Shown here: piece after piece, positions 1 to 45,809 of the stretch | Layout of the letters: every line of letters begins with the position of its first letter | How positions within the stretch are numbered: position 1 is the stretch's first letter | Assembly (NCBI GenBank): GCA_024854585.1 | Contig: GCA_024854585.1_4323.1 | Reading direction: 5' to 3' (one strand) | Source of the DNA: a phage | DNA length: 45,809 nt | Program-made: the position numbers and the translations under genes | The notes under the pieces: model-generated | Databases searched by the model: none | What the model saw: only the letters and a program-made list of their open reading frames with translations | What the model was told of the DNA's origin: nothing

Positions 1-27
1 AAAAAAACCTCCCGAAGGAGGCTTTAT
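1..27. terminator. GC-rich hairpin plus T/A tract (aaaaacctcccgaaggaggcttt); intrinsic terminator after minus-strand gene 40..561
   Basis: Inverted repeat cctcc/ggagg flanked by A and T runs, read directly from sequence. Confidence 0.5.
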
Positions 28-39
28 ATATCTTAATTA

Positions 40-561
40 TTAAGCAGCGACAGCTGAGTCTGCTGATTGAATTAGCTGAACTTCAACCAGATTGCCGTCG
101 TAGCTCTCACCTTGCTTGATTGGGTTGCTTCCGGAAACGTAACCAGAAAGGAAGCCGCCAGCAAATGTAAAACCAGTTTCCCATGTAGTACCTGCTACTT
201 CGTCAGAAACAATGCCACTCGCGTTTACGTAAACCTTACTACCAAAAACTGGCGCAGCCGCTAGAGTTGTACGAACCCAGATTCGACCATGAGTCATTAC
301 GTTAACTGCTTCATTTACGCGAGCTGTGCCATCTGGAGTCTCGTAATGAGATTTAACAACAACACCATAAGGTTTAACTGCCGAGCCAGTTACGACTGGG
401 AGGCCAACAACCTTGTGACCATCTACAGGCTGAGCGGATGTAACGCCAACAAAAGTGCCAACCGGAATGGCTGCTGCGCCGCCAACCACACAAGCGCCGT
501 CGATGTTATACAGAGAGGTATCAGAAACCATACCAGCCAGTGCTACGGAACGAATTGCCAT
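40..561 (-). CDS. Putative head decoration / capsid accessory protein (lambda gpD position between scaffold and major capsid)
   Basis: 173-aa ORF, ATG with AAGGAG RBS; Gly/Val-rich; sits between protease-scaffold gene and (wrapped) major capsid gene. Confidence 0.45.
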   Translation of the reverse strand: MAIRSVALAGMVSDTSLYNIDGACVVGGAAAIPVGTFVGVTSAQPVDGHKVVGLPVVTGSAVKPYGVVVKSHYETPDGTARVNEAVNVMTHGRIWVRTTLAAAPVFGSKVYVNASGIVSDEVAGTTWETGFTFAGGFLSGYVSGSNPIKQGESYDGNLVEVQLIQSADSAVAA

Positions 562-573
562 GTTTATAACTCC

Positions 574-1659
574 TTATTTCTTAATTTTAGCTAAACGAGC
601 ACGCGGGTCTAATTTCTTAGGCTCATCGTCGCTGTCAGATTTGTCGGAAGCGGTAGTTGCTTTACGTACTTCAGCCATTTTATCAGATTCTTTGGCAATG
701 TCGAACGCCGCGTCGATGTATGCGTCAGACTTCTCGGAAACATCAAGCCCAGAGATTTCTTTAACATAAGCAACTTTAATACCTTTAGCATCCAGGCCAT
801 CAGCCTTCACACCAGCTTCAGCAGCAACAGCTACCAGAACAGCCAGAGCATCAGCATCAGCTTTCGCTTTAGCAACAGCAGCTTCGATTTCTGCTGGCAT
901 TGCATCTACTTTAGCTTTCAGCGAGTCGCGCTCTGCGATTGCAGTGTCAGCCTTTGCGTTCAGCGCTTCGATGTGAGAAGCGATTTCCGGGGCGACCTCA
1001 AATTCCTGTGCGCCGTCGAGTTTAATCTTAATCATTTCCTGTTTATCCTCTTTATTGATATCAACGTCAGTAGTATACGGGTTTTCCTGCTCACCGTCCA
1101 TATTCAATTTGGCAATACCTGCGCGACCGCGATATACCATTGCGAGATGATTCACTTTAATGTCACGCTGAATTGCGTCGAACTCCTGCCATCCTTCTGG
1201 TACGTCGAATAGCTCACTTTCAGACTTAAGGAAGTACTCACCAGTAACAGGGTCACCCCAACCTGGGGTGTAATCAATAACTGATGAGTATCCAACGGAT
1301 AACTCCTTTGCGTTACCTGCCATAGCTTCCTGAATGGCGGCATTATCGTAAATAACAATTGGAGCAACAACGGAGCTGCCTAATGGCTCTGCCTTTCCAG
1401 CAACTGAGCCAACTACTACCTCTTTAGCGTTCTCTGAGTTAACGAAAACATGATCAAGAGTCATTGGTTTACCCTGGTAGCTAGCTAGAGATTCATCCTT
1501 GAAAACCTCCTCGGCCGGGCGAAACTCCCGAACAGTGCGACCGTCCTCCATGTAATAGACTTGCACGCCGAGACGTGCGACTACTGGCGTATCGACTAAG
1601 AATCCATTCTCGTCGATTGTTGCCTTAAACTTTGCGCTGTCATAGCGGATTTTACTCAT
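574..1659 (-). CDS. Prohead protease / scaffold fusion-like head morphogenesis protein
   Basis: 361 aa; C-terminal Ala/Lys/Glu-rich coiled-coil segment typical of scaffolds; directly downstream of portal; AGGAGG RBS. Confidence 0.55.
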   Translation of the reverse strand: MSKIRYDSAKFKATIDENGFLVDTPVVARLGVQVYYMEDGRTVREFRPAEEVFKDESLASYQGKPMTLDHVFVNSENAKEVVVGSVAGKAEPLGSSVVAPIVIYDNAAIQEAMAGNAKELSVGYSSVIDYTPGWGDPVTGEYFLKSESELFDVPEGWQEFDAIQRDIKVNHLAMVYRGRAGIAKLNMDGEQENPYTTDVDINKEDKQEMIKIKLDGAQEFEVAPEIASHIEALNAKADTAIAERDSLKAKVDAMPAEIEAAVAKAKADADALAVLVAVAAEAGVKADGLDAKGIKVAYVKEISGLDVSEKSDAYIDAAFDIAKESDKMAEVRKATTASDKSDSDDEPKKLDPRARLAKIKK

Positions 1660-1672
1660 TAATTACAGCCTC

Positions 1673-2917
1673 CTATACTGGTTTTTGTTGTTGAGATTCA
1701 ATATCACCATCACCAATCTTAATCTCTGGTGCGATAGTACGTAGTGTATCACGGGCTTCGTTAGTATCCATAGCCCCAGCTGTAATTAGTGACGCGATGC
1801 TGTTTACGTTCTTCTCAAGAATCTCCGCCTTATCCTTGCTTGACTCCTGCGCCAGAGGGTTAAACTCAACCGACCATTCATCCACGTTAACAATGAACTT
1901 AATTAAGAACTCAAGAATAGGAAGCAATTCAGAGTTACGCTTGCGGTCAACTAGCTTATGGAATGTCTCAAGGGCTGTATTCTGGCTTGATGATACGCCA
2001 CCAACGTTCTTGTTCTTGAGGATAATTTCATGAATACCGCTCAGAGCAACGATTCTGTCAAACTTCTTATCCAGGAACGCGTCAATCCCACCAATATCAG
2101 AGTTCAGAACGCTGTATTCTTCAGACTCTGCATCAATGCCAATGGCCTGACCAACGCCGCTATTGTTGTCAACCTGTGCAAGTCGTAATCTAGCGGCACC
2201 AAATCCTTCGCTATCATCACATAACTCAGCCAGACCTTTCGCCTTCCACACTGCTTGCTGCTTGCGCTTCAGTAACTGCGTAGCCAGTCGTTCGCAGTTG
2301 GTGTAATCCTTAATTGAGTCAAGAATGTCACTTGATAGAACGCTGCGGCCCCAGCCATCATTCTGCCGACGCATTACGTTAGGAATTCGCTCTCCGTCAA
2401 TGATGTGAATGCGGCTGTAGTGCACATCGTAGAACATATCGCTTTCGTTTGTGGTGATACGATAGGTTAGCGGCTTACCAAATCGCGAGTTGCGTGGGTT
2501 CTCCTCGCGAGTTCGTACCTTTACCTGCGTACGGTCGTAAACGCGAACAGTTTCAAGCTCGGCACCTTCTCTGACCGGACTCGTTAATGCTCTATTGTCC
2601 TTAACGATAGCGACAATTGCAGCGCCGCCAAATAATCGCGCCCATGACCAAGCGTCGTTAATGTTCTGAGTCATTTCTAAATCATCCCAGCGCGACCAAA
2701 ATGCTGACTCATCATCAATACCATCAATGTGGAACCCTGCCGCTAGTGCTGTTTCCGGGATTGTGTCAATGATTCGACGCACCAGCGCATTATTCGCATA
2801 AATCGAAGCAAGAATTGTAGGGTCTTGATTCTGTAAACTCCCGTAAATCTCACTACCATCACTGCCGCCTAGAAAGATATTGGCGTAGCTGTCTGTCTTA
2901 ACCATGTTTTTCTCCAA
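1673..2917 (-). CDS. Portal protein (probable true start ATG at 2905)
   Basis: 414 aa, position between large terminase and protease/scaffold; GGAGA RBS before internal ATG. Confidence 0.6.
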   Translation of the reverse strand: MEKNMVKTDSYANIFLGGSDGSEIYGSLQNQDPTILASIYANNALVRRIIDTIPETALAAGFHIDGIDDESAFWSRWDDLEMTQNINDAWSWARLFGGAAIVAIVKDNRALTSPVREGAELETVRVYDRTQVKVRTREENPRNSRFGKPLTYRITTNESDMFYDVHYSRIHIIDGERIPNVMRRQNDGWGRSVLSSDILDSIKDYTNCERLATQLLKRKQQAVWKAKGLAELCDDSEGFGAARLRLAQVDNNSGVGQAIGIDAESEEYSVLNSDIGGIDAFLDKKFDRIVALSGIHEIILKNKNVGGVSSSQNTALETFHKLVDRKRNSELLPILEFLIKFIVNVDEWSVEFNPLAQESSKDKAEILEKNVNSIASLITAGAMDTNEARDTLRTIAPEIKIGDGDIESQQQKPV

Positions 2918-2923
2918 TAAAAA

Positions 2924-2940
2924 AGCCCCATGTAGGGGCT
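2924..2940. terminator. Hairpin agccccatgtaggggct with flanking A/T runs; terminator-RBS cassette upstream of portal
   Basis: Perfect GC stem; near-identical copy at about 38011-38029. Confidence 0.5.
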
Positions 2941-3204
2941 AGTTTATCACACGGCTTTTAATTACTCGAATTTTACTTCGAACTTGATTGTGTCGCACTT
3001 TACGCCATCCCGATCAAGCGCATATACAGTACGACCCACATTTCCGAACTCAATCACGTCAACCTCATGTCCGTTTATGTAATATCTTAGATATGGTTTT
3101 TTATTATTGTCAGTGGCTTTGGCTGCGCATTCGCTTTCAGTTAAGAAACCCTCGCCCTCTTCGCGGATATCAAACTTGTGGAATTCTCCGTTTTTTATGT
3201 AACG

Positions 3205-3393
3205 TTAACCATCATGATCATCTACGCACCAAAAATAGTTTTCATCATCAGTATCAAAACGGTTAACCCTATATTTCTTACCCACTGTGAATCCACAGTC
3301 TTCATTATCAATGTTACCAAGATATAATGCCTTTGAATAAATTGTAGTCATTTGTTTATCCCCTCTCGTTTCGATGAAGTAACTATACGCCAT
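3205..3393 (-). CDS. Small hypothetical protein; reading frame continues open for about 80 codons past its TAA stop (to about 2965)
   Basis: ORF track; likely true start at internal ATG (about 3351, MTTIYSK) after GAGAGGGG RBS; in-frame extension read directly from sequence. Confidence 0.45.
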   Translation of the reverse strand: MAYSYFIETRGDKQMTTIYSKALYLGNIDNEDCGFTVGKKYRVNRFDTDDENYFWCVDDHDG

Positions 3394-3407
3394 CCGTGGC
3401 GACTTAG

Positions 3408-3428
3408 TTTAGCAATTCGTGCTATTTA
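3408..3428 (-). promoter_or_regulatory. Palindromic early-promoter/operator motif copy (TTTAGCAATTCGTGCTATTTA on + strand)
   Basis: Contains inverted repeat TAGCA-N5-TGCTA; overlaps TerL stop codon; TATAGT-like hexamer about 20 nt toward downstream gene. Confidence 0.6.
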
Positions 3429-4987
3429 ATTCCTGCTATGCGCATTAGTCTCGCCTTAGGATCATCCGCGATGTTAAGTACAAGGTTTGCCGCCATTGTT
3501 AGACAGTCAATTTGGTCGTCGTGCTTATGCGAGTCATCTGCCGTAAAAGCCGCAACCTCAGTGAGCAATCCGTTTAGCCACGGCGATGACTCTGGAAGAA
3601 CTACGTTACCAGCCTTAATCTGTGGTAGTGCACTCATCACCCTGGTTAGCTTGTCATTATCCGGTACGTATGACTCTATCGGTGTTCGCATAACCCTGCC
3701 AGCTGATTGAATCAGGCCGATACCAGACGCTTTCTTCTCGATAATAATCTTTCTTAGGATACCATCTGACTGACTGGTTGCCCTTGATTTCTTCTCGAAG
3801 TCCAGCAGTTCAGCCTCCAACTCTGGGGCCTCCCATTTACCCCTGCGCTGATCAATAAGGTAAATCTTAGCATCTTTATAGCCCCACAACTGAAGAACAG
3901 AGAAGTCGCTGTAACTTTTAGTGGTCATTGCGGTATCGCAAGTTATGAATCGATAGTCGTACTTAGCTGGAGGTCTGAACGTATCACTGATTCGCTGGAA
4001 CCAGTCCACGTTAATTAGGTTGCCACCCAGTGCTACTGGCTCCTGCTGATATTGACTAAGGAATGTGTACGGGTCGCTATCCCACATTGCCACCAGGTCG
4101 TTTACGGATTCCTTTTTAGGAAAGTAGCTGTAGTACTTTACGCCATCTCGCTCAATGTATTCGCTGCTTAGTACGTCCTCAGCAAACTGATCTTTAATCC
4201 AGTCAGGAAGTGAATCAATGTAATCCTCAGTAACTAATGCTGGTATCTTAATCAAATCGAATTCGATACCCATGCCGCCTTCCATCATGAAATAGGTTGA
4301 GTCATTGACGTGAAGCCGCTGCTGTATCGAAATGATTGGTGTCGCTTTGCCTTTTACAGAACTGGCTCGACGTGAGCGAATCGTATTTTTAAGCATTACG
4401 TGATTATTCGATCGGTACACTGCTGATAACATATCTGCGGGTTTGTCAAAGTCATCCAAAAGAACGGCTCCGCTGTATGTTTCGGTTATGTACCCACCGC
4501 GAGCGCCAGTAATCTGGCCTCCAGCCGCCTTTGATATTGACTCAAATCTAACCTTGCCACTCTCATCAAGAACCTGAAGCTCATCGTCTTTGCAAGTGCC
4601 AAACTTGCATGGCCAGAGTGACTGAAATTCTTGAGACTTGATAAGGTCGCGTACTCGCTTCGAGTTACGCTTAACCAGGGAGTCAGCAAAAGAGATGTTA
4701 AGGTTGCGCACCTTCCTAAGCTTAACCATCGAATAGGCCGGGAAGTGGATTGAGGCAATTTCCGTCTTTCCGCTGCCTGGTGCTATGTTAATGATGGTGT
4801 CCTTGCGCTCTCCTGCGATAATCTCGTCAATTATTCTGCACAAGTACTTGTGATGCCAGTTAGGGATGTATCGCTCGCCTTGCGTGATCTGGAACCAGCA
4901 ACGAAGAAAGCCCTCGAAGCTGTGTTCTGATATCGCCTTAACGGCCATCTTTTCCTGAATGGTCATTTCTTCCCATACTAAAGACAT
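3422..4987 (-). CDS. Terminase large subunit
   Basis: 521 aa; Walker A-like NIAPGSGKTE near N-terminus; precedes portal. Confidence 0.75.
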   Translation of the reverse strand: MSLVWEEMTIQEKMAVKAISEHSFEGFLRCWFQITQGERYIPNWHHKYLCRIIDEIIAGERKDTIINIAPGSGKTEIASIHFPAYSMVKLRKVRNLNISFADSLVKRNSKRVRDLIKSQEFQSLWPCKFGTCKDDELQVLDESGKVRFESISKAAGGQITGARGGYITETYSGAVLLDDFDKPADMLSAVYRSNNHVMLKNTIRSRRASSVKGKATPIISIQQRLHVNDSTYFMMEGGMGIEFDLIKIPALVTEDYIDSLPDWIKDQFAEDVLSSEYIERDGVKYYSYFPKKESVNDLVAMWDSDPYTFLSQYQQEPVALGGNLINVDWFQRISDTFRPPAKYDYRFITCDTAMTTKSYSDFSVLQLWGYKDAKIYLIDQRRGKWEAPELEAELLDFEKKSRATSQSDGILRKIIIEKKASGIGLIQSAGRVMRTPIESYVPDNDKLTRVMSALPQIKAGNVVLPESSPWLNGLLTEVAAFTADDSHKHDDQIDCLTMAANLVLNIADDPKARLMRIAGIK

Positions 4988-5004
4988 GTTATACCCTCTT
5001 ATTG

Positions 5005-5511
5005 TTATAGCTTGCTAATAACAGACTCAAGCGCTTCCTTCATGCTATCAACGTCGTTAGCTGCAGAGTTATTGCTAATGGTAATTTCCTGCGGCTTATC
5101 AATTCCTAGCTCTTTACCCACGATGGTGGAGTTGATGATACCTGCAACGCCAAGCTGATATTTCTGCTCGTAAATTACGTTATCAATGAATTCCATCACG
5201 TCACAGTAGCCAGCCTCAGTGCGCCACCTAGCGAATCTGTTGATATTAACACCCATGAAGAGCGCCAACCCGGTTAATGTGAACACTCGAGGCTTGTGTA
5301 CCAGGTTCTCGCTAACCACGCCCTGGAATGCCGCCGTCTCAATAGCTTTGATTGCATCACTCTCAGCCCATGAGAAGTATCGAACAGCGAAATCGAAAAC
5401 CTCCTCAGGCGTGTACTTACGGTTGATTGCCACCATAGCAATATCGCCATACTTCTTGTTGTAAAGCGCCTTGAAATTTCCCTCACCCATCTTTAATGCT
5501 GCTTTGCTCAT
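5005..5511 (-). CDS. Putative terminase small subunit
   Basis: 168 aa ORF immediately upstream of large terminase in same orientation. Confidence 0.5.
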   Translation of the reverse strand: MSKAALKMGEGNFKALYNKKYGDIAMVAINRKYTPEEVFDFAVRYFSWAESDAIKAIETAAFQGVVSENLVHKPRVFTLTGLALFMGVNINRFARWRTEAGYCDVMEFIDNVIYEQKYQLGVAGIINSTIVGKELGIDKPQEITISNNSAANDVDSMKEALESVISKL

Positions 5512-5555
5512 TTAATCCTCCTTTGTTGAGGTCAGATTATATCATATTACAGACG

Positions 5556-5584
5556 AAAAAAAGCCCTCAAGCGAGGGCTAAAAA
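5556..5584. terminator. Hairpin aaaaagccctcaagcgagggctaaaaa
   Basis: GC stem agccctc/gagggct with A/T flanks. Confidence 0.45.
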
Positions 5585-5623
5585 CAACGAGGGAAACGAA
5601 ACTTAACGAGGGTATAACACTTT

Positions 5624-5806
5624 TTACTTTCGCTCACGAACGTAAGCTACCAGGAATTTGTGAGTGTCAGGGTCAGCTCCCGACATCTCTTTTACTTTCG
5701 CTACCGCATTCTCAGCGCTGATTGCGGCAACTGACGCGATGTAATCTTGAGTGCAATTCTTGCACGAGCGGCCCATTAAGCGAATGGACAACTTCACATC
5801 CCACAT
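5624..5806 (-). CDS. Small hypothetical protein (track ORF 5624..5884 trimmed to internal ATG because upstream part overlaps tRNA)
   Basis: ORF track; N-terminal 26 codons overlap the tRNA. Confidence 0.35.
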   Translation of the reverse strand: MWDVKLSIRLMGRSCKNCTQDYIASVAAISAENAVAKVKEMSGADPDTHKFLVAYVRERK

Positions 5807-5821
5807 AATGAACTCCTTGTT

Positions 5822-5899
5822 TGGCACTCCGCACTGGCCTCGAACCAGTAACCTACGACTTAGAAGGTCGTTGCTGCTATCCAATTGAGCTAGCGGAGC
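5822..5899 (-). tRNA. tRNA-Arg (anticodon UCU), CCA encoded; D-arm region atypical
   Basis: Manual fold: 7-bp acceptor stem (one G-U), anticodon stem ACGAC/GTCGT with loop CTTCTAA (U33, anticodon TCT, A37), T-arm ACTGG-TTCGAGG-CCAGT; D-arm has only about 3 clean base pairs. Confidence 0.6.
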
Positions 5900-6224
5900 T
5901 TTGAATGAGTCCCGGTTACGGCTCCGGGGCTGCCTGATACAGCCGATTAATCTGCCTATTTGCGCTAGGTCTTACAAGTCCCATAAGGGAGTGAGGTTTA
6001 CGCCTTATCCTCTTGGTCCATTGTGCCGCATACGCTACTTAATGAGCAACGGACTTACCGTGTAGTGCGCTCCGTGCGCCGTTCCATCTTGAATGGCTCT
6101 TTTGCCTACGTGGTTAATATTAGATAATTCCAGTCAGTGATGCAAGCTCTTTTTAACAATATCCATCTAAACGATTAAAAAGTAAGCCCAAGTAATCATC
6201 CCTGCGATAAACCAGATTGTTAAC

Positions 6225-6464
6225 TCACTCATAAAGGCTGTTCCCATTCTCGTCATGACCAACTCGACCTTTGAGATACCCTGCGACCCACACAAATCGA
6301 TCCCTGCTGATAACTGTAGAAACGGGCTGCCAAATCTCAGTAATGATACCGGCAACGAGTTTGTCATTTTTTCGGTCCAGCTTGCTTAATGACTCATACT
6401 TATCGTTGAGCTTTTTAGCCTGGCGCTTTACCGCATTGAACATCGCTTCATTTAGTCCGAACAT
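6225..6464 (-). CDS. Hypothetical early protein
   Basis: 79 aa ORF with GAGAG RBS and TATAAT-like hexamer plus degenerate motif upstream. Confidence 0.5.
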   Translation of the reverse strand: MFGLNEAMFNAVKRQAKKLNDKYESLSKLDRKNDKLVAGIITEIWQPVSTVISRDRFVWVAGYLKGRVGHDENGNSLYE

Positions 6465-6521
6465 TACTCAATCTCTCGTTGTGTTGATATGGTGATTATA
6501 TGCCATCCGTGGCGACTGCGA

Positions 6522-6540
6522 TTAGCTTTTATTGCTATAG
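6522..6540 (-). promoter_or_regulatory. Degenerate copy of palindromic motif (attagcttttattgctata)
   Basis: Followed at about 20 nt by perfect TATAAT-like hexamer (cataTAATca on gene strand). Confidence 0.35.
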
Positions 6541-6743
6541 AAGTTCTTGATAAAAGCCTCAGGTGTCACGCCTTGCTTGTAAGGCTTAATTAAATCCTTA
6601 ATGATGAACCAATGGAAAGTCTTCATATCAAAGACCAGTCGTTCACATGCGATAACGTATTCAGTGAAGCTCATTTTTGCCACTCCTATTGAATGTCGCC
6701 AGAACCTCAAGGCTGTCACCATCGCATTCGAATGTGTCTCCAT
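6522..6743 (-). CDS. Small hypothetical protein (may be part of a frameshifted larger gene 6522..6933)
   Basis: ORF track; overlaps 6661..6849 in another frame. Confidence 0.3.
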   Translation of the reverse strand: METHSNAMVTALRFWRHSIGVAKMSFTEYVIACERLVFDMKTFHWFIIKDLIKPYKQGVTPEAFIKNFYSNKS

Positions 6744-6849
6744 ACTTTTCGTGAAAGTACATTAAGTCATCAATAAATTCATGGCCATAAAAATAAATGC
6801 AAGTGTTAACCATTGCTCTTGCCCTACCGTTCCATCCAAATTTTCGCAA
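6661..6849 (-). CDS. Small hypothetical protein
   Basis: ORF track; an additional 37-codon ORF (about 6820..6933) overlaps upstream in a third frame. Confidence 0.3.
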   Translation of the reverse strand: MRKFGWNGRARAMVNTCIYFYGHEFIDDLMYFHEKYGDTFECDGDSLEVLATFNRSGKNELH

Positions 6850-6978
6850 GATCGTAGTAAGCCATCGCCTCTTCGCCCGTTTTGGCTTCGTCCTGCATTC
6901 GCTTACACCACTCTAATGGGCCTTCTTGTACTTCCATGATGAATCACCTTACTTAAATTATTGTTAGTTATAATGCGT

Positions 6979-7156
6979 TTTAGGACCGTTAGATTCGGTT
7001 CAATTGCTCTAGAATTTCGTATGCTAGCTCTCTGGCCTGCTCTTCGGTTAAGTGGATGGTGTGAACCTGTGGGTCTTCACGCATTCCGCAAGCCTGAGCA
7101 ATGATGAATGTGGAGTAGCCATCGAAGTGGTTGGCCTGGAGCTTTGGCTGACTTTG
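6979..7156 (-). CDS. Small protein, probable fifth member of the xEQARELAxxL paralog family (GTG start overlapping upstream stop; coordinates approximate)
   Basis: Translation ...HTIHLTEEQARELAYEILEQLNRI shares C-terminal motif with ORFs 8618..8842, 9402..9623, 9620..9877; below 60-aa cutoff of the ORF track. Confidence 0.35.
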
Positions 7157-7164
7157 TTGAAATT

Positions 7165-7377
7165 TCACTCCTCAACCACCTTATATTCATGCTTGCTTGC
7201 GCTTACTTCATTGCCTACACTCACGAACTCAGTACCACGGATAGCCTGGATTAAAAGGTTGCCATCAACGTAGTGACCGGACACTTCAACTACGTCGCCA
7301 ACTTCAAATCCACACTCACCAAGAGTCAGTACGTCTACCTCTGGTCTGTAGTCCACGTCGATAATTTCAATTTTCAT
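7165..7377 (-). CDS. Hypothetical early protein
   Basis: 70 aa; preceded by motif, TATAGT hexamer and GAAACGAACGAGG leader. Confidence 0.55.
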   Translation of the reverse strand: MKIEIIDVDYRPEVDVLTLGECGFEVGDVVEVSGHYVDGNLLIQAIRGTEFVSVGNEVSASKHEYKVVEE

Positions 7378-7433
7378 TTCTGATTCCTCGTTCGTTTCGA
7401 TGGGGTAACTATACCAAATTACCCAGATTCTGT

Positions 7434-7454
7434 TTTAGCAATTCGTGCTATTTA
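7434..7454 (-). promoter_or_regulatory. Palindromic promoter/operator motif copy
   Basis: tttagcaattcgtgctattta; 20 nt then TATAGT; 56-nt leader to ATG 7377. Confidence 0.6.
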
Positions 7455-7597
7455 ATGTTTTGTGTTTTCATTGCCTCAATAACTACACCGCCAAGAACTT
7501 CATGTTGCTTAATCGCATCGCTTTTCTTCTCATAAACCCGAACATGCTTAACGCTGTTAAACTTCCCCGTGTAGTAAGTATGGATGTAAATCATTAT

Positions 7598-7849
7598 TTA
7601 ACCCTCACCAAATCCAACATTCTTTTTCGCCTTATCCCATACTGTTTTATCAATGTACGCAGCATTAACGATAATCGACTCATATTGACGCGATGACTCG
7701 AAGTCTGAAGCGTCGAATTGCTGGTTGTTAATCTGTTGAATGACATTCTTATTAACTTCATTATCGTTGAATGCTTTAATTGAGCGAAGGTAATTGCATC
7801 CACTATTCAGCACCTCTGCATCCTTCTCTGACAGGTTAATCGTAATCAT
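7598..7849 (-). CDS. Small protein with MITINLSE N-terminus; possible ribbon-helix-helix DNA-binding protein (paralog of 7851..8042)
   Basis: N-terminal beta-strand-like ITINL followed by helical segment; first 8 residues identical to neighbour. Confidence 0.45.
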   Translation of the reverse strand: MITINLSEKDAEVLNSGCNYLRSIKAFNDNEVNKNVIQQINNQQFDASDFESSRQYESIIVNAAYIDKTVWDKAKKNVGFGEG

Positions 7850-7850
7850 C

Positions 7851-8042
7851 TTATTCACCTTTATTAAAATCGTACTGGGTGTTCTGCAATTCAATTTTGG
7901 CCGCTACGACCTGCTGCTTAACTTGCTTTACCACTTCCTTTACTGATTCGCTTCTGTGGTAAGTTCCGTATCGAATTTTAACCAGGCTTAGTGAATCAAG
8001 AAGGTCGGCAGCCATTTCCTCTGATAGGTTAATTGTAATCAT
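7851..8042 (-). CDS. Small protein with MITINLSE N-terminus; possible ribbon-helix-helix DNA-binding protein
   Basis: Internal ATG preceded by AACGAGAGGAAG leader; paralog of 7598..7849. Confidence 0.45.
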   Translation of the reverse strand: MITINLSEEMAADLLDSLSLVKIRYGTYHRSESVKEVVKQVKQQVVAAKIELQNTQYDFNKGE

Positions 8043-8097
8043 CTTTGCTTCCTCTCGTTTGGTGTGAACCAACTATAACAAAACCTGCCGGAGCGGG

Positions 8098-8116
8098 TTT
8101 AGCAATTCGTGCTATT
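8098..8116 (-). promoter_or_regulatory. Palindromic promoter/operator motif copy
   Basis: tttagcaattcgtgctatt upstream of 7851..8072. Confidence 0.55.
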
Positions 8117-8206
8117 CCACCACAACCAGGAAGATTATCACCAGGAACAAAAGCACCCAGGATAACCCGACAAGAAGCAATTGCAGCACGTCAACTAATT
8201 TGAACT

Positions 8207-8425
8207 TCATAGCACCTCTACCTCATCCCCTGCAAAGGGCCAGTCGCCTGGTGCCATTCCTTTCTTGCTTAGCGCCGGAATGAAGTCAGCATCAACCATG
8301 TAAAATGGTTCAAGCCCTTCTTCCTGGTATTTCCAGGCCATCGCTACCACTGGCAGCTTGCTTTTATCCACTCCGCTATATGGTGACTTGATAATGCGAA
8401 TCTTAATCATTTCTTCATTGTTCAT
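8207..8425 (-). CDS. Hypothetical early protein (track ORF 8207..8524 trimmed to internal ATG)
   Basis: ORF track; upstream part overlaps 8415..8621. Confidence 0.4.
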   Translation of the reverse strand: MNNEEMIKIRIIKSPYSGVDKSKLPVVAMAWKYQEEGLEPFYMVDADFIPALSKKGMAPGDWPFAGDEVEVL

Positions 8426-8621
8426 TGTGGCGCTCCATGTATTCAGCCATTTTGATGAGGTGTTCGCCCATTGCTCGTACGGTAGCCGGATCTTGCATCG
8501 GGAATGCGCCCGAGTCGTCATCAATCACGATTTCGACAGTGACGTTATCGCTACGTGTAACTGTGTCAATCCAGCAATCGTCATCGTCCATATCATGGAA
8601 GCGCTTGCGATCTGTGATCAT
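8415..8621 (-). CDS. Small acidic protein, weak member of paralog family
   Basis: 68 aa; C-terminal ...ATVRAMGEHLIKMAEYME resembles family motif. Confidence 0.4.
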   Translation of the reverse strand: MITDRKRFHDMDDDDCWIDTVTRSDNVTVEIVIDDDSGAFPMQDPATVRAMGEHLIKMAEYMERHNEQ

Positions 8622-8842
8622 AAAACCCCCTTCTCAGCGCGGTGGGCCGCTTCCATCAGGTAACACGCCAGTTGGCGCGCCTGGTCTGGCGTGTACAGCA
8701 TGTAAGTGCTTGGGCATGATTCTTCGTGAGGGTTGAAGTCAAGGCGCACCTTGAAAGTCACACGATCATTGCTGTGAATCTTCACAGCCTCAATTTCGGC
8801 CTGCTCGTTGTAGTCGTCTGCAATGCGCACTTTAGTGCTCAT
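8618..8842 (-). CDS. Small protein, paralog family member
   Basis: ...LDFNP...YTPDQARQLACYLMEAAHRAE. Confidence 0.55.
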   Translation of the reverse strand: MSTKVRIADDYNEQAEIEAVKIHSNDRVTFKVRLDFNPHEESCPSTYMLYTPDQARQLACYLMEAAHRAEKGVL

Positions 8843-8906
8843 AAATTACCCCTTAGTTGATTGTTTCACTTCAATGAGTGCACTATAGCAAATGCACTCA
8901 CGGCAG

Positions 8907-8925
8907 TTTTAACAAAAAGTGCTAT
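8907..8925 (-). promoter_or_regulatory. Variant motif copy (ttttaacaaaaagtgctat)
   Basis: Conserved ATAGCAC half-site, degenerate second half; upstream of 8618..8842. Confidence 0.45.
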
Positions 8926-9212
8926 CGTTCATCTTCTCTGGAGCATCCCTTGCCGCAACCATGGCGACCAACTTCCACGATCCCGACACCGCTTAAGCCT
9001 ATGTATTCCTGACCAGTGTCCTTATCGGTGATGACGTATATCGCTCTGACGTTCTCATATGCCAGTTCATCCCTGAACTCCTGAATCTTCACAACCTGGA
9101 CGCGATCGTTTACGTTCACTAGCATCTTCTGCCGAGCCTCTGAATCTACCCGGGTGCTTCCAAAATCACACCCAGCCAGCGCCAGTGCCGCTAATAAAAT
9201 TAGTTTCTTCAT
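8922..9212 (-). CDS. Putative lipoprotein
   Basis: N-terminal MKKLILLAALALAGC: signal peptide with lipobox LAGC. Confidence 0.6.
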   Translation of the reverse strand: MKKLILLAALALAGCDFGSTRVDSEARQKMLVNVNDRVQVVKIQEFRDELAYENVRAIYVITDKDTGQEYIGLSGVGIVEVGRHGCGKGCSREDER

Positions 9213-9409
9213 TCAATAATCCTCAATACCTTCTCTTTGCGATGCGGTGCACCGGACTTATGCAGCCAGTAGCGAGCCTGTGAAAGCTGGCTTGCATGGG
9301 CCACTGTAACCCACCAGAACAAAGCCACCCGTTTTTGGACGGCATACCACTTGACCGGATGACCGAAGGCGGTTGTTGTTTCAATCAATGCGATCCTGAA
9401 TTTACTCAT
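9209..9409 (-). CDS. Hypothetical small protein
   Basis: ORF track; overlaps neighbours by 4 nt (translational coupling). Confidence 0.45.
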   Translation of the reverse strand: MSKFRIALIETTTAFGHPVKWYAVQKRVALFWWVTVAHASQLSQARYWLHKSGAPHRKEKVLRIIE

Positions 9410-9623
9410 CGACTTCCGCCTCCACTTCCTCAGCTGCCTTAATTAGCGCCGCAGCAAGTTCGCGAGCCTGCTCAGCTGTGTAGGCCATTGCAGTTCCACC
9501 ACCATAACGAGAATCTGGTGAAAGGTCCAGGTGGACACGCTTACGCATCTTGCCGAATGGAATCTTAATCACGGACACTTCAGTTTCCTTATCCCAGGAT
9601 GAATTGACTCGAATATCAATCAT
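9402..9623 (-). CDS. Small protein, paralog family member
   Basis: ...LDLSPD...YTAEQARELAAALIKAAEEVE. Confidence 0.55.
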   Translation of the reverse strand: MIDIRVNSSWDKETEVSVIKIPFGKMRKRVHLDLSPDSRYGGGTAMAYTAEQARELAAALIKAAEEVEAEVDE

Positions 9624-9877
9624 TGTTTTTCCGCCTCTTCCGCCGCCAGGATTAATGCCGCCGCCAGATTGCGCGCCTTATCAGGACTGTAGTGCATCAG
9701 CATCTGCCCGTCCCCGTAGTCATCCGGATTGAAGTCTAGATACACAACGTCTCCTTGAGCGCTTTTTGTGATTCCGACCTCAGCTTGGTCAAAGTGAACA
9801 TCTTCAATTCTTACAGCTTTCATAATAATCCCCTCTTTGTTGTCGATGGGGTAATCATAGCTGACTACCAGATCCAT
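9620..9877 (-). CDS. Small protein, paralog family member (likely true start at internal MKAVRIEDV)
   Basis: ...LDFNPDD...YSPDKARNLAAALILAAEEAE. Confidence 0.55.
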   Translation of the reverse strand: MDLVVSYDYPIDNKEGIIMKAVRIEDVHFDQAEVGITKSAQGDVVYLDFNPDDYGDGQMLMHYSPDKARNLAAALILAAEEAEKQ

Positions 9878-9879
9878 TG

Positions 9880-9900
9880 TTTAGCAATTCGTGCTATTTA
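9880..9900 (-). promoter_or_regulatory. Palindromic promoter/operator motif copy
   Basis: tttagcaattcgtgctattta; overlaps stop of 9894..10418. Confidence 0.6.
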
Positions 9901-10418
9901 CCATTCAGGATTGATTTAGCTTTCCGGTACAACTCAATCGCCTCCTCAACCTCTTCCTCACTGTACCGTAAGTGGTATGGTAGTCTACTAGCGTGCTCAC
10001 CTTCGTAAGTTTTGAAGTTTGGTTGCCAACACTCATCAATGATAGCCGGATGAACATAAATCTTATCTCCAATGAGGCAAGCTAGATTCATACTCTCTAG
10101 GGCTGGGATAAGCTCATCCTTAATGCTCGCCATGATATCAACGCAGCCCACGAACGGCTTAACCTTACGTGCAGCTTCGTGTACAGACTTGACACCCACC
10201 ACTCCCTTGACGTTCCTTGTCATCTTCCTAATCAACTTAATCAGAACCCCCAGCGCTTCATCTCTGTATACTTCCGATGCATCAGGCTGCCCCCAGAGGT
10301 GCTGAACATGCCTATACCCGTTAGCATTGATTGCAACCCGCAGTGGCGGCAGCCCATCCTGGATTGCAATATTCATAATCTGCTCGTCCGTCAGTTTCTC
10401 TTCGTTGAAATCAAACAT
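9894..10418 (-). CDS. Hypothetical protein; internally deleted paralog of 13243..14826 (shares its N- and C-terminal segments)
   Basis: MFDFNEEKLTDEQIMNIA...LPPLRVAINANGYR and ...GVVGVKSVHEAARKVKPF...CLIGDKIYV match N- and C-termini of the 527-aa protein. Confidence 0.6.
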   Translation of the reverse strand: MFDFNEEKLTDEQIMNIAIQDGLPPLRVAINANGYRHVQHLWGQPDASEVYRDEALGVLIKLIRKMTRNVKGVVGVKSVHEAARKVKPFVGCVDIMASIKDELIPALESMNLACLIGDKIYVHPAIIDECWQPNFKTYEGEHASRLPYHLRYSEEEVEEAIELYRKAKSILNGK

Positions 10419-10960
10419 TATTTAGCATCCTTAATCAAATCATAAAATCTACCGATAGCAATCTCTGCACCAACCTTCCGCTCACCATCCAAGTCCATAA
10501 CGCTCGGGACTACCTTCATTAATCTTGACTTGAATGATTCAATAACAGCAGCATCGCTATCTATCTTTCTCCTGGCGCTCTCGCTCTTCTTATGTTCACC
10601 ATCGCAGATCTGGATTACAAGATACTTATCTGCACCGTCACCGTCGAATTGCTTTGCACTCGTCTGCTCACCATCATCATCAATCCAGATTATCTTGTGC
10701 TTAGCGTGCTTTCCTGCAACCCTTAGTTGAGGCATCCTTGATACCGTATTGTAAATGTATGAGTTCTTCAATTCTGGAATCGACCGCTCCTTAAGGTTGA
10801 TGATCTCATCAGTTTCAACATCATACTTGAGCTCAGGATAATCCCGACCCCTAAGCACCTTGAATATTTCCCTTACAGGAACCTTAAACTCACCATCGCT
10901 GGACTCCATAGCTTTACTTACCATATTCCTGATTACTTCACCAAGCGTCACTTTATTCAT
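10418..10960 (-). CDS. Hypothetical early protein
   Basis: 180 aa; first gene after divergent region A; stop overlaps start of 9894..10418 (TAATG). Confidence 0.55.
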   Translation of the reverse strand: MNKVTLGEVIRNMVSKAMESSDGEFKVPVREIFKVLRGRDYPELKYDVETDEIINLKERSIPELKNSYIYNTVSRMPQLRVAGKHAKHKIIWIDDDGEQTSAKQFDGDGADKYLVIQICDGEHKKSESARRKIDSDAAVIESFKSRLMKVVPSVMDLDGERKVGAEIAIGRFYDLIKDAK

Positions 10961-11235
10961 ATATCACCTCGTTGTTGCATACTGCGTTTCATTGATTGGT
11001 ATATTGCATCAGATTTACGCGTTAGTCAAAGTATTTCTTTGTATATTTTTCACCTAATACGCAAATCTGCCTCTAGCGCCGCATCATCTCTATATGTATA
11101 TTGCGCGTACGCCGTGTATACACTTTTTTACCCACCAGGCCCCATGCATGCCTATCCATTCCTACAATGTCATCCCCTTCCTACAAGCGTCAGAATATCT
11201 GCGCGGAACATATCAATTATCCCATCAATTATCGG

Positions 11236-11305
11236 TATACACAGTATACATATATATAATAATAATAATAATAATAAAGTAAAAGGTTGATATATATAGG
11301 TATTA
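11236..11305 (+). repeat. Copy 1 of about 65-bp AT-rich repeat (tatacacagta...ataataataataataa agtaaaaggttgatatatatag)
   Basis: Near-identical block at about 29674-29736. Confidence 0.7.
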
Positions 11306-11587
11306 TATTGTATATCGCGTGTATATCTCGCGTAAAAACGTAGGTTAGTGGTCGCTAACTTTTGTGACGACACTGAGTATACTTAGGATACGCGTATATC
11401 TGTGAGGTGCTCATCGAGTGGTAAAATCAACTTGTATGGTAGTCCATCCATCTTTCATTCACCCACTCACCACTTCATTTCACTCTTCGCAACAATCAAA
11501 AACATCATTGCACCTGAAGCAATATTGCTGTACGTGCAATAATCATGTTAATCATTGCAATATCTGCAATAATCCATAAATCTGACG

Positions 11588-11607
11588 AATAGCACTTTTT
11601 GCTAAAG
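11588..11607 (+). promoter_or_regulatory. Motif copy in + gene orientation (aatagcactttttgctaaag)
   Basis: Followed by TATAGT-like hexamer and GAGGAGAGA RBS before ATG 11661. Confidence 0.5.
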
Positions 11608-11660
11608 ACATGTAGAACTGGTGAGGCTATAGTTAGCCCATCAACAACGAGGAGAGATAC

Positions 11661-11849
11661 ATGAAACTTAAAGGCGACGCGTTCGAGCAACTAAAGCAGG
11701 AATATTCCCTGATTGGATTGAACGATAATTATGCTGACATGGTTTTGCGCGGAAAGTTAGACATTGATTTGGCTAAGCAATTCCAGTCAGAAGATGAATT
11801 CATGTGCTGTGATGGACTTGGCTGCGTCGAATGCTTGCCATTTATTTGA
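11661..11849 (+). CDS. Hypothetical small protein (Cys-rich C-terminus)
   Basis: 62 aa; ...CCDGLGCVEC. Confidence 0.45.
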   Translation: MKLKGDAFEQLKQEYSLIGLNDNYADMVLRGKLDIDLAKQFQSEDEFMCCDGLGCVECLPFI

Positions 11850-11859
11850 GGATTGAGAT

Positions 11860-12099
11860 ATGAAAATTCGCTGCACCAATGTTATTATAAGTACCGACAA
11901 GAAGGAATTGACACCATTCGTTAAAGGCTCTGTATACGACGCTGATCCGCTAATCATTAACGGCAAAACAATCCCGAACGAATGGGTGATTAATGGCGCT
12001 GAGCGACCACACAAGCACGATTCTGGCTGGATTGCTATCGCAGGCTGGAAGGTCGGAATGTTTATCCCTGGTATCGCAACGTTTGATGAGGTGAAGTGA
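11860..12099 (+). CDS. Hypothetical protein
   Basis: 79 aa; GAGG RBS. Confidence 0.5.
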   Translation: MKIRCTNVIISTDKKELTPFVKGSVYDADPLIINGKTIPNEWVINGAERPHKHDSGWIAIAGWKVGMFIPGIATFDEVK

Positions 12100-12260
12100 T
12101 GCTATTACCTTCAGATTTGAGCTATTGGGATTTTGAGGTTGTGTCAATAATGTCTGGAAAGGGCTGGCCTTGCGGTGATTGGTTCCGCGAAGACTTGCTT
12201 GAGAGTCATGAGATTATGCTCAAGGCCATAGAAAAAGCACGAAATATCACTAATTGCTAA
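12099..12260 (+). CDS. Small hypothetical protein (below ORF-track cutoff)
   Basis: ATG overlapping previous stop (GTGATG); about 53 codons; read from sequence. Confidence 0.3.
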   Translation: MLLPSDLSYWDFEVVSIMSGKGWPCGDWFREDLLESHEIMLKAIEKARNITNC

Positions 12261-12262
12261 AG
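12242..12262 (+). promoter_or_regulatory. Motif copy in + orientation (aaatatcactaattgctaaag) followed by hairpin agcccttcggggct
   Basis: Read from sequence. Confidence 0.45.
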
Positions 12263-12323
12263 CCCTTCGGGGCTTTTCATGTATATTAATCTCATCGAAA
12301 CGAAACAATGAAGGGTAAAAGAA

Positions 12324-12677
12324 ATGACTACTACGATTACTAAAAACTGGATCAGCAACGAAAACGTACTATACAAAGCTCGCGTTAAAGATGGTGTAGA
12401 ACAAATCAAGAAAGATGGGAAATGGGTTAACCTGGAAGAGCGCGGTAAGTACATCAAGACAAAGACCATTTACTGCACAAAGGTTAATCATCGAAGTGGT
12501 GTTAAGAAGAATTTCAATGTTGACTCAAGGTATCAAGTTAATATTCATTCGGGTCTTGGTCAGTGGGCGGGATATATCTATGACGAGGATGGTAGCGCGT
12601 GGCAACTTTACCGAAATGAAGAGGTTGGTTTCTTTACACTTTGCGGAACATATCTATTTGAGGCAAAATATTCATGA
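12324..12677 (+). CDS. Hypothetical protein; paralog of 16377..16577 (shared TIYCTK...Y core)
   Basis: 117 aa; KTIYCTKVNHRSG...GYIY resembles KIIYCTKNNSKT...GYYKIY. Confidence 0.5.
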   Translation: MTTTITKNWISNENVLYKARVKDGVEQIKKDGKWVNLEERGKYIKTKTIYCTKVNHRSGVKKNFNVDSRYQVNIHSGLGQWAGYIYDEDGSAWQLYRNEEVGFFTLCGTYLFEAKYS

Positions 12678-13171
12678 ACTTCAATGAGCTTTTTAGCTAT
12701 AAAGATGGTTTTCTTTATTGGAAATCGCTAGCACCATCAAAGAGCGGAAGGAAAAGCAGGATAAAGATTGGGGACAAGACCTCTGAGTTACTGACAAAAA
12801 GTGGTTATGATAGAGTCGTTGTAAACAATAAATTCTATTACAAGCATAGAGTTATATGGGAAATGCACAACGGACCAATACCAGATGGGATGCAAATTGA
12901 CCATATCAATCATGCTAGAAACGACAATAGAATTGAGAATTTAAGATTGGTAAGTAACTCTTCAAACTCAAAGAATCGAAGAATTCTAAAAAGAAACACA
13001 AGTGGATTCAATGGCGTTTACTTTTCAAACACGTTTAAAAGATGGATTGCAGAGGCAATGTTTGATGGAGTAAATTACAACTTAGGAAAATACAAAACGA
13101 AGGAAGAAGCCATAAAAGCAAGAAAGCAAGCAAACACTAAACTTGGTTTCCATGAAAATCACGGCAAATAA
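12674..13171 (+). CDS. HNH homing endonuclease with AP2-like DNA-binding domain
   Basis: HRVIWEM...DHINHARNDNRIENLRLVSNSSNSKN (HNH) then NGVYFSNTFKRWIAEAMF...YNLGKYKTKEEAIKARKQA (AP2-like). Confidence 0.8.
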   Translation: MNFNELFSYKDGFLYWKSLAPSKSGRKSRIKIGDKTSELLTKSGYDRVVVNNKFYYKHRVIWEMHNGPIPDGMQIDHINHARNDNRIENLRLVSNSSNSKNRRILKRNTSGFNGVYFSNTFKRWIAEAMFDGVNYNLGKYKTKEEAIKARKQANTKLGFHENHGK

Positions 13172-13242
13172 GCACTAAAAGCTAAAGAATATCTGAGCGG
13201 GTGTTATATAATGCCCGCATATTAACGAGATGGAGTATTAAG

Positions 13243-14826
13243 ATGTTTGATTTCAACGAAGATAAACTATCTGTTGAACAGGTTATGGCAATTGCTGCCG
13301 CAGACAACCTCCCGCCACTGCGAGTCGCCATTAATGCCAATGGCTATCGCCAATCTCAATCATTCTGGAAAGCGCCAGTCGAGATTGATGCAGCTAATGA
13401 CAAATACCCCGTAATATCTCTCGGCAATGATATTGATGTTGTTGGTAAACTGTCAGCCAACATTGCTCGTTCAGTTCAGTTCCCCGAGTCTTCAGCTTAC
13501 ATGCACTTCCTGGGGTGTATTTCTGCCGCTATGCTAGGACGCTTTACTGTTGAGTATCACGGAACTCATCAGCCTACGTCTCTGTACGTAGTAACAAGCC
13601 AGCCTCCATCGACTGGTAAATCAGCTATTAACTCGCTATCTATTGCTCCAATGATTGCTGAGACTGAGCGGCTGAATGAAGTTCGAAAGCGTGAGCGTAA
13701 AAAGATTATGGCAAAACTATCTGCATTATCAAAAGAGATGAAGCAGGAAAAGTCACCATCAGAGATGGCTTCTCTTTTCGAGGAGAAAGAGGAGTTGGAG
13801 GAAAAACTCGAGAAACTATGCGATATCGTTTTCCCGGTTTCAGATACCACACCGGAAGGTCTTGCGCGAATAAACAATCGTCAGGGTAACTTTGCAGTAA
13901 TCTCGGATGAGGCAACGAGTGTAAACTCACTACTTGGCATGACCTATGGTGACGGATCAAAGAAAACGAACAGCGAACTGGTACTGAAGGCATGGGATGC
14001 TGGCAACGTATCTATCGCTCGTGCTAACGCTGAAAACAACATGAGCTTCGTCGCTATGGGTTGCATCTCTGTAATTGCGCAGGATGAGACAATCAACGCT
14101 ATCATGAACGCTGGCGCGCGTGGTATCGGTGTATCTGAGCGTTTCCTGCTTGTACGTGAAAAGTCATTCCTGGGCGAGCGTGTATTCGTTGATGAAAATG
14201 GCGAATCGACTTATGAACCAATTGATGGCGGGTTGAAGGCTGATTACTTCCGTTTAGTTCACGAGATAATGAATGAGCAAGAAGTTAAGTTGACAGTTAG
14301 TAATTCAGCAATGAAATATCTCAACCGCGCTCGTCAGGAAATGGAACCGCACCTTGCTGACGGCGGGAAGTATTCACACACAATGTTGCGAGGTGCGCTT
14401 GGTAAGTTCGATAAACAGGCAATAAGGATTGCGGCGGTACTTCATACTGTGCGCAACTGGTTCAACCCTAACGGCGGGAGTCCACATAAGTCTAGGGAGA
14501 TTGAACTTGATACTATGCAAGAGGCTGTAATCATGTTCCAGGAACTTAGCAAGACTTATCTGTCATCTGCAAACGCGGCTGGTCACGCTGGCGACAATGC
14601 CGAGATGAATAAGCTGATTGATATCCTGATCAAGCAAGGCAAAAGCGGGAAGGGCGTAGTTGGTATTCGTTCATTGTATGAAGCGGCTCGCAAGGTTAAG
14701 CCTTTCGAGGCTCAGGCGGGAGTAATGACGAAGATTAAAGATCACCTGCTGCCAATGCTTGATGAGAAAAACTATACTTGCCTGATTGGTGATAAAGTTT
14801 ACATTAATCCACGATTGCTGGGGTGA
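13243..14826 (+). CDS. Large hypothetical protein with P-loop-like motif (VVTSQPPSTGKSAI); possible NTPase of unknown role (track ORF starts 13201)
   Basis: 527 aa from ATG with GGAG RBS; GKS motif; termini shared with 9894..10418. Confidence 0.55.
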   Translation: MFDFNEDKLSVEQVMAIAAADNLPPLRVAINANGYRQSQSFWKAPVEIDAANDKYPVISLGNDIDVVGKLSANIARSVQFPESSAYMHFLGCISAAMLGRFTVEYHGTHQPTSLYVVTSQPPSTGKSAINSLSIAPMIAETERLNEVRKRERKKIMAKLSALSKEMKQEKSPSEMASLFEEKEELEEKLEKLCDIVFPVSDTTPEGLARINNRQGNFAVISDEATSVNSLLGMTYGDGSKKTNSELVLKAWDAGNVSIARANAENNMSFVAMGCISVIAQDETINAIMNAGARGIGVSERFLLVREKSFLGERVFVDENGESTYEPIDGGLKADYFRLVHEIMNEQEVKLTVSNSAMKYLNRARQEMEPHLADGGKYSHTMLRGALGKFDKQAIRIAAVLHTVRNWFNPNGGSPHKSREIELDTMQEAVIMFQELSKTYLSSANAAGHAGDNAEMNKLIDILIKQGKSGKGVVGIRSLYEAARKVKPFEAQAGVMTKIKDHLLPMLDEKNYTCLIGDKVYINPRLLG

Positions 14827-14829
14827 TGA

Positions 14830-15165
14830 ATGTTCCTGCTGGATATATTTAAGTTCTGCGAGTCGTATTCCTATTTCACGCGCCAGCATTTGGCGCGATT
14901 CATCTACCAACACAAGGACTCTCAGAGGTTCAGCAAGGCAGCGGGCTTATCACATAGAGAGTTTTGCAGTGCTGCATCAAAGGAGTTTTGTGCGAAGATG
15001 TTGAGTGCTGGTTACATTGATGGTAAGTGTGGTGAGTTTGTTAGCAATGGTAGCTTGAAGAGGCCATTTGGGTTTAACTTCGAGGCGCTTAACGGGTATG
15101 AAAGCAAATACATAAAAGAGATGATGAATATAGGAACAATGGCTGACGACGAGTTATTTATCTAA
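14830..15165 (+). CDS. Hypothetical protein
   Basis: 111 aa; start overlaps stop of upstream gene. Confidence 0.5.
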   Translation: MFLLDIFKFCESYSYFTRQHLARFIYQHKDSQRFSKAAGLSHREFCSAASKEFCAKMLSAGYIDGKCGEFVSNGSLKRPFGFNFEALNGYESKYIKEMMNIGTMADDELFI

Positions 15166-15169
15166 AAAT

Positions 15170-15194
15170 ATAGCCTCCATTAGGAGGCTTTTTT
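15170..15194. terminator. Bidirectional terminator hairpin (atagcctccattaggaggctttttt)
   Basis: Between convergent genes 14830..15165 (+) and 15180..15569 (-). Confidence 0.6.
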
Positions 15195-15569
15195 ACGTCT
15201 TAAGATTACAGTCAGGAGAATTAAAACAAGAAGACCCATAGCTCCCGTTCCAATCCAAGGAAGTGCGGATGAGTCGTTATTGGTAATTTCAATCTTTTCG
15301 GCAGTAATTGTTGAGGCCTTAATCGAGTTGTCAGTAGTCTTTTTCCCGCTCGAACTATCCAGTGATCCTACGCTTGAATCCTTAACGGTGGCATCGCTGG
15401 AGTTACTGGAATCGACCTTATTCGCCAACCCAACTCCAACCTTGTTATTCTCGGCACCAGCCTGCGCACTAATTTCCGGCTTACTGCCAATTAATCCGGT
15501 CAGAGCAGATGTTGCTGAACATCCAGACAGAGCTACGCACATCACTAACGATGCAATCCACTTAAGCAT
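15180..15569 (-). CDS. Unimolecular spanin-like lysis protein (lipoprotein N-terminus plus C-terminal transmembrane helix)
   Basis: N-terminal signal with lipobox LSGCSA; Ser/Thr-rich linker; C-terminal hydrophobic segment AMGLLVLILLTVIL followed by RRKK; last gene of lysis cassette. Confidence 0.55.
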   Translation of the reverse strand: MLKWIASLVMCVALSGCSATSALTGLIGSKPEISAQAGAENNKVGVGLANKVDSSNSSDATVKDSSVGSLDSSSGKKTTDNSIKASTITAEKIEITNNDSSALPWIGTGAMGLLVLILLTVILRRKKAS

Positions 15570-16030
15570 AACTCAATCTCCTCATTTCTCCTGTTAACCA
15601 GGCCTTTAACTACCTTCAGTTTCCCGTTAACTCGAGCCTTGTTCCACATCCCTAGAGCCTTACAGCCTTGCTCAATATTACCCTGGTTAATTAACTTAAC
15701 AGCAGTAGATTTACTCATCGCAGAACCACCAACGTTGTAGCTAAAGCTGATTAACGCCGCCCTTGTCTGTGGTGAGATTGGGTAGGAAACTGCATTTTCA
15801 ACATGCTTACCATGAATTTGAATGTGTTTCTCCAGCAGTTTTCGGCACTCCCTGTTGCTGTAAGTCTTACCCCAAACCACGTCCGGGCCAGTGATACCGG
15901 AACAAACCGTAGGGATTCCTGCAATGTCCATGTAAGGCTTGTTCTCCACACCCTCAAAGAGCTCAATAAGCGGCGCTGCGATGTATATTGCCGCAGCGGT
16001 CGCAGCACCAACTAACATCTTCTGCTTCAT
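15545..16030 (-). CDS. Endolysin (phage lysozyme-type, probable SAR signal-anchor-release N-terminus)
   Basis: N-terminal weakly hydrophobic LVGAATAAAIYIAAPLI then ELFEGVENKPYMDIAGIPTVCSGITG catalytic-region pattern. Confidence 0.65.
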   Translation of the reverse strand: MKQKMLVGAATAAAIYIAAPLIELFEGVENKPYMDIAGIPTVCSGITGPDVVWGKTYSNRECRKLLEKHIQIHGKHVENAVSYPISPQTRAALISFSYNVGGSAMSKSTAVKLINQGNIEQGCKALGMWNKARVNGKLKVVKGLVNRRNEEIELCLSGLHR

Positions 16031-16246
16031 TTACTTACTCCTTATATTGATTGCCGTTTTCAGGTCACCAGATTCAAGCGCTCGCCTGATAGCTTGACTA
16101 TCCTTATACTTCCAGTAAGCACCCCAGGCTCCAAAAATGATTAGAGCGATAAGGCTGATTATTGCTATAGTCATTTGACCAGTTGCCGCGCCAGTTACCG
16201 CAGCACCTCCTGTTGATGCCGTAGCGGCGTTAATTACTTCCCTCAT
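16031..16246 (-). CDS. Putative holin (track ORF 16031..16324 trimmed to ATG with AAGGTGGA RBS)
   Basis: About 71 aa with one strong transmembrane segment MTIAIISLIALIIFGAWGAYW, immediately upstream of endolysin. Confidence 0.5.
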   Translation of the reverse strand: MREVINAATASTGGAAVTGAATGQMTIAIISLIALIIFGAWGAYWKYKDSQAIRRALESGDLKTAINIRSK

Positions 16247-16321
16247 ATGATCCACCTTTATGTATTTGTCAATGTTTAAGTTAGTAAAAGAATGATACAT
16301 TATCACCGCTCGGAAAAGAAG

Positions 16322-16350
16322 CATAAAAAAAGGGAGCCAAAAGGCTCCCC
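16322..16350. terminator. Hairpin gggagccaaaaggctccc
   Basis: Stem gggagcc/ggctccc; read from sequence. Confidence 0.4.
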
Positions 16351-16376
16351 GTTCGTAACGCTATGTTTTTTATGCG

Positions 16377-16577
16377 CTAGTCAGCGACAATAAATTCAAC
16401 TAACGAACCATCAATCGGCGCTAAGATTTGCGTCATATCGTCGCCATAAATCTTGTAGTATCCATCGCCCTGGTACTCTGCGCTGTACGGCTGGTTAACT
16501 GTAAATGGAAGCGTCTTGGAGTTGTTCTTGGTGCAATAAATAATTTTAGTCATCTTGTGTTTCCTCGTTTGGTTCAT
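16377..16577 (-). CDS. Small hypothetical protein, paralog of 12324..12677 core (likely start at internal MTKIIYCTK)
   Basis: Shared IYCTK.N...GYYKIY motif. Confidence 0.5.
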   Translation of the reverse strand: MNQTRKHKMTKIIYCTKNNSKTLPFTVNQPYSAEYQGDGYYKIYGDDMTQILAPIDGSLVEFIVAD

Positions 16578-16606
16578 CTCGTTTCGATGTGGTGATTATG
16601 CCGCAT

Positions 16607-17143
16607 TTATACGGCATTGGTTAGGCAAAAATTGCTATTTCTAGCTTCTTCCGTGATTTTCGTGAAACCCCATAGACTTCTCAACCTCAAGCCTGAGCTT
16701 GACAGCTGTTTCATACAATCCCCATGATAAATGTATTTTACTTTCTGCTTTCCACATTTTTCAATCCTATAGCTAACACTAGCTATCCACTTCCCCTTAT
16801 TGTTCATATACACACCATGAACACCGGATTTGTTTTTAGAATTCAACTTCATATTTTTGTGATTATCTCTATTATTAACCACTCTGAGGTTTTCAATTCT
16901 GTCATCACCTGGAACTCCATTGATGTGATCAACCTGCATCCCATTAGGTATCTCTCCATTAAACATCTCCCAGACAACCCTATTCCTTGCGTGCTTTTTG
17001 TTGTTTATTGTTATATAACAATACCCATCAAACCTAACGCTACCAGCCTTATCTCCAGGGTAGTATTTTGTGACACCTCTACCACCTTCAATCGCCCAAT
17101 AAAGAAATCCGTCTTCATAATTAAAATAATAATGCCAATTCAT
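16607..17143 (-). CDS. HNH homing endonuclease with AP2-like domain
   Basis: HARNRVVWEM...DHINGVPGDDRIENLRVVNNRDNHKN then GVHGVYMNNKGKWIASV; 3-prime end runs through a degenerate motif copy. Confidence 0.75.
   Translation of the reverse strand: MNWHYYFNYEDGFLYWAIEGGRGVTKYYPGDKAGSVRFDGYCYITINNKKHARNRVVWEMFNGEIPNGMQVDHINGVPGDDRIENLRVVNNRDNHKNMKLNSKNKSGVHGVYMNNKGKWIASVSYRIEKCGKQKVKYIYHGDCMKQLSSSGLRLRSLWGFTKITEEARNSNFCLTNAV
16621..16640 (-). promoter_or_regulatory. Degenerate motif copy inside 3-prime end of HNH gene
   Basis: ttaggcaaaaattgctattt; followed by hairpin gccgcatttatacggc and CATAAT-like hexamer. Confidence 0.35.
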
Positions 17144-17196
17144 CTCTTTCTCCTCTCGTTTCTATAAAACAATAATAGCCGCTTTCGCGGCTACTG

Positions 17197-17216
17197 TTTT
17201 AACAAAAAGTGCTATT
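17197..17216 (-). promoter_or_regulatory. Variant motif copy (ttttaacaaaaagtgctatt)
   Basis: Upstream of HNH gene; spacer contains hairpin gccgctttcgcggc and TATTAT hexamer. Confidence 0.45.
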
Positions 17217-18345
17217 AGCTAAACATTTCGGGACGGCAAGTGAATCGACCAATCTCTCCGAATTTAGGGCTGTAGATGATTACCGACGCCTGGCGATAAG
17301 AGCGATAACCACCGTTGGCACTGTACGCATCCTTACAACCAAGCTGACCATGAGACTCATCAATACCTAAGTTACCCTCTGTAATCGTTTGATGGTGGTA
17401 ATGGCCCGAGTGAGTGTAAACATACTCAGACTCACCAAAAGCCTTACGATGGTCACGAGCAAGTGTTGATAGTCTGGTATCAGGCTTTTTCAGTTCGTGC
17501 CCATGACAGTAACCAAGCAGGGTCTTTCCAAACTGTGTTACGTGAAGCGCCGCAGGAGATGCATCAACATTAACTCGAGGCTCATCCATATAGAACGCCG
17601 CCATTGCAGCGCGAAGCCAAATCATACCTGAGAGGTCGTGGTTGCCAGGGATAATCTGCACCTCAACCTCGGCGTGCTTATCAAGCATCCGACTAATTGC
17701 TCGGCGGGTAGCTCGCACCGCTACGTAAACAAGCTTGTGATAACGGCTATCTTGATCAAGAATATGACGACTCGTTGGAGTTACCGCTTCCATTCCGTCA
17801 GAGTGAAGGAAGTCTCCACCAATCAGCAATACAGCTTTCTTTGAGTTAGGGGCTTTTGCTACCGCGTAATCAAAGTAATCATTAAGGATTCTCTCAGCAA
17901 TTTCAGTACTGTAGTTCTCACCACATTCAGCGTGGTGAGCCATAGCGCCAATGTGAAGGTCGAACACGGGGTAAAGGCTCAATGTGTCCTCAAATAATGA
18001 TACTCTGAGCGCCTTAGGTTTCTCACGTGGCAAATCATCAGTTAGTGCCTGAATTACTTGAAGCATCATCTCTTCCTGCTTCTCTTTATCAATGTCAGAC
18101 TTAACCCACTGCTGCTTAATCTCACCATCCGCACCAATAAGGCTAGAAACACCCTTAACTGCGTAACCCTGCGGAATCAGATTGCTAACGTCACGGCCAT
18201 GCCCTTCACCCTGCTTCGCTAATTTACTACGACGCAATTCAACATTGCGAATGTTCATTCCGTACTTCTCTGCGATTGCCTTATTGGTCATGCCATTTGC
18301 CAGTTCTTCGCGCAGTTCTTCGTTGGTAATTTTTGCAGTTGCCAT
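17215..18345 (-). CDS. Helix-turn-helix plus calcineurin-like metallophosphoesterase domain protein
   Basis: N-terminal MTNKAIAEKYGMNIRNVELRR (HTH-like); GGDFLHSDG and PGNHD motifs typical of metallophosphatases / SbcD-Mre11-like nucleases. Confidence 0.55.
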   Translation of the reverse strand: MATAKITNEELREELANGMTNKAIAEKYGMNIRNVELRRSKLAKQGEGHGRDVSNLIPQGYAVKGVSSLIGADGEIKQQWVKSDIDKEKQEEMMLQVIQALTDDLPREKPKALRVSLFEDTLSLYPVFDLHIGAMAHHAECGENYSTEIAERILNDYFDYAVAKAPNSKKAVLLIGGDFLHSDGMEAVTPTSRHILDQDSRYHKLVYVAVRATRRAISRMLDKHAEVEVQIIPGNHDLSGMIWLRAAMAAFYMDEPRVNVDASPAALHVTQFGKTLLGYCHGHELKKPDTRLSTLARDHRKAFGESEYVYTHSGHYHHQTITEGNLGIDESHGQLGCKDAYSANGGYRSYRQASVIIYSPKFGEIGRFTCRPEMFS

Positions 18346-18427
18346 TTATAAGTTCCTTAATTCATTACGATAAAGTATAAGATAGTAAAGCTAAACAGTG
18401 GGACTAATGCTACTAGTATCAGGCTCT

Positions 18428-18685
18428 TCATTCAACTTCTTTCAACCAGTATTCAATCAAATCAGCACTAATTGCTAATTTCTGATCAAGGTCAGTCATA
18501 CAAAGGTTTCCGCATGCTGGCGAATAGTAAATCTGAACCCACTTACCGTCTTTAGTTTTTGCGTTCACATCCACATAATCAGGAGGGAACCAGTCAGAAA
18601 TAGGTATAGCTCTAAACTTTGCACCACTTTTACCATATACTAAATCGTAATGCTCTGGCTGAAAATCTAAACCCAACATAATCAA
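18428..18685 (-). CDS. Hypothetical protein
   Basis: 85 aa ORF, overlaps neighbour by 4 nt. Confidence 0.45.
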   Translation of the reverse strand: MIMLGLDFQPEHYDLVYGKSGAKFRAIPISDWFPPDYVDVNAKTKDGKWVQIYYSPACGNLCMTDLDQKLAISADLIEYWLKEVE

Positions 18686-18930
18686 TCCTTAGGCTTCGTT
18701 ATCTTAAACTTGAATCCCTCAGATTTAAGGAACTCATTAACATCAATTCTGACACCCGGCTTAACTCTTACGTATTTTCTTGGTCGCTCATCCATGTAAG
18801 AGAATTTCCCATTGAACACGACGCTGATATCTTTTATGTCAAAGAAGCGGGATATCTGCTTAATATCATCCTGAATGCCAGCTTCTCCACAATGCGCCCA
18901 TACAGCGTCGCGTCCGGTTTCAACTATCAT
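18682..18930 (-). CDS. Hypothetical protein
   Basis: 82 aa ORF. Confidence 0.45.
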   Translation of the reverse strand: MIVETGRDAVWAHCGEAGIQDDIKQISRFFDIKDISVVFNGKFSYMDERPRKYVRVKPGVRIDVNEFLKSEGFKFKITKPKD

Positions 18931-19051
18931 AAGCCGTATGCCATTTTTATGTACTCTTTAGCAAGCATCCAGCAGTAATTGTCATTATCCCTAACTGCTT
19001 GTTTTGCATAAACCTGCGCGATCTCGAACATCTCTTTATCTACAATTTTCA

Positions 19052-19273
19052 TTATTGAAAATCCTCCGGGCAATCTTTCTTCATTTCTTCGATATCAGAA
19101 ACCATACGGTCACGCCATGTATCAATATCAGTATTCAGGTAGTCTTCTTCAAAGCTCATATCCAGGCAAAATGCTAAGTCCCACGGGTTTTTGTTATATC
19201 CAGATTTCTTTAGCTCCTCAACTGCCATTAACTTAAATACTTCCCATTGGTGCTCAAATTTAAAAATTGCCAT
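19052..19273 (-). CDS. Hypothetical protein
   Basis: 73 aa ORF. Confidence 0.45.
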   Translation of the reverse strand: MAIFKFEHQWEVFKLMAVEELKKSGYNKNPWDLAFCLDMSFEEDYLNTDIDTWRDRMVSDIEEMKKDCPEDFQ

Positions 19274-19467
19274 TATTCTGATACCTCGTCAAATTTTTCG
19301 CCAAATGCGTTTTTAACAGTTTCTAAATCATCTTTGTAAGTTGGGCTAACATCAAATGCGTAACCATCTCCATCGTCAAGAACATAACTATCAGGGGTGA
19401 TTACTAATTCATATTCGTAACCGGTTTTGCGTGATTCGTAGAATTTACCAGTGTAGATAGTAGCCAT
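19273..19467 (-). CDS. Hypothetical protein (track ORF 19273..19515 trimmed to ATG after GAAACGCAGAGAG leader)
   Basis: Motif plus TATTAT hexamer upstream. Confidence 0.45.
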   Translation of the reverse strand: MATIYTGKFYESRKTGYEYELVITPDSYVLDDGDGYAFDVSPTYKDDLETVKNAFGEKFDEVSE

Positions 19468-19529
19468 TTTGTTTATCTCTCTGCGTTTCGTTTCGATGTG
19501 GTGATAATACACCACCTCACCGATTAGTC

Positions 19530-19548
19530 TTTAGCAATTCGTGCTATT
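19530..19548 (-). promoter_or_regulatory. Palindromic promoter/operator motif copy
   Basis: tttagcaattcgtgctatt between 19551..19757 and 19273..19515. Confidence 0.55.
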
Positions 19549-19550
19549 AA

Positions 19551-19757
19551 TTAAAAAGTATTGTTACGAACACCCTTTACTAAAAATTCACAACAACTAC
19601 CAGCTGATAAGTTCCACGAATTCATAATTAATGTATACCTATATGCTGATTGAACAATTATTTCAGATACTCTTCGCCATTTCTTTTTTCCTGTATATCC
19701 ACTATATATATAATCACCAACTCGGATATCGATAGGTTTCAATTTCATTAATTTCAT
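19551..19757 (-). CDS. Hypothetical small basic protein
   Basis: 68 aa; own motif and leader upstream. Confidence 0.45.
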   Translation of the reverse strand: MKLMKLKPIDIRVGDYIYSGYTGKKKWRRVSEIIVQSAYRYTLIMNSWNLSAGSCCEFLVKGVRNNTF

Positions 19758-19820
19758 TTCTTTATCTCTCTATGTGTTTCGTTTCTATGAAGTAACTATA
19801 CAACATCTTTTAAAATCGAG

Positions 19821-19841
19821 TTTAGCAATTCGTGCTATTTA
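19821..19841 (-). promoter_or_regulatory. Palindromic promoter/operator motif copy
   Basis: tttagcaattcgtgctattta overlapping stop of 19835..20254; TATAGT hexamer and GAAACGAAACACATAGAGAG leader follow. Confidence 0.6.
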
Positions 19842-20254
19842 GAAATCATTTCTTTGAATGCTGCCAGAAAACCCTCGCGACCGTAAGCCACAGCGGAGAA
19901 ACCTCCTGATTCCCTTACACTTTTCAGGAATGACTTCTGCTCGTTACTGACTGGGCTGGCCTGTGTTTTTCCAGCTCTCTTTAGCTCTATTGCGCCAAAT
20001 GGATACCTTCCTCGCACGGATTCAGGTATCAAAAACATGCAGTCTGATACGCCCTTGAGCAAACCCTTTGACTGGTCTTTTCTTGCTTGACCAATGGTTT
20101 TCTTACCCTCATTCACACAGTGGAAAAATACCATCTCTGGATAGTTATACTTAACCCAATCAGAGCAAAAGATTTGTTCGTCATCCTCTTTCGGGCATGA
20201 CTTAACTGAACCTGGGTAAAACTCAATGTAATATTCTTTATCTGTTATGTTCAC
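19835..20254 (-). CDS. VRR-NUC-like (PD-(D/E)xK) nuclease
   Basis: 139 aa; ...GVSDCMFLIPE...FGAIELKRAGKTQASPVSNEQKSFLKSVRESGGFSAV matches VRR-NUC D...E.K plus SxxQ pattern. Confidence 0.5.
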   Translation of the reverse strand: MNITDKEYYIEFYPGSVKSCPKEDDEQIFCSDWVKYNYPEMVFFHCVNEGKKTIGQARKDQSKGLLKGVSDCMFLIPESVRGRYPFGAIELKRAGKTQASPVSNEQKSFLKSVRESGGFSAVAYGREGFLAAFKEMISK

Positions 20255-22245
20255 TTCAATTCTCCAAAATTCTTAAACGCGATCACGTCCTTTCCTTTGC
20301 CGTTTTTTCTGTGTGTTACTTGCACTGGCGCACGGAACTTATCTACGTTGGTCATGATCATTCTAGCATTCTTTAATCTTCCAATTCGTGCCGCTTCTGT
20401 TCGATTCTCAATATGAGCTAGGCAGAAGTTTTTCCATAGAACACTGCAAACTCGATGGTCAGACTCAGGGTTAAAGAATTCCCACGCGTTAAACCTCTCT
20501 CCGTTATGTGCCATGATGTTGTATTTAACTACTATTCCTGTTTGATTTTTACTCAATCCAATCTGGAAATCATAAACGCGCAAGTAATCTCCTCGACGAT
20601 ACATCTTACCGGTCAGATTAGCATTCGGGTCTTTAAGCATCTCACCGCACTCTCTGCAAACCTTTGCCGCTATGTCGTTACGAGCGCCACATCCCTTTTT
20701 AATTACCGATTTAGTTTGTGGGTCCGTAATGTCTTCGCAAGTTGTGAACTGAAAGAAGTGATCGCATCTAACACCATCAATCTTATTGCCACAGCGTCGA
20801 GCAAATGGTGAGTTCTCATATCCACATTGCGGGCACTGACGGGCCTCATCACCACCTTTCCTTGAGGACTTGAACTTCTCAGCCTGAATTTCTTCAATTA
20901 TTGGGTCAAAGTAAAGCTCGGCCATATCATCCAGCGCTCCGGCAAAGTCTAATACCAAGTGATCCTCCTTCTTGAACCCCGCATCTATGTGCGCCTTTTT
21001 TAGTTTTCGCATGCCACGACCAAGAAGCTGAATCATCAAAGTCAAACTGCCAATCTTGCGCAGTATAACGCTGGTATCCCACAATGGCTGGTTTACGCCC
21101 GTAGTTAGACAGCCAATCTGGAATATTATTTTGTACTTTCCAGTCTGGCAATCAGCTAGAATCTCTCTGCGCTTCCTCTCTCCCGTGGAGTCTGTGATGA
21201 TGGCGTATGGGTATCCGTCTGGGAGTGCCGCAGCAGCCTCATCACAATGGAGTTTGCCAGCACAGGTGACCAATGCGGCGTTGCGAGTCTCAAGTATTTT
21301 TACAACAAAACCCATTATCCTTTGAGTCATGGATTGGTTGTCGTGAATCTTTGCAGCCATTGCTTCCATTTCTTTTTTGCTAAAGTCTTTAACGCCATCG
21401 CTTCCGTCTGGCGCAAACTCTGCAAGGTCGTAACCCAAATCACCAACCTCTCCGTAAACGGTTGGAACAACGAATCCCAAATCAACAAGGTAATTTGTTG
21501 GTACTTGTATTACCGTTTTGCGCCAGAATCCACGGACATTTTGGTTACTAACGACAATGTGATCGTTGTTACGATATGGGCTACCAGTAAGGCCAAAAAT
21601 CCTAAGCTCGCGACCGTACTTCTCACGACAACGACGTTTCATCTCGGTAATGATTAGCGTGTACTGCGCGCGGCCAGTGCCAAGCAACCCGGTATTAACA
21701 CCATCCTTAAATACCATCTCACCTTTCTTTGTGCTCATTTGCTCAAATGTTTCTTCGTTCTCCTCGGCTTCAACGATATCCATAGCATCAAGCATGTGAC
21801 ACTCATCTATTGCGATAACTGCCGGAACATAGTCACCAAGCCCCTTAAACAAGCCGTTAGCCGCGGTACCTTCACTAGCGACTATGGTTGGGTAGTAAAC
21901 TGATTTAACGTTAAGGCCAGCGCAATAGACGCTGTTACGGATGCCGAAGTTGCGAAGCTCTTCTGAGTTCTGGCTGATTATCTCTGACTGGCGAGAGAGG
22001 ACCATATAAGGAAGACCAAGCTGCTCCATACGCTTTCCAATCATAGCGAGAATAATTGTCTTACCAGCAGACACGGAAAGGTCAGCGATAAATGGGGCCT
22101 CGTACTTTCCAATAGCCTTTCCGATTGCATCGAATGTTACGCACTGGAACTCGTAAGGGGTTATCTCGCCAAACTGATAATCTTTCTGAATCTGCTTGAT
22201 TCTTTCTTTATCGAAGTTTGCAACCAGCTTCTCGATAGGCAACAT
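20251..22245 (-). CDS. SF2 DNA helicase with embedded zinc-ribbon
   Basis: 664 aa; motif I SAGKT, motif II AIDECH (DEAH-like), CPQCG...RRCGNK zinc ribbon. Confidence 0.7.
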   Translation of the reverse strand: MLPIEKLVANFDKERIKQIQKDYQFGEITPYEFQCVTFDAIGKAIGKYEAPFIADLSVSAGKTIILAMIGKRMEQLGLPYMVLSRQSEIISQNSEELRNFGIRNSVYCAGLNVKSVYYPTIVASEGTAANGLFKGLGDYVPAVIAIDECHMLDAMDIVEAEENEETFEQMSTKKGEMVFKDGVNTGLLGTGRAQYTLIITEMKRRCREKYGRELRIFGLTGSPYRNNDHIVVSNQNVRGFWRKTVIQVPTNYLVDLGFVVPTVYGEVGDLGYDLAEFAPDGSDGVKDFSKKEMEAMAAKIHDNQSMTQRIMGFVVKILETRNAALVTCAGKLHCDEAAAALPDGYPYAIITDSTGERKRREILADCQTGKYKIIFQIGCLTTGVNQPLWDTSVILRKIGSLTLMIQLLGRGMRKLKKAHIDAGFKKEDHLVLDFAGALDDMAELYFDPIIEEIQAEKFKSSRKGGDEARQCPQCGYENSPFARRCGNKIDGVRCDHFFQFTTCEDITDPQTKSVIKKGCGARNDIAAKVCRECGEMLKDPNANLTGKMYRRGDYLRVYDFQIGLSKNQTGIVVKYNIMAHNGERFNAWEFFNPESDHRVCSVLWKNFCLAHIENRTEAARIGRLKNARMIMTNVDKFRAPVQVTHRKNGKGKDVIAFKNFGELK

Positions 22246-22315
22246 ATCTAAATTCCTATAAAAATTGTCTTGTAGCGTTTAATTGAGTACAATACTACCA
22301 TCAAATCGGAATGAC

Positions 22316-22335
22316 TTTTAACAAAAAATGCTATT
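22316..22335 (-). promoter_or_regulatory. Variant motif copy (ttttaacaaaaaatgctatt) in divergent region upstream of helicase
   Basis: Read from sequence. Confidence 0.4.
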
Positions 22336-22346
22336 GAGGTGATGAA

Positions 22347-22829
22347 ATGAATGCAGTTGACAAGCGAACCACTAACGGTAATAACGGAACTATCCGCACT
22401 GAAGACAAAAAACAACGTAAACGACCTTCAGGCTACTACGTTTTAAAAGATGAAGTAAGAGCCGGGCTACGCGCGCGGCTTGAGATGCTCCTTGATTTCT
22501 TCGTCACAAAGGCGAATATTGCAAAGCAGTTAAAGGTAACTCCGCAGGCTGTAGAAGAATGGTTTAAGCGTGGTATGATTTCTGCGCGCGGTGCTCAACT
22601 GTCGCACAACTACTACAAACGAAACGGAGAGGGTTTTCGTGCTACATTCTGCCGACCAGACCTGCAATTTGACGGTAACGGCAAGCCACTGACACTCCGG
22701 TGCAAAAAGCGTCACATGCTACGCGTGGTTACTGAGGCTGAGTTAGCCACCAAGCCAGAGTGTCGATCATGGCGCAAGATTAAGGCCGCTAACGAGGCAG
22801 CACGAAAAGCTAAAGAGCAAGGGAAATAG
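22347..22829 (+). CDS. Putative HTH DNA-binding protein
   Basis: 160 aa; KANIAKQLKVTPQAVEEWFKRGMIS resembles Cro/YdaS-type HTH; basic termini. Confidence 0.45.
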   Translation: MNAVDKRTTNGNNGTIRTEDKKQRKRPSGYYVLKDEVRAGLRARLEMLLDFFVTKANIAKQLKVTPQAVEEWFKRGMISARGAQLSHNYYKRNGEGFRATFCRPDLQFDGNGKPLTLRCKKRHMLRVVTEAELATKPECRSWRKIKAANEAARKAKEQGK

Positions 22830-22843
22830 CACGAATTGATAAA
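22824..22843 (+). promoter_or_regulatory. Motif copy in + orientation (aaatagcacgaattgataaa)
   Basis: Contains stop of 22347..22829; 20 nt then TATAGT; GGAGGT RBS before primase ATG. Confidence 0.55.
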
Positions 22844-22894
22844 CAGTGGCGCTATACATTGTGTATAGTGCCTTTATTGTTTATGGAGGTAACT

Positions 22895-23821
22895 ATGAGT
22901 CACCATGATAAGAACGAAGTGATAGCGAAAATGAAGGGAATGTGGGGCGAATTCTACTCATCGCACCTTGGGTGGACAAAGGAGAATCTCAGCAAGAAGC
23001 ATGGATCATGCCCGAATTGCGGAGGTCGTGATAGGTTTCGCTTCACTGATGAGCTAGGGCAAGAAAAAGGAAACGGAGCAGCAATATGTAACCAATGCGG
23101 CAATGATTCGGGTGTTGGTTGGGTTATGAAGTGCTCAGGAATGAGTTATAGCGAAACAATAGATACACTTGGTGATTGGCTGAATATCGTTCCAATAGAG
23201 GTTATATCAAAAGCAAACAAAAGAGCATCAAGAACTTCACCATATAAAATGGGCGCTCAGATTGACCACGAAAGATGCTTAGAGATAATGGAAAGGACGG
23301 AAAGAGTAGCATCAACTCCACTCAGTATATACGAGGGTATCTATAGTGAGTTTGGTTTTGATGTTGGCAGGGCAAAATCAGGCGAACTAATACACGCAGT
23401 GCCTTGTTTTATGGCCTATAGTGATGGTATATCAGAAGAAATGTGCAATGTAATGTTTATCAATGAAGAGGGAGATGTTAGTTATGCTGCAAAAGATTAT
23501 ACTCGCCAGTCTATTGCTGTTATTGGTTCCTTTAAAGATGATGAGTACGCTTATCTGGTCGATAATTTCATTGACGGCTATCGCGTTCACATTGCTACAG
23601 GTAACCGCTGTGTGCTTGTTTGCCACTCCAGTTACAACATGGAAATGGTTGCTTACGCGCTTAGAAACTACAAGTTACGCGTCGCTTGTACTCGCCACGC
23701 TTTTGATTTACTCGCCGTTGCTGACGATCGCGATCTTGATGTGGTAATGCCAAATGATGATAATTTTTTTAAGTCAGGAATAAGAAAACGAATATACAAA
23801 GCAAGTGAATTACTAGACTAA
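22895..23821 (+). CDS. DNA primase-like protein (zinc-binding N-terminus); track ORF starts 22859
   Basis: CPNCGGRDRFRF...CNQCGN zinc ribbon typical of phage primases; adjacent to helicase. Confidence 0.5.
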   Translation: MSHHDKNEVIAKMKGMWGEFYSSHLGWTKENLSKKHGSCPNCGGRDRFRFTDELGQEKGNGAAICNQCGNDSGVGWVMKCSGMSYSETIDTLGDWLNIVPIEVISKANKRASRTSPYKMGAQIDHERCLEIMERTERVASTPLSIYEGIYSEFGFDVGRAKSGELIHAVPCFMAYSDGISEEMCNVMFINEEGDVSYAAKDYTRQSIAVIGSFKDDEYAYLVDNFIDGYRVHIATGNRCVLVCHSSYNMEMVAYALRNYKLRVACTRHAFDLLAVADDRDLDVVMPNDDNFFKSGIRKRIYKASELLD

Positions 23822-23843
23822 CCTCCTTCGGGAGGTTTTTTAT
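23821..23843. terminator. Terminator hairpin acctccttcgggaggtttttt
   Basis: GC stem plus T run after primase. Confidence 0.6.
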
Positions 23844-23866
23844 ACCTGAAAGATGCTACAATCAAA

Positions 23867-23888
23867 CTTAGCAATTCGTGCTATTTTA
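23867..23888 (-). promoter_or_regulatory. Motif copy in minus-gene orientation with no minus-strand gene to drive (module-boundary remnant?)
   Basis: cttagcaattcgtgctatttta sits 20 nt upstream of tailspike ATG. Confidence 0.4.
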
Positions 23889-23907
23889 CAAATGGAGACT
23901 TTACGCA

Positions 23908-26505
23908 ATGGCAATTTATGACTTAGGAACAGCGTCGCTAGCCGCAAATGGCGAGGTGACTGGGGTCGGAACAACATGGAAAGCACCGCTTACACTGATT
24001 CGTGTAGGTGCAACCATTATTTTTAAAACAAGCCCCCTGAAGATTTACACCATCTCAGAAATCATCAGCGATACGCAGATTAATGTTTATAACCCTAATT
24101 CTGAAACTGTTCCTGCAGGAACTGGTTATGCGATCCTTGCTCACGATGGGATTACCGTTCAGGGTTTAGCTCAGAATGTAGCAGAGACTTTGCGTTACTA
24201 CCAGTCTAAGGAGACATCCATCGAAGGATTGCTGCAATTTATTAGTCAAGACACTTTCGACTGGCCTAGATTCGAGCAACTTGCAAATCAATCCACCACT
24301 GGAGCTGCGGAGGCGCTTGCTAGTCAGGTTGCTGCCGCAGAAAGCGCATCAACTGCCGTTGGTGCTAGCAATAATGCACAGAACTCATACAACAGAACCG
24401 TTGCCGCAATAAATGCAGCCGGGAATACCGCCGCAGTGGCTTACTTTGCAGAACACGGTATAGGAAGCACAACAACTCCACTTTTAACATCTCTTGACTG
24501 GCAGACAATGCAATTTTATTCAGGTGGTAGTTACCAGTGCAGAATTGACAAAATGGTTAACATCCCAGCAGACTTAAGCCTAATGTTCCCGGCGACAAAC
24601 ACTACTATTTGTATTGATGTTCTTGCGACGCGCGGTATTAATGGAAGTAACGTAGTAAGAATTTCTCCCTCTACAACCTCAAACGCAGTTTTTAGGGTTG
24701 CGGAAATTACCTTTACTGGAGCTGCTGGTTCTAGGAATTTTTATGTAAGGGAGTTATTGAGTGTGCCTGGTGGAGATGCATCAAGCGGTGGGTCCAGCGC
24801 ATTAAGGGTTAGAGGTTTGCTTGATGTTTACTCGAAGGGCGAAACCTTTCTGAGGTCTTCCAACCTTAGCGACATCCCAAATAAAGAGGCTGCGAGAATT
24901 AATCTTGACGTTTACTCAAAAGCCGATCTTGGAGGAGTGTCTTCACTATCAAAAATAGGTTCGGCAAACTATAGCGACATAAGGGGTTATTCGGGTTCTG
25001 ATTATTCCATTAGTTGTTACGGAAGAGAGACGATCGCAGATAATGCTTTCGGTATATTCCAGAGAGATGATTCAGACACATCTAGCGAGGACAATGATGG
25101 TACCATTCTTGTTGACGCATTGGATAGAAGATGGAAGAGAAGCTACACGGGTCCAGTTGATGCTAGATGGTTTGGAGTGAAAGCTGACGGTGTAAGTGAT
25201 GACACTGCGGCGGCAAACAGAGCTACATCAACGCTTCAGGATGTTTCTTTTCCTCCAGGTGTAATTTTAACTAGCGGGCCAATACTTTTCGGAACTCAAA
25301 ACATAAGAGGGGCATCAACCTACCCAAATTCAAAATACGGAACAATTATACAATGCTCTGGTGATCATTCTGGATTCGAGCACTTCCCTACCGGATATCA
25401 ACCAGGTGGGTCAATAGCTAACTTTTGGATTAACTATCAGTCTAGTAAGCCAACGACAGACAGTGGTTTTAGTCGTGGCATTGATTTTGGAACCAGAGAT
25501 TCTTTAATTGACCCTCTTGCAGGTGGAGTTACAAACTTTAAGGTTGAGAATGTAATAGTAAGAGGTGCCTACTATGGATTCTACGATGTGACGTCAGCTT
25601 ATTTGATGGAGTATGTTAATTGCTGGGCGTGGGATTGCATTCAGGGCTTTAGGAAAGACTACGGGACAACCGTTAAGTACTCATCGTGCTACTCACTTGA
25701 TTGCTATGCGTCATGGGCGCTAAAGTACTGTCACGTAGCTACTTTGGTGAACTGCGCGTACGATGGCAGCTCTAATTTTGGAAACTTAACGCCGTTTATT
25801 GCAACTCAGTGCCCTGGGTTGACGATAACTGGAATGCAGCATGAATCATCAAAGGTTAATATTAATGGCGGATCAGACTTTGTTCTTATTGACTGCAATT
25901 CAGCAAAGATTTCAGGGTTTTCGATACCGTCATGGAGAAACCAAAACCCGCAAGGACAGGAGGCTTATCTTTTTAGATTCACAAACTCAGACGTTGATAT
26001 TTCAGGAGTCAACTTATCTGGTTTTGTTTCTGGTGGAAGTTCTGATGTTATTAGTGATGGAGCAAACTCTTATGTAGTGCTTGCAAATTCAGGGTCAAAT
26101 GTAAGGGTTAGCGCAAGCAACCTGCCTGTAGTCTCTGGATCGCAGTACTCTTACTCGCTCTCTGCATCCGCTGATAGCAGAATAGATTACACAAGTAACT
26201 GTGATGTTGGCGGGCTTGTTAATGGATCTGTTTTCATTAATGGATTCTCACAGCCTTCATATATTGACTACAATGTTACACTTGCAGCTAATGGTGGAAT
26301 GTCATTTCTAGGAACAGTTAGCGTCCCTGGCGTTAAGTATGGTGATTTCATAAACGTGGATGTTAGTTCCGGTCTTAGTGGTATTGATATATTTGCATCC
26401 AGGGCTGGTGGTGGGACTGGTAGTGTTAACGTATTCTTAGTTAATCACAATACATCTCAAGTTAGCGTGTCTGGTCGGGCTGTAATTAGATTCATGAGGC
26501 CATAA
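23908..26505 (+). CDS. Tailspike / receptor-binding protein with probable right-handed beta-helix (pectate-lyase-like) depolymerase domain; track ORF starts 23878
   Basis: WFGVKADGVSDDTAAANRA matches the FGAxGDGxxDDTxAxxxA signature of pectate-lyase-fold tailspikes; Ser/Gly/Asn-rich repeats. Confidence 0.55.
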   Translation: MAIYDLGTASLAANGEVTGVGTTWKAPLTLIRVGATIIFKTSPLKIYTISEIISDTQINVYNPNSETVPAGTGYAILAHDGITVQGLAQNVAETLRYYQSKETSIEGLLQFISQDTFDWPRFEQLANQSTTGAAEALASQVAAAESASTAVGASNNAQNSYNRTVAAINAAGNTAAVAYFAEHGIGSTTTPLLTSLDWQTMQFYSGGSYQCRIDKMVNIPADLSLMFPATNTTICIDVLATRGINGSNVVRISPSTTSNAVFRVAEITFTGAAGSRNFYVRELLSVPGGDASSGGSSALRVRGLLDVYSKGETFLRSSNLSDIPNKEAARINLDVYSKADLGGVSSLSKIGSANYSDIRGYSGSDYSISCYGRETIADNAFGIFQRDDSDTSSEDNDGTILVDALDRRWKRSYTGPVDARWFGVKADGVSDDTAAANRATSTLQDVSFPPGVILTSGPILFGTQNIRGASTYPNSKYGTIIQCSGDHSGFEHFPTGYQPGGSIANFWINYQSSKPTTDSGFSRGIDFGTRDSLIDPLAGGVTNFKVENVIVRGAYYGFYDVTSAYLMEYVNCWAWDCIQGFRKDYGTTVKYSSCYSLDCYASWALKYCHVATLVNCAYDGSSNFGNLTPFIATQCPGLTITGMQHESSKVNINGGSDFVLIDCNSAKISGFSIPSWRNQNPQGQEAYLFRFTNSDVDISGVNLSGFVSGGSSDVISDGANSYVVLANSGSNVRVSASNLPVVSGSQYSYSLSASADSRIDYTSNCDVGGLVNGSVFINGFSQPSYIDYNVTLAANGGMSFLGTVSVPGVKYGDFINVDVSSGLSGIDIFASRAGGGTGSVNVFLVNHNTSQVSVSGRAVIRFMRP

Positions 26506-26526
26506 AAAAGCCCCGAAAGGGGCTTT
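26505..26526. terminator. Bidirectional terminator aaaaagccccgaaaggggcttt
   Basis: Between convergent tailspike (+) and HNH pseudogene (-). Confidence 0.6.
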
Positions 26527-26534
26527 ATCTTTTA

Positions 26535-27020
26535 TCAGAAGTAAAACAGTTCTGCTTGCTTCCTTGCCTCTAATGCGGACCCAAACGTTTCGAATCGTCC
26601 GAGGTGTATTTTTCGACTGTTTACAGTTATGGATGCGTCATATTTTCCTTTATTAAAATGTACGCCTCTGTAACCTGTTTTATTGTTGACTCTTACACCT
26701 AAATTGCGCATGTTTCCTGTTCTGTCGGTTTTACTGAGGTTGCTGTAGGCATTGTTTTCTCTGTTCCTGTCAATATGGTCAATTTCAATATCACCATTCA
26801 AAGAACCTTCAACGAAAGCAACCGCAAGCCTGTGCGCCTGGAATCTATCTCCGTGGATGTTTATGCCTATTTATCCATGCCTAAGCGAACCGGCCCGCGA
26901 ACCCATCTCTACACGCCGAGATGTGGGAAGAATCCAAGAAAAGATTCCTGATTCTTTATTGTATGATAGGTGACGCATTGCTGCGTCAACCATATCTTTT
27001 GTTATTTCTTTGTATTTCAT
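26535..27020 (-). pseudogene. HNH-AP2 homing endonuclease interrupted by in-frame TAA (at 26871..26873)
   Basis: ATG 27020 reads MKYKEIT...GSLRHG then TAA then IGINIHGDRFQAHRLAVAFVEG...DHIDRNRENN...YRGVHFNKGKYDASITVNSRKIHLGRFETFGSALEARKQA in the same frame. Confidence 0.6.
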
Positions 27021-27023
27021 ACG

Positions 27024-27440
27024 TTAAAATGGAATATCCGAATCAAACTGCTGTTGTGGTTGTGGTTGTCTCTGCTGCTGATGTTGCTGTTGTTGTCTTT
27101 GCTGCTGCTGTTGTACACCATCACCACGCTGACTAAACTCAAGTCGAGGGTTATTCATGTTAATCGTTACGTAAGTCTTACCATCTTTATCACGAACATC
27201 AACAGCCAGGCTTTCAGCGCTAACGCTAACAACTTTACCCTCTTTAAATGCATCGTTGTACCAATCTAACATTGACTCTTTCGCGAAGAAGACTGCGCGG
27301 TAGTTACTATACTGAGTTTGCCCATCTTTATCCTTGTATCGCTCACTTAAGTCAACTGCAAACATTTTCCAGCTACCATTAGCATTCTGACCTTCCTTAG
27401 TGAATGGAGCGCGGCGAATCTGACCAGTAATTACGTGCAT
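27024..27440 (-). CDS. ssb: Single-stranded DNA-binding protein
   Basis: 138 aa; OB-fold-like N-terminal region, Gln-rich linker, C-terminal acidic tail ending DSDIPF. Confidence 0.75.
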   Translation of the reverse strand: MHVITGQIRRAPFTKEGQNANGSWKMFAVDLSERYKDKDGQTQYSNYRAVFFAKESMLDWYNDAFKEGKVVSVSAESLAVDVRDKDGKTYVTINMNNPRLEFSQRGDGVQQQQQRQQQQHQQQRQPQPQQQFDSDIPF

Positions 27441-27479
27441 ATTTTATCTCTCTATCGTTGGGCCGAAGCCCCGTTAAAT

Positions 27480-28130
27480 TCAGAATGTGTCGATTTGTTG
27501 TGATTCTACTTCAATCTTTTCTTCAGGACTACTTTTTTCTGCGACTCTCTTTGGTGTTGCTGGGTTGAAGCCAGTTGCTGCGTTTGCTTCAATCTCTGCT
27601 TTTCGCTCGATAATATGAGGCTCGAAAACCTTCCATCCTGCCGCATCAAGTGATTGCTTAGCATCCTTCCAAACGTTACGAAGCTCATCGAGCGTATTAC
27701 ACTTCTCAAGTTCTCGCTTAAAGTCTTTGACACCCTTGGCTGCCAGATTGCCATCATCATCTGCCTGGCTAAGGCCTAAGGCTGCTGTGATTCCGTAGCG
27801 ACGAGCGTATGTAAGCGCGGATCCGTAACCTTGAGCATCATTCTTACTGATTGGGACTATCATCAAGAAGCTAACCCACTCTCCAGATTCAGCATGAAAC
27901 AGTTTTGTCTCAACCCTCATACGGTTGGTTTGTTCATCATCAAGCACGCTCTGGAACATAACCAAGCCGCACTCATCTAAGCCTGGCTCAACAGCCGCCA
28001 AAACGTCCTCTAAGGTTGCATACTTATTCTTTAAGTGAGAGTTCTGCTTAGACTTTTCAGCCTTCGCAAATAGCGATTTGGCAGTGTGTAGCGCGTTTAA
28101 AATTGATTTGCATGATTCTGAAATTTGCAT
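27480..28130 (-). CDS. Erf-like ssDNA annealing protein
   Basis: 216 aa; KNKYATLEDVLAAVEPGL and GSALTYARRYGITAALGL...DDDGN patterns reminiscent of the ERF family; sits between exonuclease and SSB. Confidence 0.5.
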   Translation of the reverse strand: MQISESCKSILNALHTAKSLFAKAEKSKQNSHLKNKYATLEDVLAAVEPGLDECGLVMFQSVLDDEQTNRMRVETKLFHAESGEWVSFLMIVPISKNDAQGYGSALTYARRYGITAALGLSQADDDGNLAAKGVKDFKRELEKCNTLDELRNVWKDAKQSLDAAGWKVFEPHIIERKAEIEANAATGFNPATPKRVAEKSSPEEKIEVESQQIDTF

Positions 28131-28185
28131 CTTTAACCTCGTTCGTTGTTGATGTGGTAATCATACCCCACTTTTTGATCTTGTC

Positions 28186-28205
28186 TTTAGCAATTCGTGC
28201 TATAT
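28186..28205 (-). promoter_or_regulatory. Palindromic promoter/operator motif copy
   Basis: tttagcaattcgtgctatat overlapping exonuclease stop; TATGAT hexamer and AACGAACGAGG leader before the Erf-like gene ATG. Confidence 0.55.
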
Positions 28206-29168
28206 TTCGTCTCTATACTTCCTCATATCCCACTCAGGAACATCTAAATCAATCTCTGTTGCGCCCATTGCATAACCTGGCCACACATCATTCTCTTTGC
28301 ACTTTTTGTAAGTGGCAAGCGCCTCTAAATACATCCTGCGACCAACCTTCAGTTGCTCTTCTGTAATGTTGTAAAGCATTGGTAGGTAAGGCTCCTCTTT
28401 CTCGATCGCAAGTAGCCTTACTTTTGTTTTTCTTTTTTCATTAAAAGCCCTAACAAAAACATCGTGCTGTAGCGCCATTTTTGCAAGATAACCATGCTTG
28501 AATGCAAGTCTACCAAACTCATGAGGTGATGCGCTGGATGTCGTCTTAAGGTCGGTAATGCACACAACCCCATCAACAACATCTACGTGGTCAATTCGAA
28601 TCTTCACTCCGACGCCGAGAATCTCACCGAAGATTGATAACTCTTTCTGCGCCGTCTCGCTATTCACGATTGCGCTGTACGCTGGTATATTGCAAAGAAC
28701 TTCTCGCATAGACACAACTTTGTCATAGTCTGCCGCGCTAACTAGCTCCTTACACTCTACAAGCGCTTGCGCGCTCTCCTGCTGCTCAATTAGCCATTTA
28801 ACAGGCCAATCCTCACCAGAACGATACATCATCTCTACTAGCTCGCTATACCCCTTCCCGGACGTGCCGGCTACGCCAACTTTTTTAAGCGCTGCCGATA
28901 ATCCGGCTTGGCTTGTAATTAATCCTTCAATCGCGTCAAGGTCTGTAGCTCGAAGGTATTCTTTATCAAACATGTCACCTTCTAGGATGTACGTGTGACT
29001 CAGCGTTCCAAACTTAAGAGCCTTTCTATCATTATTGCGCTGCTTGAACTTCCACTTTGCTGGTGAGCCCTGAATAATCTCGACAAGTGAGCTACCGGAG
29101 ATGTGTTCAGTTTCAGCGTGGTAAGCCTCGTTGCTTAGCTCCTCTCTCGTAAAAACTTTAAAGCTCAT
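28200..29168 (-). CDS. PD-(D/E)xK recombination exonuclease (YqaJ/Cas4-like)
   Basis: 322 aa; ...IRIDHVDVVDGVVCITDLKTT (D...D.K nuclease core); first gene of recombination module. Confidence 0.5.
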   Translation of the reverse strand: MSFKVFTREELSNEAYHAETEHISGSSLVEIIQGSPAKWKFKQRNNDRKALKFGTLSHTYILEGDMFDKEYLRATDLDAIEGLITSQAGLSAALKKVGVAGTSGKGYSELVEMMYRSGEDWPVKWLIEQQESAQALVECKELVSAADYDKVVSMREVLCNIPAYSAIVNSETAQKELSIFGEILGVGVKIRIDHVDVVDGVVCITDLKTTSSASPHEFGRLAFKHGYLAKMALQHDVFVRAFNEKRKTKVRLLAIEKEEPYLPMLYNITEEQLKVGRRMYLEALATYKKCKENDVWPGYAMGATEIDLDVPEWDMRKYRDEI

Positions 29169-29171
29169 ATC

Positions 29172-29366
29172 CTATTCCTTAACCTTAACTACTTTAACAG
29201 ATTTCATATCTTCCTCAGTAAAGTACCCGGTCAGCACATCCCGGGCTTCTTCTTTAGTCTCGAATCTGTCTGCTTCGCTCTTATCTGTTGTGTACCCAGC
29301 TGGGCCGCCAAAGTAGCAGTCTCCGAACAGTGCATTGTTTTTCTCTTTGATAATGTAGTAGGTCAT
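29172..29366 (-). CDS. Hypothetical small protein
   Basis: 64 aa ORF directly upstream of exonuclease. Confidence 0.45.
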   Translation of the reverse strand: MTYYIIKEKNNALFGDCYFGGPAGYTTDKSEADRFETKEEARDVLTGYFTEEDMKSVKVVKVKE

Positions 29367-29673
29367 TTCTGCATCTCTCTATGGTTGATTGCTTTCGATT
29401 AGTTAACTATATAGTCAGCGCCATAGCCAGTCCAATTGGTTTTGCCAATCGTTGATTTAAGTTTACGTGTGAATGCTTGTAATTCCGTGTAGGCATTGCC
29501 ACTTGTTACGTAAAATGGCATCTCAGCCCAGATATAGCTCAATGTAACCATCGTGTATATCGTGTATACCGTTTCTTGCAGAGGGGTGAATTGGTATAGC
29601 TGCCACGCAATACTGTATAAATCCACATGATATTAAAATTATAACCGGAACACTCTATGGAAGTAGTTACATG

Positions 29674-29736
29674 ATATACACAGTAATATATATAATAATA
29701 ATAATAAGAGTAAAAGGTTGATATATATAGATATTT
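29674..29736 (+). repeat. Copy 2 of about 65-bp AT-rich repeat
   Basis: atatacacagtaatatatataataataataataagagtaaaaggttgatatatatag. Confidence 0.7.
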
Positions 29737-29854
29737 TAATGTAACTAATGCGTAAATTGGCGTAACAGCGCGTATATCATTTTTCGCGGATGAGATTGCA
29801 TACATCGAGTTACATCGGTTACGTGTAACTGTGATTTGTGGTGAATTTGGAGAT

Positions 29855-29875
29855 AAATAGCACGATTTGCTAAAG
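29855..29875 (+). promoter_or_regulatory. Motif copy in + orientation (aaatagcacgatttgctaaag)
   Basis: Upstream of 29981..30652. Confidence 0.5.
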
Positions 29876-29980
29876 ACAACTAGCTATCTTTGGGTATATT
29901 TAGGCGCATGGCGGCAATGGTGCTGCTTGGTCTACCGAAAATCGGCAGACCAAAACCAAACGATGGCTAAAATCTGAGAC

Positions 29981-30652
29981 ATGAAAAACATAAGAGAGAC
30001 TAAAATGAACATTGAAGCGTACAAAGAACAGCCAAAAACCATGATGAGCACGAAGGAAATTGCTGAATTGACAGGTAAGCGTCATGATCACGTCGTTCGC
30101 GACACAAAGGAAATGATCAATGAATTGTTACATTATAACTATGCCCCAGATTTGGGTCATGATGATTATCAAGTACTTACGGACAATCGCGGCTATACAT
30201 CTGAGGTTTTACTCAACAAGGAACTCACCGAAACGCTAATCACTGGCTACAGTGTCGTACTTCGCCACAAAGTAATCCGCAGGCTTCATGAGCTTGAGGT
30301 GTTAGTTAAAAAACAAGCAGAAGTGATCAGCCAGATGGTAAGCATTGATGAGTTAAAAGAGGCGCGCATGATGCTTGGTGTGGCTAATGCTCAGAATGCA
30401 CACCTGAGCCAGCGCATTGTTGCAGAGCAAAGAATAAATGAGATTTTACTCATGGATAAGAATACCGATGAAAAACTCGACATGTTGGCTTGTGAGGCTC
30501 GCCAGTGTTGGGTTAGTCGTTCTGATGAGATGGAGGAAAGATTTAAGTATGAATCGCAATGCTTCGCGCTTAAAGAAAAGACGGATGCACTTACCGGATT
30601 AATTGAGAATGAGCTAGGTATTGACATTAAGCTGTTGCTCGAAAAGAAATAG
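29981..30652 (+). CDS. Rha-like phage regulatory protein (possible true start at 30005)
   Basis: N-terminal STKEIAELTGKRHDHVVRD pattern typical of Rha-family regulators; coiled-coil C-terminus. Confidence 0.45.
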   Translation: MKNIRETKMNIEAYKEQPKTMMSTKEIAELTGKRHDHVVRDTKEMINELLHYNYAPDLGHDDYQVLTDNRGYTSEVLLNKELTETLITGYSVVLRHKVIRRLHELEVLVKKQAEVISQMVSIDELKEARMMLGVANAQNAHLSQRIVAEQRINEILLMDKNTDEKLDMLACEARQCWVSRSDEMEERFKYESQCFALKEKTDALTGLIENELGIDIKLLLEKK

Positions 30653-30667
30653 CACTAATTGCTAAAC
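30647..30667 (+). promoter_or_regulatory. Motif copy in + orientation (aaatagcactaattgctaaac)
   Basis: Contains stop of 29981..30652; upstream of lipoprotein gene. Confidence 0.5.
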
Positions 30668-30733
30668 ACTGTTCGCAAGGATGCGATACTATTACCACAT
30701 CGAAACGAAACTTACTTACTAAGGAATACTAAA

Positions 30734-30979
30734 ATGACTAACTTAATCAAATCAGCAATCATCGCAGCAGCAGTAATCATGGCAGTTGGTTGCTCTTCAG
30801 GTCCTCGTCCGGATGGTTGGTGTGCAACTCAAGCAAATGGTGTGTGCGTAGCTAAATGGAAGGGTGGTGTAGTTGTTCCGGCTGGCGAGGTTGATATTCG
30901 CTACGCTGGCATTGAAAGCAAAGCTGGCGGCGGTTACGGAGGTTCTGTTGCAGATCATGGCAGCAAGGAGTGGAAATAA
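30734..30979 (+). CDS. Small lipoprotein, possibly Cor-like superinfection-exclusion protein (track ORF starts 30659)
   Basis: [22 protein letters not shown]: signal peptide with lipobox; about 81 aa; placed next to tail fibre genes. Confidence 0.45.
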
Positions 30980-31941
30980 TGCCGCAGGGTATATTGATTG
31001 ACCTCAATGACGGAAGACCAGCGATGGAAATAACGGCAGGATTAAGGGCGCCTGCTGTGACTGGTTCAATAAATACCAATGGACTTTCAACCCCAGCAAG
31101 TTCGTGGGATTTTGGATTAACAATGTCTCCTGGCTCTACGGCTTTCTGCCTGCCAACGAAGGCAGTCCACGTTGATGCTTACGATGTTATACCTGAAGTT
31201 TATTACATGAACGGATTCCAAAAGGTTAATGACGGAGTTGGCAGGATAACACTCAGTAACTTCAATGGTGCCAATGGTCGAATAATTGACTTTGCGGGTA
31301 ATTGTTTTGAAATTCTACCAGCATCATCTTCATCAAGCCCAGGGATACTCGTTGAGAACTCAACTGATTTCCTTGCTATATCAAGCAACTCGAGACTAAT
31401 GTCAGCAGCATGGGTTGGAGGCATACAGGTTAACGGGGCGGCATCGCTACCAGTTAGCGGAATACCATTCGGCAAGTGGGATAATCCAAACGTATCACTT
31501 GAATCAGATGGATCAACAATATGGTGTAGGGATATAACCTACGGAGGTACAGATGATGTTGCGGCAAGTACTTATGTTCAGCTGGTGATATTCAGAAATG
31601 AACCACCACCAGCCGGACCAGGACTAACAATGTCGAATAGTTCTGGTCAGATTGTTTTTTCAAGTGTTCGCCGCCCATTTGTTCTTGGTGGATTCATTCA
31701 GATCAATAATGGATACCAGTCAATAAATGGTGGATTCTTTCCGCTGCTTAGATGCGGCGCTACGACTAGAGTTACTGGAGGTTATAACAACTTAAGGTAC
31801 AAAGGGGTCTGCATGTCTGGAGGCTCTGTTAGGGCTGTTCCTGGCTCTGTAATTGGTAACTACTCGACGCAATCAGGCGCTCAGTTTCCTTTCGACACGA
31901 ACATATCAATGGCACTTCCATTTATCCCAAACTTCTACTAA
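30979..31941 (+). CDS. Putative tail fibre / receptor-binding accessory protein
   Basis: 320 aa, Gly/Ser/Asn-rich, beta-rich composition; located between lipoprotein and J-like gene; start coupled to upstream stop. Confidence 0.35.
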   Translation: MPQGILIDLNDGRPAMEITAGLRAPAVTGSINTNGLSTPASSWDFGLTMSPGSTAFCLPTKAVHVDAYDVIPEVYYMNGFQKVNDGVGRITLSNFNGANGRIIDFAGNCFEILPASSSSSPGILVENSTDFLAISSNSRLMSAAWVGGIQVNGAASLPVSGIPFGKWDNPNVSLESDGSTIWCRDITYGGTDDVAASTYVQLVIFRNEPPPAGPGLTMSNSSGQIVFSSVRRPFVLGGFIQINNGYQSINGGFFPLLRCGATTRVTGGYNNLRYKGVCMSGGSVRAVPGSVIGNYSTQSGAQFPFDTNISMALPFIPNFY

Positions 31942-31945
31942 AAGA

Positions 31946-31968
31946 AAAGCCCCAATTAAGGGGCTTTA
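31946..31968. terminator. Bidirectional terminator aaaagccccaattaaggggcttt
   Basis: Between convergent 30979..31941 (+) and J-like gene (-). Confidence 0.6.
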
Positions 31969-31972
31969 TTTA

Positions 31973-34900
31973 TTACCACACTCCAACTACCACTCTTCCT
32001 CCGTTAGGTAAGTTTACAGTGATTCCGTTATTGTTAATCTGAACCGTGTTATTGGTTCCGTTAAATGCGAAGTTACCATTATTGGCATACAGTTTACCCC
32101 TTACAGTGGCGTTACTAAATTCCGCACTTCCTGACTTGTCAATCGCCCATCCTTGAGAGCCAGCAACGTAGTTGTTAGATTGAATCCTGTTACCAATCTT
32201 CGCGTTAGTAATTGAGCCATCGCCAATTACCGCACTTTGGATGATTACGTTTCCGTTCTCGACAACGAAGGGGAGCTGCCACTGACCGGATCCAGAACCA
32301 ATGCCGTTACTGATTGCGAATCTGTTTGCGTCAAAAATAAACTGACTGCGAACGTTTCCACCAGTGCCAACTAGCTCCATACTCATGCCGGATGAGTAAT
32401 TCTGTCCGTTATATTTAAGACCTAAACTGATTCCGTATTGCACGCCAGTAGATGTCGCATTGGAGAATGCGTCTAACTTCTGGTTTATGGCCGCCTCGTT
32501 ATCACCCAATCTTGCTGATAGAGCCGTGTCTGCAGTGGTCCTTGCTTCTGTCTCGGTGGCTAGCGCTGTCTGAACTTCTGTAATCGATGCTACAACTTCA
32601 TCATCTATCTGCGCTTTAAGAGCTGTGAGAGCCTCTACTCGCGCCTGAGTTTCATCAGCTATGAGATTCACTGCCTGAACATATTCAGCCTTACGTTTGC
32701 CGTTCTCCTTGGTCATGCGGCGAACATCGGAATCATTAGCTAATGCATTCTCAAGAATTGACTCTGCCTGATTCTGAATGTCCTGATTCTTTTGAATCGC
32801 ATTCTGCTCTAGGTATTTAAAACCCTCCGAGCCTTCAATATCAACCTTGATATAATCGTTGATGATGTTGGCGTCGTCAGTACTCATACCTCTAGCGAAA
32901 TAAGACCAATCAGAGGTATTGCCGATTCTGTCAATCAATCTTGCGCGATACCAGATGACCTTACCCGGCTGAATTGGCGTGTGCCAGTATTCATAGGCTG
33001 GATAAGGCAGTAACGTCAGCAAACTTGCGTTATCAGGATTGTAAGTACCATCACCATTATCTGGAACCTGCTGAAGTTCAGTGTAAGCAGTATCACCAGA
33101 TCCTTCAGGAAATCCCCATTTAACACGGATGCCAAATACCTCATCAGTTGATGCAGTGATAACTGTAGGCGCAGATGGGCGGCCAATCTTACCAGTTAGC
33201 GATACAGTTACAATATCAGACCAGGCAGACACGTTTTCAGTATCTGATACGCTGCGAACCCTAACGTCATAGATTCCTGCGTAAATACCTTCGATATCAA
33301 CTTCTGTGCTTGCTGTTCTGGGTACGTTAATCCAGTTACCATTTTCTTTTCTCCATTGAACATTGTATGTTTTAGCGTATGGCGCTTTATCCCACCCGAT
33401 AACCATCGTCTCAACTGATAACCCCTGAACAACCTTACTATAACTTGAAACGGTCAGGTTTTCTGGTGGCGACAATCTGTCAGGTTCCACAATTGAAGTC
33501 GGGCGGTCAGCAATGTTAACGCCGTAGTCAATCTCGTCATACTTGTTAGGGTCGTACTCTACCGCAGTAATCGTATACTGGAATGAGTCCTTACCATCAG
33601 TATCTGCTTTTTGAATACCGGTAACAACATACTGCTGAAGTGCCAGATTATCCTTATCAATTGCGAACACAGTATCAGGTTGAGCTACAAAGCTAAAAGC
33701 AGTATTCAGGTTGATGGTTCTACCATCTTCCGAAATGCTGGCAATAGTTCTCGCTTCAGGATTTCCGTCAGGCTTATTCAGAAGAATCCTGTCACCCGGA
33801 GCTGCGTCAACTTTAAATGGGGTAAAAACCTGCAACCCCTGAACTGATTCAATACGACCTGAAAGGTTTAACTGATAGTTGCTCGACCATGCAGCATCAT
33901 TGACCGCAATCACCTCGCCAATCATCGGAATCATGCCCTCCAACCCAGTGGTGAAGCTGATAGTTTCGCTTCTCAGGTTGGTTTTCAGGAGCCATCTGCC
34001 GCGTCTGTTTGCTTCACTTCTCCGCGTACATCCAATTGCCGTAAGGTCGACTGGATTAAATCCGAATCTGCGAGTAGCTTCCAGTTCAAATACCGGCTCA
34101 ACATCCTGCTGATAGTTGTTCTCCACATCATCAAACTGAACGTTTGCCGTGGTGTAAAGGCTTTTATCACTGGCGAAGGTTCGACTGAACAATCCGTTTA
34201 CAACGTTATCATTGGTGAAGATGTAGGATGGATTACGAGGCTTATCAACTACGATACCAATCTTTTCGCCATCATAGAAAGTCAGGCCACGGAAGATCGA
34301 ACAGATATCACGAATTAGCGTGTAAGCCTCAACTTTATTCTGCACAACCATATCGCACAGGTAGCGCGGCTCCACGCCGCCTTTTCCATCTGGAACCATT
34401 TGGTCACAGAATTGCGCAGCTTCGTACAGACCCCACTTATCAATCTCCACACCCAGATCTCTCTGATCAAGACCGTAGCGGCGGTTTGTCACTAAGTCAT
34501 AAAGAACCCACGCAGGGTTATTTGACCATGCCATTTTAAATAGACCATTCCATGTGCCACTATAAGTTCTGCTTTCAGGGTCATAGTTTGTAGGAACCTG
34601 AATCAACTTCCATCGCTTCTTGATAGAGATTGTCGGGATACCGTTAGGAAAAAGGTCAGAGCCAAACTCAACGTAAACAAGAGCTGTAAGCGGATAGCGG
34701 AATTTAGCGTCAATTACTTCCTGATAGGTTGTAATCTGCATCCCGTTAACCAGGGTGCTACTTGTTGAATCTGGTGTAATCTTGCGGATGCGAACCAGTG
34801 CGCTATCAAATTCAGCCGGAAGGTTCACGCGAATGCTTCGGTCGTAACCTGTAGTGGTCTTCCCGTTTGCAACTCCGCGAGTGTATTCCTGATATGATCC

Positions 34901-35398
34901 ACCATTAACAGACAGGTCAATCGCGTACTCGCAAGTAGTTCCGTTCAGATCTCCATTGCTTTCTTGCTTAACTAGTCGAGGCCAGAATAGCTTAACTCGA
35001 ATCGCTGAAAGCTGAGTATTGTTAACCGCAATGATGTACGGGGTATTGTTCGTGATTTCTCTGGATGCCTGAATCTCTGAGTTAGCACCATCAAGGCCAG
35101 CGATATAGTCCTGATACTGCGTGCCGGCACGGAACTCAGCGCGAACACCTTCGTAGTTGTAGCTACCATCCTGGTTTTGCACAGGAACATCAGCAAGGTA
35201 TAAATCCTTCATTGAGAAATTTGGGTCAACCTCACCATCAGCAACCGCCAAAAGAACCTTAACCTTGTTAAGTGAAATTAGGTTATCTTCCTGTTCCACT
35301 GGTTGATGCTGCTTCTGGCTACCGCCTTTAGCACCATAAATCTTAATCTCTTCAGCCATATCACAAAGCCTCATGTTTGTTTTGATCATTTGTGCCAT
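31973..35398 (-). CDS. Central tail fibre / tail tip host-specificity protein (lambda J-like)
   Basis: 1141 aa; last and largest gene of tail module after I-like gene. Confidence 0.75.
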   Translation of the reverse strand: MAQMIKTNMRLCDMAEEIKIYGAKGGSQKQHQPVEQEDNLISLNKVKVLLAVADGEVDPNFSMKDLYLADVPVQNQDGSYNYEGVRAEFRAGTQYQDYIAGLDGANSEIQASREITNNTPYIIAVNNTQLSAIRVKLFWPRLVKQESNGDLNGTTCEYAIDLSVNGGSYQEYTRGVANGKTTTGYDRSIRVNLPAEFDSALVRIRKITPDSTSSTLVNGMQITTYQEVIDAKFRYPLTALVYVEFGSDLFPNGIPTISIKKRWKLIQVPTNYDPESRTYSGTWNGLFKMAWSNNPAWVLYDLVTNRRYGLDQRDLGVEIDKWGLYEAAQFCDQMVPDGKGGVEPRYLCDMVVQNKVEAYTLIRDICSIFRGLTFYDGEKIGIVVDKPRNPSYIFTNDNVVNGLFSRTFASDKSLYTTANVQFDDVENNYQQDVEPVFELEATRRFGFNPVDLTAIGCTRRSEANRRGRWLLKTNLRSETISFTTGLEGMIPMIGEVIAVNDAAWSSNYQLNLSGRIESVQGLQVFTPFKVDAAPGDRILLNKPDGNPEARTIASISEDGRTINLNTAFSFVAQPDTVFAIDKDNLALQQYVVTGIQKADTDGKDSFQYTITAVEYDPNKYDEIDYGVNIADRPTSIVEPDRLSPPENLTVSSYSKVVQGLSVETMVIGWDKAPYAKTYNVQWRKENGNWINVPRTASTEVDIEGIYAGIYDVRVRSVSDTENVSAWSDIVTVSLTGKIGRPSAPTVITASTDEVFGIRVKWGFPEGSGDTAYTELQQVPDNGDGTYNPDNASLLTLLPYPAYEYWHTPIQPGKVIWYRARLIDRIGNTSDWSYFARGMSTDDANIINDYIKVDIEGSEGFKYLEQNAIQKNQDIQNQAESILENALANDSDVRRMTKENGKRKAEYVQAVNLIADETQARVEALTALKAQIDDEVVASITEVQTALATETEARTTADTALSARLGDNEAAINQKLDAFSNATSTGVQYGISLGLKYNGQNYSSGMSMELVGTGGNVRSQFIFDANRFAISNGIGSGSGQWQLPFVVENGNVIIQSAVIGDGSITNAKIGNRIQSNNYVAGSQGWAIDKSGSAEFSNATVRGKLYANNGNFAFNGTNNTVQINNNGITVNLPNGGRVVVGVW

Positions 35399-35410
35399 TC
35401 TACACTAAAT

Positions 35411-35432
35411 AAAAAACCCGCACTAGGCGGGT
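35411..35432. terminator. Hairpin aaaaaacccgcactaggcgggt
   Basis: Read from sequence. Confidence 0.4.
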
Positions 35433-35439
35433 ATGATGT

Positions 35440-36012
35440 TTAAGCATTATCTTCAGCGTAGCTGCCGGCACTAAACACAGAGCCGCCAACCGTTCGATAA
35501 CCATAAGGTAGGCAAACTGGATATCCAGCGGCAACCGTGTTTACTGCGGATCCGAATGCGTAAGAGGCCTTGTTGCTTGTTTGGTTGTCCTGGGTCTTTA
35601 GTCCTGTTGCTTGTGGTGATAGTAGCTGAGCAATGCCGCCAGCAGCCAGAGAAACACCAGCGCCAACAAGATAAATCTGCCCGGTAAAGATACCAACCGT
35701 GATAAGGGCCGCACCTAAAATTGTCTGAAACAAGCCGCCGGACTTGCGACCCTGGGGGATTGGCAAGATGCGTATCTCCTGAACGGCACTAAAATCAGAG
35801 ATTCGATGCTCGTTCACATTTTTGCCATCAACGAAAACGGCGTACCTTGCGTTCTGACCGACATGGCTATTCATGAATTCTTTGAATGCTGGAATCTGTG
35901 AGCATAGTGCTCGCATAGCTTCTGGAACGCTGCTCACCGCCATCTGGTGAATCTTTCCAAACTTACGGCCTAGAGACAAGCCTAACTTAATGTCAATCAG
36001 TTTCTGGGTCAT
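35440..36012 (-). CDS. Tail assembly protein (lambda I-like)
   Basis: 190 aa; C-terminal Gly/Ala-rich hydrophobic segment; position between K-like and J-like. Confidence 0.6.
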   Translation of the reverse strand: MTQKLIDIKLGLSLGRKFGKIHQMAVSSVPEAMRALCSQIPAFKEFMNSHVGQNARYAVFVDGKNVNEHRISDFSAVQEIRILPIPQGRKSGGLFQTILGAALITVGIFTGQIYLVGAGVSLAAGGIAQLLSPQATGLKTQDNQTSNKASYAFGSAVNTVAAGYPVCLPYGYRTVGGSVFSAGSYAEDNA

Positions 36013-36775
36013 AGCTTACATCCTCTTGTAAGTCCTTGTGGCGAACGATTCGCGCAGTGCGCTCTCGCCAGTAATCGGAGTAGATATCAACTGAGCTCAT
36101 TTTACCATAAAGGTGATGAATGAATCTGTTATTGCCAATGTAGATTCCAGCGTGGTTTGTCACCTCACTTTGCACCTGCATCATGATCATTGAGCCAATG
36201 GGAATGTCCGAAGTTTTTACCAGCTCAAATCCTTCATTAATCCAGTTGTCGTCATAGATATTTTCATTGTAACGTTTCTCCCACCACGGGTAATTAACTC
36301 GGTAGTCATTCAGTTTGATGCCGTATTTCTTGTGAAATTCCATTACTAACCCCCAGCAGTCAAAGCTACCAAGCCCCCACGGGCGACCAATCAGAGGCAT
36401 AGTTGATGGCTCAAGAATGCGCATATCTCCCTCCGGGATGCTTACGATAACGTAAGGAATCTCGCACTCGTTACAGCTACAGATATCCGCAGGACTGGGT
36501 CTTGTTGTGGCACCATCACCAGTGTGAGAGTGAACTACGTAAACAATAGATTCATTGTGAGCCAACTCAAAGAGGATATCTGCATACTCATTTGAGTCAA
36601 GGATGAATTCATTCTCAGGATCTTTGCTTGCATTGGTGATTCTGTGATACTTCTGGGCCCGACCCTTCTGCGTGACAACTCCACAGCACTCATGCGGGTA
36701 AACCTCTTTTGCGTGCTTGAATATTTCCAGTTTAACTTTTGGTGTTAACATTTTATCTCCAATAAAAAAGGCCAA
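35993..36775 (-). CDS. Tail tip assembly protein (lambda K-like; JAB/MPN plus NlpC/P60 domains); probable true start ATG at 36751
   Basis: HSHTGDGATTRPSPAD (JAMM H-x-H...S..D motif) and C-terminal Cys...His NlpC/P60-like region. Confidence 0.7.
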   Translation of the reverse strand: MAFFIGDKMLTPKVKLEIFKHAKEVYPHECCGVVTQKGRAQKYHRITNASKDPENEFILDSNEYADILFELAHNESIVYVVHSHTGDGATTRPSPADICSCNECEIPYVIVSIPEGDMRILEPSTMPLIGRPWGLGSFDCWGLVMEFHKKYGIKLNDYRVNYPWWEKRYNENIYDDNWINEGFELVKTSDIPIGSMIMMQVQSEVTNHAGIYIGNNRFIHHLYGKMSSVDIYSDYWRERTARIVRHKDLQEDVSYDPETD

Positions 36776-36809
36776 CCTTTCGATTGACCTAGTTTAACAC
36801 TAATTTAGC

Positions 36810-37163
36810 TTATTCAAAATAAACCTCAAAATCTATAAATACTGAAACACCTCTTGATTTAAGCATCTCAACTTCCAGTAGTTTATCATCAAAGAATGAC
36901 TTAGTGACATCAACACCATTCATTCGATATTTCATCTTGTTATCATGCTCGTCTAATGCCTTGCTCTGAGTATCAATTCTTGAAAAGTCGTAACAAGAAT
37001 CATGAAAAATACTTTTAAACTTTACAATATTGCCATTCTCATCATACGTCTGATAGTATCTGTTTGAGTCAACAACACTACATGGGTAATTACGGCCAAC
37101 AAAAAACAAACCAGCGCACTCTTCTTTGTCTTTTTTGTATCCGTTAAATTTAATTTGGAACAT
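36810..37163 (-). CDS. Moron-like hypothetical protein inserted between L-like and K-like tail genes
   Basis: 117 aa; has its own motif copy plus TATAGT hexamer and GAGAGG leader upstream, unlike flanking tail genes. Confidence 0.5.
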   Translation of the reverse strand: MFQIKFNGYKKDKEECAGLFFVGRNYPCSVVDSNRYYQTYDENGNIVKFKSIFHDSCYDFSRIDTQSKALDEHDNKMKYRMNGVDVTKSFFDDKLLEVEMLKSRGVSVFIDFEVYFE

Positions 37164-37219
37164 TTTTTAACTCCTCTCGTTTGTGTGAAGTAACTATACG
37201 CCACATTTTCCTGCACGTC

Positions 37220-37240
37220 TTTATCAAAAAGTGCTATTTA
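37220..37240 (-). promoter_or_regulatory. Variant motif copy (tttatcaaaaagtgctattta)
   Basis: Overlaps stop of L-like gene; drives moron 36810..37163. Confidence 0.5.
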
Positions 37241-38005
37241 ACTCTGATTCGCTTTAGCCTGAAGGCTTGCTGCTGCGCATCCACCAAATGAAAGTTGATT
37301 ATTCTCTCCGAATCTAATCTTGCAGCTATTAACAGTCCCGGCGCAGAAGTCCAATGAAGTGTCTGCCACTGGCTCATCATCCTTATTGAAGTATCTGTTG
37401 CCAGCATAGTCGCAACCATTACCGCTACGATACCAACCCCTAGAAGCCCAATAGCAAACAGACTGAACAAGTCTAGCGGGGATATAAATGCCATCCATAT
37501 CCATTGGGCTACTTAGCTCAAATGATGCCGTCTTGTAATCAACCTGCTTTGGTCGCTCAATGAAGTAAACGAATCGGCGATAATCACCATCAGCAATACT
37601 TCCGTCTTCATTGATGTTATCTCGCGTAGTAATCCAGATGGTAACCTTAGCTTTAACAAGTCCGTTGTATGTTCGAATCAATGCGCTAATGCGCTGGTCT
37701 ACGTTTGATACTGTTAGCGTAACTTTGTTGGCCTTGCCGTCAGAGGTCATATTGATGCCCGATATTCCGAACGGTCTTGGTCCATACTCTTCTCCACGGA
37801 AGGTTATGGTTTTCTCTGGTAGCGGATCACCACTCATCTGGGCTAGCATGATTTCTTCTGGCGTGTATGAAATGTTCTCATTATGGAACGAATAAACGAG
37901 AGAGCCAAAGGAGGTTCCGTCAACCTGGATTAGAGTCACAATCTCTCCAGGGAAAAGGCTTTGCAACTGATTTTCAAACTTTGGACTTAACATATATTTC
38001 TCCAA
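37238..38005 (-). CDS. Minor tail protein (lambda L-like, Cys-rich C-terminus); probable true start ATG at 37993
   Basis: 255 aa; C-terminal cysteines (CYWASRGW...GCDY...DFCAG...SCKI...GGCAA) consistent with L-type Fe-S motif. Confidence 0.6.
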   Translation of the reverse strand: MEKYMLSPKFENQLQSLFPGEIVTLIQVDGTSFGSLVYSFHNENISYTPEEIMLAQMSGDPLPEKTITFRGEEYGPRPFGISGINMTSDGKANKVTLTVSNVDQRISALIRTYNGLVKAKVTIWITTRDNINEDGSIADGDYRRFVYFIERPKQVDYKTASFELSSPMDMDGIYIPARLVQSVCYWASRGWYRSGNGCDYAGNRYFNKDDEPVADTSLDFCAGTVNSCKIRFGENNQLSFGGCAAASLQAKANQS

Positions 38006-38010
38006 TAAAA

Positions 38011-38029
38011 AAGCCCCATATAGGGGCTT
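38011..38029. terminator. Hairpin agccccatataggggct; second copy of terminator-RBS cassette
   Basis: Near-identical to 2924..2940. Confidence 0.5.
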
Positions 38030-38032
38030 AGT

Positions 38033-38410
38033 TTAACGCATTGAGCTAAAGACTTCCACGAATTGCATGTTTACAGTCTGAACTTCGCTACTGATTGGTG
38101 TAACTGAAATGCTATCCTGCTGAATAACAAACATTGATGTATCACCTTGCGGCGTAGTCCAGAAAAATGGAGTAATGATGTGGTTGAAGCAAAAGTCCAT
38201 CACATCGCGCCAGTCCTTGTTAGTGTAAGTCATCTGATAACTGCGCTTGTTGCTGCGGTAGCCGCCAGTACCTCTTTGCTCAAAACCATTGCCAAAGCTA
38301 ACAATTCTCACGTTGTTCGTGTTAGAAAATGCAGCCCCTCCATTTTGTATCTGAGTACAAAAATTAAACGTATCTAGAGCCATAAAAATCCTCAGGGGCC
38401 GAAGCCCCAT
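38033..38410 (-). CDS. Minor tail protein (lambda M-like / distal tail)
   Basis: 125 aa directly after tape measure. Confidence 0.5.
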   Translation of the reverse strand: MGLRPLRIFMALDTFNFCTQIQNGGAAFSNTNNVRIVSFGNGFEQRGTGGYRSNKRSYQMTYTNKDWRDVMDFCFNHIITPFFWTTPQGDTSMFVIQQDSISVTPISSEVQTVNMQFVEVFSSMR

Positions 38411-38413
38411 TAA

Positions 38414-41398
38414 TTAGTTGAATCCACGAAGGTAAGCATACGCCTTTCCACCCTGCTGGAAGGACTGAGAAATCTCTTCAGCTACGATTGCCTTAACGCC
38501 ATTTTGCAGCGCCTTGGCCTGTTCTGGATCGCTTCCAATCCCACTATTAACGTTAACAGTAATCCCGCTAACATTAACATCTGCGCCTCCAGAAACCAAG
38601 CCACCATTCGCATAACCAGAAGGGCCACCAACAACACCGCCATTTGCGTAACCTTTCATTAGTGCGTAAAGGTTTTTCACACCGATTCGGCTTGTCGCTT
38701 CTTTTGTGAATACAAACTCGCCACGGTGAACCGTACCTGCTGGCTGATATTTTCCACCATCACCAGTGTAGCCGCCACCAGCGAAACCAATTGCTGACTT
38801 TATTGACTCGAAAGCGCTACCTGCACCAGCGTCACCACCAAAGCTCTTGATTGTAGATTCAATAGCCTTAACCAAAAGTAATTGAGTTGCAATCTTGGCA
38901 ATCATTTTGAGGATGTTTGCTGTGAACTCCCTGAAATTGGCCTCACCAGTGGTTACAAGGTTAGTGATTTGCTCTGTAATCCCGTCGAATGCCGCAACTG
39001 TCAAGTCCTTAGCAATCTGGTTGTAGTCAGTGTACTTCTCTGTCAAGTCGGCGAGAGTGGATGTTACACCGGATTGCCAGTCTGACCTAAGATTATCCTC
39101 CTGCTTGTAGTATTCCTTTCTTGCTTCCAGCAACTGCTGAAAATCAACATCATCAAGAGAGCCGCCAGCATTAACCTGATTGGACTGAAGAGCCTGAATC
39201 TCTCTTGCCCTCTGTTGCTCACGAGATGATAACCCAGCACCTAAGTCGATGTTACTTGCTTCATTGTTAATCTGAAGAATCTTCTTGCGGTTATCTTCAG
39301 CTAACTTATTAGCTCGCTCCTGCAAAACAATCTGATCACCTAGCTCAGCCTTCTGTCTGGCTAACTCAAGAACTTTATCCTTTTCAATGAGAAGTCTTGC
39401 TTGCTCTTTGGTAATTGAGCCATCAAGTTGTCTCTGCTCAAGAATCCTGAATTTGGCCTCCTCCTGAAGATACTGCTTGCGCTCATTGCTTATTACTGCG
39501 CCAATATCCCTGTTTTCCTGAAGCACCTTGAGTTGAGCCTGAAGCGCCAGAACGCCAGATTCATAACCAATTGTTAAATCTCTTTGCTCCTTAACCCTAC
39601 TATTTTCTTCTTTCCTGTTCTTCTTGATCGCATCAAGCTCATCCTGAAGCGCCTTCTTCCTTTTTGCAAATTCCTCATCAGTACCTGACTGCTCATTGGT
39701 ATTCTGATTTTCTCTGCGAGTAACGTAACCAAGCTCTCCCTCTCTGATTCTGGCATCTCGCTCCTTGATAGACTTCTCTAGCTCAAGGTTTTGCTTCTTG
39801 GCGGCATCGATAATCTTCTGCTGCCCCTTGATAACATCATCACCAACGCCATCAAGACCAGGAATGTTCTGCAATGCCTGAGTTGCGCTAATTACGAATT
39901 CGCCAATCAGAACATCACCCTGGTTAATGAATACCCTGATCTGTTCAATCGTTCCGGCGATTACATCAACAAAAAGGTTTAGCGCCCCAACCGTTCTACG
40001 ACTAATTGCATCCCAGATATCAGAGATGTACTTTCTGAAATCATTCCAGGCTAGCTCAAGCGGAGTTAACTGCGCAGCTATGTCGTTAAGGTTGGCTTCC
40101 TGAGACTTGCTGAAAATATCAATCGCAGCAGTAACGGCCTCAACTTCTCCCTTTGTCTTTCTCAGGTTTTCGATTGTCGTCAACTGCCCCTGTGTGAGGA
40201 AGTTAAAGCGCTTATCCAAATCAACTAAACCCTGGATTGGGTCGCTTGCAATCTGGTTATAGTAACCAGTAATCTCCTTCGCATCCTTACCTGTCAACTG
40301 CGCCCATCTGGCGGTTGATTTGGTAATCTTGTCAATCTGCGTCAGCGTAAGGTTCCCTTGCTCAATAAGGCTTGTTGCGATGCTAGTCACAAGTCCTCTG
40401 GTTGCACCAGTAGCATCAGAAACAGAGCTAACCAACTCTCTAACCTGCGAGATTGATGCGATTGTGGAGTTGTTTGAGAACGCAATGGCGGAATTTAATG
40501 CTCTGAATTCACTCTCTGCCTGGGCAGCACCGATACCTAGAGCAACAAGCGCGCCACCCAAAACCCCAACAGCAACATTGAATGGATTTAAGGCTGCAAG
40601 CGCGAATCTAAAGGTGTTACCAATACCTCCAAATGCATCCTTAATTTGTCCGCCTTGCTGAATTGCAATAAGCCAAATCGGAATGCCGCCAGCAAGTGAT
40701 GTCCCAATATCTGTAATCTGCGCTGGCAATTGAGAGATTGCAGCCTTGTATTGACCTGCGCTTAAGCCAGAGCGTTGAAAGGCCTTGCTCTGAGCAATTA
40801 GCTGGGTGTTTGCCTTCCGTGATGCATCGGCGATTCTGTCAATAATAGGTGCTGCCTGAGAACTAACGCCAAGTTGTGCTGCTTGTAACTTTAAGTACTC
40901 CTCACGCGTCAATGTCGCTGCCTGAGCCTGCCTCTCAAGTGATGCAATGAATCTATCCGCTTCAGCCTTTGCTTTTGCTTTATCTTTTGCAGCCTGAGCA
41001 GCAGCTCTTCCCTCTTCAGTTAGCGCAGCACGTGAACGAGCGAGTTTTGCATTCTGCGTTTCAAGAGCCTCACCTAATCTGAAAAACTCCTCGTCGGGAA
41101 CTACGCCAGCCGCGAATGCCTTATCCAGACCTACAGCAGCCTCTTGCAGCTTGCGGAACTTTGCAGCCGTTGGGTCGATAGCTGTTTGCAATTTAGCTAA
41201 AGATGCTTGCTGTTCAGCCAGTGCGCGAGCTGTGTCTCTTGCCTGGTTTTTAGCAACCTGCTCAGCATTGACGAATTCACTAATGCCGGAAGCGGCTTGC
41301 TGGTTAGCTTGCCTGAACTTCTGTAGGGATTGCGTGCCCCTGTCTACTTGCGAGACGTCTACGGCTAGTGTGATTCCGGCTAATTCATTTGTTGCCAT
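38414..41398 (-). CDS. Tail tape measure protein
   Basis: 994 aa; long Ala/Gln/Lys/Glu-rich coiled-coil, Gly-rich C-terminus; follows G/GT chaperones. Confidence 0.8.
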
Positions 41399-41415
41399 CT
41401 AAGCCTCCATAATAG

Positions 41416-41443
41416 AAAACCCGCCGAAGCGGGTTATTTTTTT
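41416..41443. terminator. Hairpin aaaacccgccgaagcgggttattttttt
   Basis: Read from sequence. Confidence 0.45.
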
Positions 41444-41745
41444 CTCAGGTTATCCATCATCTCAAGAGCCTTAGCTTCAAGGATGCGCAAATCACTGAGC
41501 ACCAATTCTTCTTCAGAAACATTATACACTCTAAAGAGGAAATTTAGCACGTTGTAATCTAGACCTGTGGCTCCGTTAGCCCCGACTCTCCACTGTGTAG
41601 CCATTGAACAATAAATGTCCCATGCCTTCATCATGTTGTCATCGAAGTGTAAAACCTCAGGATCTTCATCTTCGTAATCAGAGCGGCGCATCCCAATAGC
41701 TTCCAGTTCTGCATCTGTTGGCTCTGACTGGTACTGTAGATACAC
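41434..41745 (-). CDS. T-like frame of tail assembly chaperone, probably expressed as G-T fusion by -1 frameshift
   Basis: -1 frame is open from the slippery site into this ORF (…KKLKRAVYLQYQSEP…). Confidence 0.55.
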   Translation of the reverse strand: MYLQYQSEPTDAELEAIGMRRSDYEDEDPEVLHFDDNMMKAWDIYCSMATQWRVGANGATGLDYNVLNFLFRVYNVSEEELVLSDLRILEAKALEMMDNLRKK

Positions 41746-41753
41746 CGCTCGTT

Positions 41754-42122
41754 TTAGTTTTTTACTCGCTGACCAGCAAGCGACTGCATATAAGAGGTAG
41801 TAAGCGCAACTGTAGATGCTGGGAATAAATCAGCAAACTCGATGACGTTTTCTTCATTAAATTCTTCTTCCAGATCCCAATCAGAGGCGATTGCCATGAT
41901 CAATTCTTTAGTACTTAAGTCTTCTTTCTGTAGTAACTCCTGAAGCTCTGAGGTCTTCTTGTGCTTTACTGTAAAGATAACCTCTACATCCTGGTCGTTA
42001 GCCAGCTTGAATTTTACAGGCAGCTTAAAGTCAGGAAGTGCTGCCAGTGAAAGTTTGAACTTTGCCATCTTAGTTAATCCTCTTATTGTTTGTGAGATTG
42101 CATTATAGCAGGTTGGTAGCAA
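41754..42122 (-). CDS. Tail assembly chaperone (lambda G-like)
   Basis: 122 aa between major tail and tape measure; ends ...GQRVKN with slippery heptamer. Confidence 0.65.
   Translation of the reverse strand: MLPTCYNAISQTIRGLTKMAKFKLSLAALPDFKLPVKFKLANDQDVEVIFTVKHKKTSELQELLQKEDLSTKELIMAIASDWDLEEEFNEENVIEFADLFPASTVALTTSYMQSLAGQRVKN
41757..41763 (-). other. Candidate -1 programmed ribosomal frameshift slippery heptamer A_AAA_AAC
   Basis: Minus strand reads GTA AAA AAC TAA; X_XXY_YYZ pattern just before the G stop. Confidence 0.55.
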
Positions 42123-42124
42123 TA

Positions 42125-42146
42125 AAAAACCCTCCGAAGAGGGTTT
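42125..42146. terminator. Hairpin aaaaaccctccgaagagggttt
   Basis: After major tail gene; likely attenuating terminator. Confidence 0.5.
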
Positions 42147-42151
42147 GTGTT

Positions 42152-42808
42152 TTAAACTTCAGCCGCCACAGAGGACAGTCGACCACGAATGGATACTGCG
42201 ATGGATACCGTTTCGATTTCGTTAACACCAATGGTAGGCGTGTCGTTGAAAGCGATAGTGCCGGACTGCAAACGCATTTCCTGAGCGCGAGGTACGGACA
42301 GGCGAATCGCAACAACCTGGCCTGACTCATCATAGTTACGCAGAACCGGATAAACCGGGTTAGTGTACTCATGAGCAAAGGTAAATGTGTTAGTTACGGC
42401 AGATTTATAAGTAGGAATCTGCTGTTCACGGTCATCAGAAAGACACTGGAAGTTAACGAACTGCTGTTCGCCGCCATCAGTGGAAACGTCCTGAACACAC
42501 GGAACTTCGAACCATGAAGTAATCTTAACAACTTCACCAGTTAAGCCAGCAGGGAACTTAGTGGTGTTGGAGGTATCAATACCTTCAACTGTTACCGAAG
42601 TGCCAGAAATTACAGTAATTCGTACTTGCTTGTCAGCCAGAAGTGTAGAGGCCGATGAGGTGAAAAGCAGGTAATCACCAACAACCAAGCCAGAGGCGTC
42701 AGATACAGTTAAAACAGGGGTAGCTGCGTTAGAAATTGCAGTTACATCAATTGCAGTTCCGCGAGATCCTTCTACGAAGACCTGCGTGCCATTTGATAAA
42801 TGAGCCAT
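42152..42808 (-). CDS. Major tail protein
   Basis: 218 aa; precedes G/GT chaperones; followed by strong hairpin. Confidence 0.6.
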   Translation of the reverse strand: MAHLSNGTQVFVEGSRGTAIDVTAISNAATPVLTVSDASGLVVGDYLLFTSSASTLLADKQVRITVISGTSVTVEGIDTSNTTKFPAGLTGEVVKITSWFEVPCVQDVSTDGGEQQFVNFQCLSDDREQQIPTYKSAVTNTFTFAHEYTNPVYPVLRNYDESGQVVAIRLSVPRAQEMRLQSGTIAFNDTPTIGVNEIETVSIAVSIRGRLSSVAAEV

Positions 42809-42823
42809 GTATTTTTCCTTTTG

Positions 42824-43225
42824 TTAGTCTAGACGAACATAAAAACGAACCGGGATAAACCACCCAGACTTGGATTTGATAACGGGGTTAACAACTCCAG
42901 ACTCATAAATGGTCCCGCTGTCAAGCATTGTACCATCAACTATAGATTCTGCCAATTTATTAGCGATTTGTCTGGGCTTGTCGATTCCAGTTCCAGGGCT
43001 GAAGAAAACAGAAATCTGCACCATGCCTACGTAGTATTTGCACTTCCTGCTTAATCCGTAGGTTACAGTGTCAACTTCTGTGTAATCGTACTTAAGCCAG
43101 ATTGAGCCATTTGCCGGAGGCGTGAATGCGGCATTCTCCCACGCAACTGGATATCTGACCGGAAATTCACTCACCAGTAAATCATTGACGAATTTCCTTG
43201 CCGCTAATGATAATTCATATTGCAC
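42824..43225 (-). CDS. Tail completion / tail terminator-like protein
   Basis: 133 aa; position immediately before major tail gene. Confidence 0.45.
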   Translation of the reverse strand: MQYELSLAARKFVNDLLVSEFPVRYPVAWENAAFTPPANGSIWLKYDYTEVDTVTYGLSRKCKYYVGMVQISVFFSPGTGIDKPRQIANKLAESIVDGTMLDSGTIYESGVVNPVIKSKSGWFIPVRFYVRLD

Positions 43226-43691
43226 GACGAGCCTCCTCCACCGCTTCCTGGAAATACCTGCCTAACCTTGCCTGAACAACACCTAAAACACCGGCTGGAG
43301 CCTGATTTGATGCGCCATACTCAAGCCCAGCAGCATAATCAAGTCGGTTAGTTATATAAATAACGCTTGTGGCTTTTGAATTAGCAACTGCCCTGGCTTG
43401 TCTGGCGAGATATGTTTTCGTCTGCCCACCAGTCTGATCGTACTCATTCAGTGATTGCTGAGCTGGTGAGTTTGCGGTGATTTGCCAGTTAGCCTTGAAC
43501 CTACCAGTATCGACCGGGGATAAGTCCACAATTGCGTTGGCTGTCTTGGTAACCGTGTTGGCGACTACAATTTCAAACCCCTTATCTGCTCTGTTAATCC
43601 AGTCAGTAATAGATTTCTCAAAAGTAGCCACACTTCCAATATTTCTAGCCATAAGTAGCCACCCTACGAAGAATTGGTCTATATCCAACAA
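43215..43691 (-). CDS. Head-tail joining protein
   Basis: 158 aa; synteny. Confidence 0.4.
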   Translation of the reverse strand: MLDIDQFFVGWLLMARNIGSVATFEKSITDWINRADKGFEIVVANTVTKTANAIVDLSPVDTGRFKANWQITANSPAQQSLNEYDQTGGQTKTYLARQARAVANSKATSVIYITNRLDYAAGLEYGASNQAPAGVLGVVQARLGRYFQEAVEEARRAI

Positions 43692-44028
43692 CTGTACCAG
43701 TTGGCTTCACGGGTCGCGGGTCAACAACAACAAAAGTCTCGCCATCAACTTTAATCTGATAACCCTGCTTGACTTCCACTTGAGCAGTGAAGATTCCACG
43801 CTTGTCACCGAACTGGATAAACTCGCCATCGATATCGCGCGTCTTGATTTCTCGCACCAAGCCTTTTAGCTGAAATGTCTGCGAAGGAACCTCAACCTCA
43901 ACGCCGTTAACGATTTCAACATATCCAGCGCCGGTGCTCATTTCGTAAACGCCATTGGCATCACTAAAGAAGTTAATTCCAGCGCGAGTTATTGATTCGA
44001 TTTCGTTGTAGTTCATCGGCAACCGCAC
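43645..44028 (-). CDS. Head-tail connector / head completion protein
   Basis: 127 aa; synteny. Confidence 0.4.
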   Translation of the reverse strand: MRLPMNYNEIESITRAGINFFSDANGVYEMSTGAGYVEIVNGVEVEVPSQTFQLKGLVREIKTRDIDGEFIQFGDKRGIFTAQVEVKQGYQIKVDGETFVVVDPRPVKPTGTVVGYRPILRRVATYG

Positions 44029-44429
44029 CCACCGCCACCAGCGGAAGTAATCAATCCGAAGCCGCCACCTTTCTTGCGGAGTAGTGCCTTGTACATCCTT
44101 CCGAATTGAGAAGATGATAAGTCGCCAGATGCTGCTGATTGGTTATCATAAGTGATAGAGAATTCACCGCTCAGTACATAGCTTGCCATTCTGCGACTGT
44201 ATGTCTCCAGGCCTTCACTCTCACCCTTAAATGCGCCATCAGCAAGCATCAGGTGTAATGCGTAAAGTCCTACCGCCTTATCTTTGTCTGCGCCAAACTT
44301 GCTTTCGCATACGTAGAGACGTGCCAAATCAATCCATACATTAATTGATTCGTCATCCACCGCTTTGAGCGCAGGAACAAGAGATCGCATAAACGCCAAA
44401 ATTGCATCATTCATATTAGCTCCATACAA
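44013..44429 (-). CDS. Head-tail adaptor-like protein
   Basis: 138 aa; Gly-rich C-terminus with CGCR; synteny. Confidence 0.4.
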   Translation of the reverse strand: MYGANMNDAILAFMRSLVPALKAVDDESINVWIDLARLYVCESKFGADKDKAVGLYALHLMLADGAFKGESEGLETYSRRMASYVLSGEFSITYDNQSAASGDLSSSQFGRMYKALLRKKGGGFGLITSAGGGGCGCR

Positions 44430-44455
44430 TAAAGGACGCCGAAGCGCCCTGTTTG

Positions 44456-44701
44456 TTATTTGTACTCGTTACCAGTCTCAGCCTCGGAGATGGTTTTCGG
44501 TTCTTTGCGCTTTTTCTTGCTAACAACTTCTTGCGCGATTTGTTTGGTTGCTTTGGTGTCACCCTCAATGGTGAGTTTACCCTCTGCGATTAAACGCTTG
44601 AGCCCGTCGCAAATTACATCAACATCGAAAGTGTCACCAGGCAAATATTTCTCACCTTTGTAAACGATAAGGCAAGCTCCAGTGTGTTCTAAACGAATCA
44701 T
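44456..44701 (-). CDS. Small hypothetical structural-module protein
   Basis: 81 aa directly after major capsid gene. Confidence 0.4.
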   Translation of the reverse strand: MIRLEHTGACLIVYKGEKYLPGDTFDVDVICDGLKRLIAEGKLTIEGDTKATKQIAQEVVSKKKRKEPKTISEAETGNEYK

Positions 44702-44764
44702 TTTTGTCTCCTTTTATTAGTTGATGGTTGATTATAACCCAACAAATCCATTAGGTACAGACGT

Positions 44765-44792
44765 AAAAAAGCCCTCATAAGAGGGCGATTTA
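44765..44792. terminator. Hairpin aaaaaagccctcataagagggcgattta
   Basis: Immediately after major capsid gene. Confidence 0.5.
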
Positions 44793-45737
44793 TTACGCGA
44801 AGGTGATGCCTTTGATTACAGCCATCGTCAGAGGGCGATAAACAATCAATCCCGTCGCTTTTGATGTTACAGGATAGCGGAAATGCAGGTCTTTAGGTTG
44901 AGCTGGAAGCACGTTAGTAACCTCTGGAATCTCAATACTCATATTGAGTGGATCCTTCTCAAACGCCAGAGCAGCTTTGCCACCTGCGCCATCGTAGTTA
45001 TCCAGGAACTGCAGATAACGCAGATTGATGCCAGAGTTGTTGGTAGCAAACAGCTGGGCGTAACTGATAGAGGTGTTAGGAACCAGTTCTTGCATCAGGC
45101 GGCGAGCGGAGGCAGGCAGCAAGATATCAGTTGCGGTGTGAGTGCCATTAGTCGCAGTCTCGATTGCATCAATAAGTGCGGTAATATCAGTCATGGCGGC
45201 AGCTGCAGAGCTCCACGCACCACCAGAAACAACGTTGTTGATGTTCGGATGATTGAACACGCTAGGAATTCCGTGCGGTGTAGAGCCTGACCATACCAGT
45301 TTATCCAGCAGGTTATCATGCGCTTCGAATGCAAGAGCCTGTTTGCGAGCCGACAGTGACTGACCAGTTGCCGCACCTGCTTTGATTTCGTCAGTGGAGA
45401 TCAGGAACGCGTTACCAAAGCGGAACACTTTACCCTGTTTCTCGGTCATAAACGCATCAACCAGCGGCAAGTCGTCAGAGTAATCGGCGATAATCTGAGC
45501 AATGCCAACGCCGTCAAATTCTGGATATTCGAAATATTTCGCATGACCAGGGATTTCATTGGTCACAGGGAAGATATTAACAACGGAGTTGTCTGCATAT
45601 TCTTTTTCGTAAGCACGTGCCAGATTGGCGGTCAGTTGCTTAACAGTCCAGATACCAGCGGCATCGGCTTTGTCTACGCCCATTTGCTCGAGGTGAGCGG
45701 TGATTTTTGCTTGTTCTGCATCAAATTTAATGGCCAT
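44793..45737 (-). CDS. Major capsid protein
   Basis: 314 aa; first gene of right-hand structural block, followed by terminator; completes the decoration-to-capsid order if the window is circularly joined. Confidence 0.6.
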   Translation of the reverse strand: MAIKFDAEQAKITAHLEQMGVDKADAAGIWTVKQLTANLARAYEKEYADNSVVNIFPVTNEIPGHAKYFEYPEFDGVGIAQIIADYSDDLPLVDAFMTEKQGKVFRFGNAFLISTDEIKAGAATGQSLSARKQALAFEAHDNLLDKLVWSGSTPHGIPSVFNHPNINNVVSGGAWSSAAAAMTDITALIDAIETATNGTHTATDILLPASARRLMQELVPNTSISYAQLFATNNSGINLRYLQFLDNYDGAGGKAALAFEKDPLNMSIEIPEVTNVLPAQPKDLHFRYPVTSKATGLIVYRPLTMAVIKGITFA

Positions 45738-45809
45738 TCTTTATTGTTCCTTTTCAGTTAGGTGTCTACGGATTCATTATACACGAGTTTTTAGCCCACG
45801 CAATGGTAT

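Follow-up and report, generated by a model that had tools for sequence, protein, structure and literature searches.

A probable fresh nonsense mutation in a dispensable rtp22-type gene between terL and portal of an Rtp/T1-like coliphage

Between terL (3422-4987) and the portal gene (from its ATG at 2905 to 1673) of the window, by which we mean the whole 45,809-nt stretch of phage DNA that was analysed (GenBank assembly GCA_024854585.1), lies a small gene with the following features.

3408..3425, minus strand: palindromic 18-mer ATAGCACGAATTGCTAAA (TAGCA-N5-TGCTA), promoter/operator-like, overlapping the terL stop TAG at 3424-3422; one of 12 copies in the window
3382..3387, minus strand: TATAGT, a -10-like hexamer, 22 nt downstream of the palindrome; the layout recurs at other copies of the motif
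3359..3367, minus strand: RBS GAGAGGGGA, 7 nt before the ATG at 3351; conserved in Rtp and BEK2
3205..3351, minus strand: truncated CDS of 48 codons (MTTIYSK...CVDDHDG) plus the premature TAA at 3207-3205; NCBI EJQ7674183.1; matches phrog_14592 positions 2-39
3205..3205, minus strand: mutated base, A on the coding strand vs. C in six near-identical copies (TAC Tyr49 to TAA)
2962..3204, minus strand: apparently untranslated gene remnant, codons 50-129 plus the original stop TAA at 2964-2962; matches phrog_14592 positions 45-116, E 4.7e-22
2914..2940, minus strand: intrinsic-terminator-like hairpin AGCCCCTACATGGGGCT (hairpin 2940-2924) with its T-run; conserved in Rtp and BEK2

Translation of the minus strand from 3393 to 2962 reads MAYSYF...CVDDHDG, a stop, RYIKNGEFHKFDIREEGEGF...DTIKFEVKFE and a final stop. 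The in-frame stop is the TAA at 3207-3205, behind which 80 codons (3204-2965) stay open up to the TAA at 2964-2962, just before the hairpin at 2940-2914 that in turn directly precedes the portal RBS and the ATG at 2905. This direct translation bears out the initial annotation, which had described a frame split by an in-frame TAA, with about 80 further open codons reaching a terminator hairpin. The same annotation had called such an open frame unlikely by chance in AT-rich DNA; the first part of this statement stands, with a chance of ~0.8% for an 80-codon open stretch at the base composition given (and 1.3% of stop-to-stop segments of at least 80 codons in shuffled sequence), but the DNA, at a G+C of 44%, is only mildly AT-rich. 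The open stretch behind the TAA is no chance feature.

The palindrome upstream of the gene recurs across the genome, with 12 copies vs. 0 expected, each oriented with the local genes, at the following window positions.

Copies of ATAGCACGAATTGCTAAA: 3408-3425, 7434-7451, 8098-8115, 9880-9897, 12244-12261, 19530-19547
Copies of ATAGCACGAATTGCTAAA, continued: 19821-19838, 22826-22843, 23867-23884, 28186-28203, 29857-29874, 30649-30666

Most copies are followed ~22 nt downstream by a TATAGT-like hexamer and then by CATCGAAACGA, an RBS and an ATG. The position of the palindrome centre, near -41.5 from the inferred transcription start, suggests that these elements may be activator-dependent phage promoters.

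With respect to the start codon, the true start is ATG 3351 (129 aa for the intact gene) and not ATG 3393 (144 aa). The ATG 3351 position is the start in nearly all relatives in the cluster alignment, and the product listed by NCBI, like that of the Logan gene call, has 48 aa. ATG 3393 is probably no start codon; it sits inside the conserved promoter-like upstream element, just upstream of TATAGT, and indels shift the corresponding ATG out of frame in Rtp and BEK2. No record of a 62-aa product from ATG 3393 was found in the databases, which is in line with ATG 3351 as the start. Accordingly, the earlier suggestion that relatives may encode a single protein of roughly 144 aa proved right as to the single protein and wrong as to its length, the intact form having 129 aa.

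As judged by sequence homology, a single gene of the rtp22 / phrog_14592 family occupies the locus. A repaired protein, with a residue put in place of the stop, aligns to phrog_14592 from position 2 to position 116 of its 116 (E 3.2e-30), and the two halves taken separately match positions 2-39 (before the stop) and 45-116 (after it). The protein has 54% identity to rtp22 (YP_398966.1), and a single ORF is found between terL and portal in Rtp (rtp22, 118 aa), BEK2 (127 aa) and RobRod40 (128 aa), with the order terL-gene-portal being the same in the window, these three phages and five metagenomic contigs. In RobRod40, DDDGVYRYVKNG stands opposite the VDDHDG-stop-RYIKNG of the window. A tblastn search recovered a homologue in 20 phage records, all from coliphages of the T1/Rtp-like group and each aligned as one piece, and a search of 5.8 billion proteins yielded 46 homologous clusters, all single ORFs, of which 45 are 118-145 aa long while one, of 94 aa, covers 64% of the query. 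In the cluster alignment, the stop position is occupied by a sense codon, mostly Tyr, within a G-x-Y-R motif, and the C-terminus GVKCDTIKFEVKFE is nearly invariant across the family. The locus thus shares with phrog_14592 and rtp22 an end-to-end profile match, synteny and the C-terminal GVKCDTIKFEVKFE, and differs from them in being interrupted: the family is otherwise recognized as one uninterrupted ORF of ~118-129 aa, whereas the window copy has a TAA at codon 49. With the ORF interrupted in the window and uninterrupted in its relatives, we consider it a disrupted allele of this family. Both halves have dN/dS values of 0.37-0.46 against RobRod40, BEK2 and Rtp, a range that shows ordinary coding constraint in the history of the family and is uninformative about relaxation after so recent a mutation.

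The phrog_14592 profile carries the label "virion structural protein", for which no experimental source was found in the T1/Rtp-like virion proteomics literature; a proteomics paper on T1-like phages lists seven structural proteins and does not mention the rtp22 family gene. No Pfam family or solved homologue was found for the protein, and Foldseek gave no significant match in the PDB. An AlphaFold2 model built from a 46-sequence alignment (mean pLDDT 74.7) predicts two folded parts joined by a disordered linker: a five-stranded SH3-like barrel at the N-terminus (residues 5-63) and an alpha/beta domain at the C-terminus (88-128). In this model the TAA interrupts the N-terminal barrel where strand 4 begins, and, going by the predicted fold, the 48-residue fragment cannot complete the barrel and is most likely non-functional.

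To what extent the window copy departs from an intact gene is evident from its nearest relatives. Six near-identical public copies (metagenome contig Ga0172378_10209872 and five Logan/ENA contigs) share 386-388 of 390 nt with it, and all carry TAC (Tyr) at codon 49. On the coding strand, this TAC has become TAA through one C>A change, at base 3205. The intact allele, represented by P0001 / DAH81979.1 (MAG TPA Caudoviricetes) and HAN9010022.1 (129 aa), has the same place, RBS and terminator, and differs from the window in having TAC vs. TAA at codon 49 and in 1-3 further substitutions; over the remnant at 2962..3204, the window and the intact alleles differ at 1-3 bases only. Among members of the 90%-identity cluster, 13 are full length and the 48-aa product of the window is the sole truncated one. 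Exact-pattern scans of viral_contigs around this stop, and around a second one in an HNH gene described below, gave no matches. Comparison of the alleles shows that, for its interruption, the gene differs from the intact allele by a single base and that the stop is unique to this source. Furthermore, private substitutions relative to two near-identical contigs number 0 in terL and 2 in the gene, one of the latter being the stop itself, which argues that the stop is very recent; as dated by this divergence, the premature stop is very young, and its recency accounts for the remainder of the frame having stayed open.

These comparisons also bear on whether the locus might hold two separate genes, with translation of the downstream 80 codons beginning anew, through reinitiation or at a non-canonical start codon. 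The frame behind the stop is unbroken and contains GVKCDTIKFEVKFE, the best-conserved stretch of the family, but a stop of such very recent origin accounts for its being unbroken. The annotation had noticed no start near the beginning of this frame, and indeed its only ATG, GTG or TTG is the GTG at 3057, which has no RBS and opens an ORF of only 31 aa. In addition, it had named as contrary evidence a relative with two genes and an independent downstream start; we found neither two genes nor a start or RBS at the downstream part in any relative, all of them having single ORFs, including Rtp, BEK2, RobRod40 and the six near-identical copies. We therefore view two separate genes as extremely improbable. 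One ochre-split gene, with the downstream frame as its remainder, is the reading supported by homology and by the intact alleles.

The gene is not shared by all relatives of the phage. The window comprises the complete genome of an Rtp/T1-like E. coli siphophage (Drexlerviridae, Braunvirinae), with ~86% DNA identity to vB_EcoS-12210I over 76% of its first 25 kb, the gene order terS, terL, portal, protease, capsid and tail genes, and one tRNA-Arg(UCU). In vB_EcoS-12210I, the closest overall relative, the gene is absent and the terL-portal gap is 48 bp; overall, the gene is present in ~20 of ~135 related records. Its absence from vB_EcoS-12210I shows, at the level of comparative genomics, that the gene is dispensable for the phage, and thus no readthrough is needed to account for its interruption. 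The evidence from natural variation for a non-essential gene fits poorly with the label "virion structural protein".

Other phages have other contents in the same interval (2905-3425 in the window). It holds an rtp22-type gene in the window and in Rtp, is empty in vB_EcoS-12210I, has an added HNH gene in RobRod40 and AugustePiccard, and carries unrelated or shorter small genes in phiEB49 (68 aa) and ACG-M12 (102 aa). Given these other genes, or none, the terL-portal interval is a variable accessory slot. In BFVD, the predicted folds of small proteins from the same locus (phiEB49, ACG-M12 and other phages) resemble the N-terminal barrel. The arrangement recalls phage "morons", accessory cassettes with their own promoter and terminator, as the gene lies between a promoter-like motif and a terminator, is found in some close relatives only and sits between two essential late genes; it differs from them in that the upstream motif is a genome-wide phage element rather than a cassette-specific one and the promoter is putative.

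We also weighed the idea that ribosomes pass the stop and make a full-length protein, helped either by a Tyr-inserting ochre suppressor of the host or by programmed readthrough or bypassing. Of the three premature TAA codons in the window, two (in this gene and in the HNH gene) replace a Tyr TAC, and Tyr is the residue that classical ochre suppressors of the supC type insert; in both genes a Gly codon precedes the TAA, and bypassing in T4 gene 60 likewise starts at a Gly codon in front of a stop. However, several observations speak against any such recoding: 1) the stop is absent from every relative and hence is no conserved programmed feature; 2) TAA is the commonest genuine stop of the genome, ending 25 of the 42 ORFs of at least 100 aa, and UAA is read by both release factors, with very low basal readthrough; 3) no suppressor tRNA or Rfam element was found in the window, the Rfam search giving only the tRNA-Arg(UCU), in agreement with the earlier remark that the sole tRNA is a normal one and no suppressor; 4) the 111 nt surrounding the stop have a folding energy of -17.7 kcal/mol (z = 0.46 vs. 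shuffles), and so form no stable structure; 5) the residues after the stop are homologous to those of relatives, so that bypassing is unneeded; 6) the third premature TAA stands in place of a Ser codon, with a frameshift after it. We rejected bypassing in the style of T4 gene 60 on account of the homologous residues after the stop and the lack of conservation of the stops, and reassignment of TAA on account of stop-codon usage. Programmed recoding systems (UGA readthrough in Q-beta A1, T4 gene 60, TAG/TGA-recoded phages) likewise have an in-frame stop in homologous coding sequence, after a Gly codon; unlike them, the window has a stop private to one genome, TAA as its normal terminator, and neither a stimulatory structure nor a suppressor tRNA. 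Production of the full-length protein through the stop is, in our judgement, very improbable.

The initial annotation had counted two ochre-interrupted genes; this number turned out to be too low, as three TAA-interrupted accessory genes were found when ORFs of Rtp, RobRod40 and 12210I were screened against the window for in-frame stops, using a greedy non-overlapping ORF set (an earlier screen with all six-frame ORFs of the relatives had been swamped by non-coding frames). Besides the rtp22-type gene, one is an HNH_3/AP2-type homing endonuclease gene at 26535-27020 (minus strand), downstream of an ssb-like gene, with a TAA at 26873-26871: the window reads GGA TAA ATA vs. GGA TAC ATA in a 97%-identical copy (SRR28381453) and in phage A123. 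NCBI annotates only an 88-aa C-terminal fragment of it (EJQ7674221.1). The SRR28381453 copy has a nonsense change of its own, GAG>TAG, 11 codons before its end, and this separate change indicates that these HNH genes decay repeatedly. The other is the rtp46 homologue (132 aa in Rtp) at 29172-29626 (minus strand), in which TCA>TAA at 29401-29399 is accompanied by a 2-nt insertion ~17 nt downstream. The C-terminal 64-aa ORF of this homologue (29172-29366) keeps its own ATG and is a stand-alone gene in vB_EcoS-12210I. Screen candidates at 43709, 11854 and 18679 were rejected as lying upstream of the true start or antisense. Separately, RobRod40 CDS0067 (174 aa) aligns with 41% identity to 14596-14925 (plus strand), across the ORFs 13201-14826 and 14830-15165; the aligned stretch passes from the last part of the helicase ORF into the first part of the one after it, crossing two adjacent same-frame stops, and could reflect a paralogous domain or else an old fusion or split.

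As for the source of the DNA, the window is a phage contig within an E. coli isolate assembly (locus tags N0N85_..., with the products EJQ7674183.1 and EJQ7674221.1); the co-sequencing of a virulent T1-like phage with the bacterial isolate points to contamination or a carrier culture. It is identical to Logan contig SRR21389225_139, which runs across the ends of the window; since that contig joins the two ends, the genome is circular or circularly permuted.

This provenance raises the question of whether the phage really has TAC, the TAA being an artefact of sequencing or assembly or else a minority variant picked by the assemblers. The truncated allele is recorded only from the window's own source, namely the E. 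coli isolate assembly and the Logan assembly of SRR21389225; the NCBI contig, of 45,809 nt, has the same sequence as the Logan contig, of 45,839 nt, the latter being 100% identical to the window over 20 kb, but both assemblies probably derive from the same reads. The gene differs by one base from six intact copies and contains no other lesion, and a base-call error would look alike; C>A / G>T is also a known type of oxidative library artefact. On the other hand, window-private changes in a 4.3-kb block show no excess of C>A/G>T (7 of 53), and the 2-nt insertion beside the TAA of the rtp46 homologue is atypical of a substitution artefact and points to real decay. Thus, we consider an artefact unlikely and infer that the base call at 3205 reflects the real phage population. 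Two other broken accessory genes, one of them with the 2-nt insertion as well, fit real gene decay.

Taken together, these data favor, with a probability of roughly 0.8, a fresh nonsense pseudogene of a dispensable accessory gene, a finding of an ordinary kind. We propose that a small accessory gene of some T1/Rtp-like coliphages (Drexlerviridae), situated between terL and portal, would have suffered a C>A change at 3205 that turns the TAC of Tyr49 into TAA, so that translation from ATG 3351 would end after 48 residues. The resulting fragment would lack two strands of the barrel and all of the conserved C-terminal domain. The 80 codons behind the stop would then be the undecayed rest of the gene, which has collected no further stop or frameshift yet, and the phage would tolerate the loss because the gene is dispensable. 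All three premature stops in the window are TAA codons arising from C>A on the same (minus) strand, two of them replacing Tyr; simple random decay would not lead one to expect this mildly unusual coincidence. Given the absence of a general C>A/G>T excess, we take this shared pattern as a coincidence or a weak hint and not as a signature.

A more adaptive origin of the mutation can be imagined by analogy with Gp54 of phage Bas11 (PDB 9axb), a small non-essential SH3-related beta-barrel protein that triggers CapRelSJ46; phages escape CapRelSJ46 via loss-of-function mutations in Gp54, including the premature stop W43* (PMC11578894). Like Gp54, the window gene would encode a small SH3-like barrel protein, is non-essential and is lost by a premature stop. 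Should a defence system of the host recognize this small SH3-like protein, the nonsense allele might be a selected loss-of-function escape, a speculation that we hold to be quite improbable. Were it true, the three C>A TAA stops might testify to adaptation, or else to a bout of G:C>T:A mutator activity, while the phage grew persistently in the E. coli isolate sequenced with it.

For the probable fresh pseudogene, the consequence is mainly one of annotation, beyond which its importance is slight: the locus should be annotated as one disrupted gene (pseudogene) and not as a 48-aa hypothetical protein plus a gap. We found no evidence for recoding here, and the simplest explanation for a long open frame behind a stop in a phage genome such as this one would be a fresh nonsense mutation of a dispensable gene.

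Follow-up and report, generated by a model that had tools for sequence, protein, structure and literature searches.

T1-like phages carry a 21-nt direct repeat, aaATAGCACnnnTTGnTAAAA, described in TLS and noted in T1, Rtp and Rogue1 (PMC11447400). Its function is left open in the published account, which names three candidates: a stoperator, an enhancer site or an UP element (PMC11447400). The host activators MarA, SoxS and Rob bind a short asymmetric site of their own, the marbox, as monomers. Published consensus sequences for it include AYnGCACnnWnnRYYAAAY (PMC3709825) and gcannwwntgnnaaa (PMC12052159), and at the micF promoter Rob contacts -47G and -45A (PMC9178005).

Here we describe the repeat in a 45,809-nt stretch of DNA (the window) from a T1-like phage (Drexlerviridae). 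Its fit to the marbox and its class II placement suggest that the phage borrows host stress regulators to turn on its own genes. On sequence comparison we give somewhat better than even chances to the copies being class II marbox promoters activated by host Rob, MarA or SoxS. This reading of the T1-like repeat is new.

A preliminary description of the window had listed 19 sites, and the motif is present at all 19 of them. A 20th, weaker copy, missing from that list, lies upstream of a helicase gene (13169-13188, plus strand). The repeat takes the form ATAGCAC-nnn-TTGyTAAA, here treated as a 20-bp box, ATAGCACnnnTTGyTAAAnn. In the window TAGCA-N5-TGCTA occurs exactly 11 times against 0.11 expected, and the oriented 18-mer ATAGCACNNNTTGNTAAA, with up to two mismatches allowed, is found 18 times, compared with none in a 50-kb piece of E. 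coli chromosome. The pattern first proposed, AAATAGCAC-N5-TGCTAAA, contains one N too many and finds 0 matches even at 3 mismatches; the correct pattern is AAATAGCAC-N4-TGCTAAA. Nineteen of the 20 copies are oriented along the downstream gene, and the sole exception, 23865-23884 (minus strand), had been recognized as such. The copies and neighboring elements are as follows, with promoters numbered as putative marbox promoters.

3375..3425, minus strand: promoter 1; box 3425-3406 ATAGCACGAATTGCTAAACT; spacer of 18 bp that includes hairpin CGCCAcggaTGGCG; -10 TATAGT 3387-3382; start predicted at an A, about 3375; targets a small ORF, then the portal gene; box TAG is the large terminase stop codon
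6488..6538, minus strand: promoter 2, degenerate box 6538-6519 ATAGCAATAAAAGCTAATCG; 18 bp with CGCCAcggaTGGC hairpin as in promoter 1; -10 TATAAT 6500-6495
7401..7451, minus strand: promoter 3; box 7451-7432; 18 bp; TG-extended -10 TATAGT 7413-7408, flanked by inverted repeat GGGTAA..TTACCC
8065..8115, minus strand: promoter 4; box 8115-8096; 18 bp; -10 TATAGT 8077-8072; target DUF7180 gene
8875..8925, minus strand: promoter 5; T-type box ATAGCACTTTTTGTTAAAAC 8925-8906; -10 TATAGT 8887-8882, flanked by inverted repeat GAGTGC..GCACTC
9847..9897, minus strand: promoter 6; box 9897-9878; 18 bp; -10 TATGAT 9859-9854
11589..11640, plus strand: promoter 7; box 11589-11608; 19 bp; -10 TATAGT 11628-11633
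12244..12294, plus strand: promoter 8; box 12244-12263 ATATCACTAATTGCTAAAGC; spacer with terminator-like hairpin GCCCcttcgGGGC-TTTT; -10 TATATT 12282-12287
13169..13219, plus strand: promoter 9, weak box TAAGCACTAAAAGCTAAAGA 13169-13188; 18 bp; -10 TATAAT 13207-13212; helicase gene downstream
16588..16638, minus strand: promoter 10; box 16638-16619 ATAGCAATTTTTGCCTAACC; 18 bp; -10 CATAAT 16600-16595; small ORF and lysis cassette downstream
17165..17215, minus strand: promoter 11; box 17215-17196; spacer is terminator-like hairpin TAGCCGCgaaaGCGGCTA; -10 TATTAT 17177-17172; target HNH endonuclease gene
19497..19547, minus strand: promoter 12; box 19547-19528; 18 bp; -10 TATTAT 19509-19504, flanked by GTGGTG..CACCAC
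19788..19838, minus strand: promoter 13; box 19838-19819; 18 bp; -10 TATAGT 19800-19795; box TAG is the VRR-NUC gene stop codon
22265..22293, plus strand: TTGTCT-17-TACAAT, a sigma-70 promoter of the ordinary type for the pir homologue, without a box upstream
22285..22334, minus strand: promoter 14, of a 664-aa helicase gene; box 22334-22315 ATAGCATTTTTTGTTAAAAG, inside the leader of the divergent pir gene; 17 bp; -10 TAGTAT 22297-22292; the two -10 regions overlap
22347..22829, plus strand: T1 Orf23/Pir homologue, a Cro/YdaS-type single-HTH regulator; the TAG that ends its reading frame belongs to the box of promoter 15
22826..22876, plus strand: promoter 15, of the primase gene; box 22826-22845 ATAGCACGAATTGATAAACA; 18 bp; -10 TATAGT 22864-22869 within a long hairpin
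23865..23884, minus strand: orphan, reversed box between the primase and tail-fibre genes (both plus strand); no -10 at 17-19 bp; overlaps tail-fibre start region
28153..28203, minus strand: promoter 16, of the Erf gene; box 28203-28184; 18 bp; -10 TATGAT 28165-28160; box TAG is the RecE-like gene stop codon
29857..29907, plus strand: promoter 17, of the Rha-like gene; box 29857-29876; 18 bp; -10 TATATT 29895-29900; atypical leader
30649..30699, plus strand: promoter 18, of a lipoprotein gene; box 30649-30668 ATAGCACTAATTGCTAAACA, 0 mismatches to all three published consensus forms; 18 bp; -10 TACTAT 30687-30692
37186..37237, minus strand: promoter 19, of the tail module; box 37237-37218 ATAGCACTTTTTGATAAAGA; 19 bp; -10 TATAGT 37198-37193; target 117-aa minor tail gene

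That the copies are promoters, and more than mere repeats, is borne out by their fixed distance from a good -10. The final AAA is separated from a TATAAT-like hexamer by 20 nt in 16 of the 19 promoter copies, by 21 nt in two and by 19 nt in one; measured from the end of the box, the gap to the TATAGT-like -10 is 18 bp (range 17-19). The same 18-bp gap is found in 71 of 88 composites when four relatives are added to the window (74 of 99 in another count), and about a third of the composites (29/88) have a TG at the -10. Consensus sigma-70 promoters number 36, against 40.1 expected, and so show no enrichment. TTGCTA lies 22 nt from the -10, too far upstream for its TTG to play the role of a -35, and the site is centered near -41, the position of a class II activator; both points had been made in the preliminary description. 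The probable transcription start is the A of CATCG, 7 nt past the -10; with this start the box would span about -50 to -31, centered at -40.5, and stand in for the -35 element. The leader CATCGAAACGA(G)AGG and then the ATG follow, the latter about 24 nt after the predicted start. The earlier label of 'early' promoters holds only in part: there are boxes ahead of the lysis cassette and a tail gene as well, and ahead of the gene that lies upstream of the portal gene.

The box agrees with the MarA/SoxS/Rob site at all specified positions but the last. Allowing one mismatch at most, the first consensus is found at 16 box sites (1.18 expected); the second is matched exactly at 18 (0.91 expected). 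T- and TAA-type boxes match GCAHWWWWTGYYAAA exactly, and exact matches in 50 kb of E. coli chromosome number 0. E. coli micF reads ACAGCACTGAATGTCAAAAC, 18 bp, TAGAAT, and the phage ATAGCACGAATTGCTAAAnn, 18 bp, TATAGT. Counted from a +1 at the conserved CA, GCAC occupies -47 to -44 in the phage boxes. All the published class II rules hold for them: a forward site centered near -41, no recognizable -35 and a normal -10. An activator monomer of the host with two HTH motifs would bind the GCAC and YAAA elements, occlude sigma region 4, contact sigma and alpha-CTD and recruit host polymerase, as at micF. Rob, which is abundant and constitutive, is the probable activator, while MarA, SoxS or RamA would act under stress. 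Searches for a MarA-like protein encoded by the phage found none (tblastn with MarA, E > 2), nor did Pfam scans of 20 ORFs reveal an AraC-type HTH. Binding and activation by Rob, MarA or SoxS, like the start site, are what we infer.

Could host RNA polymerase read the box without an activator, as a displaced TTG-type -35 with A-tracts serving as an UP element? The box does contain TTGnTA and ends in AAA(A), an AAGACA lies 16-17 bp from the -10 in a subset, and a function like that of an UP element was proposed by the TLS authors (PMC11447400). Moreover, two T1 promoters that carry boxes, Pdam and Porf65, show activity when the cells or extract are phage-free (PMC6737242); boxes working without phage proteins also count in favor of a host activator. 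Such assays do not separate direct reading from the marbox model, however, because cells and extracts contain Rob. At 22 bp from the -10, TTGnTA is out of reach of sigma region 4, and conservation is strongest at G/C positions (AGCAC, TTG), not in the A/T tracts read by alpha-CTD. That the full fit to the marbox consensus, the orientation and the spacing would all arise by chance is very unlikely. We regard direct reading by the polymerase as quite improbable.

A different regulator was envisaged in the preliminary description. In this model all the promoters would be activated or repressed by a phage-encoded protein, bound as a dimer to the TAGCA-N5-TGCTA dyad; candidates are the Pir homologue (22347-22829) and other conserved small proteins. 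Conservation of Pir extends to all Drexlerviridae (825 records), and its structural model has a Cro-like HTH core, of a kind that binds dyads as a dimer. T1 Pir activates the box-bearing Pdam (PMC6737242) and represses its own promoter, whose leader holds a reversed box. A second universal small protein (14830-15165) is predicted to have a winged-helix-like fold. But the box is not conserved as a palindrome. Positions 7 and 11 are C and T, and positions 1 and 17 are both A; position 14 varies (C/T/A) while its dyad partner G4 is invariant; and the dyad is broken without compensation in 7 of 19 window copies. Because conservation is asymmetric, we take the palindrome to be incidental, and this asymmetry, with the fit to an asymmetric monomer site, speaks against a palindromic operator.

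Nor do the effects of Pir always track the box. In published reporters T1 Porf65, which has a perfect box and whose reporter begins right at it, is independent of Pir, whereas Phol and PrecE have no box and yet are Pir-regulated (PMC6737242). Homologues of Orf65, the activator of T1 Porf65, are lacking in the window, Rogue1 and PsgS01F. Two other proteins suggested earlier, the Rha-like protein and the 'RHH-like' protein, which is a DUF7180 protein, are not conserved among box-carrying phages. The T1 equivalent of the pir sigma-70 promoter is TTGAAT-17-TATAAT.

The distribution of the box bears on the same question. Scanning related phages, as had been proposed, gave 10-16 composites in each of seven Drexlerviridae genomes, compared with about 0.1 in shuffles. 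Podophage C130_2 has 6-7 composites but no homologue of Pir or of the 14830-15165 protein, and the T4-like phages Lw1/RB16 and ENT3 hold a few such cassettes, again with Pir absent. A phage regulator strikes us as unlikely. By the labels on most records, box-bearing phages have only an enterobacterial host in common. Phage Motto, a carrier of 16 composites, is reported to grow on Pseudomonas aeruginosa (PMC10978715), and other records are labelled Vibrio, Stenotrophomonas, Stutzerimonas or Campylobacter. If these hosts are real, a factor of the MarA/SoxS/Rob type must exist there, or the box acts otherwise.

Other points weigh against the marbox reading. Unstressed cells contain little MarA or SoxS, and most of the Rob is reportedly sequestered; a virulent phage that relied on these proteins would seem to run a risk. 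The promoters may work with little help, since their -10 elements are good and a third have the TG. The phage box is also tighter than the host consensus demands (ATA at positions 1-3, TT at 11-12). The TAG stop codon accounts for part of this extra conservation, and the remainder could be another protein's specificity. Finally, Pir and T1 Orf65 do modulate certain box promoters (Pdam, Porf65).

What lies inside the units raises a further alternative. The stop codon of the upstream ORF is in or beside the box in 13 of 20 copies, as had been observed for many, and in nine of these 13 it is the TAG of ATAGCAC. Hairpin CGCCAcggaTGGCG, reported to occur twice, is found at the 3408 and 6522 copies. 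With the stop codon inside the box and, within the 18-bp gap or surrounding the -10, a hairpin that resembles a terminator, both embedded in the promoter, each unit would end one transcript and start the next. The repeat's main role might then be other than activation: a stoperator-like roadblock, part of a terminator unit, or a recombination linker that shuffles gene cassettes, as proposed for promoter-early stem-loops (PeSLs). Besides the overlapped stop codons, most boxes are followed by hairpins, annotated T1 terminators are located in box-to--10 gaps, and identical cassettes occur in unrelated phages, as expected of mobile linkers (PMC2839356); stoperators were raised by the TLS authors (PMC11447400). 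The orphan reversed box has no -10; its position is kept in T1 (34902) and PsgS01F (23116), and it is possibly a roadblock or repression site. Yet a rigid 18-bp distance to the -10 and strict co-orientation are traits of promoters, not of roadblocks or linkers, and these phages are virulent, with no known repressor for the box site. A role in recombination is compatible with promoter function but leaves the box sequence itself unexplained. We consider a main role of this kind very improbable.

The marbox reading can be set against four known systems. With the TLS-type 21-nt repeat the window shares sequence, co-orientation with transcription, G/T/A subtypes and about 20 copies per genome, and the start codon lies about 74-80 nt from the box as against 'about 76' in TLS (PMC11447400). 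Structurally the two do not differ, and the window adds one more example of the repeat; nothing is said in the published account of the fixed -10, the marbox fit or the embedded hairpins (PMC11447400). The stoperators of mycobacteriophage L5 (cluster A) are likewise short, asymmetric, present in many copies per genome and oriented with transcription, and both they and the phage boxes are often at gene ends, overlapping stop codons. They are bound, however, by a temperate phage's repressor and are not placed in any fixed way relative to a -10, unlike the boxes, with their rigid distance to the -10 in virulent phages that have no known cognate repressor. PeSL cassettes of the T4-type phages RB49/phi1 (PMC2839356) share the order of upstream stop codon, promoter, stem-loop, Shine-Dalgarno and start codon; the stem-loop either separates the upstream element from the -10 or overlaps the latter. 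Both are compact, intergenic, repeated many times beside small ORFs and common to several phages. The T1-type units thus resemble PeSLs, with putative terminators inside promoters, but the -35 of PeSLs is a normal sigma-70 hexamer, and the region upstream is AT-rich; in T1-type units a putative marbox takes the place of the -35. Class II promoters of MarA/SoxS/Rob(/RamA), such as micF, share the asymmetric 20-bp marbox with its GCAC and YAAA elements in forward orientation, the center near -41, the 18-bp gap to an ordinary -10 and the lack of a usable -35. Whereas host sites in Enterobacteriaceae are single and degenerate, the phage has about 20 putative marboxes in 46 kb, in a virus, far nearer to consensus, and its promoters, unlike those of the host, enclose a stop codon and a terminator-like hairpin.

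The 45.8-kb window is the complete or nearly complete genome of a T1-like siphophage (Drexlerviridae). Its nearest records, the vB_EcoS-12397 group and Veterinaerplatzvirus, are 86-89% identical to it, and its gene order agrees with that of annotated relatives. A preliminary description of the sequence listed 19 sites of a recurring element, and the motif is present at all 19; TAGCA-N5-TGCTA occurs exactly 11 times, compared with 0.11 expected. The pattern heading that description has one N in excess and matches nowhere in the window; the oriented consensus of the copies is AAATAGCAC-GAAT/TTTT/TAAT-TGCTAAA. A weaker 20th copy lies upstream of the helicase gene (13169-13188). As had been noticed, the copies are oriented: 19 of the 20 are directed toward the downstream gene and its -10 hexamer. 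At 13 of the 20, the box contains or adjoins the stop codon of the upstream open reading frame, which in nine is the TAG of ATAGCAC, again in keeping with the earlier observation.

On the transcribed strand the parts follow one another in constant order. The box comes first, then a gap constant in length but not in sequence, then a TATAGT-like hexamer and, after six bases, a conserved CA; the leader TCGAAACGA(G)AGG and the ATG, about 24 nt 3' of the CA, complete the unit. The gap measures 18 bp when the box is taken as 20 bp with the A of ATAGCAC as its first base. Every Drexlerviridae genome scanned (T1, Rogue1, PsgS01F, Motto, a Klebsiella Webervirus and a Warwickvirus) contains this full composite, with 12-20 exact boxes per genome and 10-16 followed by a -10 at 17-19 bp; shuffled genomes gave about 0.5 boxes and 0.1 composites. 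The fixed distance to the -10 bears out the proposal that these elements are promoters.

The function of the repeat has reportedly been an open question ever since the T1 genome paper. A 2024 re-annotation of phage TLS describes 21 copies of a 21-nt direct repeat, aaATAGCACnnnTTGnTAAAA, co-oriented with transcription about 76 nt ahead of start codons, distinguishes G, T and A subtypes, and records the repeat in T1, Rtp and Rogue1 as well (PMC11447400). The authors found just three sigma-70-like promoters, suggested that the repeat is a stoperator, an enhancer site or an UP element, and left its function listed as unknown (PMC11447400). The window repeat shares the consensus aaATAGCACnnnTTGnTAAAA, the co-orientation, the intergenic placement and the distance of about 76 nt to start codons. 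Because it was described for TLS in 2024, the repeat itself is not new; searches of the accessible literature gave no account of it as a class II marbox promoter, and the TLS discussion contains none.

What does the box resemble? It fits three published forms of the marbox, the E. coli site bound by MarA, SoxS and Rob: AYnGCACnnWnnRYYAAAY, as quoted in the portion of PMC3709825 citing Martin et al. 1999; gcannwwntgnnaaa (PMC12052159); and GCAHWWWWTGYYAAA (PMC6900184). The first form, with at most one mismatch, finds 16 sites in the window against 1.18 expected, and the second, matched exactly, finds 18 against 0.91; a 50-kb scan of the E. coli chromosome gave no box match. Among 88 aligned sites from five genomes (the window and four relatives), all specified marbox positions are kept except the last (position 19, Y). 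T or C stands at position 2, nothing but A or T at positions 9-10, G at position 13 and, in most cases, a pyrimidine at positions 14-15. In its left half the phage box is identical to the micF site (AGCAC); in its right half the T-type box is identical to the mar site (TTTTGCTAAA).

The promoter architecture agrees as well. In the MarA/SoxS/Rob regulon's class II promoters, a forward box centred near -41, or 18-19 bp from the -10 hexamer, covers the -35 region, no -35 is recognisable and the -10 is normal (literature including PMC12052159 and PMC6900184). All four features are found in the phage composites, and the class II geometry was correctly recognised in the preliminary description. The gap is 18 bp at 71 of the 88 sites, 19 bp at 11 and 17 bp at six; the micF promoter of MG1655 reads ACAGCACTGAATGTCAAAAC, 18 bp, TAGAAT, with an identical gap. 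TATAGT, TATAAT, TATTAT and TATGAT dominate the -10. A putative start can be placed at the conserved C-A 6-7 nt past the -10 (A in 75 of 88); a literature search found no transcriptome or start-site map of a T1-like phage. If the conserved A 7 nt past the -10 is +1, the box would be centred at -40.5, with GCAC at -47 to -44. In the cryo-EM structure of Rob and RNA polymerase on micF, Rob touches -47G and -45A, and sigma region 4 is held off the -35 (PMC9178005).

We therefore looked upon the elements as candidate class II marbox promoters, a reading of the sequence that we consider moderately probable. It rests on the fit to the marbox, the orientation, the spacing, the missing -35, the spread over several phage families and the failure to find a phage-encoded counterpart. 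A monomer of the host MarA family would bind the box and recruit sigma-70 RNA polymerase to a core promoter with only a -10. The monomer would probably be the abundant Rob, with MarA, SoxS or RamA in that role under stress. We think it quite unlikely that the box serves host polymerase, with no activator, as an odd -35 or UP element: a distance of 22 bp parts TTGnTA from the -10, and G/C bases are the ones conserved. An UP element, an A/T tract at -40 to -60 read by alpha-CTD, does not suit a box conserved most strongly at G and C (AGCAC, TTG). When a -35 is sought at a spacing of 16-18 bp, the best match agrees at 2-4 of six positions and draws on the terminal AAA of the box. The window shows no enrichment of consensus sigma-70 promoters, and the marbox reading would account for their near-absence in standard searches of T1-like genomes.

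The one copy with reversed orientation (23865-23884, minus strand) lies between the primase and tail-fibre genes, overlapping the tail-fibre start region, and has no -10 at the class II distance. Its position is kept in three genomes (the window; T1, 34902, plus strand; PsgS01F, 23116, minus strand). The T1 late region has more reversed boxes, at 15086 and 18850.

The preliminary description took the box for a palindromic operator bound by a phage regulator, a reading that is probably wrong. Conservation over the 88 sites lacks two-fold symmetry. The pairs 7/11 (C/T), 1/17 (A/A) and -1/18 (A/A) are conserved yet non-complementary, and position 14 is C, T or A opposite an invariant G4, its partner. 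What looks like a dyad is incidental to the marbox sequence and has three sources: GCA and TG(C) of the marbox chance to be complementary, YYAAA takes the form CTAAA, and 'AYn' takes the form ATA, which also creates the in-frame TAG stop codon. Nor does the dyad appear to encode an RNA hairpin; the variants TATCA and TGATA disrupt pairing without compensation.

If a phage protein nevertheless bound the dyad, Pir (T1 Orf23) would be one candidate. The protein encoded at 22347-22829 is its homologue (51% identity), and Pir is conserved in all 825 T1-like records. Its homologues have P22_Cro and YdaS Pfam domains, and the core of its AF2 model (pLDDT 89) resembles all-alpha Cro proteins; the modelled fold is of the single-HTH, dimer type and not the two-HTH MarA type. 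T1 reporters in E. coli showed that Pir activates Pdam and Phol, represses Ppir and PrecE, and leaves Porf65 unaffected (PMC6737242). We mapped the published primers onto the T1 genome. A box is present in the Pdam fragment and, in reversed orientation, in the leader of Ppir; a perfect box forms the very start of Porf65, and Phol and PrecE have none. Because box presence and Pir response disagree, Pir responsiveness does not follow the box. The four Pir-responsive fragments have no 7-9-mer in common. Furthermore, the expectation of a cognate phage regulator wherever the site occurs fails: C130_2 and the T4-like carriers lack Pir, and Pir is inert on a T1 promoter with a perfect box. We regard binding of the dyad by a phage regulator as unlikely.

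Other phage proteins fare no better. T1 Orf65 activates Porf65, yet the window, Rogue1 and PsgS01F encode no homologue of it. A hidden MarA-like protein was sought by tblastn (E above 2) and by Pfam analysis of 20 ORFs, both negative; Pfam analysis of window ORFs and a conservation check likewise identified no repressor gene for the box. Only four small non-structural proteins are universal in seven Drexlerviridae genomes: Pir and the products of 12324-12677, 14830-15165 and 18682-18930. That of 14830-15165 (plus strand), 111 residues long and encoded directly after the helicase gene, has a winged-helix-like AF2 model (pLDDT 89.5) with weak PDB matches and no confident structural or family match; some records wrongly label it 'YdbL'. 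Meanwhile, Pdam is active in a phage-free extract, and in uninfected cells a basal level of activity is seen from both Porf65 and Pdam (PMC6737242). Box promoters function without phage proteins.

The pir promoter (TTGTCT-17-TACAAT) and the divergent putative marbox promoter of the helicase gene overlap at their -10 regions on opposite strands (window 22265-22334; T1 36432-36524), and the helicase-gene box sits within the pir leader. Mutual exclusion is expected from this overlap, which may explain the published repression of Ppir.

Several known sites were compared with the box and set aside. The sigma-54 promoter is TGGCAC-N5-TTGCA; the box has AG for GG and falls 2 bp short of the required spacing. 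The Lrp consensus is YAGHAWATTWTDCTR; the flanks agree and the centre does not, and the asymmetry and fixed -10 distance would be left unexplained. CRP and FNR sites at -41.5 have half-sites and spacing unlike those of the box. The T4 MotA box is centred at -30, as opposed to the TTG at -40 here. L5-type stoperators are bound by the phage immunity repressor and have no fixed relation to promoters, whereas the phage box keeps a rigid distance to the -10.

The initial transcribed sequence A-TCGAAACGA, 7-17 nt past each -10 (for example, 3375-3365 and 7401-7391), is conserved across promoters and phage families; it occurs in C130_2 and T4-like cassettes and even after the box-less PrecE of T1. 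It could serve in promoter escape, as an RNA processing site or as a translation signal. The RecE-operon promoter (window ~29409-29445, minus strand, and T1) has an ordinary -35 and -10, an ATCGAAA-type leader and no box. Between this operon and the Rha-like gene is an AT-rich stretch (window ~29390-29860; T1 29850-30378) containing atatatataataataataat, flanked by repeated GTAAC/GTTAC motifs such as cgtGTAACtg; GTGTAACAG is found three times in the T1 region. The stretch has the look of a replication origin or of a second regulatory region.

A box scan of viral contigs was dominated by T1-like genomes and uncovered two further groups. One is represented by the podophage Escherichia phage C130_2 (Hungariovirus), in which P22-type ejection and needle genes accompany a replication and recombination module of T1-like type. 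Its genome contains 6-7 box-18-(-10) composites, with TATAGT and the T1-like leader, but nowhere a Pir homologue. T4-like phages (Lw1, RB16, RB43, Miller and 178-kb Klebsiella, Enterobacter and Cronobacter phages) have a few T1-type cassettes in their early regions; Pir was not found in them.

Cassettes in C130_2 and in T4-like (Pseudotevenvirus, Karamvirus-like) phages
C130_2, 3760, plus strand
C130_2, 4736, plus strand
C130_2, 37099, plus strand
C130_2, 13857, minus strand
C130_2, 10710, minus strand
C130_2, 1345, minus strand
Lw1 (L084), 327
Lw1 (L084), 943
Lw1 (L085), 2930
ENT3 (L131-L134), 65205
ENT3, 102929
ENT3, 148364
ENT3, 18372/18388

In two T4-like cassettes a full terminator separates box and -10, which are ~29-30 nt apart, one helical turn extra. 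ENT3 18372-18391 is a perfect double box, a marbox on either strand. According to the labels on most records, an enterobacterial host is all that the T1-like, C130_2 and T4-like carriers have in common. Many T1-like and C130_2-like records nearly identical to coliphages bear unlikely host labels (Campylobacter, 20 records; Pseudomonas syringae; Stenotrophomonas; Stutzerimonas; Vibrio), probably through contamination or mislabelling; such errors bear on any host-factor argument. Vibrio phage Vc1, considered as a test with a non-enterobacterial host, is too near the enterobacterial phages to inform.

Some observations count against a host activator. Most Rob is reportedly sequestered. The -10 elements are of good quality, one third of them with TG. 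Motto, with 16 composites, reportedly grows on P. aeruginosa (PMC10978715), and other carrier records have non-enterobacterial host labels.

The 18-bp gap and the -10 region also show an unusual degree of predicted structure. In folding of the gap, -10 and +16 region, the mean z is -1.96, and z is below -1.64 at 52% of 99 sites. One type of hairpin fills the gap and ends in a T-rich -10, resembling a terminator (for example, 17196-17172, 12264-12281 and most Webervirus sites). The other brackets the -10 with differing stems: GGGTAA/TTACCC, GAGTGC/GCACTC or GTGGTG/CACCAC. Between Lw1 and a Karamvirus-like contig, GGGGTA/TACCCC becomes GGGATA/TATCCC, a compensatory change. Annotated T1 terminators at 38973-39001, 39998-40024 and 41980-42007 fall within box-to--10 gaps.

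Hairpins inside putative marbox promoters of the window (others in T1 and in records L007 and L008)
3382-3405, hairpin
6495-6518, hairpin
7408-7431, hairpin
8882-8905, hairpin
12264-12287, hairpin
13189-13219, hairpin
17172-17195, hairpin
19504-19527, hairpin
22846-22872, hairpin

Is the repeat primarily a roadblock, a terminator or a recombination linker? Such a role may coexist with promoter function; as the primary one it leaves the rigid -10 distance unexplained, and we think it very unlikely.

The class II marbox reading is a concrete hypothesis open to simple experiments. In its broadest form, which we advance only tentatively, Drexlerviridae and Hungariovirus would place the majority of their transcription units under the host's Mar/Sox/Rob/RamA stress regulon through ~20 consensus class II marboxes per genome, in a mobile cassette. 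The T1-like family is large and commonly met, has wide use in therapy work and is a notorious laboratory contaminant. If the proposal is true, a virulent enterobacterial phage family would depend on the host regulators that drive multidrug resistance, and the expression of phage genes would be tuned by antibiotics, bile salts, salicylate and oxidative stress. As it replicates, phage DNA would present thousands of high-affinity boxes and act as a decoy, titrating these regulators off the control of efflux and porins in the host. The cassette, made up of box, terminator, -10 and leader, would be a mobile unit traded among enterobacterial sipho-, podo- and myoviruses, and a source of very strong, compact marbox promoter-terminator parts for engineering.

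A known arrangement of this kind is the PeSL of phages RB49 and phi1, whose stem-loops terminate transcription and whose units mediate gene shuffling (PMC2839356). Both are compact repeated units with a stop codon, a promoter, a stem-loop between or over the promoter elements, a Shine-Dalgarno sequence and an ATG. They differ in that PeSLs have a sigma-70 -35 and AT-rich upstream sequence, whereas the T1-type cassette has a marbox in place of the -35. By their sequence, the window elements would be class II marbox promoters in PeSL-like packaging.

Follow-up and report, generated by a model that had tools for sequence, protein, structure and literature searches.

A composite cis-acting region at the genome end of a T1-like coliphage: a putative packaging start beside one of two AT-rich modules of possible origin type

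Gene Content and Limits of the Intergenic Region

Analysis of a 45,809-nucleotide stretch of phage DNA (the window; GenBank assembly GCA_024854585.1, contig GCA_024854585.1_4323.1) demonstrated that it comes from a T1-like coliphage of the Drexlerviridae (Braunvirinae). A gene-free gap of 700 bp, termed region A (10961-11660), occupies the conventional genome end of T1-like phages. Its left bound is the first of the leftward genes (10418-10960, minus strand), which encodes a DUF7174 protein (Pfam E value, 1e-43) and is a homologue of T1 ST77 and Rtp gene 1 according to the annotations of relatives. Its right bound is a rightward gene of 62 aa (11661-11849).

The sequence-only reading that preceded this analysis had described an ORF-free divergent gap of approximately 700 bp between leftward and rightward genes. 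Both statements held, and every sequence element that it had listed for the region was found in place. In a comparison with 12 relatives, every ORF of at least 20 aa in region A proved to be interrupted by a stop or frameshift in some of them, and the region is therefore non-coding here and in these 12 phages; none of its ORFs is a conserved gene, the point on which the earlier reading had asked for a check. Rfam searches at gathering and permissive thresholds gave no match in region A, the only hits being a tRNA elsewhere and two at chance level. A search for related loci with the DUF7174 protein yielded no confirmed loci, and exact-pattern scans of IMG/VR added few further examples of region A.

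Putative Promoters

A candidate sigma-70 promoter directed leftward was read from the sequence at 11001-11029 (minus strand), with a -35 element TTGACT (11029-11024), a 17-bp spacer, and a -10 element CAATAT (11006-11001). The -35 element is kept as TTGACC in relatives, and the pair scores below the threshold of the consensus scan. At the right edge (11588-11633, plus strand), repeat-family analysis and a promoter scan identified a 21-nt repeat promoter of the T1 family, AATAGCACTTTTTGCTAAAGACA, in which the -10 element TATAGT starts 17 bp past AAGACA. The repeat itself (AATAGCACTTTTTGCTAAAGA, 11588-11608) precedes the ATG at 11661 by 73 nt and matches the family consensus. This motif has been described for TLS, T1, and Rtp with the consensus aaATAGCACnnnTTGnTAAAA, and it is intergenic, co-directional with the genes, and placed approximately 76 nt before the start codon (PMC11447400); the copy in region A is an ordinary member that shows no difference. 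It may act as an UP-like element or as a factor-binding site. As judged from sequence alone, the promoter at 11588-11633 may drive the rightward 62-aa gene, and together with the sigma-70-like element near 11001-11029 it lends support of the same kind to the role in transcription control that had been proposed for the region. GCGTAA was also considered as a leftward -35 element (TTTACG-18-TACAAT); this arrangement fits the window phage, but its spacing fails in MSK and T1, and it was rejected. The literature search gave no transcriptome for any T1-like phage.

Putative Packaging Start

The zone of the first packaging cut was placed at 11422-11465 (minus strand), within the conserved block AAAATCAACTTGTATGGTAGTCCATCCATCTTTCATTCAC, from the mapped termini of relatives. 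Position 1 of the SU57 record, its published read terminus, aligns with window position 11422, the published PhageTerm site of TR1 (3,615) with 11447, and the published PhageTerm position of MSK (36,862) with about 11439, so that three termini from independent reports fall within 26 bp (11422-11447). The records of T1 and TLS open in the homologous gap of 700-783 bp; the T1 record annotates a terminal repeat at 1..2800, and the pac site of TLS was mapped by restriction digests and placed by its authors by likeness to the P22 motif AGATTT. In T1, TLS, Rtp, and other Drexlerviridae, the pac region is the same syntenic gap of approximately 700 bp, extending from the ST77/rtp1-like gene to ST1-like small genes. 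Because the termini of three relatives map to region A and the T1 and TLS records open there, it is well supported that pac of the window phage would lie in region A with the termini of its relatives, as the sequence-only reading had suggested in naming a packaging site. In a 2025 paper on an outbreak of a T1-like phage, PhageTerm could not assign the terminus type.

Measured from the AT-rich repeat described below, the relatives' termini lie 100-200 bp further right, outside that repeat and adjoining boxes of the TGCAATAATC type. In Braunvirinae, PhageTerm puts the terminus 50-120 bp further left than the point at which the records of T1 and some other phages begin. A cluster of such boxes (11489-11575, plus strand) was delimited by matches to GCAAYAATC, by conservation, and by comparison with T1, and consists of GCAACAATC at 11489, ATCATTGCA at 11504 and 11551, GCAATATTGC at 11519, and TGCAATAATC at 11535 and 11565. 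All three genomic matches to GCAAYAATC are in region A. The cut-zone block is 85-94% conserved and the box cluster 88-96% (84-93% in distant relatives). The GCAACAATC and ATCATTGCA boxes are common to T1 and the window; T1 carries GCAACAATCACATC twice, and its record starts inside the second copy. The small terminase (5005-5511; Pfam GP3_package, E value, 3e-12; PHROG 606) is a pac-type terminase of the P22 gp3 family, and both this and the direction of packaging agree with T1, TLS, Rtp, and other Drexlerviridae. From these comparisons, the cluster at 11489-11575 is most likely the binding site of the small terminase. The density of AATCA was also considered as a shared pac signature and was dropped as not distinctive.

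Twin AT-Rich Modules

An AT-rich module, copy A, was delimited at 11232-11336 by its repeat with 29675-29743, duplex stability, conservation, an IHF consensus, and boxes. It comprises a left box GTGTATACC (11234-11242, minus strand), a (TA)n plus (ATA)7.3 tract (11247-11277), an IHF-core match TATCAACCTTTTA (11280-11292, minus strand), right boxes TTGTATATC (11308) and GTGTATATC (11319), and GCGTAAA (11330), and also holds TATATATAG. Copy B is located 18.4 kb from copy A, upstream of the recE/erf/ssb operon, in a second divergent non-coding region (region B, 29522-29980). There, tandem boxes CGTGTATATCGTGTATACC (29552-29570) are followed by the left box GTGTATATC of copy B (29673-29681, minus strand), (ATA)5.3 (29692-29707), an IHF-core match (29711-29723, minus strand), two GCGTAA and one GCGTATATC in 10-bp steps (29750-29778), GTTAC/GTAAC repeats (29801-29829), and a 21-nt-repeat promoter (29856-29878). 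Positions 11236-11312 and 29675-29743 are 87% identical over 71 columns (E value within the window, 2e-16), which bears out the recurrence previously noticed near 29674-29736; the window contains no third copy of the block.

The least stable 60-bp duplexes of the window are copies A and B, with z values of 5.3 and 5.1 (next, 3.1). The two AT blocks of T1 (z 5.8 and 5.5; next, 3.8) and those of TLS (z 5.1 and 5.1; next, 3.4) are likewise the least stable 60-bp sites of their genomes, and this rank was obtained with 40-, 60-, and 100-bp windows in the window phage and with 60- and 100-bp windows in T1 and TLS. T1 copy A shows similarity well above a shuffled control to both T1 copy B and copy B of the window.

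The copy A block is 91-98% identical in relatives, whereas the flanks of the same phages are 57-71% identical. Copy B is near-invariant across seven phages, one of them a Nouzillyvirus; it is as strongly conserved across subfamilies as copy A and always lies upstream of recE. The repeat blocks, whose presence in syntenic phages the earlier reading had set as a check, thus occur in relatives, and the twin arrangement is also found in T1 and TLS. Tandem Repeats Finder placed (ATA)7.3 at 11256-11277 and (ATA)5.3 at 29692-29707. The length of the ATA run is the same in all nine phages aligned at region A, a 111-bp query spanning it aligned without gaps in 53 records, and copy B is invariant in six of seven phages. 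Since the run is length-invariant and constrained, the label "microsatellite" that had been given to it is misleading and was not kept. The IHF core WATCAANNNNTTR has three matches in the genome, two of which are the exact match TATCAACCTTTTA in the two blocks. This core is exact in MSK and has one mismatch in IME253 and AHS24, and it is not found in the blocks of T1 and TLS.

Boxes Around the Modules

The motif G[CT]GTATA[CT], whose members include CGCGTGTATATC (11316) and CGCGTATATC (11391, recurring at 29769), has nine of its ten genomic matches within the two intergenic regions (p 4e-14). An unbiased 7-mer scan returned GTGTATA as the top k-mer outside the AT run (7/11 matches, p 2e-9). 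Tandem copies with a 9-bp period are present at 29550-29572, and the boxes follow one another in steps of 8-9 bp. The palindromic box GTGTATACAC (11114-11123) is a GTGTATAY box on both strands, and relatives have the palindrome TGTGTACA at this position. Another palindrome, ATACGCGTAT (11388-11397), overlaps the box variant GCGTATATC (11388-11400, plus strand). The palindrome GTTAGTGGTCGCTAAC followed by TTTT (11344-11363, plus strand) is conserved in closer relatives only and may be a weak hairpin/terminator-like element, or else a site for the binding of a dimer.

The boxes beside the AT modules are lineage-specific: GTGTATAYC in the window phage, TGTTAMWC in T1, and TGTTCAC in TLS. Each phage has a large share of the matches to its own box inside its own two regions (6/8, 9/14, and 4/8, respectively), and 0-1 were found in the regions of the other phages. 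The T1 and TLS motifs were first picked by eye, and unbiased k-mer scans recovered the boxes, with modest support for that of TLS (p 2e-5). The iteron-like boxes that had been noted in region A are present and strongly enriched there, but they form two unrelated sets whose likely roles differ.

Candidate Box-Binding Proteins

The DUF3987 helicase encoded at 13201-14826 (plus strand) is a candidate box-binding initiator. Its C-terminus is predicted to form a winged helix like that of Orc/Cdc6 initiators. A partial paralogue of 174 aa (9894-10418, minus strand) has the N-terminus and the predicted winged helix without the ATPase core; BLASTP aligned it with the helicase at residues 15-60 and 472-540 (E value, 1e-21), and the two are also detected as inverted repeats. 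Sequence searches of the PDB with the helicase and its paralogue returned nothing significant, and single-sequence structure prediction of the paralogue gave no usable model (pLDDT 35). The primase of the phage carries the same Zn-ribbon domain as P4 alpha.

Interpretation and Alternatives

Region A is best read as a composite cis-acting control region at the "end" of the T1-like genome, with an AT module of origin type, a reading in which we place somewhat more belief than doubt. From right to left, the 21-nt-repeat promoter would serve the rightward early operon, and the GCAAYAATC/ATCATTGCA boxes would be where the small terminase most likely assembles, with the first packaging cut made 45-70 bp to the left of the boxes, at about 11422-11447, and packaging then proceeding leftward. 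Next comes one of the two copies of an ancient AT-rich module, and finally the putative sigma-70-like promoter of the leftward operon. The module core is 70-100 bp of very easily melted DNA, equipped in this clade with an IHF-consensus site and a fixed-length (ATA)n spacer. The tandem and inverted 8-9-bp boxes (GTGTATAYC) flanking the core may be bound by a phage protein that opens the DNA, most likely through the winged helix of the DUF3987 helicase or the truncated paralogue. The two sites would then act in the manner of P4 ori/crr or SPP1 oriL/oriR.

The AT-rich repeat is a plausible origin because no other duplex sites of the genome are as unstable as its two copies, iteron-like boxes flank it, and it has a twin; on the sequence features, the twin module may thus be a two-site replication origin. 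A more specific proposal is that T1-like phages possess a bipartite origin, one site beside pac and one upstream of recE, whose lineage-specific iterons are read by the helicase winged helix while the truncated paralogue competes as a regulator. We offer it tentatively and consider it rather doubtful in this full form. If it were true, the start of replication would be coupled to that of packaging, since one origin site would lie 100-200 bp from the pac cut. DnaA boxes (TTWTNCACA) and GATC sites are absent from regions A and B, which do not have the features of an oriC-type origin. GC skew only follows the coding strand here and is silent on the origin. The 2024 re-annotation of TLS reports that no iterons or origin could be found, and it names basic regulatory questions that await an answer (PMC11447400).

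The main rival of the origin reading holds that the twin modules are regulated early-promoter hubs. Each would contain sigma-70 promoters arranged back to back, together with UP-like AT tracts and an IHF bend, and a transcription factor of the phage, for which the Cro-like regulator (22347-22829) and the Rha-like protein (29981-30652) are possible candidates, would use the GTGTATAYC and GCGTAA boxes as operators. Both modules do lie between divergent early operons, where AT-rich blocks and repeated boxes would equally suit promoter-plus-operator regions; the tandem boxes at 29552-29570 sit 30-50 bp upstream of a leftward ORF, the T1 boxes overlap the stretch just upstream of ST77, and over copy B the CEB_EC3a record shows two divergent promoters predicted in silico. 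Scans also give several promoter-like hexamer pairs in the block, among them TTTACT-16-TATTAT in the leftward direction. However, these sigma-70 matches are weak and of a kind frequent by chance in AT-rich DNA (8 promoter-like matches, compared with 4.4 ± 2.1 in shuffles), none is kept as a hexamer pair across subfamilies, and the candidate rightward -10 (GTAACT/GTATAT) is poor and not conserved as such. The operons on either side of region A have candidate gene-proximal promoters (11001-11029 and 11588-11633), at a distance of 230-300 bp from the block. Promoters do not normally need a 100-bp block with its (ATA)7 to stay invariant at every base, and the T1 and TLS blocks retain AT-richness and instability while losing the hexamers. 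We consider promoter hubs unlikely on this evidence, although they keep an appreciable share of the probability.

It has also to be considered that copy A is part of the packaging signal, a cosB-like, IHF-bent site of terminase assembly, and copy B a secondary pac or a relic. In lambda cosB, the IHF site I1 lies between the gpNu1 R sites, at which terminase binds. The distance from the packaged end inward to copy A is 100-200 bp in SU57, and in the records of T1 and TLS it is 200-300 bp; the block contains the exact IHF core consensus, and the SU57 authors gave several candidate ends. Against such a role, copy B has neither a GCAAYAATC cluster nor a cut-zone block, no terminus has been reported for region B, the IHF match is missing from T1 and TLS, and the conservation of copy B, equal to that of copy A across subfamilies, is unlike that of a relic; we regard this explanation as improbable. 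A still smaller probability attaches to small protein genes or a non-coding RNA concealed in region A, whose products would explain its conservation. The minus-strand ORFs of 38-49 aa that several records annotate across 11456-11580 sit in frames differing from phage to phage, the one annotated in BEK6 meets a stop after nine codons in the window, and the disruption of every ORF of at least 20 aa in some relatives and the Rfam result, with nothing above chance, point the same way. One minus-strand frame (11505-11610) is stop-free in all relatives, but it has no conserved start codon apart from a 13-16-aa tail. Finally, the simplicity of the sequence, (TA)n and then (ATA)n, could suggest functionless low-complexity AT or a slippage-prone microsatellite that recurs by chance. 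This idea is already contradicted by the conservation data and deserves almost no credence: the E value of the pair, the fixed length, the excess of block over flank identity, and the twin arrangement of T1 and TLS all speak against it, as do the non-repetitive flanks ATACACAGTA and GTAAAAGGTTGATATATATAG, found at these two sites only.

T1 belongs to the founding set of seven T phages, and T1-like phages are notorious for contaminating laboratories and fermenters. To our knowledge, the replication origin and pac signal sequence of T1 are undefined, and a pac recognition sequence has never been defined in Drexlerviridae. The present analysis narrows the pac question to a 26-bp cut zone and the adjoining box cluster, and the origin question to two modules of approximately 100 bp with defined boxes and a named candidate binder. 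Defined pac and origin elements could be of use in constructing transducing or cosmid-like vectors from T1 and in countering contamination by CRISPR or decoy strategies. Should the modules be promoter hubs, they would still mark the immediate-early control regions of the T1-like family.

Comparison With Known Systems

Lambda cosB and region A both have short repeated boxes and an IHF-consensus site a little way inside the DNA end that is packaged first. Lambda differs in using cos instead of headful pac, and also in that the module here has a twin far from any known DNA end and an IHF match confined to this clade. Bacillus phage SPP1 reportedly has two origins, oriL and oriR, one of them inside the gene of its initiator G38P. 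It is likewise said to be a virulent pac-type siphophage in which the two distant origins combine initiator boxes with an adjacent AT-rich segment, as here, although its proteins, including G38P, are not known to be related to those of the window phage.

In phage P4, the alpha protein binds type 1 repeats (TGTTCACC) that are present in ori and crr. The window phage encodes its primase and helicase as two proteins, its DUF3987 helicase contrasts with the D5_N/DUF5906/Pox_D5 domains of P4, and BLASTP detected no similarity between the helicase and alpha. P4 ori and crr also lack an extreme AT block and are not the least stable sites of P4. From these sequence comparisons, the window system does not appear to be a member of the P4 system proper, nor its putative initiator a homologue of P4 alpha. 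The likeness to P4 is in arrangement: two distant cis sites have common 8-bp boxes, both tandem (9-11-bp steps) and inverted, and the domains of alpha have counterparts in the Zn_Ribbon_Prim domain of the separate primase and the predicted winged helix at the helicase C-terminus. The TLS box TGTTCACG agrees with the P4 repeat at 7/8 positions.

Gene Layout of the Phage

In BLAST analysis, region A, the divergent intergenic gap at 10961–11660 of the window, matched T1-like coliphages (Drexlerviridae; mainly members of Braunvirinae), among which BEK6 (95%) and SU57 (93%) were the closest over this stretch. Comparison with the T1 gene table demonstrated that the gene order is that of T1. Leftward from 10960, small early genes and a tRNA gene precede those for the terminase (small and large subunits), the portal, and the head; rightward from 11661, small genes are joined by those for an HNH endonuclease and a DUF3987 helicase. 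The gap is bordered by a DUF7174 gene (homologue of T1 ST77 and Rtp gene 1) on the left and a 62-aa gene on the right. The tRNA gene (5825–5899, minus strand; Rfam score, 50.6 bits) is situated in the group of small early genes, upstream of the terminase, a placement typical of T1-like phages. Inside the span of a 138-aa ORF (27024–27440) beside the erf gene, a 27-bp unit is repeated in tandem 2.4 times (27048–27113).

Region A Is Non-coding and Contains Two Conserved Islands

Region A is overlapped by 11 ORFs of 20 aa or longer. None of those lying within it was intact throughout 12 aligned relatives, as each was broken by frameshifts or stops in several of them, which bears out the sequence-only reading of this stretch as ORF-free. 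Small ORFs are annotated there in some records, and their frames differ between records.

Alignments with relatives (BEK6, 2725-N35, TR1, Sd1, T145P1, JeanPiccard, BEK1-1, 12210I, MSK, IME253, and AHS24) revealed two conserved islands in an otherwise fast-evolving gap. Typical identities to the window among the closer relatives, leaving out TR1 and the near-identical BEK6, were 57–71% at 10961–11231, 91–98% in the AT block (11232–11330), 85–94% at 11422–11488, and 88–96% at 11489–11610; the corresponding values for the distant MSK, IME253, and AHS24 were 34–55%, 67–70%, 54–88%, and 84–93%. TR1 gave smaller values for the conserved segments (81% in the AT block, 76% at 11422–11488, and 88% at 11489–11610). 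In most of the closer relatives, the homologue of the neighboring DUF7174 protein is only approximately 59% identical to it, and the non-coding islands are thus more constrained than this gene. A direct repeat, TTCCTACAA, present in two copies at 11160–11200, is moderately conserved, and its equivalent in the relatives is the palindrome CTGACA-AG-TGTCAG.

Packaging Site Placed from Relatives

The SU57 record starts inside this gap, its position 1 corresponding to 11422, and this start was chosen by its authors at a PhageTerm end where read depth also changed abruptly (PMC7718038). The PhageTerm headful packaging site of TR1, annotated in its record at 3,615 (PMC10450929), aligned with 11447. 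For MSK, the PhageTerm start at position 36,862, which runs forward in that record (PMC8421802), corresponds to approximately 11439 and points leftward in the window. The T1 record, with a terminal repeat annotated at 1..2800, is opened in the homologous 700-bp gap, where its position 1 falls within the second copy of the direct repeat GCAACAATCACATC. TLS is likewise opened in the homologous gap (783 bp); its pac, the packaging start, was first localized by restriction mapping, and resemblance to the P22 pac was then used to place it (PMC11447400). Several further records begin at equivalents of 11403–11569, and the small terminase is a member of the P22 gp3 family.

From these data of relatives, we conclude that the first packaging cut occurs at about 11422–11447, possibly spread to approximately 11570, and that packaging proceeds leftward. 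The earlier proposal of a packaging site here is supported by the SU57, MSK, and TR1 termini. A box cluster at 11489–11575 is the leading candidate for the site that the terminase would recognize; it comprises GCAACAATC, two copies of ATCATTGCA, GCAATATTGC, and two copies of TGCAATAATC 30 bp apart. All three genomic matches of GCAAYAATC lie at 11489–11574, and the cluster is partly common to T1. Region A is the pac-containing control region of the T1-like phage family, known in outline before and now placed within tens of bases.

A Twin AT-Rich Module

The block at 11236–11312 (copy A), whose recurrence had been noticed from the sequence, is repeated at 29675–29743 (copy B) with 87% identity over 71 columns (E value, 2e-16), and no third copy was found in the window. 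The AT-rich repeat belongs to a conserved module that is present twice. Tandem Repeats Finder (TRF) reported (ATA)7.3 at 11256–11277 and (ATA)5.3 at 29692–29707. The ATA run is not length-variable, which was the one correction to an initial description that was otherwise confirmed. Copy B is almost invariant across seven phages, including a Nouzillyvirus, and lies in a second large divergent gap (region B, 29522–29980), which is bordered by a Rha-like gene and by a small ORF belonging to the recE/erf/ssb operon. That small ORF (29172–29521, minus strand) is a single gene of 115–143 aa in TR1, JulesPiccard, CEB_EC3a, and BEK3; a frameshift near 29370–29393 splits it into 40-aa and 64-aa ORFs in the window, and DTL retains only its C-terminal part.

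Nearest-neighbor duplex stability ranked the two AT blocks as the least stable pair of windows in the genome (z 5.3 and 5.1; next, 3.1), and the same was observed in T1 (5.8 and 5.5; next, 3.8) and TLS (5.1 and 5.1; next, 3.4), each of which has one site 200–300 bp inward from its record start and another upstream of recE. The T1 blocks are similar to one another (local alignment score, 77 vs. 33 ± 6 for locally shuffled controls), and T1 copy A aligns with copy B of the window (67 vs. 26 ± 3 for controls), indicating that the module pair is older than the subfamily split. An exact IHF core consensus, TATCAACCTTTTA, occurs in each block of this clade (two of three genomic matches) and was not found in the T1 or TLS blocks, so IHF is only a lead. 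Region A of MSK holds extra sequence (CCAGATATAGCTCAATGTAACC...) that belongs to region B in the window, which suggests recombination or gene conversion between the modules in evolution.

Lineage-Specific Boxes and a Putative Replication Origin

The short repeated boxes described in region A proved to be real and enriched, as seen for GCAAYAATC and for G[CT]GTATA[CT], the latter with 9 of 10 matches within the two intergenic regions. In an unbiased 7-mer scan, GTGTATA ranked directly after AT-run words. All five exact genomic matches of GTGTATAYC surround the two AT blocks. One inverted box borders each block on the left (11234 and 29673), direct boxes lie to the right of copy A (11319; variants, 11308 and 11392) and, as a variant, of copy B (29770), and a tandem pair with a 9-bp period is present at 29553 and 29562. 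GCGTAA-type boxes follow the blocks at 10–11-bp steps in the window, MSK, IME253, AHS24, and T1. At equivalent places T1 carries TGTTAATC and TGTTACAC (9 of 14 matches in its two regions), one set being a triple tandem with a 9-bp period; TGTAACA (reverse complement of TGTTACA) has all six genomic matches there and was the top T1 k-mer not made of A/T only in an unbiased scan. The TLS box TGTTCAC(G) has four of eight matches in its two regions, including one directly repeated pair. Among the window, T1, and TLS, each lineage's box was absent or nearly absent (0–1 matches) from the regions of the others. Because these short, site-specific boxes differ between lineages and do so jointly at the two sites, the binder is probably a phage-encoded protein rather than a host factor.

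This twin anatomy is of the iteron-plus-unwinding-element type, with putative origin function. The annotated type 1 repeats of P4 ori/crr (TGTTCACC) share the layout of two distant sites, 9–11-bp tandem steps, and both orientations. We favor, with moderate confidence, a bipartite origin that would work like P4 ori/crr or the oriL/oriR pair of SPP1. A cosB-like packaging role of copy A alone, as in lambda, would leave the equally conserved copy B unexplained. The chief alternative to an origin is a regulated hub of early promoters. Transcription control had been proposed for region A, and promoter-like sequences occur on both sides: a predicted 21-nt-repeat promoter at 11588–11633 (plus strand; AATAGCACTTTTTGCTAAAGACA, 17 bp, TATAGT) and a candidate sigma-70-like leftward promoter at 11029–11001 (minus strand; TTGACT-17-CAATAT), 35–70 bp upstream of the DUF7174 gene, whose –35 is kept in relatives and whose score is under the promoter-scan threshold. 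Each flanking operon thus has its own plausible promoter, well away from the AT block. The module is not described in the accessible literature, and no iterons or origin were found in the TLS study (PMC11447400). With these elements defined, the origin and pac signal of a classic phage become open to direct testing.

The DUF3987 helicase (13201–14826, plus strand) is a reasonable candidate for the box-binding protein. A 174-aa partial inverted paralogue on the opposite side of region A (9894–10418, minus strand) matches helicase residues 15–60 (N-terminus) and 472–540 (predicted winged helix) without the ATPase core, and its homologues of 173–182 aa are widespread in T1-like phages. The P4 alpha protein shares a Zn-ribbon domain with the primase of the window, and no sequence similarity was found between alpha and the helicase; taken with the paralogue, this makes the helicase a candidate and nothing more.

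The 21-nt Repeat

The T1-family repeat AATAGCACnnnTTGCTAAA, with the core palindrome TAGCA-N5-TGCTA, has approximately 14 copies in the window, at 3408, 7434, 8098, 9880, 19530, 19821, 23867, 28186, and 37220 on the minus strand and 11588, 12243, 22824, 29856, and 30648 on the plus strand. Each is positioned at approximately –51 to –33 relative to a promoter whose –35 is weak (AAGACA) and whose –10 is good (TATAGT). This repeat has already been described in TLS, T1, and Rtp, its role having been left open by the authors (PMC11447400). The exact 18-mer was also present in over 120 IMG/VR stretches, among them contigs of 42, 148, and 166 kb, which are not T1-sized. The copy at 23857–23886 points leftward between two rightward genes (primase and tail fiber) and faces a bidirectional terminator at 23822–23841; this copy could serve as a promoter for an antisense or short RNA; alternatively, the repeat is perhaps not a promoter element in every case.

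Follow-up and report, generated by a model that had tools for sequence, protein, structure and literature searches.

There is precedent for the degradation of host DNA by phage metallophosphoesterases. The A1 protein of phage T5, a predicted metallophosphatase with features of double-strand-break repair nucleases and of polymerase proofreading subunits, is both necessary and sufficient for degradation of the host chromosome (bioRxiv 10.64898/2026.04.02.716235). Structural modelling divides A1 into an N-terminal DNA-binding domain and a C-terminal nuclease, and four of five mutations that allow escape from retron-Ec67 fall into the DNA-binding domain (bioRxiv 10.1101/2022.08.27.505566). Gp48 of the cluster A mycobacteriophage A10ZJ24 is a stand-alone metallophosphoesterase with phosphodiesterase and DNase activity, which degrades DNA in vitro and in vivo, including that of the host, and requires its conserved motifs to do so (PMC12287305).

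A gene for a predicted metallophosphoesterase is located in the stretch of DNA analyzed here (the window; 45,809 nt), which represents a T1-like siphophage of the family Drexlerviridae; the region shares approximately 91% DNA identity with vB_EcoS phages from the host E. coli DSM 12242. The list of open reading frames agrees with the position given in a preliminary description of the window, namely a frame of 376 codons with an ATG start on the minus strand. Because homologues of its product reach E-values down to 4e-244, the predicted gene is a real one, far beyond chance. The terminator-like hairpin that directly follows its stop codon occupies the same place as the terminator annotated after gene ST16 of phage T1 (41980-42007). 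The gene, its flanking signals, and the domains and motifs of its product are located as follows:

17215..18345, minus strand: coding sequence (376 aa plus stop codon), orthologue of T1 ST16 and Sf12 gp14 and member of PHROG 704
18353..18358, minus strand: Shine-Dalgarno-like AAGGAA, 8 nt 5' of the ATG, as read from the sequence
17174..17195, minus strand: terminator-like GC-rich hairpin with T-rich tail, directly past the stop codon, found by consensus scan
18205..18333, minus strand: N-terminal helix-turn-helix (HTH), residues 5-47, with helices at 8-16, 21-28, and 32-47 in the AlphaFold model (block pLDDT 81-95)
18166..18204, minus strand: flexible linker, residues 48-60, the stretch of lowest confidence in the model (block pLDDT 66-70)
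18037..18165, minus strand: beta-hairpin (residues 61-85) followed by a helix (87-103), from the secondary structure of the model and the alignments
17218..17991, minus strand: calcineurin-like metallophosphoesterase domain, residues 119-376
17953..17961, minus strand: motif I, D129-L-H131 (DxH, metal ligands), with D129 in 269 and H131 in all of 270 family sequences; codons verified
17797..17817, minus strand: motif II, G177-D178-F-L-H181-S-D183 (GDxxH), with D178 in 270, H181 in 268, and D183 in 258 of 270; codons verified
17635..17646, minus strand: motif III, G234-N235-H236-D237 (GNHD), with N235 and H236 each in 268 of 270
17497..17505, minus strand: motif IV, H281-G282-H283, with H281 in 269 of 270
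17392..17406, minus strand: motifs V/VI, G314-H315-Y-H317-H318 (GHxH), with H315 in 261 and H317 in 267 of 270

The protein is an ordinary member of PHROG 704, and nothing material sets it apart from the other members. It shares 98% of its residues with the homologue in Veterinaerplatzvirus T145P1, 90% with gp14 of Shigella phage Sf12, and 62% over the full length (377 aa aligned) with T1 ST16 (gp16), which bears the RefSeq label "DNA repair exonuclease". The match to the PHROG 704 profile of the same name (E 1.2e-147) runs from residue 4 to 375 and from profile position 2 to 389 of 390, and includes the HTH. That name is a label assigned by homology; both PHROG 704 and ST16 are also labelled "calcineurin-like phosphoesterase", and the family is represented in Drexlerviridae, Guernseyvirinae, Dhillonvirus, Webervirus, Vibrio phages, and roseophages. 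It has already been catalogued and annotated, and both the gene and its annotation are public, with near-identical proteins in GenBank. A literature search for the ST16-type gene in T1-like phages returned genome descriptions only and no assay of a PHROG 704 member; a paper on Lamassu that names T1 and "phosphoesterase" is irrelevant to the gene.

The family is widespread among phages. The exonuclease gene is carried by 508 of 522 Drexlerviridae (PMC13164509), and a tblastn search located the protein in 2,049 phage records, which include Drexlerviridae, Jerseyvirus, Escherichia siphophages such as SSL-2009a, and N4-like roseophages, and span phages of Escherichia, Klebsiella, Salmonella, Vibrio, Campylobacter, Flavobacterium, Rhodobacter, and Ruegeria. 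A HMMER search of 1.84 billion cluster representatives (clusters at 50% identity) retrieved 4,706 clusters with E < 1e-3, 997 of them with E < 1e-30. The matches to plasmids (44-50 kb, non-mobilizable) seem to represent phage genomes that were deposited under the name of plasmids.

The predicted domain architecture is shared by nearly the entire family. The HTH of the 376-aa protein alone gives a weak Pfam match (GerE, E 0.043); the matches among its homologues are significant, reaching 1.5e-9 for Sigma70_r4_2 and 2.4e-8 for GerE, and HTH_8 and HTH_1 are each matched by 10-14 of 62 homologues. Profile alignments of the N-terminus to the HTH domains of GerE, RhlR, and FixJ yielded non-significant E-values throughout. 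The matches of the homologues and three confidently modelled helices bear out the HTH-like segment of the preliminary description, which is predicted to be of the LuxR/GerE or sigma-70 region 4 type. An AlphaFold2 model built from the alignment of 62 sequences (mean pLDDT 92.6, pTM 0.79) is soft only at the linker (residues 48-60). The adjoining hairpin and helix (residues 61-103) lie outside all Pfam models and form an element that is peculiar to the PHROG 704-type family; the hairpin has the consensus VKGxSxLY..DG....QWVK, with G74 present in 258 and W80 in 264 of 270 family sequences.

The combination of an HTH with a phosphoesterase had been regarded as unusual, which does not hold: in 144 of 149 representatives, motif I is preceded by a segment of 100 residues or more, and the HTH-like N-terminus and the conserved hairpin are present even in homologues from Vibrio and Dinoroseobacter phages with only 28-33% identity, so that the fusion is ancestral and standard in PHROG 704. 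T5 A1 is likewise described as a DNA-binding domain joined to a metallophosphatase nuclease (bioRxiv 10.1101/2022.08.27.505566).

The metallophosphoesterase domain gives a borderline match to PF00149 (20.4 bits, compared with a gathering cut-off of 21.5), and 15 of the 62 homologues match the model at E < 0.01. The GDxxH and GNHD motifs reported for it are indeed present, and although the loss of active-site residues had been considered as a possible objection, all metal-binding motifs are intact and nearly invariant. D129, H131, D178, N235, H236, H281, and H317 each occur in at least 267 of 270 family sequences and are invariant in the alignment of 62 homologues with 30-70% identity, where H315 is nearly so; all eight catalytic residues are retained in 140 of 147 representatives with at most 50% identity that span the motifs. 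The residues of the HTH are variable in both alignments, with no invariant position. The conservation of the catalytic residues shows that nothing is missing from the predicted two-metal active site and that it is subject to strong purifying selection. The pattern of DxH[LI]G in motif I, GDxxH in motif II, and GNHD in motif III is that of Mre11 and SbcD and differs from that of the PPP phosphatases. The segment GGDFLH of motif II (residues 176-181) resembles GDLFH of Mre11.

The modelled domain has the beta-alpha-beta-alpha-beta sandwich fold of the calcineurin-like superfamily. In the table of structural neighbours, it is placed next to the proofreading exonuclease DP1 of PolD (15.6), SbcD of S. 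aureus and Mre11 of T. maritima (14.6 each), and further Mre11/SbcD entries (12.3-13.2), together with MJ0936 (13.9), LpxH (13.4), YfcE (12.8), and Rv0805 (12.2); the PPP phosphatase PP5 follows at 8.7-8.8. The model therefore leans toward the branch of DNA nucleases, with a small margin over generic phosphodiesterases. Beyond its own family, it retrieves many phage metallophosphoesterases from the viral structure library BFVD, several of which are labelled "DNA polymerase II small subunit". A sequence search of the PDB yielded no match for the single protein and nothing significant for the family profile (E of at least 0.29), and the matches in NCBIfam were all insignificant (PdeM, E 0.0012, 18 bits compared with a cut-off of 150).

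The gene is embedded between replication and lysis functions. The order on the coding strand is helicase, VRR-NUC nuclease, five small ORFs, the gene itself, the terminator, an HNH endonuclease, a DUF7244/SH3 protein, holin, SAR endolysin, and spanin, and the order from the nuclease via terminator, HNH, SH3, holin, and endolysin to the spanin is identical in T1. The same module contains, upstream of the gene, helicase, VRR-NUC, primase, SSB, Erf, and RecE-like exonuclease genes. Among the window ORFs scanned, which exclude the larger ORFs of the structural block, there is no SMC-like ATPase of the Rad50/SbcC type; a DNA polymerase is absent from the ORFs scanned and is not listed in T1. In Drexlerviridae without the SH3 gene, polynucleotide kinase (PNK) and dNMP kinase are the genes most commonly found directly downstream of the exonuclease (KanT1 paper, PMC13164509). 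No PNK gene adjoins the 376-aa gene in the window or in T1; T1 encodes a short PNK, ST64 (176 aa). The T1 arrangement is not conserved around the homologues in a Jerseyvirus, a Vibrio phage, and an N4-like roseophage.

Homologues are present also in bacterial genomes. Sampling one genome per species yielded 80 loci, many of which are chromosomal, being part of large contigs or of complete chromosomes, in Alpha-, Beta-, and Gammaproteobacteria. In the prophage loci, a Q-like antiterminator or a Holliday-junction resolvase lies on one side of the gene and the genes for TerS, TerL, and portal protein lie on the other; in one bacterial locus, the gene adjoins an integrase. The chromosomal location, the terminase and portal neighbours, and the integrase place these homologues in temperate prophages of the lambdoid type, in a nin-like position. 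Clustering of the six neighbours on either side in 66 bacterial and prophage loci revealed no conserved partner gene; the commonest neighbours are dNMP kinases (10 of 66) and lysozyme-type proteins, and a dNMP phosphatase resembling T5 Dmp occurs within six genes at 3 of 66 loci. The dNMP-kinase linkage concerns a minority of loci, many of which belong to related Rhizobiales elements.

We consider it rather probable, with somewhat better than even confidence, that the gene product is a stand-alone, HTH-tethered, metal-dependent DNA nuclease of the Mre11/SbcD/PolD-DP1 branch. Of the functions proposed in the preliminary description, this agrees with the SbcD/Mre11-like nuclease, whereas the anti-defence and protein-phosphatase proposals are not supported; the more exotic readings are weakened by the test that the description had itself set, namely whether the closest homologues prove to be housekeeping replication nucleases. 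The nuclease would be expressed together with the nin-like replication and recombination genes of the phage. Its HTH, probably together with the hairpin, would provide the grip on DNA and replace Rad50 and the capping domain of Mre11/SbcD, and its phosphoesterase domain would hydrolyze phosphodiester bonds of DNA inside the infected cell. The intact and nearly invariant catalytic residues, the family-wide HTH, and the neighbouring replication and recombination genes argue for such a function, as do the linkage to genes for dNMP kinase, dNMP phosphatase, or PNK at some loci and, by analogy, the precedents of phage metallophosphoesterase DNases that act without a partner, T5 A1 and Gp48. The non-significant sequence links to solved nucleases and the lack of both a capping domain and Rad50/SbcC argue against it.

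The nuclease may serve either of two roles, which we weight about equally. It may break down host chromosomal DNA and thereby feed phage replication, as in the case of T5 A1 and Gp48, or it may process ends or branched structures during recombination-dependent replication and ahead of packaging. The former is favoured by the A1 and Gp48 precedents, by the occasional linkage to dNMP kinase, Dmp, or PNK, and by the degradation of host DNA that is a classical function of T1; the latter is favoured by the structural neighbours, by the location next to resolvases in a nin-like position, and by the occurrence in prophages. A role in recombination could be redundant, because the phage already possesses a RecE-like exonuclease and a VRR-NUC nuclease, and because the gene is present in integrated prophages, the wholesale destruction of host DNA is disfavoured as a universal role of the family.

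A more far-reaching reading, which we advance tentatively and regard as rather unlikely, is that the HTH-phosphoesterase of PHROG 704 is the host-chromosome-destroying nuclease of T1-like and many other siphophages. It would then represent the classical T1 function whose loss turns T1 into a high-frequency transducing phage. Equally tentatively, it would form, together with T5 A1, a widespread and unrecognized class of Rad50-free host-takeover DNases tethered by a DNA-binding domain, and temperate prophages might likewise retain members of this class, tightly controlled.

Two of the alternatives concern host defence and host regulation. The protein might be a phosphodiesterase that degrades cyclic mono-, di-, or oligonucleotides or related messengers of CBASS, Pycsar, Thoeris, or type III CRISPR systems and thus counteracts defence, a role that had been proposed at the outset and that we consider quite improbable. 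The nearest structural neighbours are DNA nucleases and not cNMP phosphodiesterases, a hydrolase of small molecules would have no obvious use for a conserved DNA-binding HTH, and searches with PADLOC and for anti-defence families gave no match. The known messenger-degrading enzymes of phages have other folds, Acb1 being a 2H phosphoesterase and Apyc1 a metallo-beta-lactamase. Protein phosphatases of the Ser/Thr/Tyr type, acting on host or phage proteins, belong to the same superfamily, and the slot between replication and lysis or terminase genes resembles that of ninI in the nin region of lambda, which would make the protein a positional analogue of NinI. The PPP motifs are absent from the protein, however, and nothing else speaks for dephosphorylation of proteins, which we regard as the least probable of all the functions considered. 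Persistence is a further argument against an anti-defence function: the gene belongs to the core set and has a fixed position within the region that extends from the replication to the lysis genes, not in a variable accessory island (PMC13164509).

The other two alternatives take up the genomic neighbourhood. An end-healing phosphoesterase would, in concert with PNK, clear the ends of DNA or RNA of 3'-phosphates or 2',3'-cyclic phosphates, as does the calcineurin-like domain of bacterial Pnkp. Some metallophosphoesterases are capable of 3'-phosphatase or cyclic phosphodiesterase activity, and T1 does possess its short PNK. In Drexlerviridae devoid of the SH3 gene, PNK is, along with dNMP kinase, the most frequent immediate downstream neighbour (PMC13164509). 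However, PNK is not the adjoining gene in the window or in T1, an RNA ligase was not identified, and the structural neighbours are Mre11, SbcD, and DP1 and not the lambda-phosphatase-like domain of Pnkp, so that this function ranks second among the alternatives and is very unlikely. Third in rank, and of a similarly slight probability, is a transcription regulator whose HTH would act on promoters preceding the late lysis or packaging genes, the phosphoesterase domain being sensory or accessory. The type of HTH (sigma-70 region 4 or LuxR) and the placement of the gene, which immediately precedes the lysis cassette in T1-like phages and the terminase genes in prophages, would fit such a regulator, but it is the catalytic residues that are all strongly selected, whereas those of the HTH vary and none is invariant; moreover, a terminator separates the gene from its downstream neighbours, and the prophage loci already encode a Q-like antiterminator.

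As the result of a genome scan, the gene is ordinary, since the family is catalogued and annotated and the fusion is its norm. Its significance lies in its persistence in the core set of Drexlerviridae and in its presence in thousands of other phages and prophages. If the product is a nuclease that degrades host DNA or processes ends, a knockout would bear on transduction, because phages that spare host DNA package it, and on the safety of therapeutic T1-like and Webervirus phages; it would also bear on the question of how phages manage without partners of the Rad50 type.

Mre11 and SbcD operate with Rad50 or SbcC and carry a capping domain, whereas no such partner accompanies the phage protein in the window ORFs scanned or at the 66 loci, and the protein ends with its phosphoesterase domain, no capping domain being detected. 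By contrast, the N-terminal HTH and the hairpin of the phage family are absent from Mre11 and SbcD. Identity is only 13-18%, and none of the specific profiles in Pfam and NCBIfam matches the phage protein; lacking Rad50/SbcC, the capping domain, and the profile matches, it is not a member of Mre11/SbcD proper. In PolD DP1 (13% identity), an OB-fold precedes the phosphodiesterase domain, whereas only the two-stranded hairpin and the helix do so in the phage protein, and no catalytic subunit DP2 accompanies the latter in the window ORFs scanned or in T1; with neither OB-fold nor DP2, membership in this group is likewise rejected. The PPP phosphatases (lambda NinI type) are excluded by the absence of the motifs GDxHG, GDxVDRG, and GNHE, and enzymes of the Acb1 and Apyc1 type by the calcineurin-like fold.

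The likeness to T5 A1 exists at the level of architecture only: both proteins begin with a DNA-binding domain, end with a metallophosphoesterase of the Mre11/DP1 type, and have no Rad50-like partner. Among the matches listed for A1, several homologues with approximately 45-49% identity have N-terminal HTH domains in Pfam. A local motif, (G/S)NHDxxxSxWL, is common to T5 A1 and the PHROG 704-type family, and models of the A1 family (pLDDT 87.7) and of the phage protein have approximately 11 metallophosphoesterase targets in BFVD in common. T5 A1 differs in its size (556 aa), in a large additional middle domain, and in being a pre-early gene tied to the two-step injection of DNA. Alignments with hhalign, using the full proteins or the phosphoesterase domains, reached probabilities of 35-57% that were confined to motif III or the HTH; reciprocal hmmsearch gave at most 17.8 bits, and the top 50 matches listed in BFVD for either model contain no member of the other family. 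As these searches fail to support a common family, T5 A1 is an architectural analogue or at most a distant cousin.

Gp48 differs at its N-terminus: its first catalytic Asp is residue 10, which leaves no room for an N-terminal HTH such as that of the phage protein. The ten organism names that recur most often in the tblastn matches include no mycobacteriophages, so that Gp48 represents a separate subfamily. Although neither of them is demonstrably close kin, T5 A1 and Gp48 are the best functional analogues of the phage protein, and in the case of T5 A1, the analogy probably extends from the arrangement of a DNA-binding domain ahead of a metallophosphoesterase to function.

In the window, the phosphoesterase gene is accompanied by an HNH homing-endonuclease gene located directly downstream, which has a paralogue at a second site:

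16607-17143, minus strand, HNH homing-endonuclease gene (PHROG 99)
12674-13171, plus strand, paralogous HNH homing-endonuclease gene (PHROG 99)

The same downstream position is occupied by an HNH gene in a Vibrio phage and in phages T1 (ST15) and Sf12 (gp13). The region of Escherichia phage mEp010 that matches the phosphoesterase comprises a homing endonuclease and a terminator in addition to two coding sequences annotated as “hypothetical protein”; the phosphoesterase gene of this phage thus seems to be interrupted by an HNH insertion. The conserved phosphoesterase gene may be a homing target.

The neighboring region and the remainder of the window contain the following additional genes:

16377-16577, minus strand, stand-alone SH3-like protein of 66 aa (DUF7244; Pfam E-value 1.8e-28)
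13201-14826, plus strand, 541-aa “DNA helicase” (PHROG 2373; also matches PHROG 7327)
9894-10418, minus strand, separate 174-aa ORF (matches PHROG 7327)
23878-26505, plus strand, tail-fibre gene within the replication module
29981-30652, plus strand, homolog of an Ant-like anti-repressor (PHROG 8235)
30970-31941, plus strand, 323-aa membrane protein of the moron class (PHROG 1265)

The DUF7244 ORF, which has the HNH gene on one side and the holin on the other, is the SH3 gene tied to the lysis module that was recently described in Drexlerviridae (PMC13164509). The similarity of the 174-aa ORF to the C-terminal ~90 residues of the helicase suggests that this domain was duplicated or detached. 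As in T1, the tail-fibre gene is placed between the genes encoding primase and SSB. In this phage, which is presumably virulent, the tail-tip gene is adjoined by the Ant-like and moron genes.

Among the bacterial assemblies, a 46.7-kb contig filed under the sulfate reducer Nitratidesulfovibrio liaohensis (NZ_VSMK01000220.1) encodes a protein with 95% identity to the phosphoesterase of the window; the entire contig is probably a contaminating T1-like coliphage. A Paraclostridium “plasmid” (CP124687.1; 49.6 kb), whose homolog shows 61% identity, looks like a similar case.

An arrangement in which the metallophosphoesterase is preceded by a DNA-binding domain is present also in a second, independent family, the relatives of the host-DNA-degrading protein A1 of phage T5. 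Among the listed A1 homologs, P0342, P0344, P0345, P0346, P0348, P0372, and P0384 (~530 aa; 45-49% identity to A1) possess recognizable N-terminal HTH domains (HTH_23, HTH_38, HTH_7, CENP-B_N). These Pfam matches support the published prediction that the N-terminus of A1 binds DNA. In loci of Agrobacterium (L020), an alphaproteobacterial MAG (L044), and Devosia (L080), two further genes lie within 2-4 genes downstream of the one encoding the HTH-phosphoesterase: a dNMP kinase gene and a gene for a deoxynucleoside-5'-monophosphate phosphatase resembling Dmp of T5. This pairing is reminiscent of A1 and Dmp in the pre-early region of T5.

Follow-up and report, generated by a model that had tools for sequence, protein, structure and literature searches.

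In megablast searches the window, i.e. the whole stretch of 45,809 nucleotides analysed here, matches Drexlerviridae, and judged from its sequence it is the genome of a T1-like phage of this family that is Braunvirinae-like. The open frame under study extends in the ORF list from a GTG at 23878 to 26505 on the plus strand. As the ribosome binding site GGAGA precedes the ATG at 23908 and every homologue opens with MAIYDLG, the start of the gene is assigned to this ATG and not to the GTG. The features described in the earlier note, which had reported an 866-aa protein at 23867-26505, are all present in the sequence, with two small corrections: the product has 865 residues, and position 23867 is the first base of a motif copy. 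A primase-like gene (22859-23821, plus strand) lies upstream, and genes for SSB (27024-27440), ERF (27480-28130) and a PDDEXK exonuclease (28200-29168) follow downstream on the minus strand. The tail module (31973-45737) is likewise encoded on the minus strand, so that the gene indeed lies, as had been noted before, between primase and recombination genes and in opposite orientation to the tail module. The features of the locus are compiled in Table 1.

Table 1. Features of the tail-fibre locus (window coordinates; aa, residues of the 865-aa protein).
Feature	Position	Strand	Basis and remarks
Intrinsic terminator	23820..23843	+	Hairpin AACCTCCTTCGGGAGGTT and T-run, 3' of the primase gene; terminator scan
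Extended -10 element TGCTACAAT (TGnTAnAAT)	23854..23862	+	Sigma-70-type; predicted tail-fibre promoter
Reversed motif copy CTTAGCAATTCGTGCTATTT	23867..23886	.	Core dyad TAGCA-ATTCG-TGCTA at 23869-23883, roughly +1 to +15 relative to the predicted start
Ribosome binding site GGAGA	23894..23898	+	9 nt 5' of the ATG; invariant in relatives
Lateral tail fibre/tailspike ORF	23908..26505	+	865 aa and stop codon; ORF list, homologues, PHROG
N-terminal virion anchor (aa 1-~120) and helical bundle (aa ~120-185)	23908..24462	+	phmmer, tblastn
Middle beta-rich domain (aa ~186-304)	24463..24819	+	Identity profile, blastn blocks, AF2 strands
Linker with two LDVYSK repeats	24820..24921	+	aa 305-310 (24820-24837) and aa 333-338 (24904-24921); module junctions
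Receptor-binding/putative depolymerase module (aa 339-865)	24922..26502	+	Predicted right-handed parallel beta-helix, then C-terminal beta domain
Post-stop conserved block	26502..26540	.	Right edge of the variable region; holds the bidirectional terminator hairpin 26507-26526

With respect to transcription, the gene appears to stand alone as an insulated unit with a predicted extended -10 promoter of its own, in which an upstream terminator, this promoter, the ribosome binding site, the ORF and a bidirectional terminator would follow one another. The terminator behind the primase gene (-10.6 kcal/mol, z -2.0) is kept in 8/8 Braunvirinae, equivalent hairpins are found in T1, pSf-2, JohannLBurckhardt, U136B, phiJLA23, GH-K3 and AAS23, and it would shield the tail-fibre gene from upstream transcription. 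The hairpin behind the stop codon was also picked up by the terminator scan and folds with -14.6 kcal/mol on the plus and -13.9 kcal/mol on the minus strand. In the predicted promoter, the -10 hexamer and the TG are invariant in eight Braunvirinae, while the intervening base varies only in BEK6. Across lineages the extended -10 is kept in nine of the ten representatives examined, with TGnTAnnAT at the equivalent place in T1, pSf-2, JohannLBurckhardt, phiJLA23, GH-K3, AAS23 and the metagenomic relative L018, and only a weaker CATAAT at this position in U136B. A two-hexamer promoter scan gave no enrichment over shuffles and did not report the element, which such a scan misses because the element has no -35. 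From the position of the -10, transcription is predicted to start at about 23869-23870, i.e. at the first bases of the reversed dyad.

Both position and homology identify the ORF as an ordinary lateral (side) tail-fibre gene of a T1-like siphophage, in tailspike form and at the place where related coliphages have it, and T1 gp26, rtp50 of Rtp and Depo32 of the Klebsiella phage GH-K3 are its counterparts. It matches PHROG 24092 ("tail fiber protein") with an E-value of 7e-127, and a tblastn search with residues 1-119 retrieved 901 phage records, almost all of them Drexlerviridae. The order helicase/regulator/primase/tail fibre/SSB/Erf is annotated in JeanPiccard, FP, BEK6, OzMSK, Rtp, SU57 and T1 and recurs in L018 with the tail fibre on the matching strand. 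The layout of ES agrees by DNA homology, although its record has no regulator annotation and misnames the neighbours, and GH-K3 retains the neighbourhood of the tail-fibre gene but has the recombination block inverted. T1 gp26, Rtp rtp50, JeanPiccard bas02_0034 and SU57_00050 thus occupy the same slot between primase and SSB/Erf, on the same strand as the window gene. Homologues that match over the full length with 98-68% identity come from contigs of at most ~51 kb, several of which have 44-51 kb. The N-terminal anchor is 86-97% identical to that of Braunvirinae fibres and ~50-55% identical to that of Tunavirinae, Tempevirinae and Webervirus. The remainder is far more variable: the record of Rtp describes a "putative tail fiber with beta-helix fold" whose similarity to T1 gp26 is limited to the N-terminal region, and in the BASEL paper the flanks are syntenic and conservation is confined to the 5' end of the gene (PMC8594841). 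The window shares with these T1-like fibres the upstream terminator, the extended -10 and the conserved-N/variable-C pattern (PMC8594841), whereas the C-terminal 527 residues of its spike constitute a different allele.

The conserved part of the protein, residues 1 to ~185, is the one that is kept across Drexlerviridae. In phmmer, residues 1-168 align with residues 1-165 of Depo32 (7vyv, 7vz3, 7lzj) with an E-value of 6e-34, and the equivalent N-terminal region has been named anchor and helical-bundle domains in the Depo32 paper (PMC10581125); this portion would attach the tailspike to the virion. The middle beta-rich domain is common only to the closest relatives JeanPiccard, FP, BEK6 and ES, and the AF2 model has strands at residues 208-285 with a pLDDT of ~70-80. 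The monomer model is poor at residues 1-190 and 288-351. Depo32 (gp32; 7VYV/7VZ3/7LZJ) is the corresponding Drexlerviridae fibre with a homologous anchor and helical bundle, and its plan of anchor, neck, beta-helix and C-terminal beta domain agrees with that of the window spike (PMC10581125). The beta-helix modules, however, share no more than 12-17% identity, the Depo32 locus differs from the window by its inverted recombination block and the lack of an upstream dyad, and Depo32 is a depolymerase with an experimentally proven target, the Klebsiella K2 capsule.

The C-terminal module contains the cap motif WFGVKADGVSDDTAAANRA at residues 421-439 (nt 25168-25224), which had been taken before as a signature of right-handed beta-helix depolymerases and which lies within the sole Pfam match, PF12708 (Pect-lyase_RHGA_epim, residues 420-478, E 6e-4). 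As this match with 20 bits remains below the cut-off of 27, structure prediction was needed for the beta-helix assignment. The 81%-identical homologue P0002 scores 27.9 bits to PF12708, and PF27114 (Phage_tail_beta) is precomputed for P0001 (98% identical) and P0004. The AF2 model of the central domain and its structural neighbours agree in a beta-helix, and in this respect the prediction bears out the earlier note, which had proposed a right-handed beta-helix tailspike of the depolymerase type. The module would bind a host surface polysaccharide, most likely the O-antigen, and it probably also cleaves it. Could the module instead be an adhesin that binds its glycan receptor without cleavage? 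The sub-threshold PF12708 match would fit such a function, as would the fact that the catalytic residues of the module are not pinpointed. Nevertheless, we regard a purely adhesive role as unlikely, because the close structural neighbours are mostly enzymes (tailspike hydrolases and lyases, epimerases, glucanases), because the body of the helix has eight acidic residues, D486, E491, E547, D560, E568, D619, E646 and D657, none of them assigned as catalytic, that are invariant across 11 homologues of 50-93% identity, and because homologues occupy tailspike positions of P22-like and T7-like phages. At these positions, enzymatic spikes are the rule.

These podoviral homologues also reveal where the module is found outside the T1-like phages. 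The tailspikes of P22-like prophages of Citrobacter freundii (P0029, P0035, P0037) and the fibre of Kayfunavirus KM02 have a receptor module that is homologous end to end, with 50-58% identity over ~520 residues that reach the last residue; the spikes of a Kayfunavirus and of P22-like prophages with Head_binding N-termini are 55-58% identical to the window spike in this module. These spikes belong to podovirus virions, the window spike to a siphovirus, and the adaptors are unrelated: P0029 carries the P22 Head_binding domain PF09008 and KM02 a T7-type gp17 N-terminus. A Pfam search did not find PF09008 in the window protein, which is not a member of the P22 type, because the receptor module alone is common to both. 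These alignments indicate that one receptor module moves between T1-like, T7-like and P22-like phages. Conversely, many C-terminal Pfam types were found behind one N-terminus in the homologue survey. In the phage collection searched, the C-terminal 527 residues have no DNA-level match and a single full-length protein match (57.5%), and copies of the tailspike with 68-98% identity were found only in metagenomic assemblies; the module is a new allele of a known lateral tail-fibre type.

The boundaries of the exchanged segment can be localized by blastn against relatives. On the left side, homology breaks off inside the ORF at window positions 24206, 24368, 24833 and 24920, i.e. 320-1050 nt 3' of the upstream motif, with the nearest breakpoint >300 nt away from it. 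The homology to JeanPiccard stops at 24833, and that to FP, BEK6 and ES at 24920-24922, with full divergence directly thereafter. Two of the left breakpoints fall on the LDVYSK repeats, and each of the stretches that encode them is a ~20-nt DNA microhomology CTTGATGTTTACTCAAA. The right boundary is the stop codon (26502), as homology returns at 26502-26504 in six of seven relatives with 94-100% identity; BEK6 gave no separate blastn match for this short post-stop block. In L018, the homology of the receptor module begins at 24808 and amounts to 72% DNA identity, while the primase gene has no DNA match and SSB/Erf match over only 138 nt. We conclude that host specificity is switched by homologous or microhomology recombination within the ORF. 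The left junction falls in the conserved stretches that encode the linker, or else closer to the 5' end, at about residue 100 or 154, and the right junction at the stop codon/terminator.

Such an intragenic exchange is to be distinguished from an arrival of the complete gene as a cassette. The earlier note had supposed that the tailspike gene came in by recombination at motif copies, with an orphan copy at its 5' edge; on this reading the whole gene would be a recent acquisition. Several features invite this thought: gene and motif copy have opposite orientations, terminators flank the gene, its direction of transcription is opposite to that of the tail module, relatives differ strongly in the receptor part, and a second mosaic junction, in the 5' region of the primase gene, does begin beside another motif copy, at 22827-22841. 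But the gene has an unchanged position and strand in T1, Rtp and the further relatives that were compared, the upstream region with terminator, extended -10, reversed motif, ribosome binding site and ATG is 94% conserved in eight relatives that have different spikes, 4/4 left breakpoints lie in the ORF and not at the motif, and the 3' boundary lacks a motif copy. On these grounds a cassette insertion is extremely improbable, and the alignments speak against a recombination scar in the upstream motif. The comparison of anchor and flanks with relatives thus gave a divided result for the cassette idea, as flanks and N-terminal anchor are conserved but variability of the receptor module is abundant.

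If it is not a scar, what is the reversed motif? The sequence TTTAGCAATTCGTGCTATTT forms a genuine repeat family in the window, as its core TAGCA-N5-TGCTA has 21 matches at no more than one mismatch versus 1.8 expected, and none of 100 shuffles reaches 21. Comparison of genomes shows the motif to be a dyad of 15 bp that occurs family-wide. In four genomes from four lineages, 64 copies have a recognisable -10, and in 51 of them this -10 lies exactly 22 nt from the dyad. The dyad is in this way centred at about -42 in some 15-20 other promoters of each genome. Activator sites of the class II type have this position: the site of lambda cI at OR2/PRM is centred at -42, and those of Mu Mor and C at -43.5. 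Like these, the dyad has 15 bp with half-sites 10 bp apart, is centred at about -42 and accompanies promoters with poor -35 elements, and by analogy the one window copy that overlaps the predicted transcription start resembles start-site operators. In contrast to the lambda and Mu operators, to which the dyad has no sequence similarity, its binding protein is only a candidate. A full-text literature search for the motif sequence yielded unrelated primers only, although the Rtp or T1 genome paper may possibly describe it; it is not a topic of the KanT1 and AHP24 papers, and a literature search on T1-like transcription gave nothing useful.

As stated in the earlier note, the copy in front of the tail-fibre gene is reversed, that is, it has the orientation that elsewhere precedes minus-strand genes. 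It could hence be imagined to fire leftward, for an antisense RNA to the primase 3' end or a replication-priming transcript, and the window does have a TATAAA 24 nt from the dyad. At canonical dyad promoters, TAnnnT follows 21-23 nt downstream and then the leader CATCGAAACGA, and the tail-fibre copy does not have this arrangement: no TAnnnT was found at a distance of 17-26 nt from the copies in the window (23883, minus strand), JeanPiccard (28098) and T1 (34903), the TATAAA reads CATAAA in relatives and is absent in T1, the conserved leader TACCCCATCGAAACGA is absent, and the transcript start would fall within the terminator hairpin. As a -10 is missing at the canonical distance and relatives do not have a conserved one either, we rejected the leftward promoter, which we consider highly improbable. 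A second possibility concerns the RNA. If transcription starts where the dyad begins, UAGCA-AUUCG-UGCUA would be the 5' end of the mRNA and could stabilise the transcript or tune its translation as a stem-loop, and in E. coli a protection of mRNAs by hairpins at the 5' end is known, e.g. from the ompA 5' UTR. The minimum free energy fold of the 5' UTR (23869-23925) does not use this hairpin, however, and with a z-score of +0.58 and 144 of 200 shuffles equally stable it is no better than shuffled sequences, which led us to reject an RNA role as very unlikely. Moreover, at the other sites the dyad precedes the -10 and is not part of the transcripts that these promoters give, which points to a recognition at the DNA level.

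The tail-fibre dyad has the same orientation and position in Braunvirinae, Tunavirus and Tempevirinae, i.e. in three subfamilies with diverged flanks, and it always follows the extended -10 after 6-14 nt. Could it still be a neutral relic, or a site that is bound without consequence? The Braunvirinae are little informative in this regard, since their intergenic region is conserved throughout, and phiJLA23, GH-K3 and AAS23 have the extended -10 without the dyad; an operator would therefore have to be dispensable in some lineages. Against a lack of function stand the constant orientation and spacing, as well as the persistence of the dyad, identical or as a recognised variant of its class, in T1, pSf-2, JohannLBurckhardt, U136B and L018, where the neighbouring intergenic bases differ, and we give a functionless site a low probability. 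We infer that the tail-fibre dyad probably is an operator, at which a dyad-binding factor would restrain or time the transcription of a structural gene that is stranded in the replication region.

The gp23-like HTH regulator, whose gene occupies 22347-22829, is a candidate for this factor. It is the product of a family core gene that was found in 826 records, with one weak match outside Drexlerviridae, and as it is confined to this family, co-occurrence of regulator and dyad does not discriminate. Its HTH matches are weak (P22_Cro, E 1e-3; RacR, E 0.012; BldC-like, E 0.9). Tentatively, the regulator might use the dyad as operator, activating the ~15-20 promoters from -42 and repressing or time-gating two targets close to a start site, the tail-fibre gene and the gene of the regulator itself, an assignment that is possible but rather doubtful. 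Such a circuit was not found described for the T1-like family in the literature searched. An activator of most promoters that represses a structural gene would need an extra explanation for the eventual production of the fibre.

Taken together, we are fairly confident of a T1-like lateral tailspike that changes its receptor module by intragenic exchange, and of an upstream dyad that is probably an operator and not a scar. For the T1-like coliphages this adds a new receptor-module allele, the practical value of which is modest, and it connects siphovirus, T7-like and P22-like phages through a single spike module. For engineering the host range of Drexlerviridae chassis, the precise swap points could serve as a guide, namely the microhomologies that encode LDVYSK on the left and the stop codon/terminator on the right. 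Transcription in the T1 family is poorly understood, and the regular layout of a dyad with the -10 at 22 nt, together with the copy at a start site, provides a directly testable model of its control. If the regulator circuit is true, it would explain how a late structural gene that is stranded in the T1-like replication module is controlled.

One long open reading frame occupies the plus strand of the region, open from a GTG at 23878, and its start is the ATG at 23908, which is preceded at a distance of 9 nt by a GGAGA ribosome-binding site and opens the N-terminus MAIYDLG found in all homologues. The earlier note had described a beta-helix tailspike encoded against the strand of the tail module, between primase and recombination genes, with a reverse-oriented motif copy at its 5' boundary. 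This observation is confirmed, as signature, strand, neighbours and motif orientation are all as described; the gene is there, only that its product has 865 instead of 866 residues and that the start coordinate given was that of the motif. The signature WFGVKADGVSDDTAAANRA (aa 421-439) lies inside the sole Pfam match of the protein, a sub-threshold one to the pectate-lyase-like family PF12708 (E 6e-4, 20 bits vs a cut-off of 27).

Features of the region, left breakpoints of homology in the fibre gene, and dyad promoters
Feature	Position	Strand or remark
HTH regulator	22347-22829	same strand as fibre gene, upstream
Zinc-ribbon primase	22859-23821	same strand as fibre gene, upstream
SSB, ERF-family annealing protein, PDDEXK exonuclease		opposite strand, downstream of fibre gene
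Tail module	31973-45737	minus strand
Left breakpoint, Rtp and SU57	24206	
Left breakpoint, OzMSK	24368	
Left breakpoint, JeanPiccard	24833	
Left breakpoint, FP, BEK6 and ES	24920	
Dyad promoters (about 17 sites), examples	3364-3425, 7390-7451, 9836-9897, 19486-19547	
Dyad promoters, further examples	28142-28203, 11588-11640, 30648-30710	

The terminator of the tail fibre and the SSB gene are separated by an insertion: precisely between the two sits a gene for an HNH homing endonuclease (26541-27023, minus strand; about 165 codons). It has one in-frame stop (…SLRHG*IGIN…), is missing at this site from all seven relatives compared, and shares about 80% identity with copies in GenBank entries that are labelled 'Campylobacter phage' and resemble T1-like coliphages. 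The SSB itself has a Gln-rich tract QQQQQRQQQQHQQQRQPQPQQQ just before its acidic C-terminal tail (27030-27110, minus strand).

The megablast matches of the window are T1-like siphophages (Drexlerviridae, mostly Braunvirinae), and the closest relatives, vB_EcoS_FP, JeanPiccard and BEK6, have flanks of about 88-90% identity. The order helicase (-), regulator (+), primase (+), tail fibre (+), SSB (-), Erf (-) is annotated in JeanPiccard, FP, BEK6, OzMSK, Rtp, SU57 and T1; it recurs from helicase to Erf on a 51-kb metagenomic contig, and in the poorly annotated ES record it agrees by DNA homology. In case of the Klebsiella phage GH-K3 (Webervirus), the exonuclease/Erf/SSB block is inverted in comparison to the E. 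coli T1-like phages (13834-20847 of its sequence), and the tail fibre, which still adjoins SSB, follows it on the same strand. The Rtp record of 2006 already lists rtp50 as a putative tail fiber with beta-helix fold, similar to T1 gp26 in the N-terminal region only, and the BASEL paper describes conserved and syntenic flanks of a fibre gene that has only its 5' end in common (PMC8594841). For the family, the position and strand of the gene, its fold class and its variability in the manner of a cassette are therefore already known: the tailspike reading is right, but not new for Drexlerviridae.

The sites of module exchange were mapped by comparing the window with seven relatives by blastn. Homology on the left covers the primase gene and the intergenic stretch without a break and reaches into the tail-fibre ORF, and on the right it is back at 26502-26504, i.e. 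at the stop codon and bidirectional terminator, in six of the seven. Of the left breakpoints, the two distal ones fall on the two copies of LDVYSK (aa 305-310 and 333-338): JeanPiccard diverges immediately after the first, and FP, BEK6 and ES immediately after the second, where each goes on in a sequence of its own. At the DNA level, these junctions are near-identical stretches of about 20 nt (CTTGATGTTTACTCAAA), followed by abrupt divergence. The metagenomic relative L018 has 72% DNA identity in the receptor module from 24808 onward, while its backbone shows no DNA match in the primase and only one of 138 nt in the SSB/Erf region; the module must hence have changed backbone. The earlier note had set conserved flanks without cassette variability against its own model; the flanks are indeed conserved, the variability is nonetheless real, bounded on the left within the gene and on the right by the stop codon. 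We are highly confident of this reading as a tailspike with intragenic exchange.

Residues 1-168 match by sequence (E 6e-34) the anchor and helical-bundle region, as named in PMC10581125, of Depo32, the GH-K3 counterpart whose N-terminal region is homologous, and in other relatives the same N-terminus fronts C-termini of several different Pfam types. In the phage collection, nothing matches the receptor module (aa 339-865) at the DNA level, and its sole full-length protein relative is the C-terminus of the tail fibre of KM02 (T7-like Kayfunavirus; 57.5%). In the large protein database, Citrobacter freundii prophage tailspikes, which carry a P22 head-binding domain and resemble the window fibre in the receptor module, are 50-55% identical through the last residue. 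Eight acidic residues of the helix body are invariant in 11 homologues (50-93% identity), which is compatible with an enzyme but no proof, and the beta-helix may also bind only, without cleavage.

The repeat TTTAGCAATTCGTGCTATTT has the dyad core TAGCA-N5-TGCTA, for which 21 matches with at most one mismatch compare with 1.8 expected. It can be read as AAATAGCAC-N3-TTGnTAAA, followed by a TAnnnT -10 box (TAtAgT); then come the leader TACCCCATCGAAACGA, which is conserved, and a Shine-Dalgarno sequence. Among the copies with a recognisable -10 box in the window, JeanPiccard, T1 and GH-K3, i.e. in four Drexlerviridae lineages, 51 of 64 have exactly 22 nt between dyad and -10 box; this is a family-wide promoter architecture. 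With this spacing the dyad is centred at about -42 and the -35 that remains is weak; the position of the dyad suggests a class of promoters that depend on an activator. No description of this architecture was found in the literature searched, the T1 and Rtp genome papers lying outside the search. A one-mismatch dyad CAGCACTAATTGCTA in plus orientation among minus-strand genes (18463-18477) lacks a -10 box at the canonical spacing and is a second orphan, or else matches by chance. Separately, an AT-rich element about 75 nt long (…ATAATAATAATAA-AGTAAAAGGTTGATATATATAG-TATT…) occurs twice, 18.4 kb apart (11229-11312 and 29668-29743), both times where transcription switches from minus to plus; these elements may be origin or early-promoter regions.

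The copy at the tail-fibre gene (23867-23886) has minus orientation and no -10 box 17-26 nt away in its own direction, as is also the case for the corresponding dyads of JeanPiccard and T1; in neither direction, then, does it form a canonical promoter. A leftward promoter would have neither a conserved -10 nor a leader, and folding gives no support for an RNA hairpin (z +0.58). Over the 130 nt that precede the ATG, eight Braunvirinae with different spikes show 94% conservation; this stretch holds the terminator, TGCTACAAT, the RBS and, with its orientation unchanged, the dyad. The proposed arrival of the gene as a cassette by recombination at the motif is thus refuted by this motif-bearing region together with the synteny and the intragenic breakpoints. 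The only coincidence of a motif copy with a homology break lies in the primase gene, whose 5' third (22821-23167) has DNA matches in FP and OzMSK and none in JeanPiccard, BEK6, Rtp and SU57, and whose mosaic junction begins right at the copy 22827-22841.

In distant phages the intergenic sequence has diverged, yet the terminator and an extended -10 (TGnTAnnAT) are kept, with the dyad 6-14 nt further on in unchanged orientation. It is kept in T1, pSf-2, L018, JohannLBurckhardt and U136B (the last with a weaker -10), the latter two having the TAACAAAAnnTGCTA class variant that is used at canonical promoters as well. As TACAAT lies at 23857-23862 and the predicted start is 23869-23870, the dyad spans about +1 to +15. 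The tail-fibre gene looks like a monocistronic unit, insulated and served by an extended -10 promoter of its own that needs no activator. In the most likely mechanism, the dyad would be an operator through which the factor recognising all dyad promoters restrains or times this structural gene, which lies within the replication region; this operator reading we put forward tentatively and consider somewhat doubtful. A dyad that is only a relic without function would hardly explain its conservation across diverged flanks, but keeps some probability because three lineages, phiJLA23, GH-K3 and AAS23, retain the extended -10 and manage without it.

For the operator reading, the candidate factor would be the gp23-like HTH protein encoded two genes upstream, a Drexlerviridae core gene with 826 records. 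Its gene has a near-consensus sigma-70 promoter (TTGTCT-17-TACAAT, within 22265-22346), and between this promoter and the ATG comes the dyad that belongs to the divergent helicase promoter (22319-22333), a layout shared by the GH-K3 regulator gene, which suggests that the regulator may control its own expression.

The novelty is small and consists of a receptor-module allele for which the other sources seen are metagenomes alone and, with 50-58% identity, T7-like and P22-like phages, of exact swap junctions at LDVYSK-coding microhomologies, and of a testable hypothesis on the start-site dyad at the tail-fibre promoter.

Follow-up and report, generated by a model that had tools for sequence, protein, structure and literature searches.

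The window, meaning the whole 45,809-nt stretch of phage DNA analysed here, contains a disrupted HNH-AP2 homing endonuclease gene directly behind ssb. We consider, with a probability of about 0.8, that it represents a recently mobile, freestanding element at the 3' end of ssb that was inactivated by a C-to-A change, turning the Tyr50 codon TAC into TAA. Genes of this family, and their decay, are familiar; the particular allele and a well-defined insertion site are what set this case apart. The original prediction of an HNH-AP2 homing endonuclease gene with an in-frame ochre codon is borne out by Pfam, by a family profile, by the structural model of the intact homologue P0002 and by the polymorphism of the site. 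Three readings of the stop had been put forward. The evidence favours decay and gives readthrough nothing beyond the preserved frame, while sequencing error is possible and less likely.

The window spans the entire, circularly permuted genome of a T1-like (Drexlerviridae) lytic siphovirus, found as a single contig in the assembly of an E. coli isolate. The genome is considered complete and circularly permuted because its gene order closes across the contig ends: the terminal genes (40-561 and 44793-45737) are neighbours in CEB_EC3a. The contig was checked for terminal redundancy or overlap, and none was found. The phage was probably carried over or contaminating, rather than present as a prophage. 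Its DNA is ~88-90% identical to that of vB_EcoS_CEB_EC3a, DTL, SU57 and others.

The endonuclease gene forms the end of a leftward exo-erf-ssb recombination cluster (Table 1). Its ATG is located 3 nt past the ssb stop and is not preceded by a Shine-Dalgarno sequence of its own. The layout suggests that the gene is co-transcribed with ssb and translationally coupled to it. The stretch of the terminator hairpin is common to relatives with an empty site, being 95-100% identical in many cassette-free phages, and the CEB_EC3a record annotates terminators at the same place.

Table 1. Features of the disrupted endonuclease locus and related genes in the window.
Feature	Position	Strand	Details
Disrupted HNH-AP2 homing endonuclease frame	26535..27020	-	161 codons plus terminal TGA; ochre at codon 50
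Premature ochre TAA, codon 50	26871..26873	-	TAC (Tyr) in relatives; C-to-A transversion at 26871
49 still-translatable codons: part of the N-terminal beta-sheet DNA-contact domain, without nuclease motif	26874..27020	-	ORF 26871..27020; secondary structure from the model
HNH (His-Me finger) core, residues 61-106: AHRLA helix, EIDH strand, NN..NL, N..N	26703..26840	-	Downstream of the stop; family-invariant residues kept
AP2-type DNA-binding domain with intact sequence (three strands, one helix; residues 113-160)	26541..26684	-	Profile and fold matches
88-aa ORF with TTG start, C-terminal remnant of the broken gene	26535..26801	-	EJQ7674221.1, locus tag N0N85_004474
Putative inserted cassette, 489 bp	26538..27026	-	Spans the TAA now ending ssb through the final sense codon of the endonuclease
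ssb, 138 aa, C-terminal DIPF tip	27024..27440	-	phrog_44 single-strand DNA binding protein, E=1.7e-29
erf, recombination cluster	27480-28130	leftward	
exo, recombination cluster	28200-29168	leftward	
Bidirectional intrinsic terminator hairpin, AAAGCCCC-GAAA-GGGGCTTT	26507..26526		Between the cassette and the convergent tail-fibre gene
Convergent tail fibre/tailspike gene, 875 aa	23878..26505	+	Bounds the locus, outside the element
Intact HNH_3/phrog_99 endonuclease gene, 165 aa	12674-13171	+	
Intact HNH_3/phrog_99 endonuclease gene, 178 aa	16607-17143	-	

On the minus strand, the frame opens with ATG at 27018-27020 and runs through 49 sense codons to the TAA, which takes the place of codon 50 (sequence and ORF listing). 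Past the TAA, 111 further codons stay open in the same frame up to a TGA at 26535-26537. The predicted start at 27020, the stop, the continuation of the frame to 26535 and both ORFs, of 49 aa and of 88 aa (TTG 26801), are thus confirmed by the sequence. The translation reads MKYKEITKDMVDAAMRHLSYNKESGIFSWILPTSRRVEMGSRAGSLRHG, the stop, IGINIHGDRFQAHRLAVAFVEGSLNGDIEIDHIDRNRENN...YRGVHFNKGKYDASI...ARKQAELFYF, and includes every motif that had been quoted for it: RHG-stop-IGINIHG, AHRLA, DHIDRNRENN, YRGVHFNKGKYDASI and ARKQA. The part behind the stop still matches HNH_3 when taken alone (E=4.9e-5), and over the whole frame the protein shares 76-95% identity with its homologues from related phages, which are mostly intact. 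For these two reasons the continuation after the stop is not a product of chance. A protein-guided scan of IMG/VR returned only distant homologues, at <=46% identity, which do not help in comparing the numbers of intact and broken copies at this site. The 49-aa fragment itself matched no Pfam family. The public label of EJQ7674221.1, which covers the 88-aa ORF, is "hypothetical protein N0N85_004474 [Escherichia coli]".

With Tyr restored at codon 50, the protein matches Pfam HNH_3 (PF13392) over residues 61-101, with 33.8 bits against a gathering cut-off of 24.8, as well as the HNH endonuclease family phrog_99 (PHROG 99; E=2.8e-46). The window frame has all of the family's invariant HNH residues, D81, H82, N90, N94, L95 and N106, and with them the Asp-His general base and the conserved Asn residues of a beta-beta-alpha-metal nuclease. 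G116, G119, A129, G141 and A149, likewise invariant, are present too. Compared with Pfam AP2 (PF00847) as a single sequence, residues 115-159 score 17.0 bits (E=0.0074), which is below the cut-off of 33.3. Because this score is sub-threshold, the AP2 assignment rests on profile and structure evidence. A family profile built from 20 members matches the AP2/ERF structures WRI1 (E=1.9e-12), ERF096 (4e-5) and AtERF1 (4e-4), and also I-HmuI (1u3e, E=1.1e-10). Half of the members (10/20) match Pfam AP2 individually, the best with E=1.5e-9.

The AlphaFold2 model was obtained for P0002, an intact homologue that is 84% identical (mean pLDDT 88.9). It consists of an N-terminal helix and beta sheet (residues 1-61), the AHRLA helix (62-71) and a beta-beta-alpha nuclease core (79-108), formed by strands 79-82 and 95-98 and helix 100-108. 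A flexible linker then leads to a three-strand-plus-helix AP2 fold (120-160). The model superposes on the AP2 domains of TEM1 and AtERF1 with 1.0-1.2 A rmsd over 36-44 residues (probability 1.00). In a Foldseek search of the PDB, the top match is I-HmuI of Bacillus phage SPO1 (PDB 1U3E), which has in common with the family an N-terminal beta-sheet DNA-contact region followed by a His-Me (HNH/HNN) core. Residues 36-103 of I-HmuI align to the family profile, and this stretch includes the Gly-Tyr where the window stop sits. Major differences can also be observed. I-HmuI, with only ~24% identity to the window family, is encoded within an intron, and its C-terminal DNA-binding modules are helical and HTH, whereas the window gene is freestanding, encodes an AP2 domain and is truncated at codon 50.

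The TAA lies upstream of the whole HNH core, and the window holds no uninterrupted ORF able to yield the nuclease domain at this locus. Since the stop falls at codon 50, the only product that the gene could give would be without the entire nuclease and AP2 parts. The window copy therefore reads as a pseudogene of the HNH family and not as a functional member.

The prediction had placed the stop exactly where similar proteins often have Tyr, and the homologues agree. Of 16 homologues aligned to P0002, 15 have Tyr at position 50, and this residue is nearly invariant (at least 90%) in an alignment of 17 homologues. In the P0002 model, Y50 is the first residue of the beta strand 50-55 in the N-terminal sheet. 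Comparison with the orthologous gene, which had been proposed as a check, gave TAC at codon 50 in all five relatives for which DNA was read (L001, L002, L004, L005 and L006). As every readable relative has TAC, the lesion amounts to a single C-to-A change, and parsimony with three outgroups assigns it to the window's own branch.

Besides the stop, 5 missense and 4 synonymous changes map to this terminal branch, every one of them downstream of the TAA. All pairwise dN/dS ratios lie at 0.12-0.23, with no difference between the parts on either side of the stop. Relaxed constraint is not detectable, and the changes on the terminal branch are too few to show it; these data neither support nor contradict a recent inactivation. 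The low dN/dS, together with the invariant HNH and AP2 residues kept after the stop, indicates that the gene was selected until recently and that the stop is recent. Purifying selection thus acted on the endonuclease gene for nearly all its history.

In the empty sites of DTL and CEB_EC3a, ssb is directly followed by the terminator. The sequence there is ...CCATTC TGA TAAAAAGATAAAGCCCC, with a further form of the continuation, ...CCATTC TGA TAAAAAGATAAAGCCCCTTTCGGGGC; the ssb-terminator junction of this type is GATATYCCWTTCTRA, then the terminator. Occupied sites read ...CCATTT TAA NNT ATG AAA TAC AAA GA. In the window, ssb ends with ...CCATTT TAA CGT ATG, and the right side of the cassette reads ...TAC TTC TGA TAAAAGATAAAGCCCCTTTCGGGGC with the same terminator. 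The TGA at the end of the endonuclease frame is the counterpart of the ssb stop in the empty-site allele. The insert thus appears to give ssb a new stop codon and to take the old one for itself. The boundaries of the cassette are ambiguous by ~3 nt at a TT(C/T) repeat.

The same left junction is present in six occupied alleles: those of the window, L001 (E6), L002 (BEK7), L004, L005 and L006. The ATG follows the ssb stop after 3 nt in all of these except L002, which has ATA there, after a 13-nt duplication. Presence and absence of the cassette are therefore precisely polymorphic at one site among otherwise collinear relatives. The conserved 3' end of ssb, comprising the codons of the DIPF tip and the terminator, is the likely homing target. 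The conserved DIPF-tip codons are likely to be the kind of conserved site that homing endonucleases favour.

The closest copy is L004, the Logan contig SRR28381453_394, with 96% nucleotide identity over the cassette. In 100-nt segments, the window and L004 are 92-98% identical over 27095-26546, against 62-97% in the flanking ssb, erf and exo, where most values are below 90% with a few short peaks. The block of high identity begins ~70 nt inside ssb. In this one pair, the cassette and a short flank are more similar than the backbone. The pattern fits a recent lateral spread with a short co-conversion tract, and ordinary phage mosaicism could mimic it. The ssb linker (27040-27140, minus strand) contains a Gln-rich CAG/CAA repeat tract, QQQQQRQQQQHQQQRQPQPQQQ, which varies in length among relatives. 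Just upstream of the high-identity cassette block, identity dips to 74-76% because the length of this repeat differs.

Two sister copies are damaged in other ways. L004 (5001-5486) keeps Tyr50 and carries a nonsense mutation of its own, GAG-to-TAG at codon 151. The gene caller gives a product of 150 aa, so the AP2 helix is cut off. In Escherichia phage BEK7 (MN158209.1, L002 2990-3260), the start is changed from ATG to ATA, the junction CCCATTTTAACA(C) is duplicated over 13 nt, and the 3' half of the gene, from ~codon 86, is replaced. The BEK7 record annotates a minus-strand "hypothetical protein" over the degraded cassette.

Other copies are intact. P0026, a protein record of 161 aa with Y50, falls into the same 90%-identity cluster as P0001, the protein of L004. 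Intact orthologues with 76-78% identity are present in 18 records named "Campylobacter phage", namely L001 (MG065643.1) and 17 sister records. More generally, the orthologues of Hanrivervirus phages (E6, A16a and others, MG0656xx) and of Logan and ENA contigs (P0002-P0007, P0026) occupy the same post-ssb site and are 161-163 aa long. They have 63-95% protein identity and TAC at codon 50 and, unlike the window gene, are uninterrupted. In E6-type orthologues, the downstream junction and the terminator differ from those of the window. As a side observation, the "Campylobacter phage" records give C. jejuni as the host, are flagged UNVERIFIED, contain no annotation and are classified as Hanrivervirus. 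Their host label looks doubtful, and the orthologue follows a coliphage-type ssb.

The ssb-stop site thus holds empty, intact and three independently damaged alleles (window, L004 and BEK7). Such a mix of empty, intact and broken sites is the classic pattern of gain, fixation and degeneration.

It is possible, if unlikely, that the stop is an error of sequencing or assembly. The A at 26871 would then be a wrong consensus base, and codon 50 of the real phage would be TAC or TAT, in a gene that is intact and active. Consistent with this, the TAA allele is found in one assembly only, and, apart from codon 50, the gene has no defect and keeps every invariant residue. An exact look-up of the 49-aa product found no second copy of the allele. 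A 41-mer with N at the variable base had no match in IMG/VR, nor did 31-mers in JGI metagenomes and GTDB genomes, and the allele was not found by megablast against complete E. coli genomes. A second C-to-A change making TAA (TCA-to-TAA, 29399-29401) is present in another small gene, along with a 2-nt insertion, and could hint at a signature of damage or error. However, the change at codon 50 is a substitution and not a homopolymer indel. The core genes checked against CEB_EC3a are all full length and stop-free, with 77-98% amino acid identity, and none of them is disrupted. The only disruptions are located in two dispensable genes: all three disruptive differences fall within ~0.9 kb of such genes in 45.8 kb. 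This clustering would be very unlikely for random errors and is expected of mutations filtered by selection, which makes an error less likely. The sister copies, moreover, carry independent real disruptions.

A less probable reading is that the remnant is still used. Translation from the TTG at 26801 or from another internal start would produce a stand-alone AP2 DNA-binding protein with a minimal His-Me finger, serving as a domesticated regulator or nickase. Exaptation of the DNA-binding domains of phage endonucleases is known elsewhere, in CapR (PMC10448857) and in the AP2 proteins CasPR (bioRxiv 10.64898/2026.02.23.707548). In favour, nothing interrupts the 88-aa ORF, which retains the complete AP2 domain along with D81 and H82; a weak AAGG precedes its TTG by 4 nt, and the NCBI record lists a protein for it. 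Against this, the TTG and the bases upstream of it are plain conserved coding sequence in the intact relatives, and the truncation is recent and unique to the window genome. In the model, the nuclease core has the AHRLA helix and the N-terminal domain packed against it, and the fragment is without both. Among close relatives, no conserved stand-alone family of such length was found. By analogy, the truncation might even be a first step of domestication, in which an internally initiated C-terminal fragment, such as that of 26535-26801, would retain a minimal His-Me finger and AP2. We give this slightly less credence still. Were it true, the domesticated fragment would be a sequence-specific DNA-binding protein acting at the ssb/tail-fibre junction or against competing phages, analogous to CapR or CasPR.

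Least probable of all is suppression of the ochre, for instance by a host suppressor inserting Tyr, so that a low level of full-length nuclease is made and toxicity perhaps limited: the frame is perfectly kept past the stop, with no other positive evidence, and we rejected programmed readthrough or recoding since the stop occurs in no relative and is thus not a conserved recoding site, and the sole tRNA in the window is Arg(tct) and not a suppressor. TAA is the ordinary terminator here: of 42 window genes that were checked, 26 end with it, among them ssb, 3 nt upstream of the endonuclease gene. In E. coli, no other stop codon is terminated as efficiently as UAA. Folding of the RNA at the stop and beyond it gave no structure above the level of shuffled sequences (z=-0.01).

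For the preferred reading, inactivation of a recently mobile endonuclease gene, the following scheme can be proposed. The intact ancestor would have been co-transcribed with the exo-erf-ssb operon and translated by coupling to ssb. Its product would have bound DNA through the N-terminal beta-sheet domain and the C-terminal AP2 domain. The I-HmuI-like His-Me finger would then nick or cut the predicted target, the cassette-free ssb/terminator junction of a co-infecting relative, and recombinational repair would copy the cassette with a short flank into the recipient genome. Homing and endonuclease activity of the lineage are in this sense predictions from sequence. In the present genome, only the 49-residue N-terminal peptide could be made, and probably nothing beyond residue 49. 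With only this peptide, the element would be immobile and drifting towards loss. Its present state would correspond to the degeneration phase of the homing-endonuclease life cycle.

This life cycle runs through invasion, fixation, degeneration and loss (Goddard & Burt 1999; Burt & Koufopanou 2004, both as cited in PMC2248197). The empty, intact and three independently damaged copies match it among the sampled relatives. The model was made for intron and intein endonuclease genes of yeast and is applied here to a freestanding phage gene.

Freestanding HNH/HNN-AP2 endonuclease genes have been described in the Xanthomonas phages Xp10, OP1 and Xop411 and in the coliphages T1, Rtp and T5; for the Xanthomonas phages and T5, degeneration of the inserted genes has also been reported (PMC2248197). 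Magnani et al. 2004 is the source to which PMC2248197 and PMC10448857 refer for HNH-AP2 endonuclease genes. In ICP1, the HNH-AP2 endonuclease gene IPA-HNH is split by a frameshift (PMC10448857). Like the window gene, these phage genes encode two domains, are freestanding and intergenic, are distributed patchily among close relatives and exist in variously degenerate copies. Unlike them, the window lineage occupies one site, the ssb stop codon of Drexlerviridae. In the window, the lesion is a single nonsense substitution in an otherwise intact gene, and represents the earliest visible stage of decay.

The importance of the locus lies mainly in annotation: the 88-aa "hypothetical protein" is better described as part of a pseudogene of an HNH-AP2 homing endonuclease. 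For Drexlerviridae, it also illustrates the homing-endonuclease life cycle on a small scale. The ssb-stop site could serve as a natural system to measure rates of homing and decay in T1-like phages. That homing probably targets the 3' end of ssb has a bearing on phylogenies built from sequences of the ssb region.

The two intact HNH_3 genes of the window (Table 1) are only ~26-45% identical to the broken gene or to CEB_EC3a gp38. The window is without the primase-adjacent HNH gene that is present in CEB_EC3a and L004. These differences in HNH_3 genes indicate that the content of endonuclease genes varies at several sites among these phages. A premature stop in the portal gene was considered and rejected; the gene has a diverged C-terminal tail and no nonsense mutation.

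The second broken accessory gene (29172-29626, minus strand) is a homologue of CEB_EC3a gp44 and of a 125-aa gene in L004, and belongs to phrog_35664, a family of unknown function. Its TCA-to-TAA change is another ochre-making C-to-A, and the 2-nt (TA) insertion lies ~25 nt further on. The C-terminal 64-aa ORF of this gene (29172-29366) is intact and corresponds to the stand-alone family phrog_5247.
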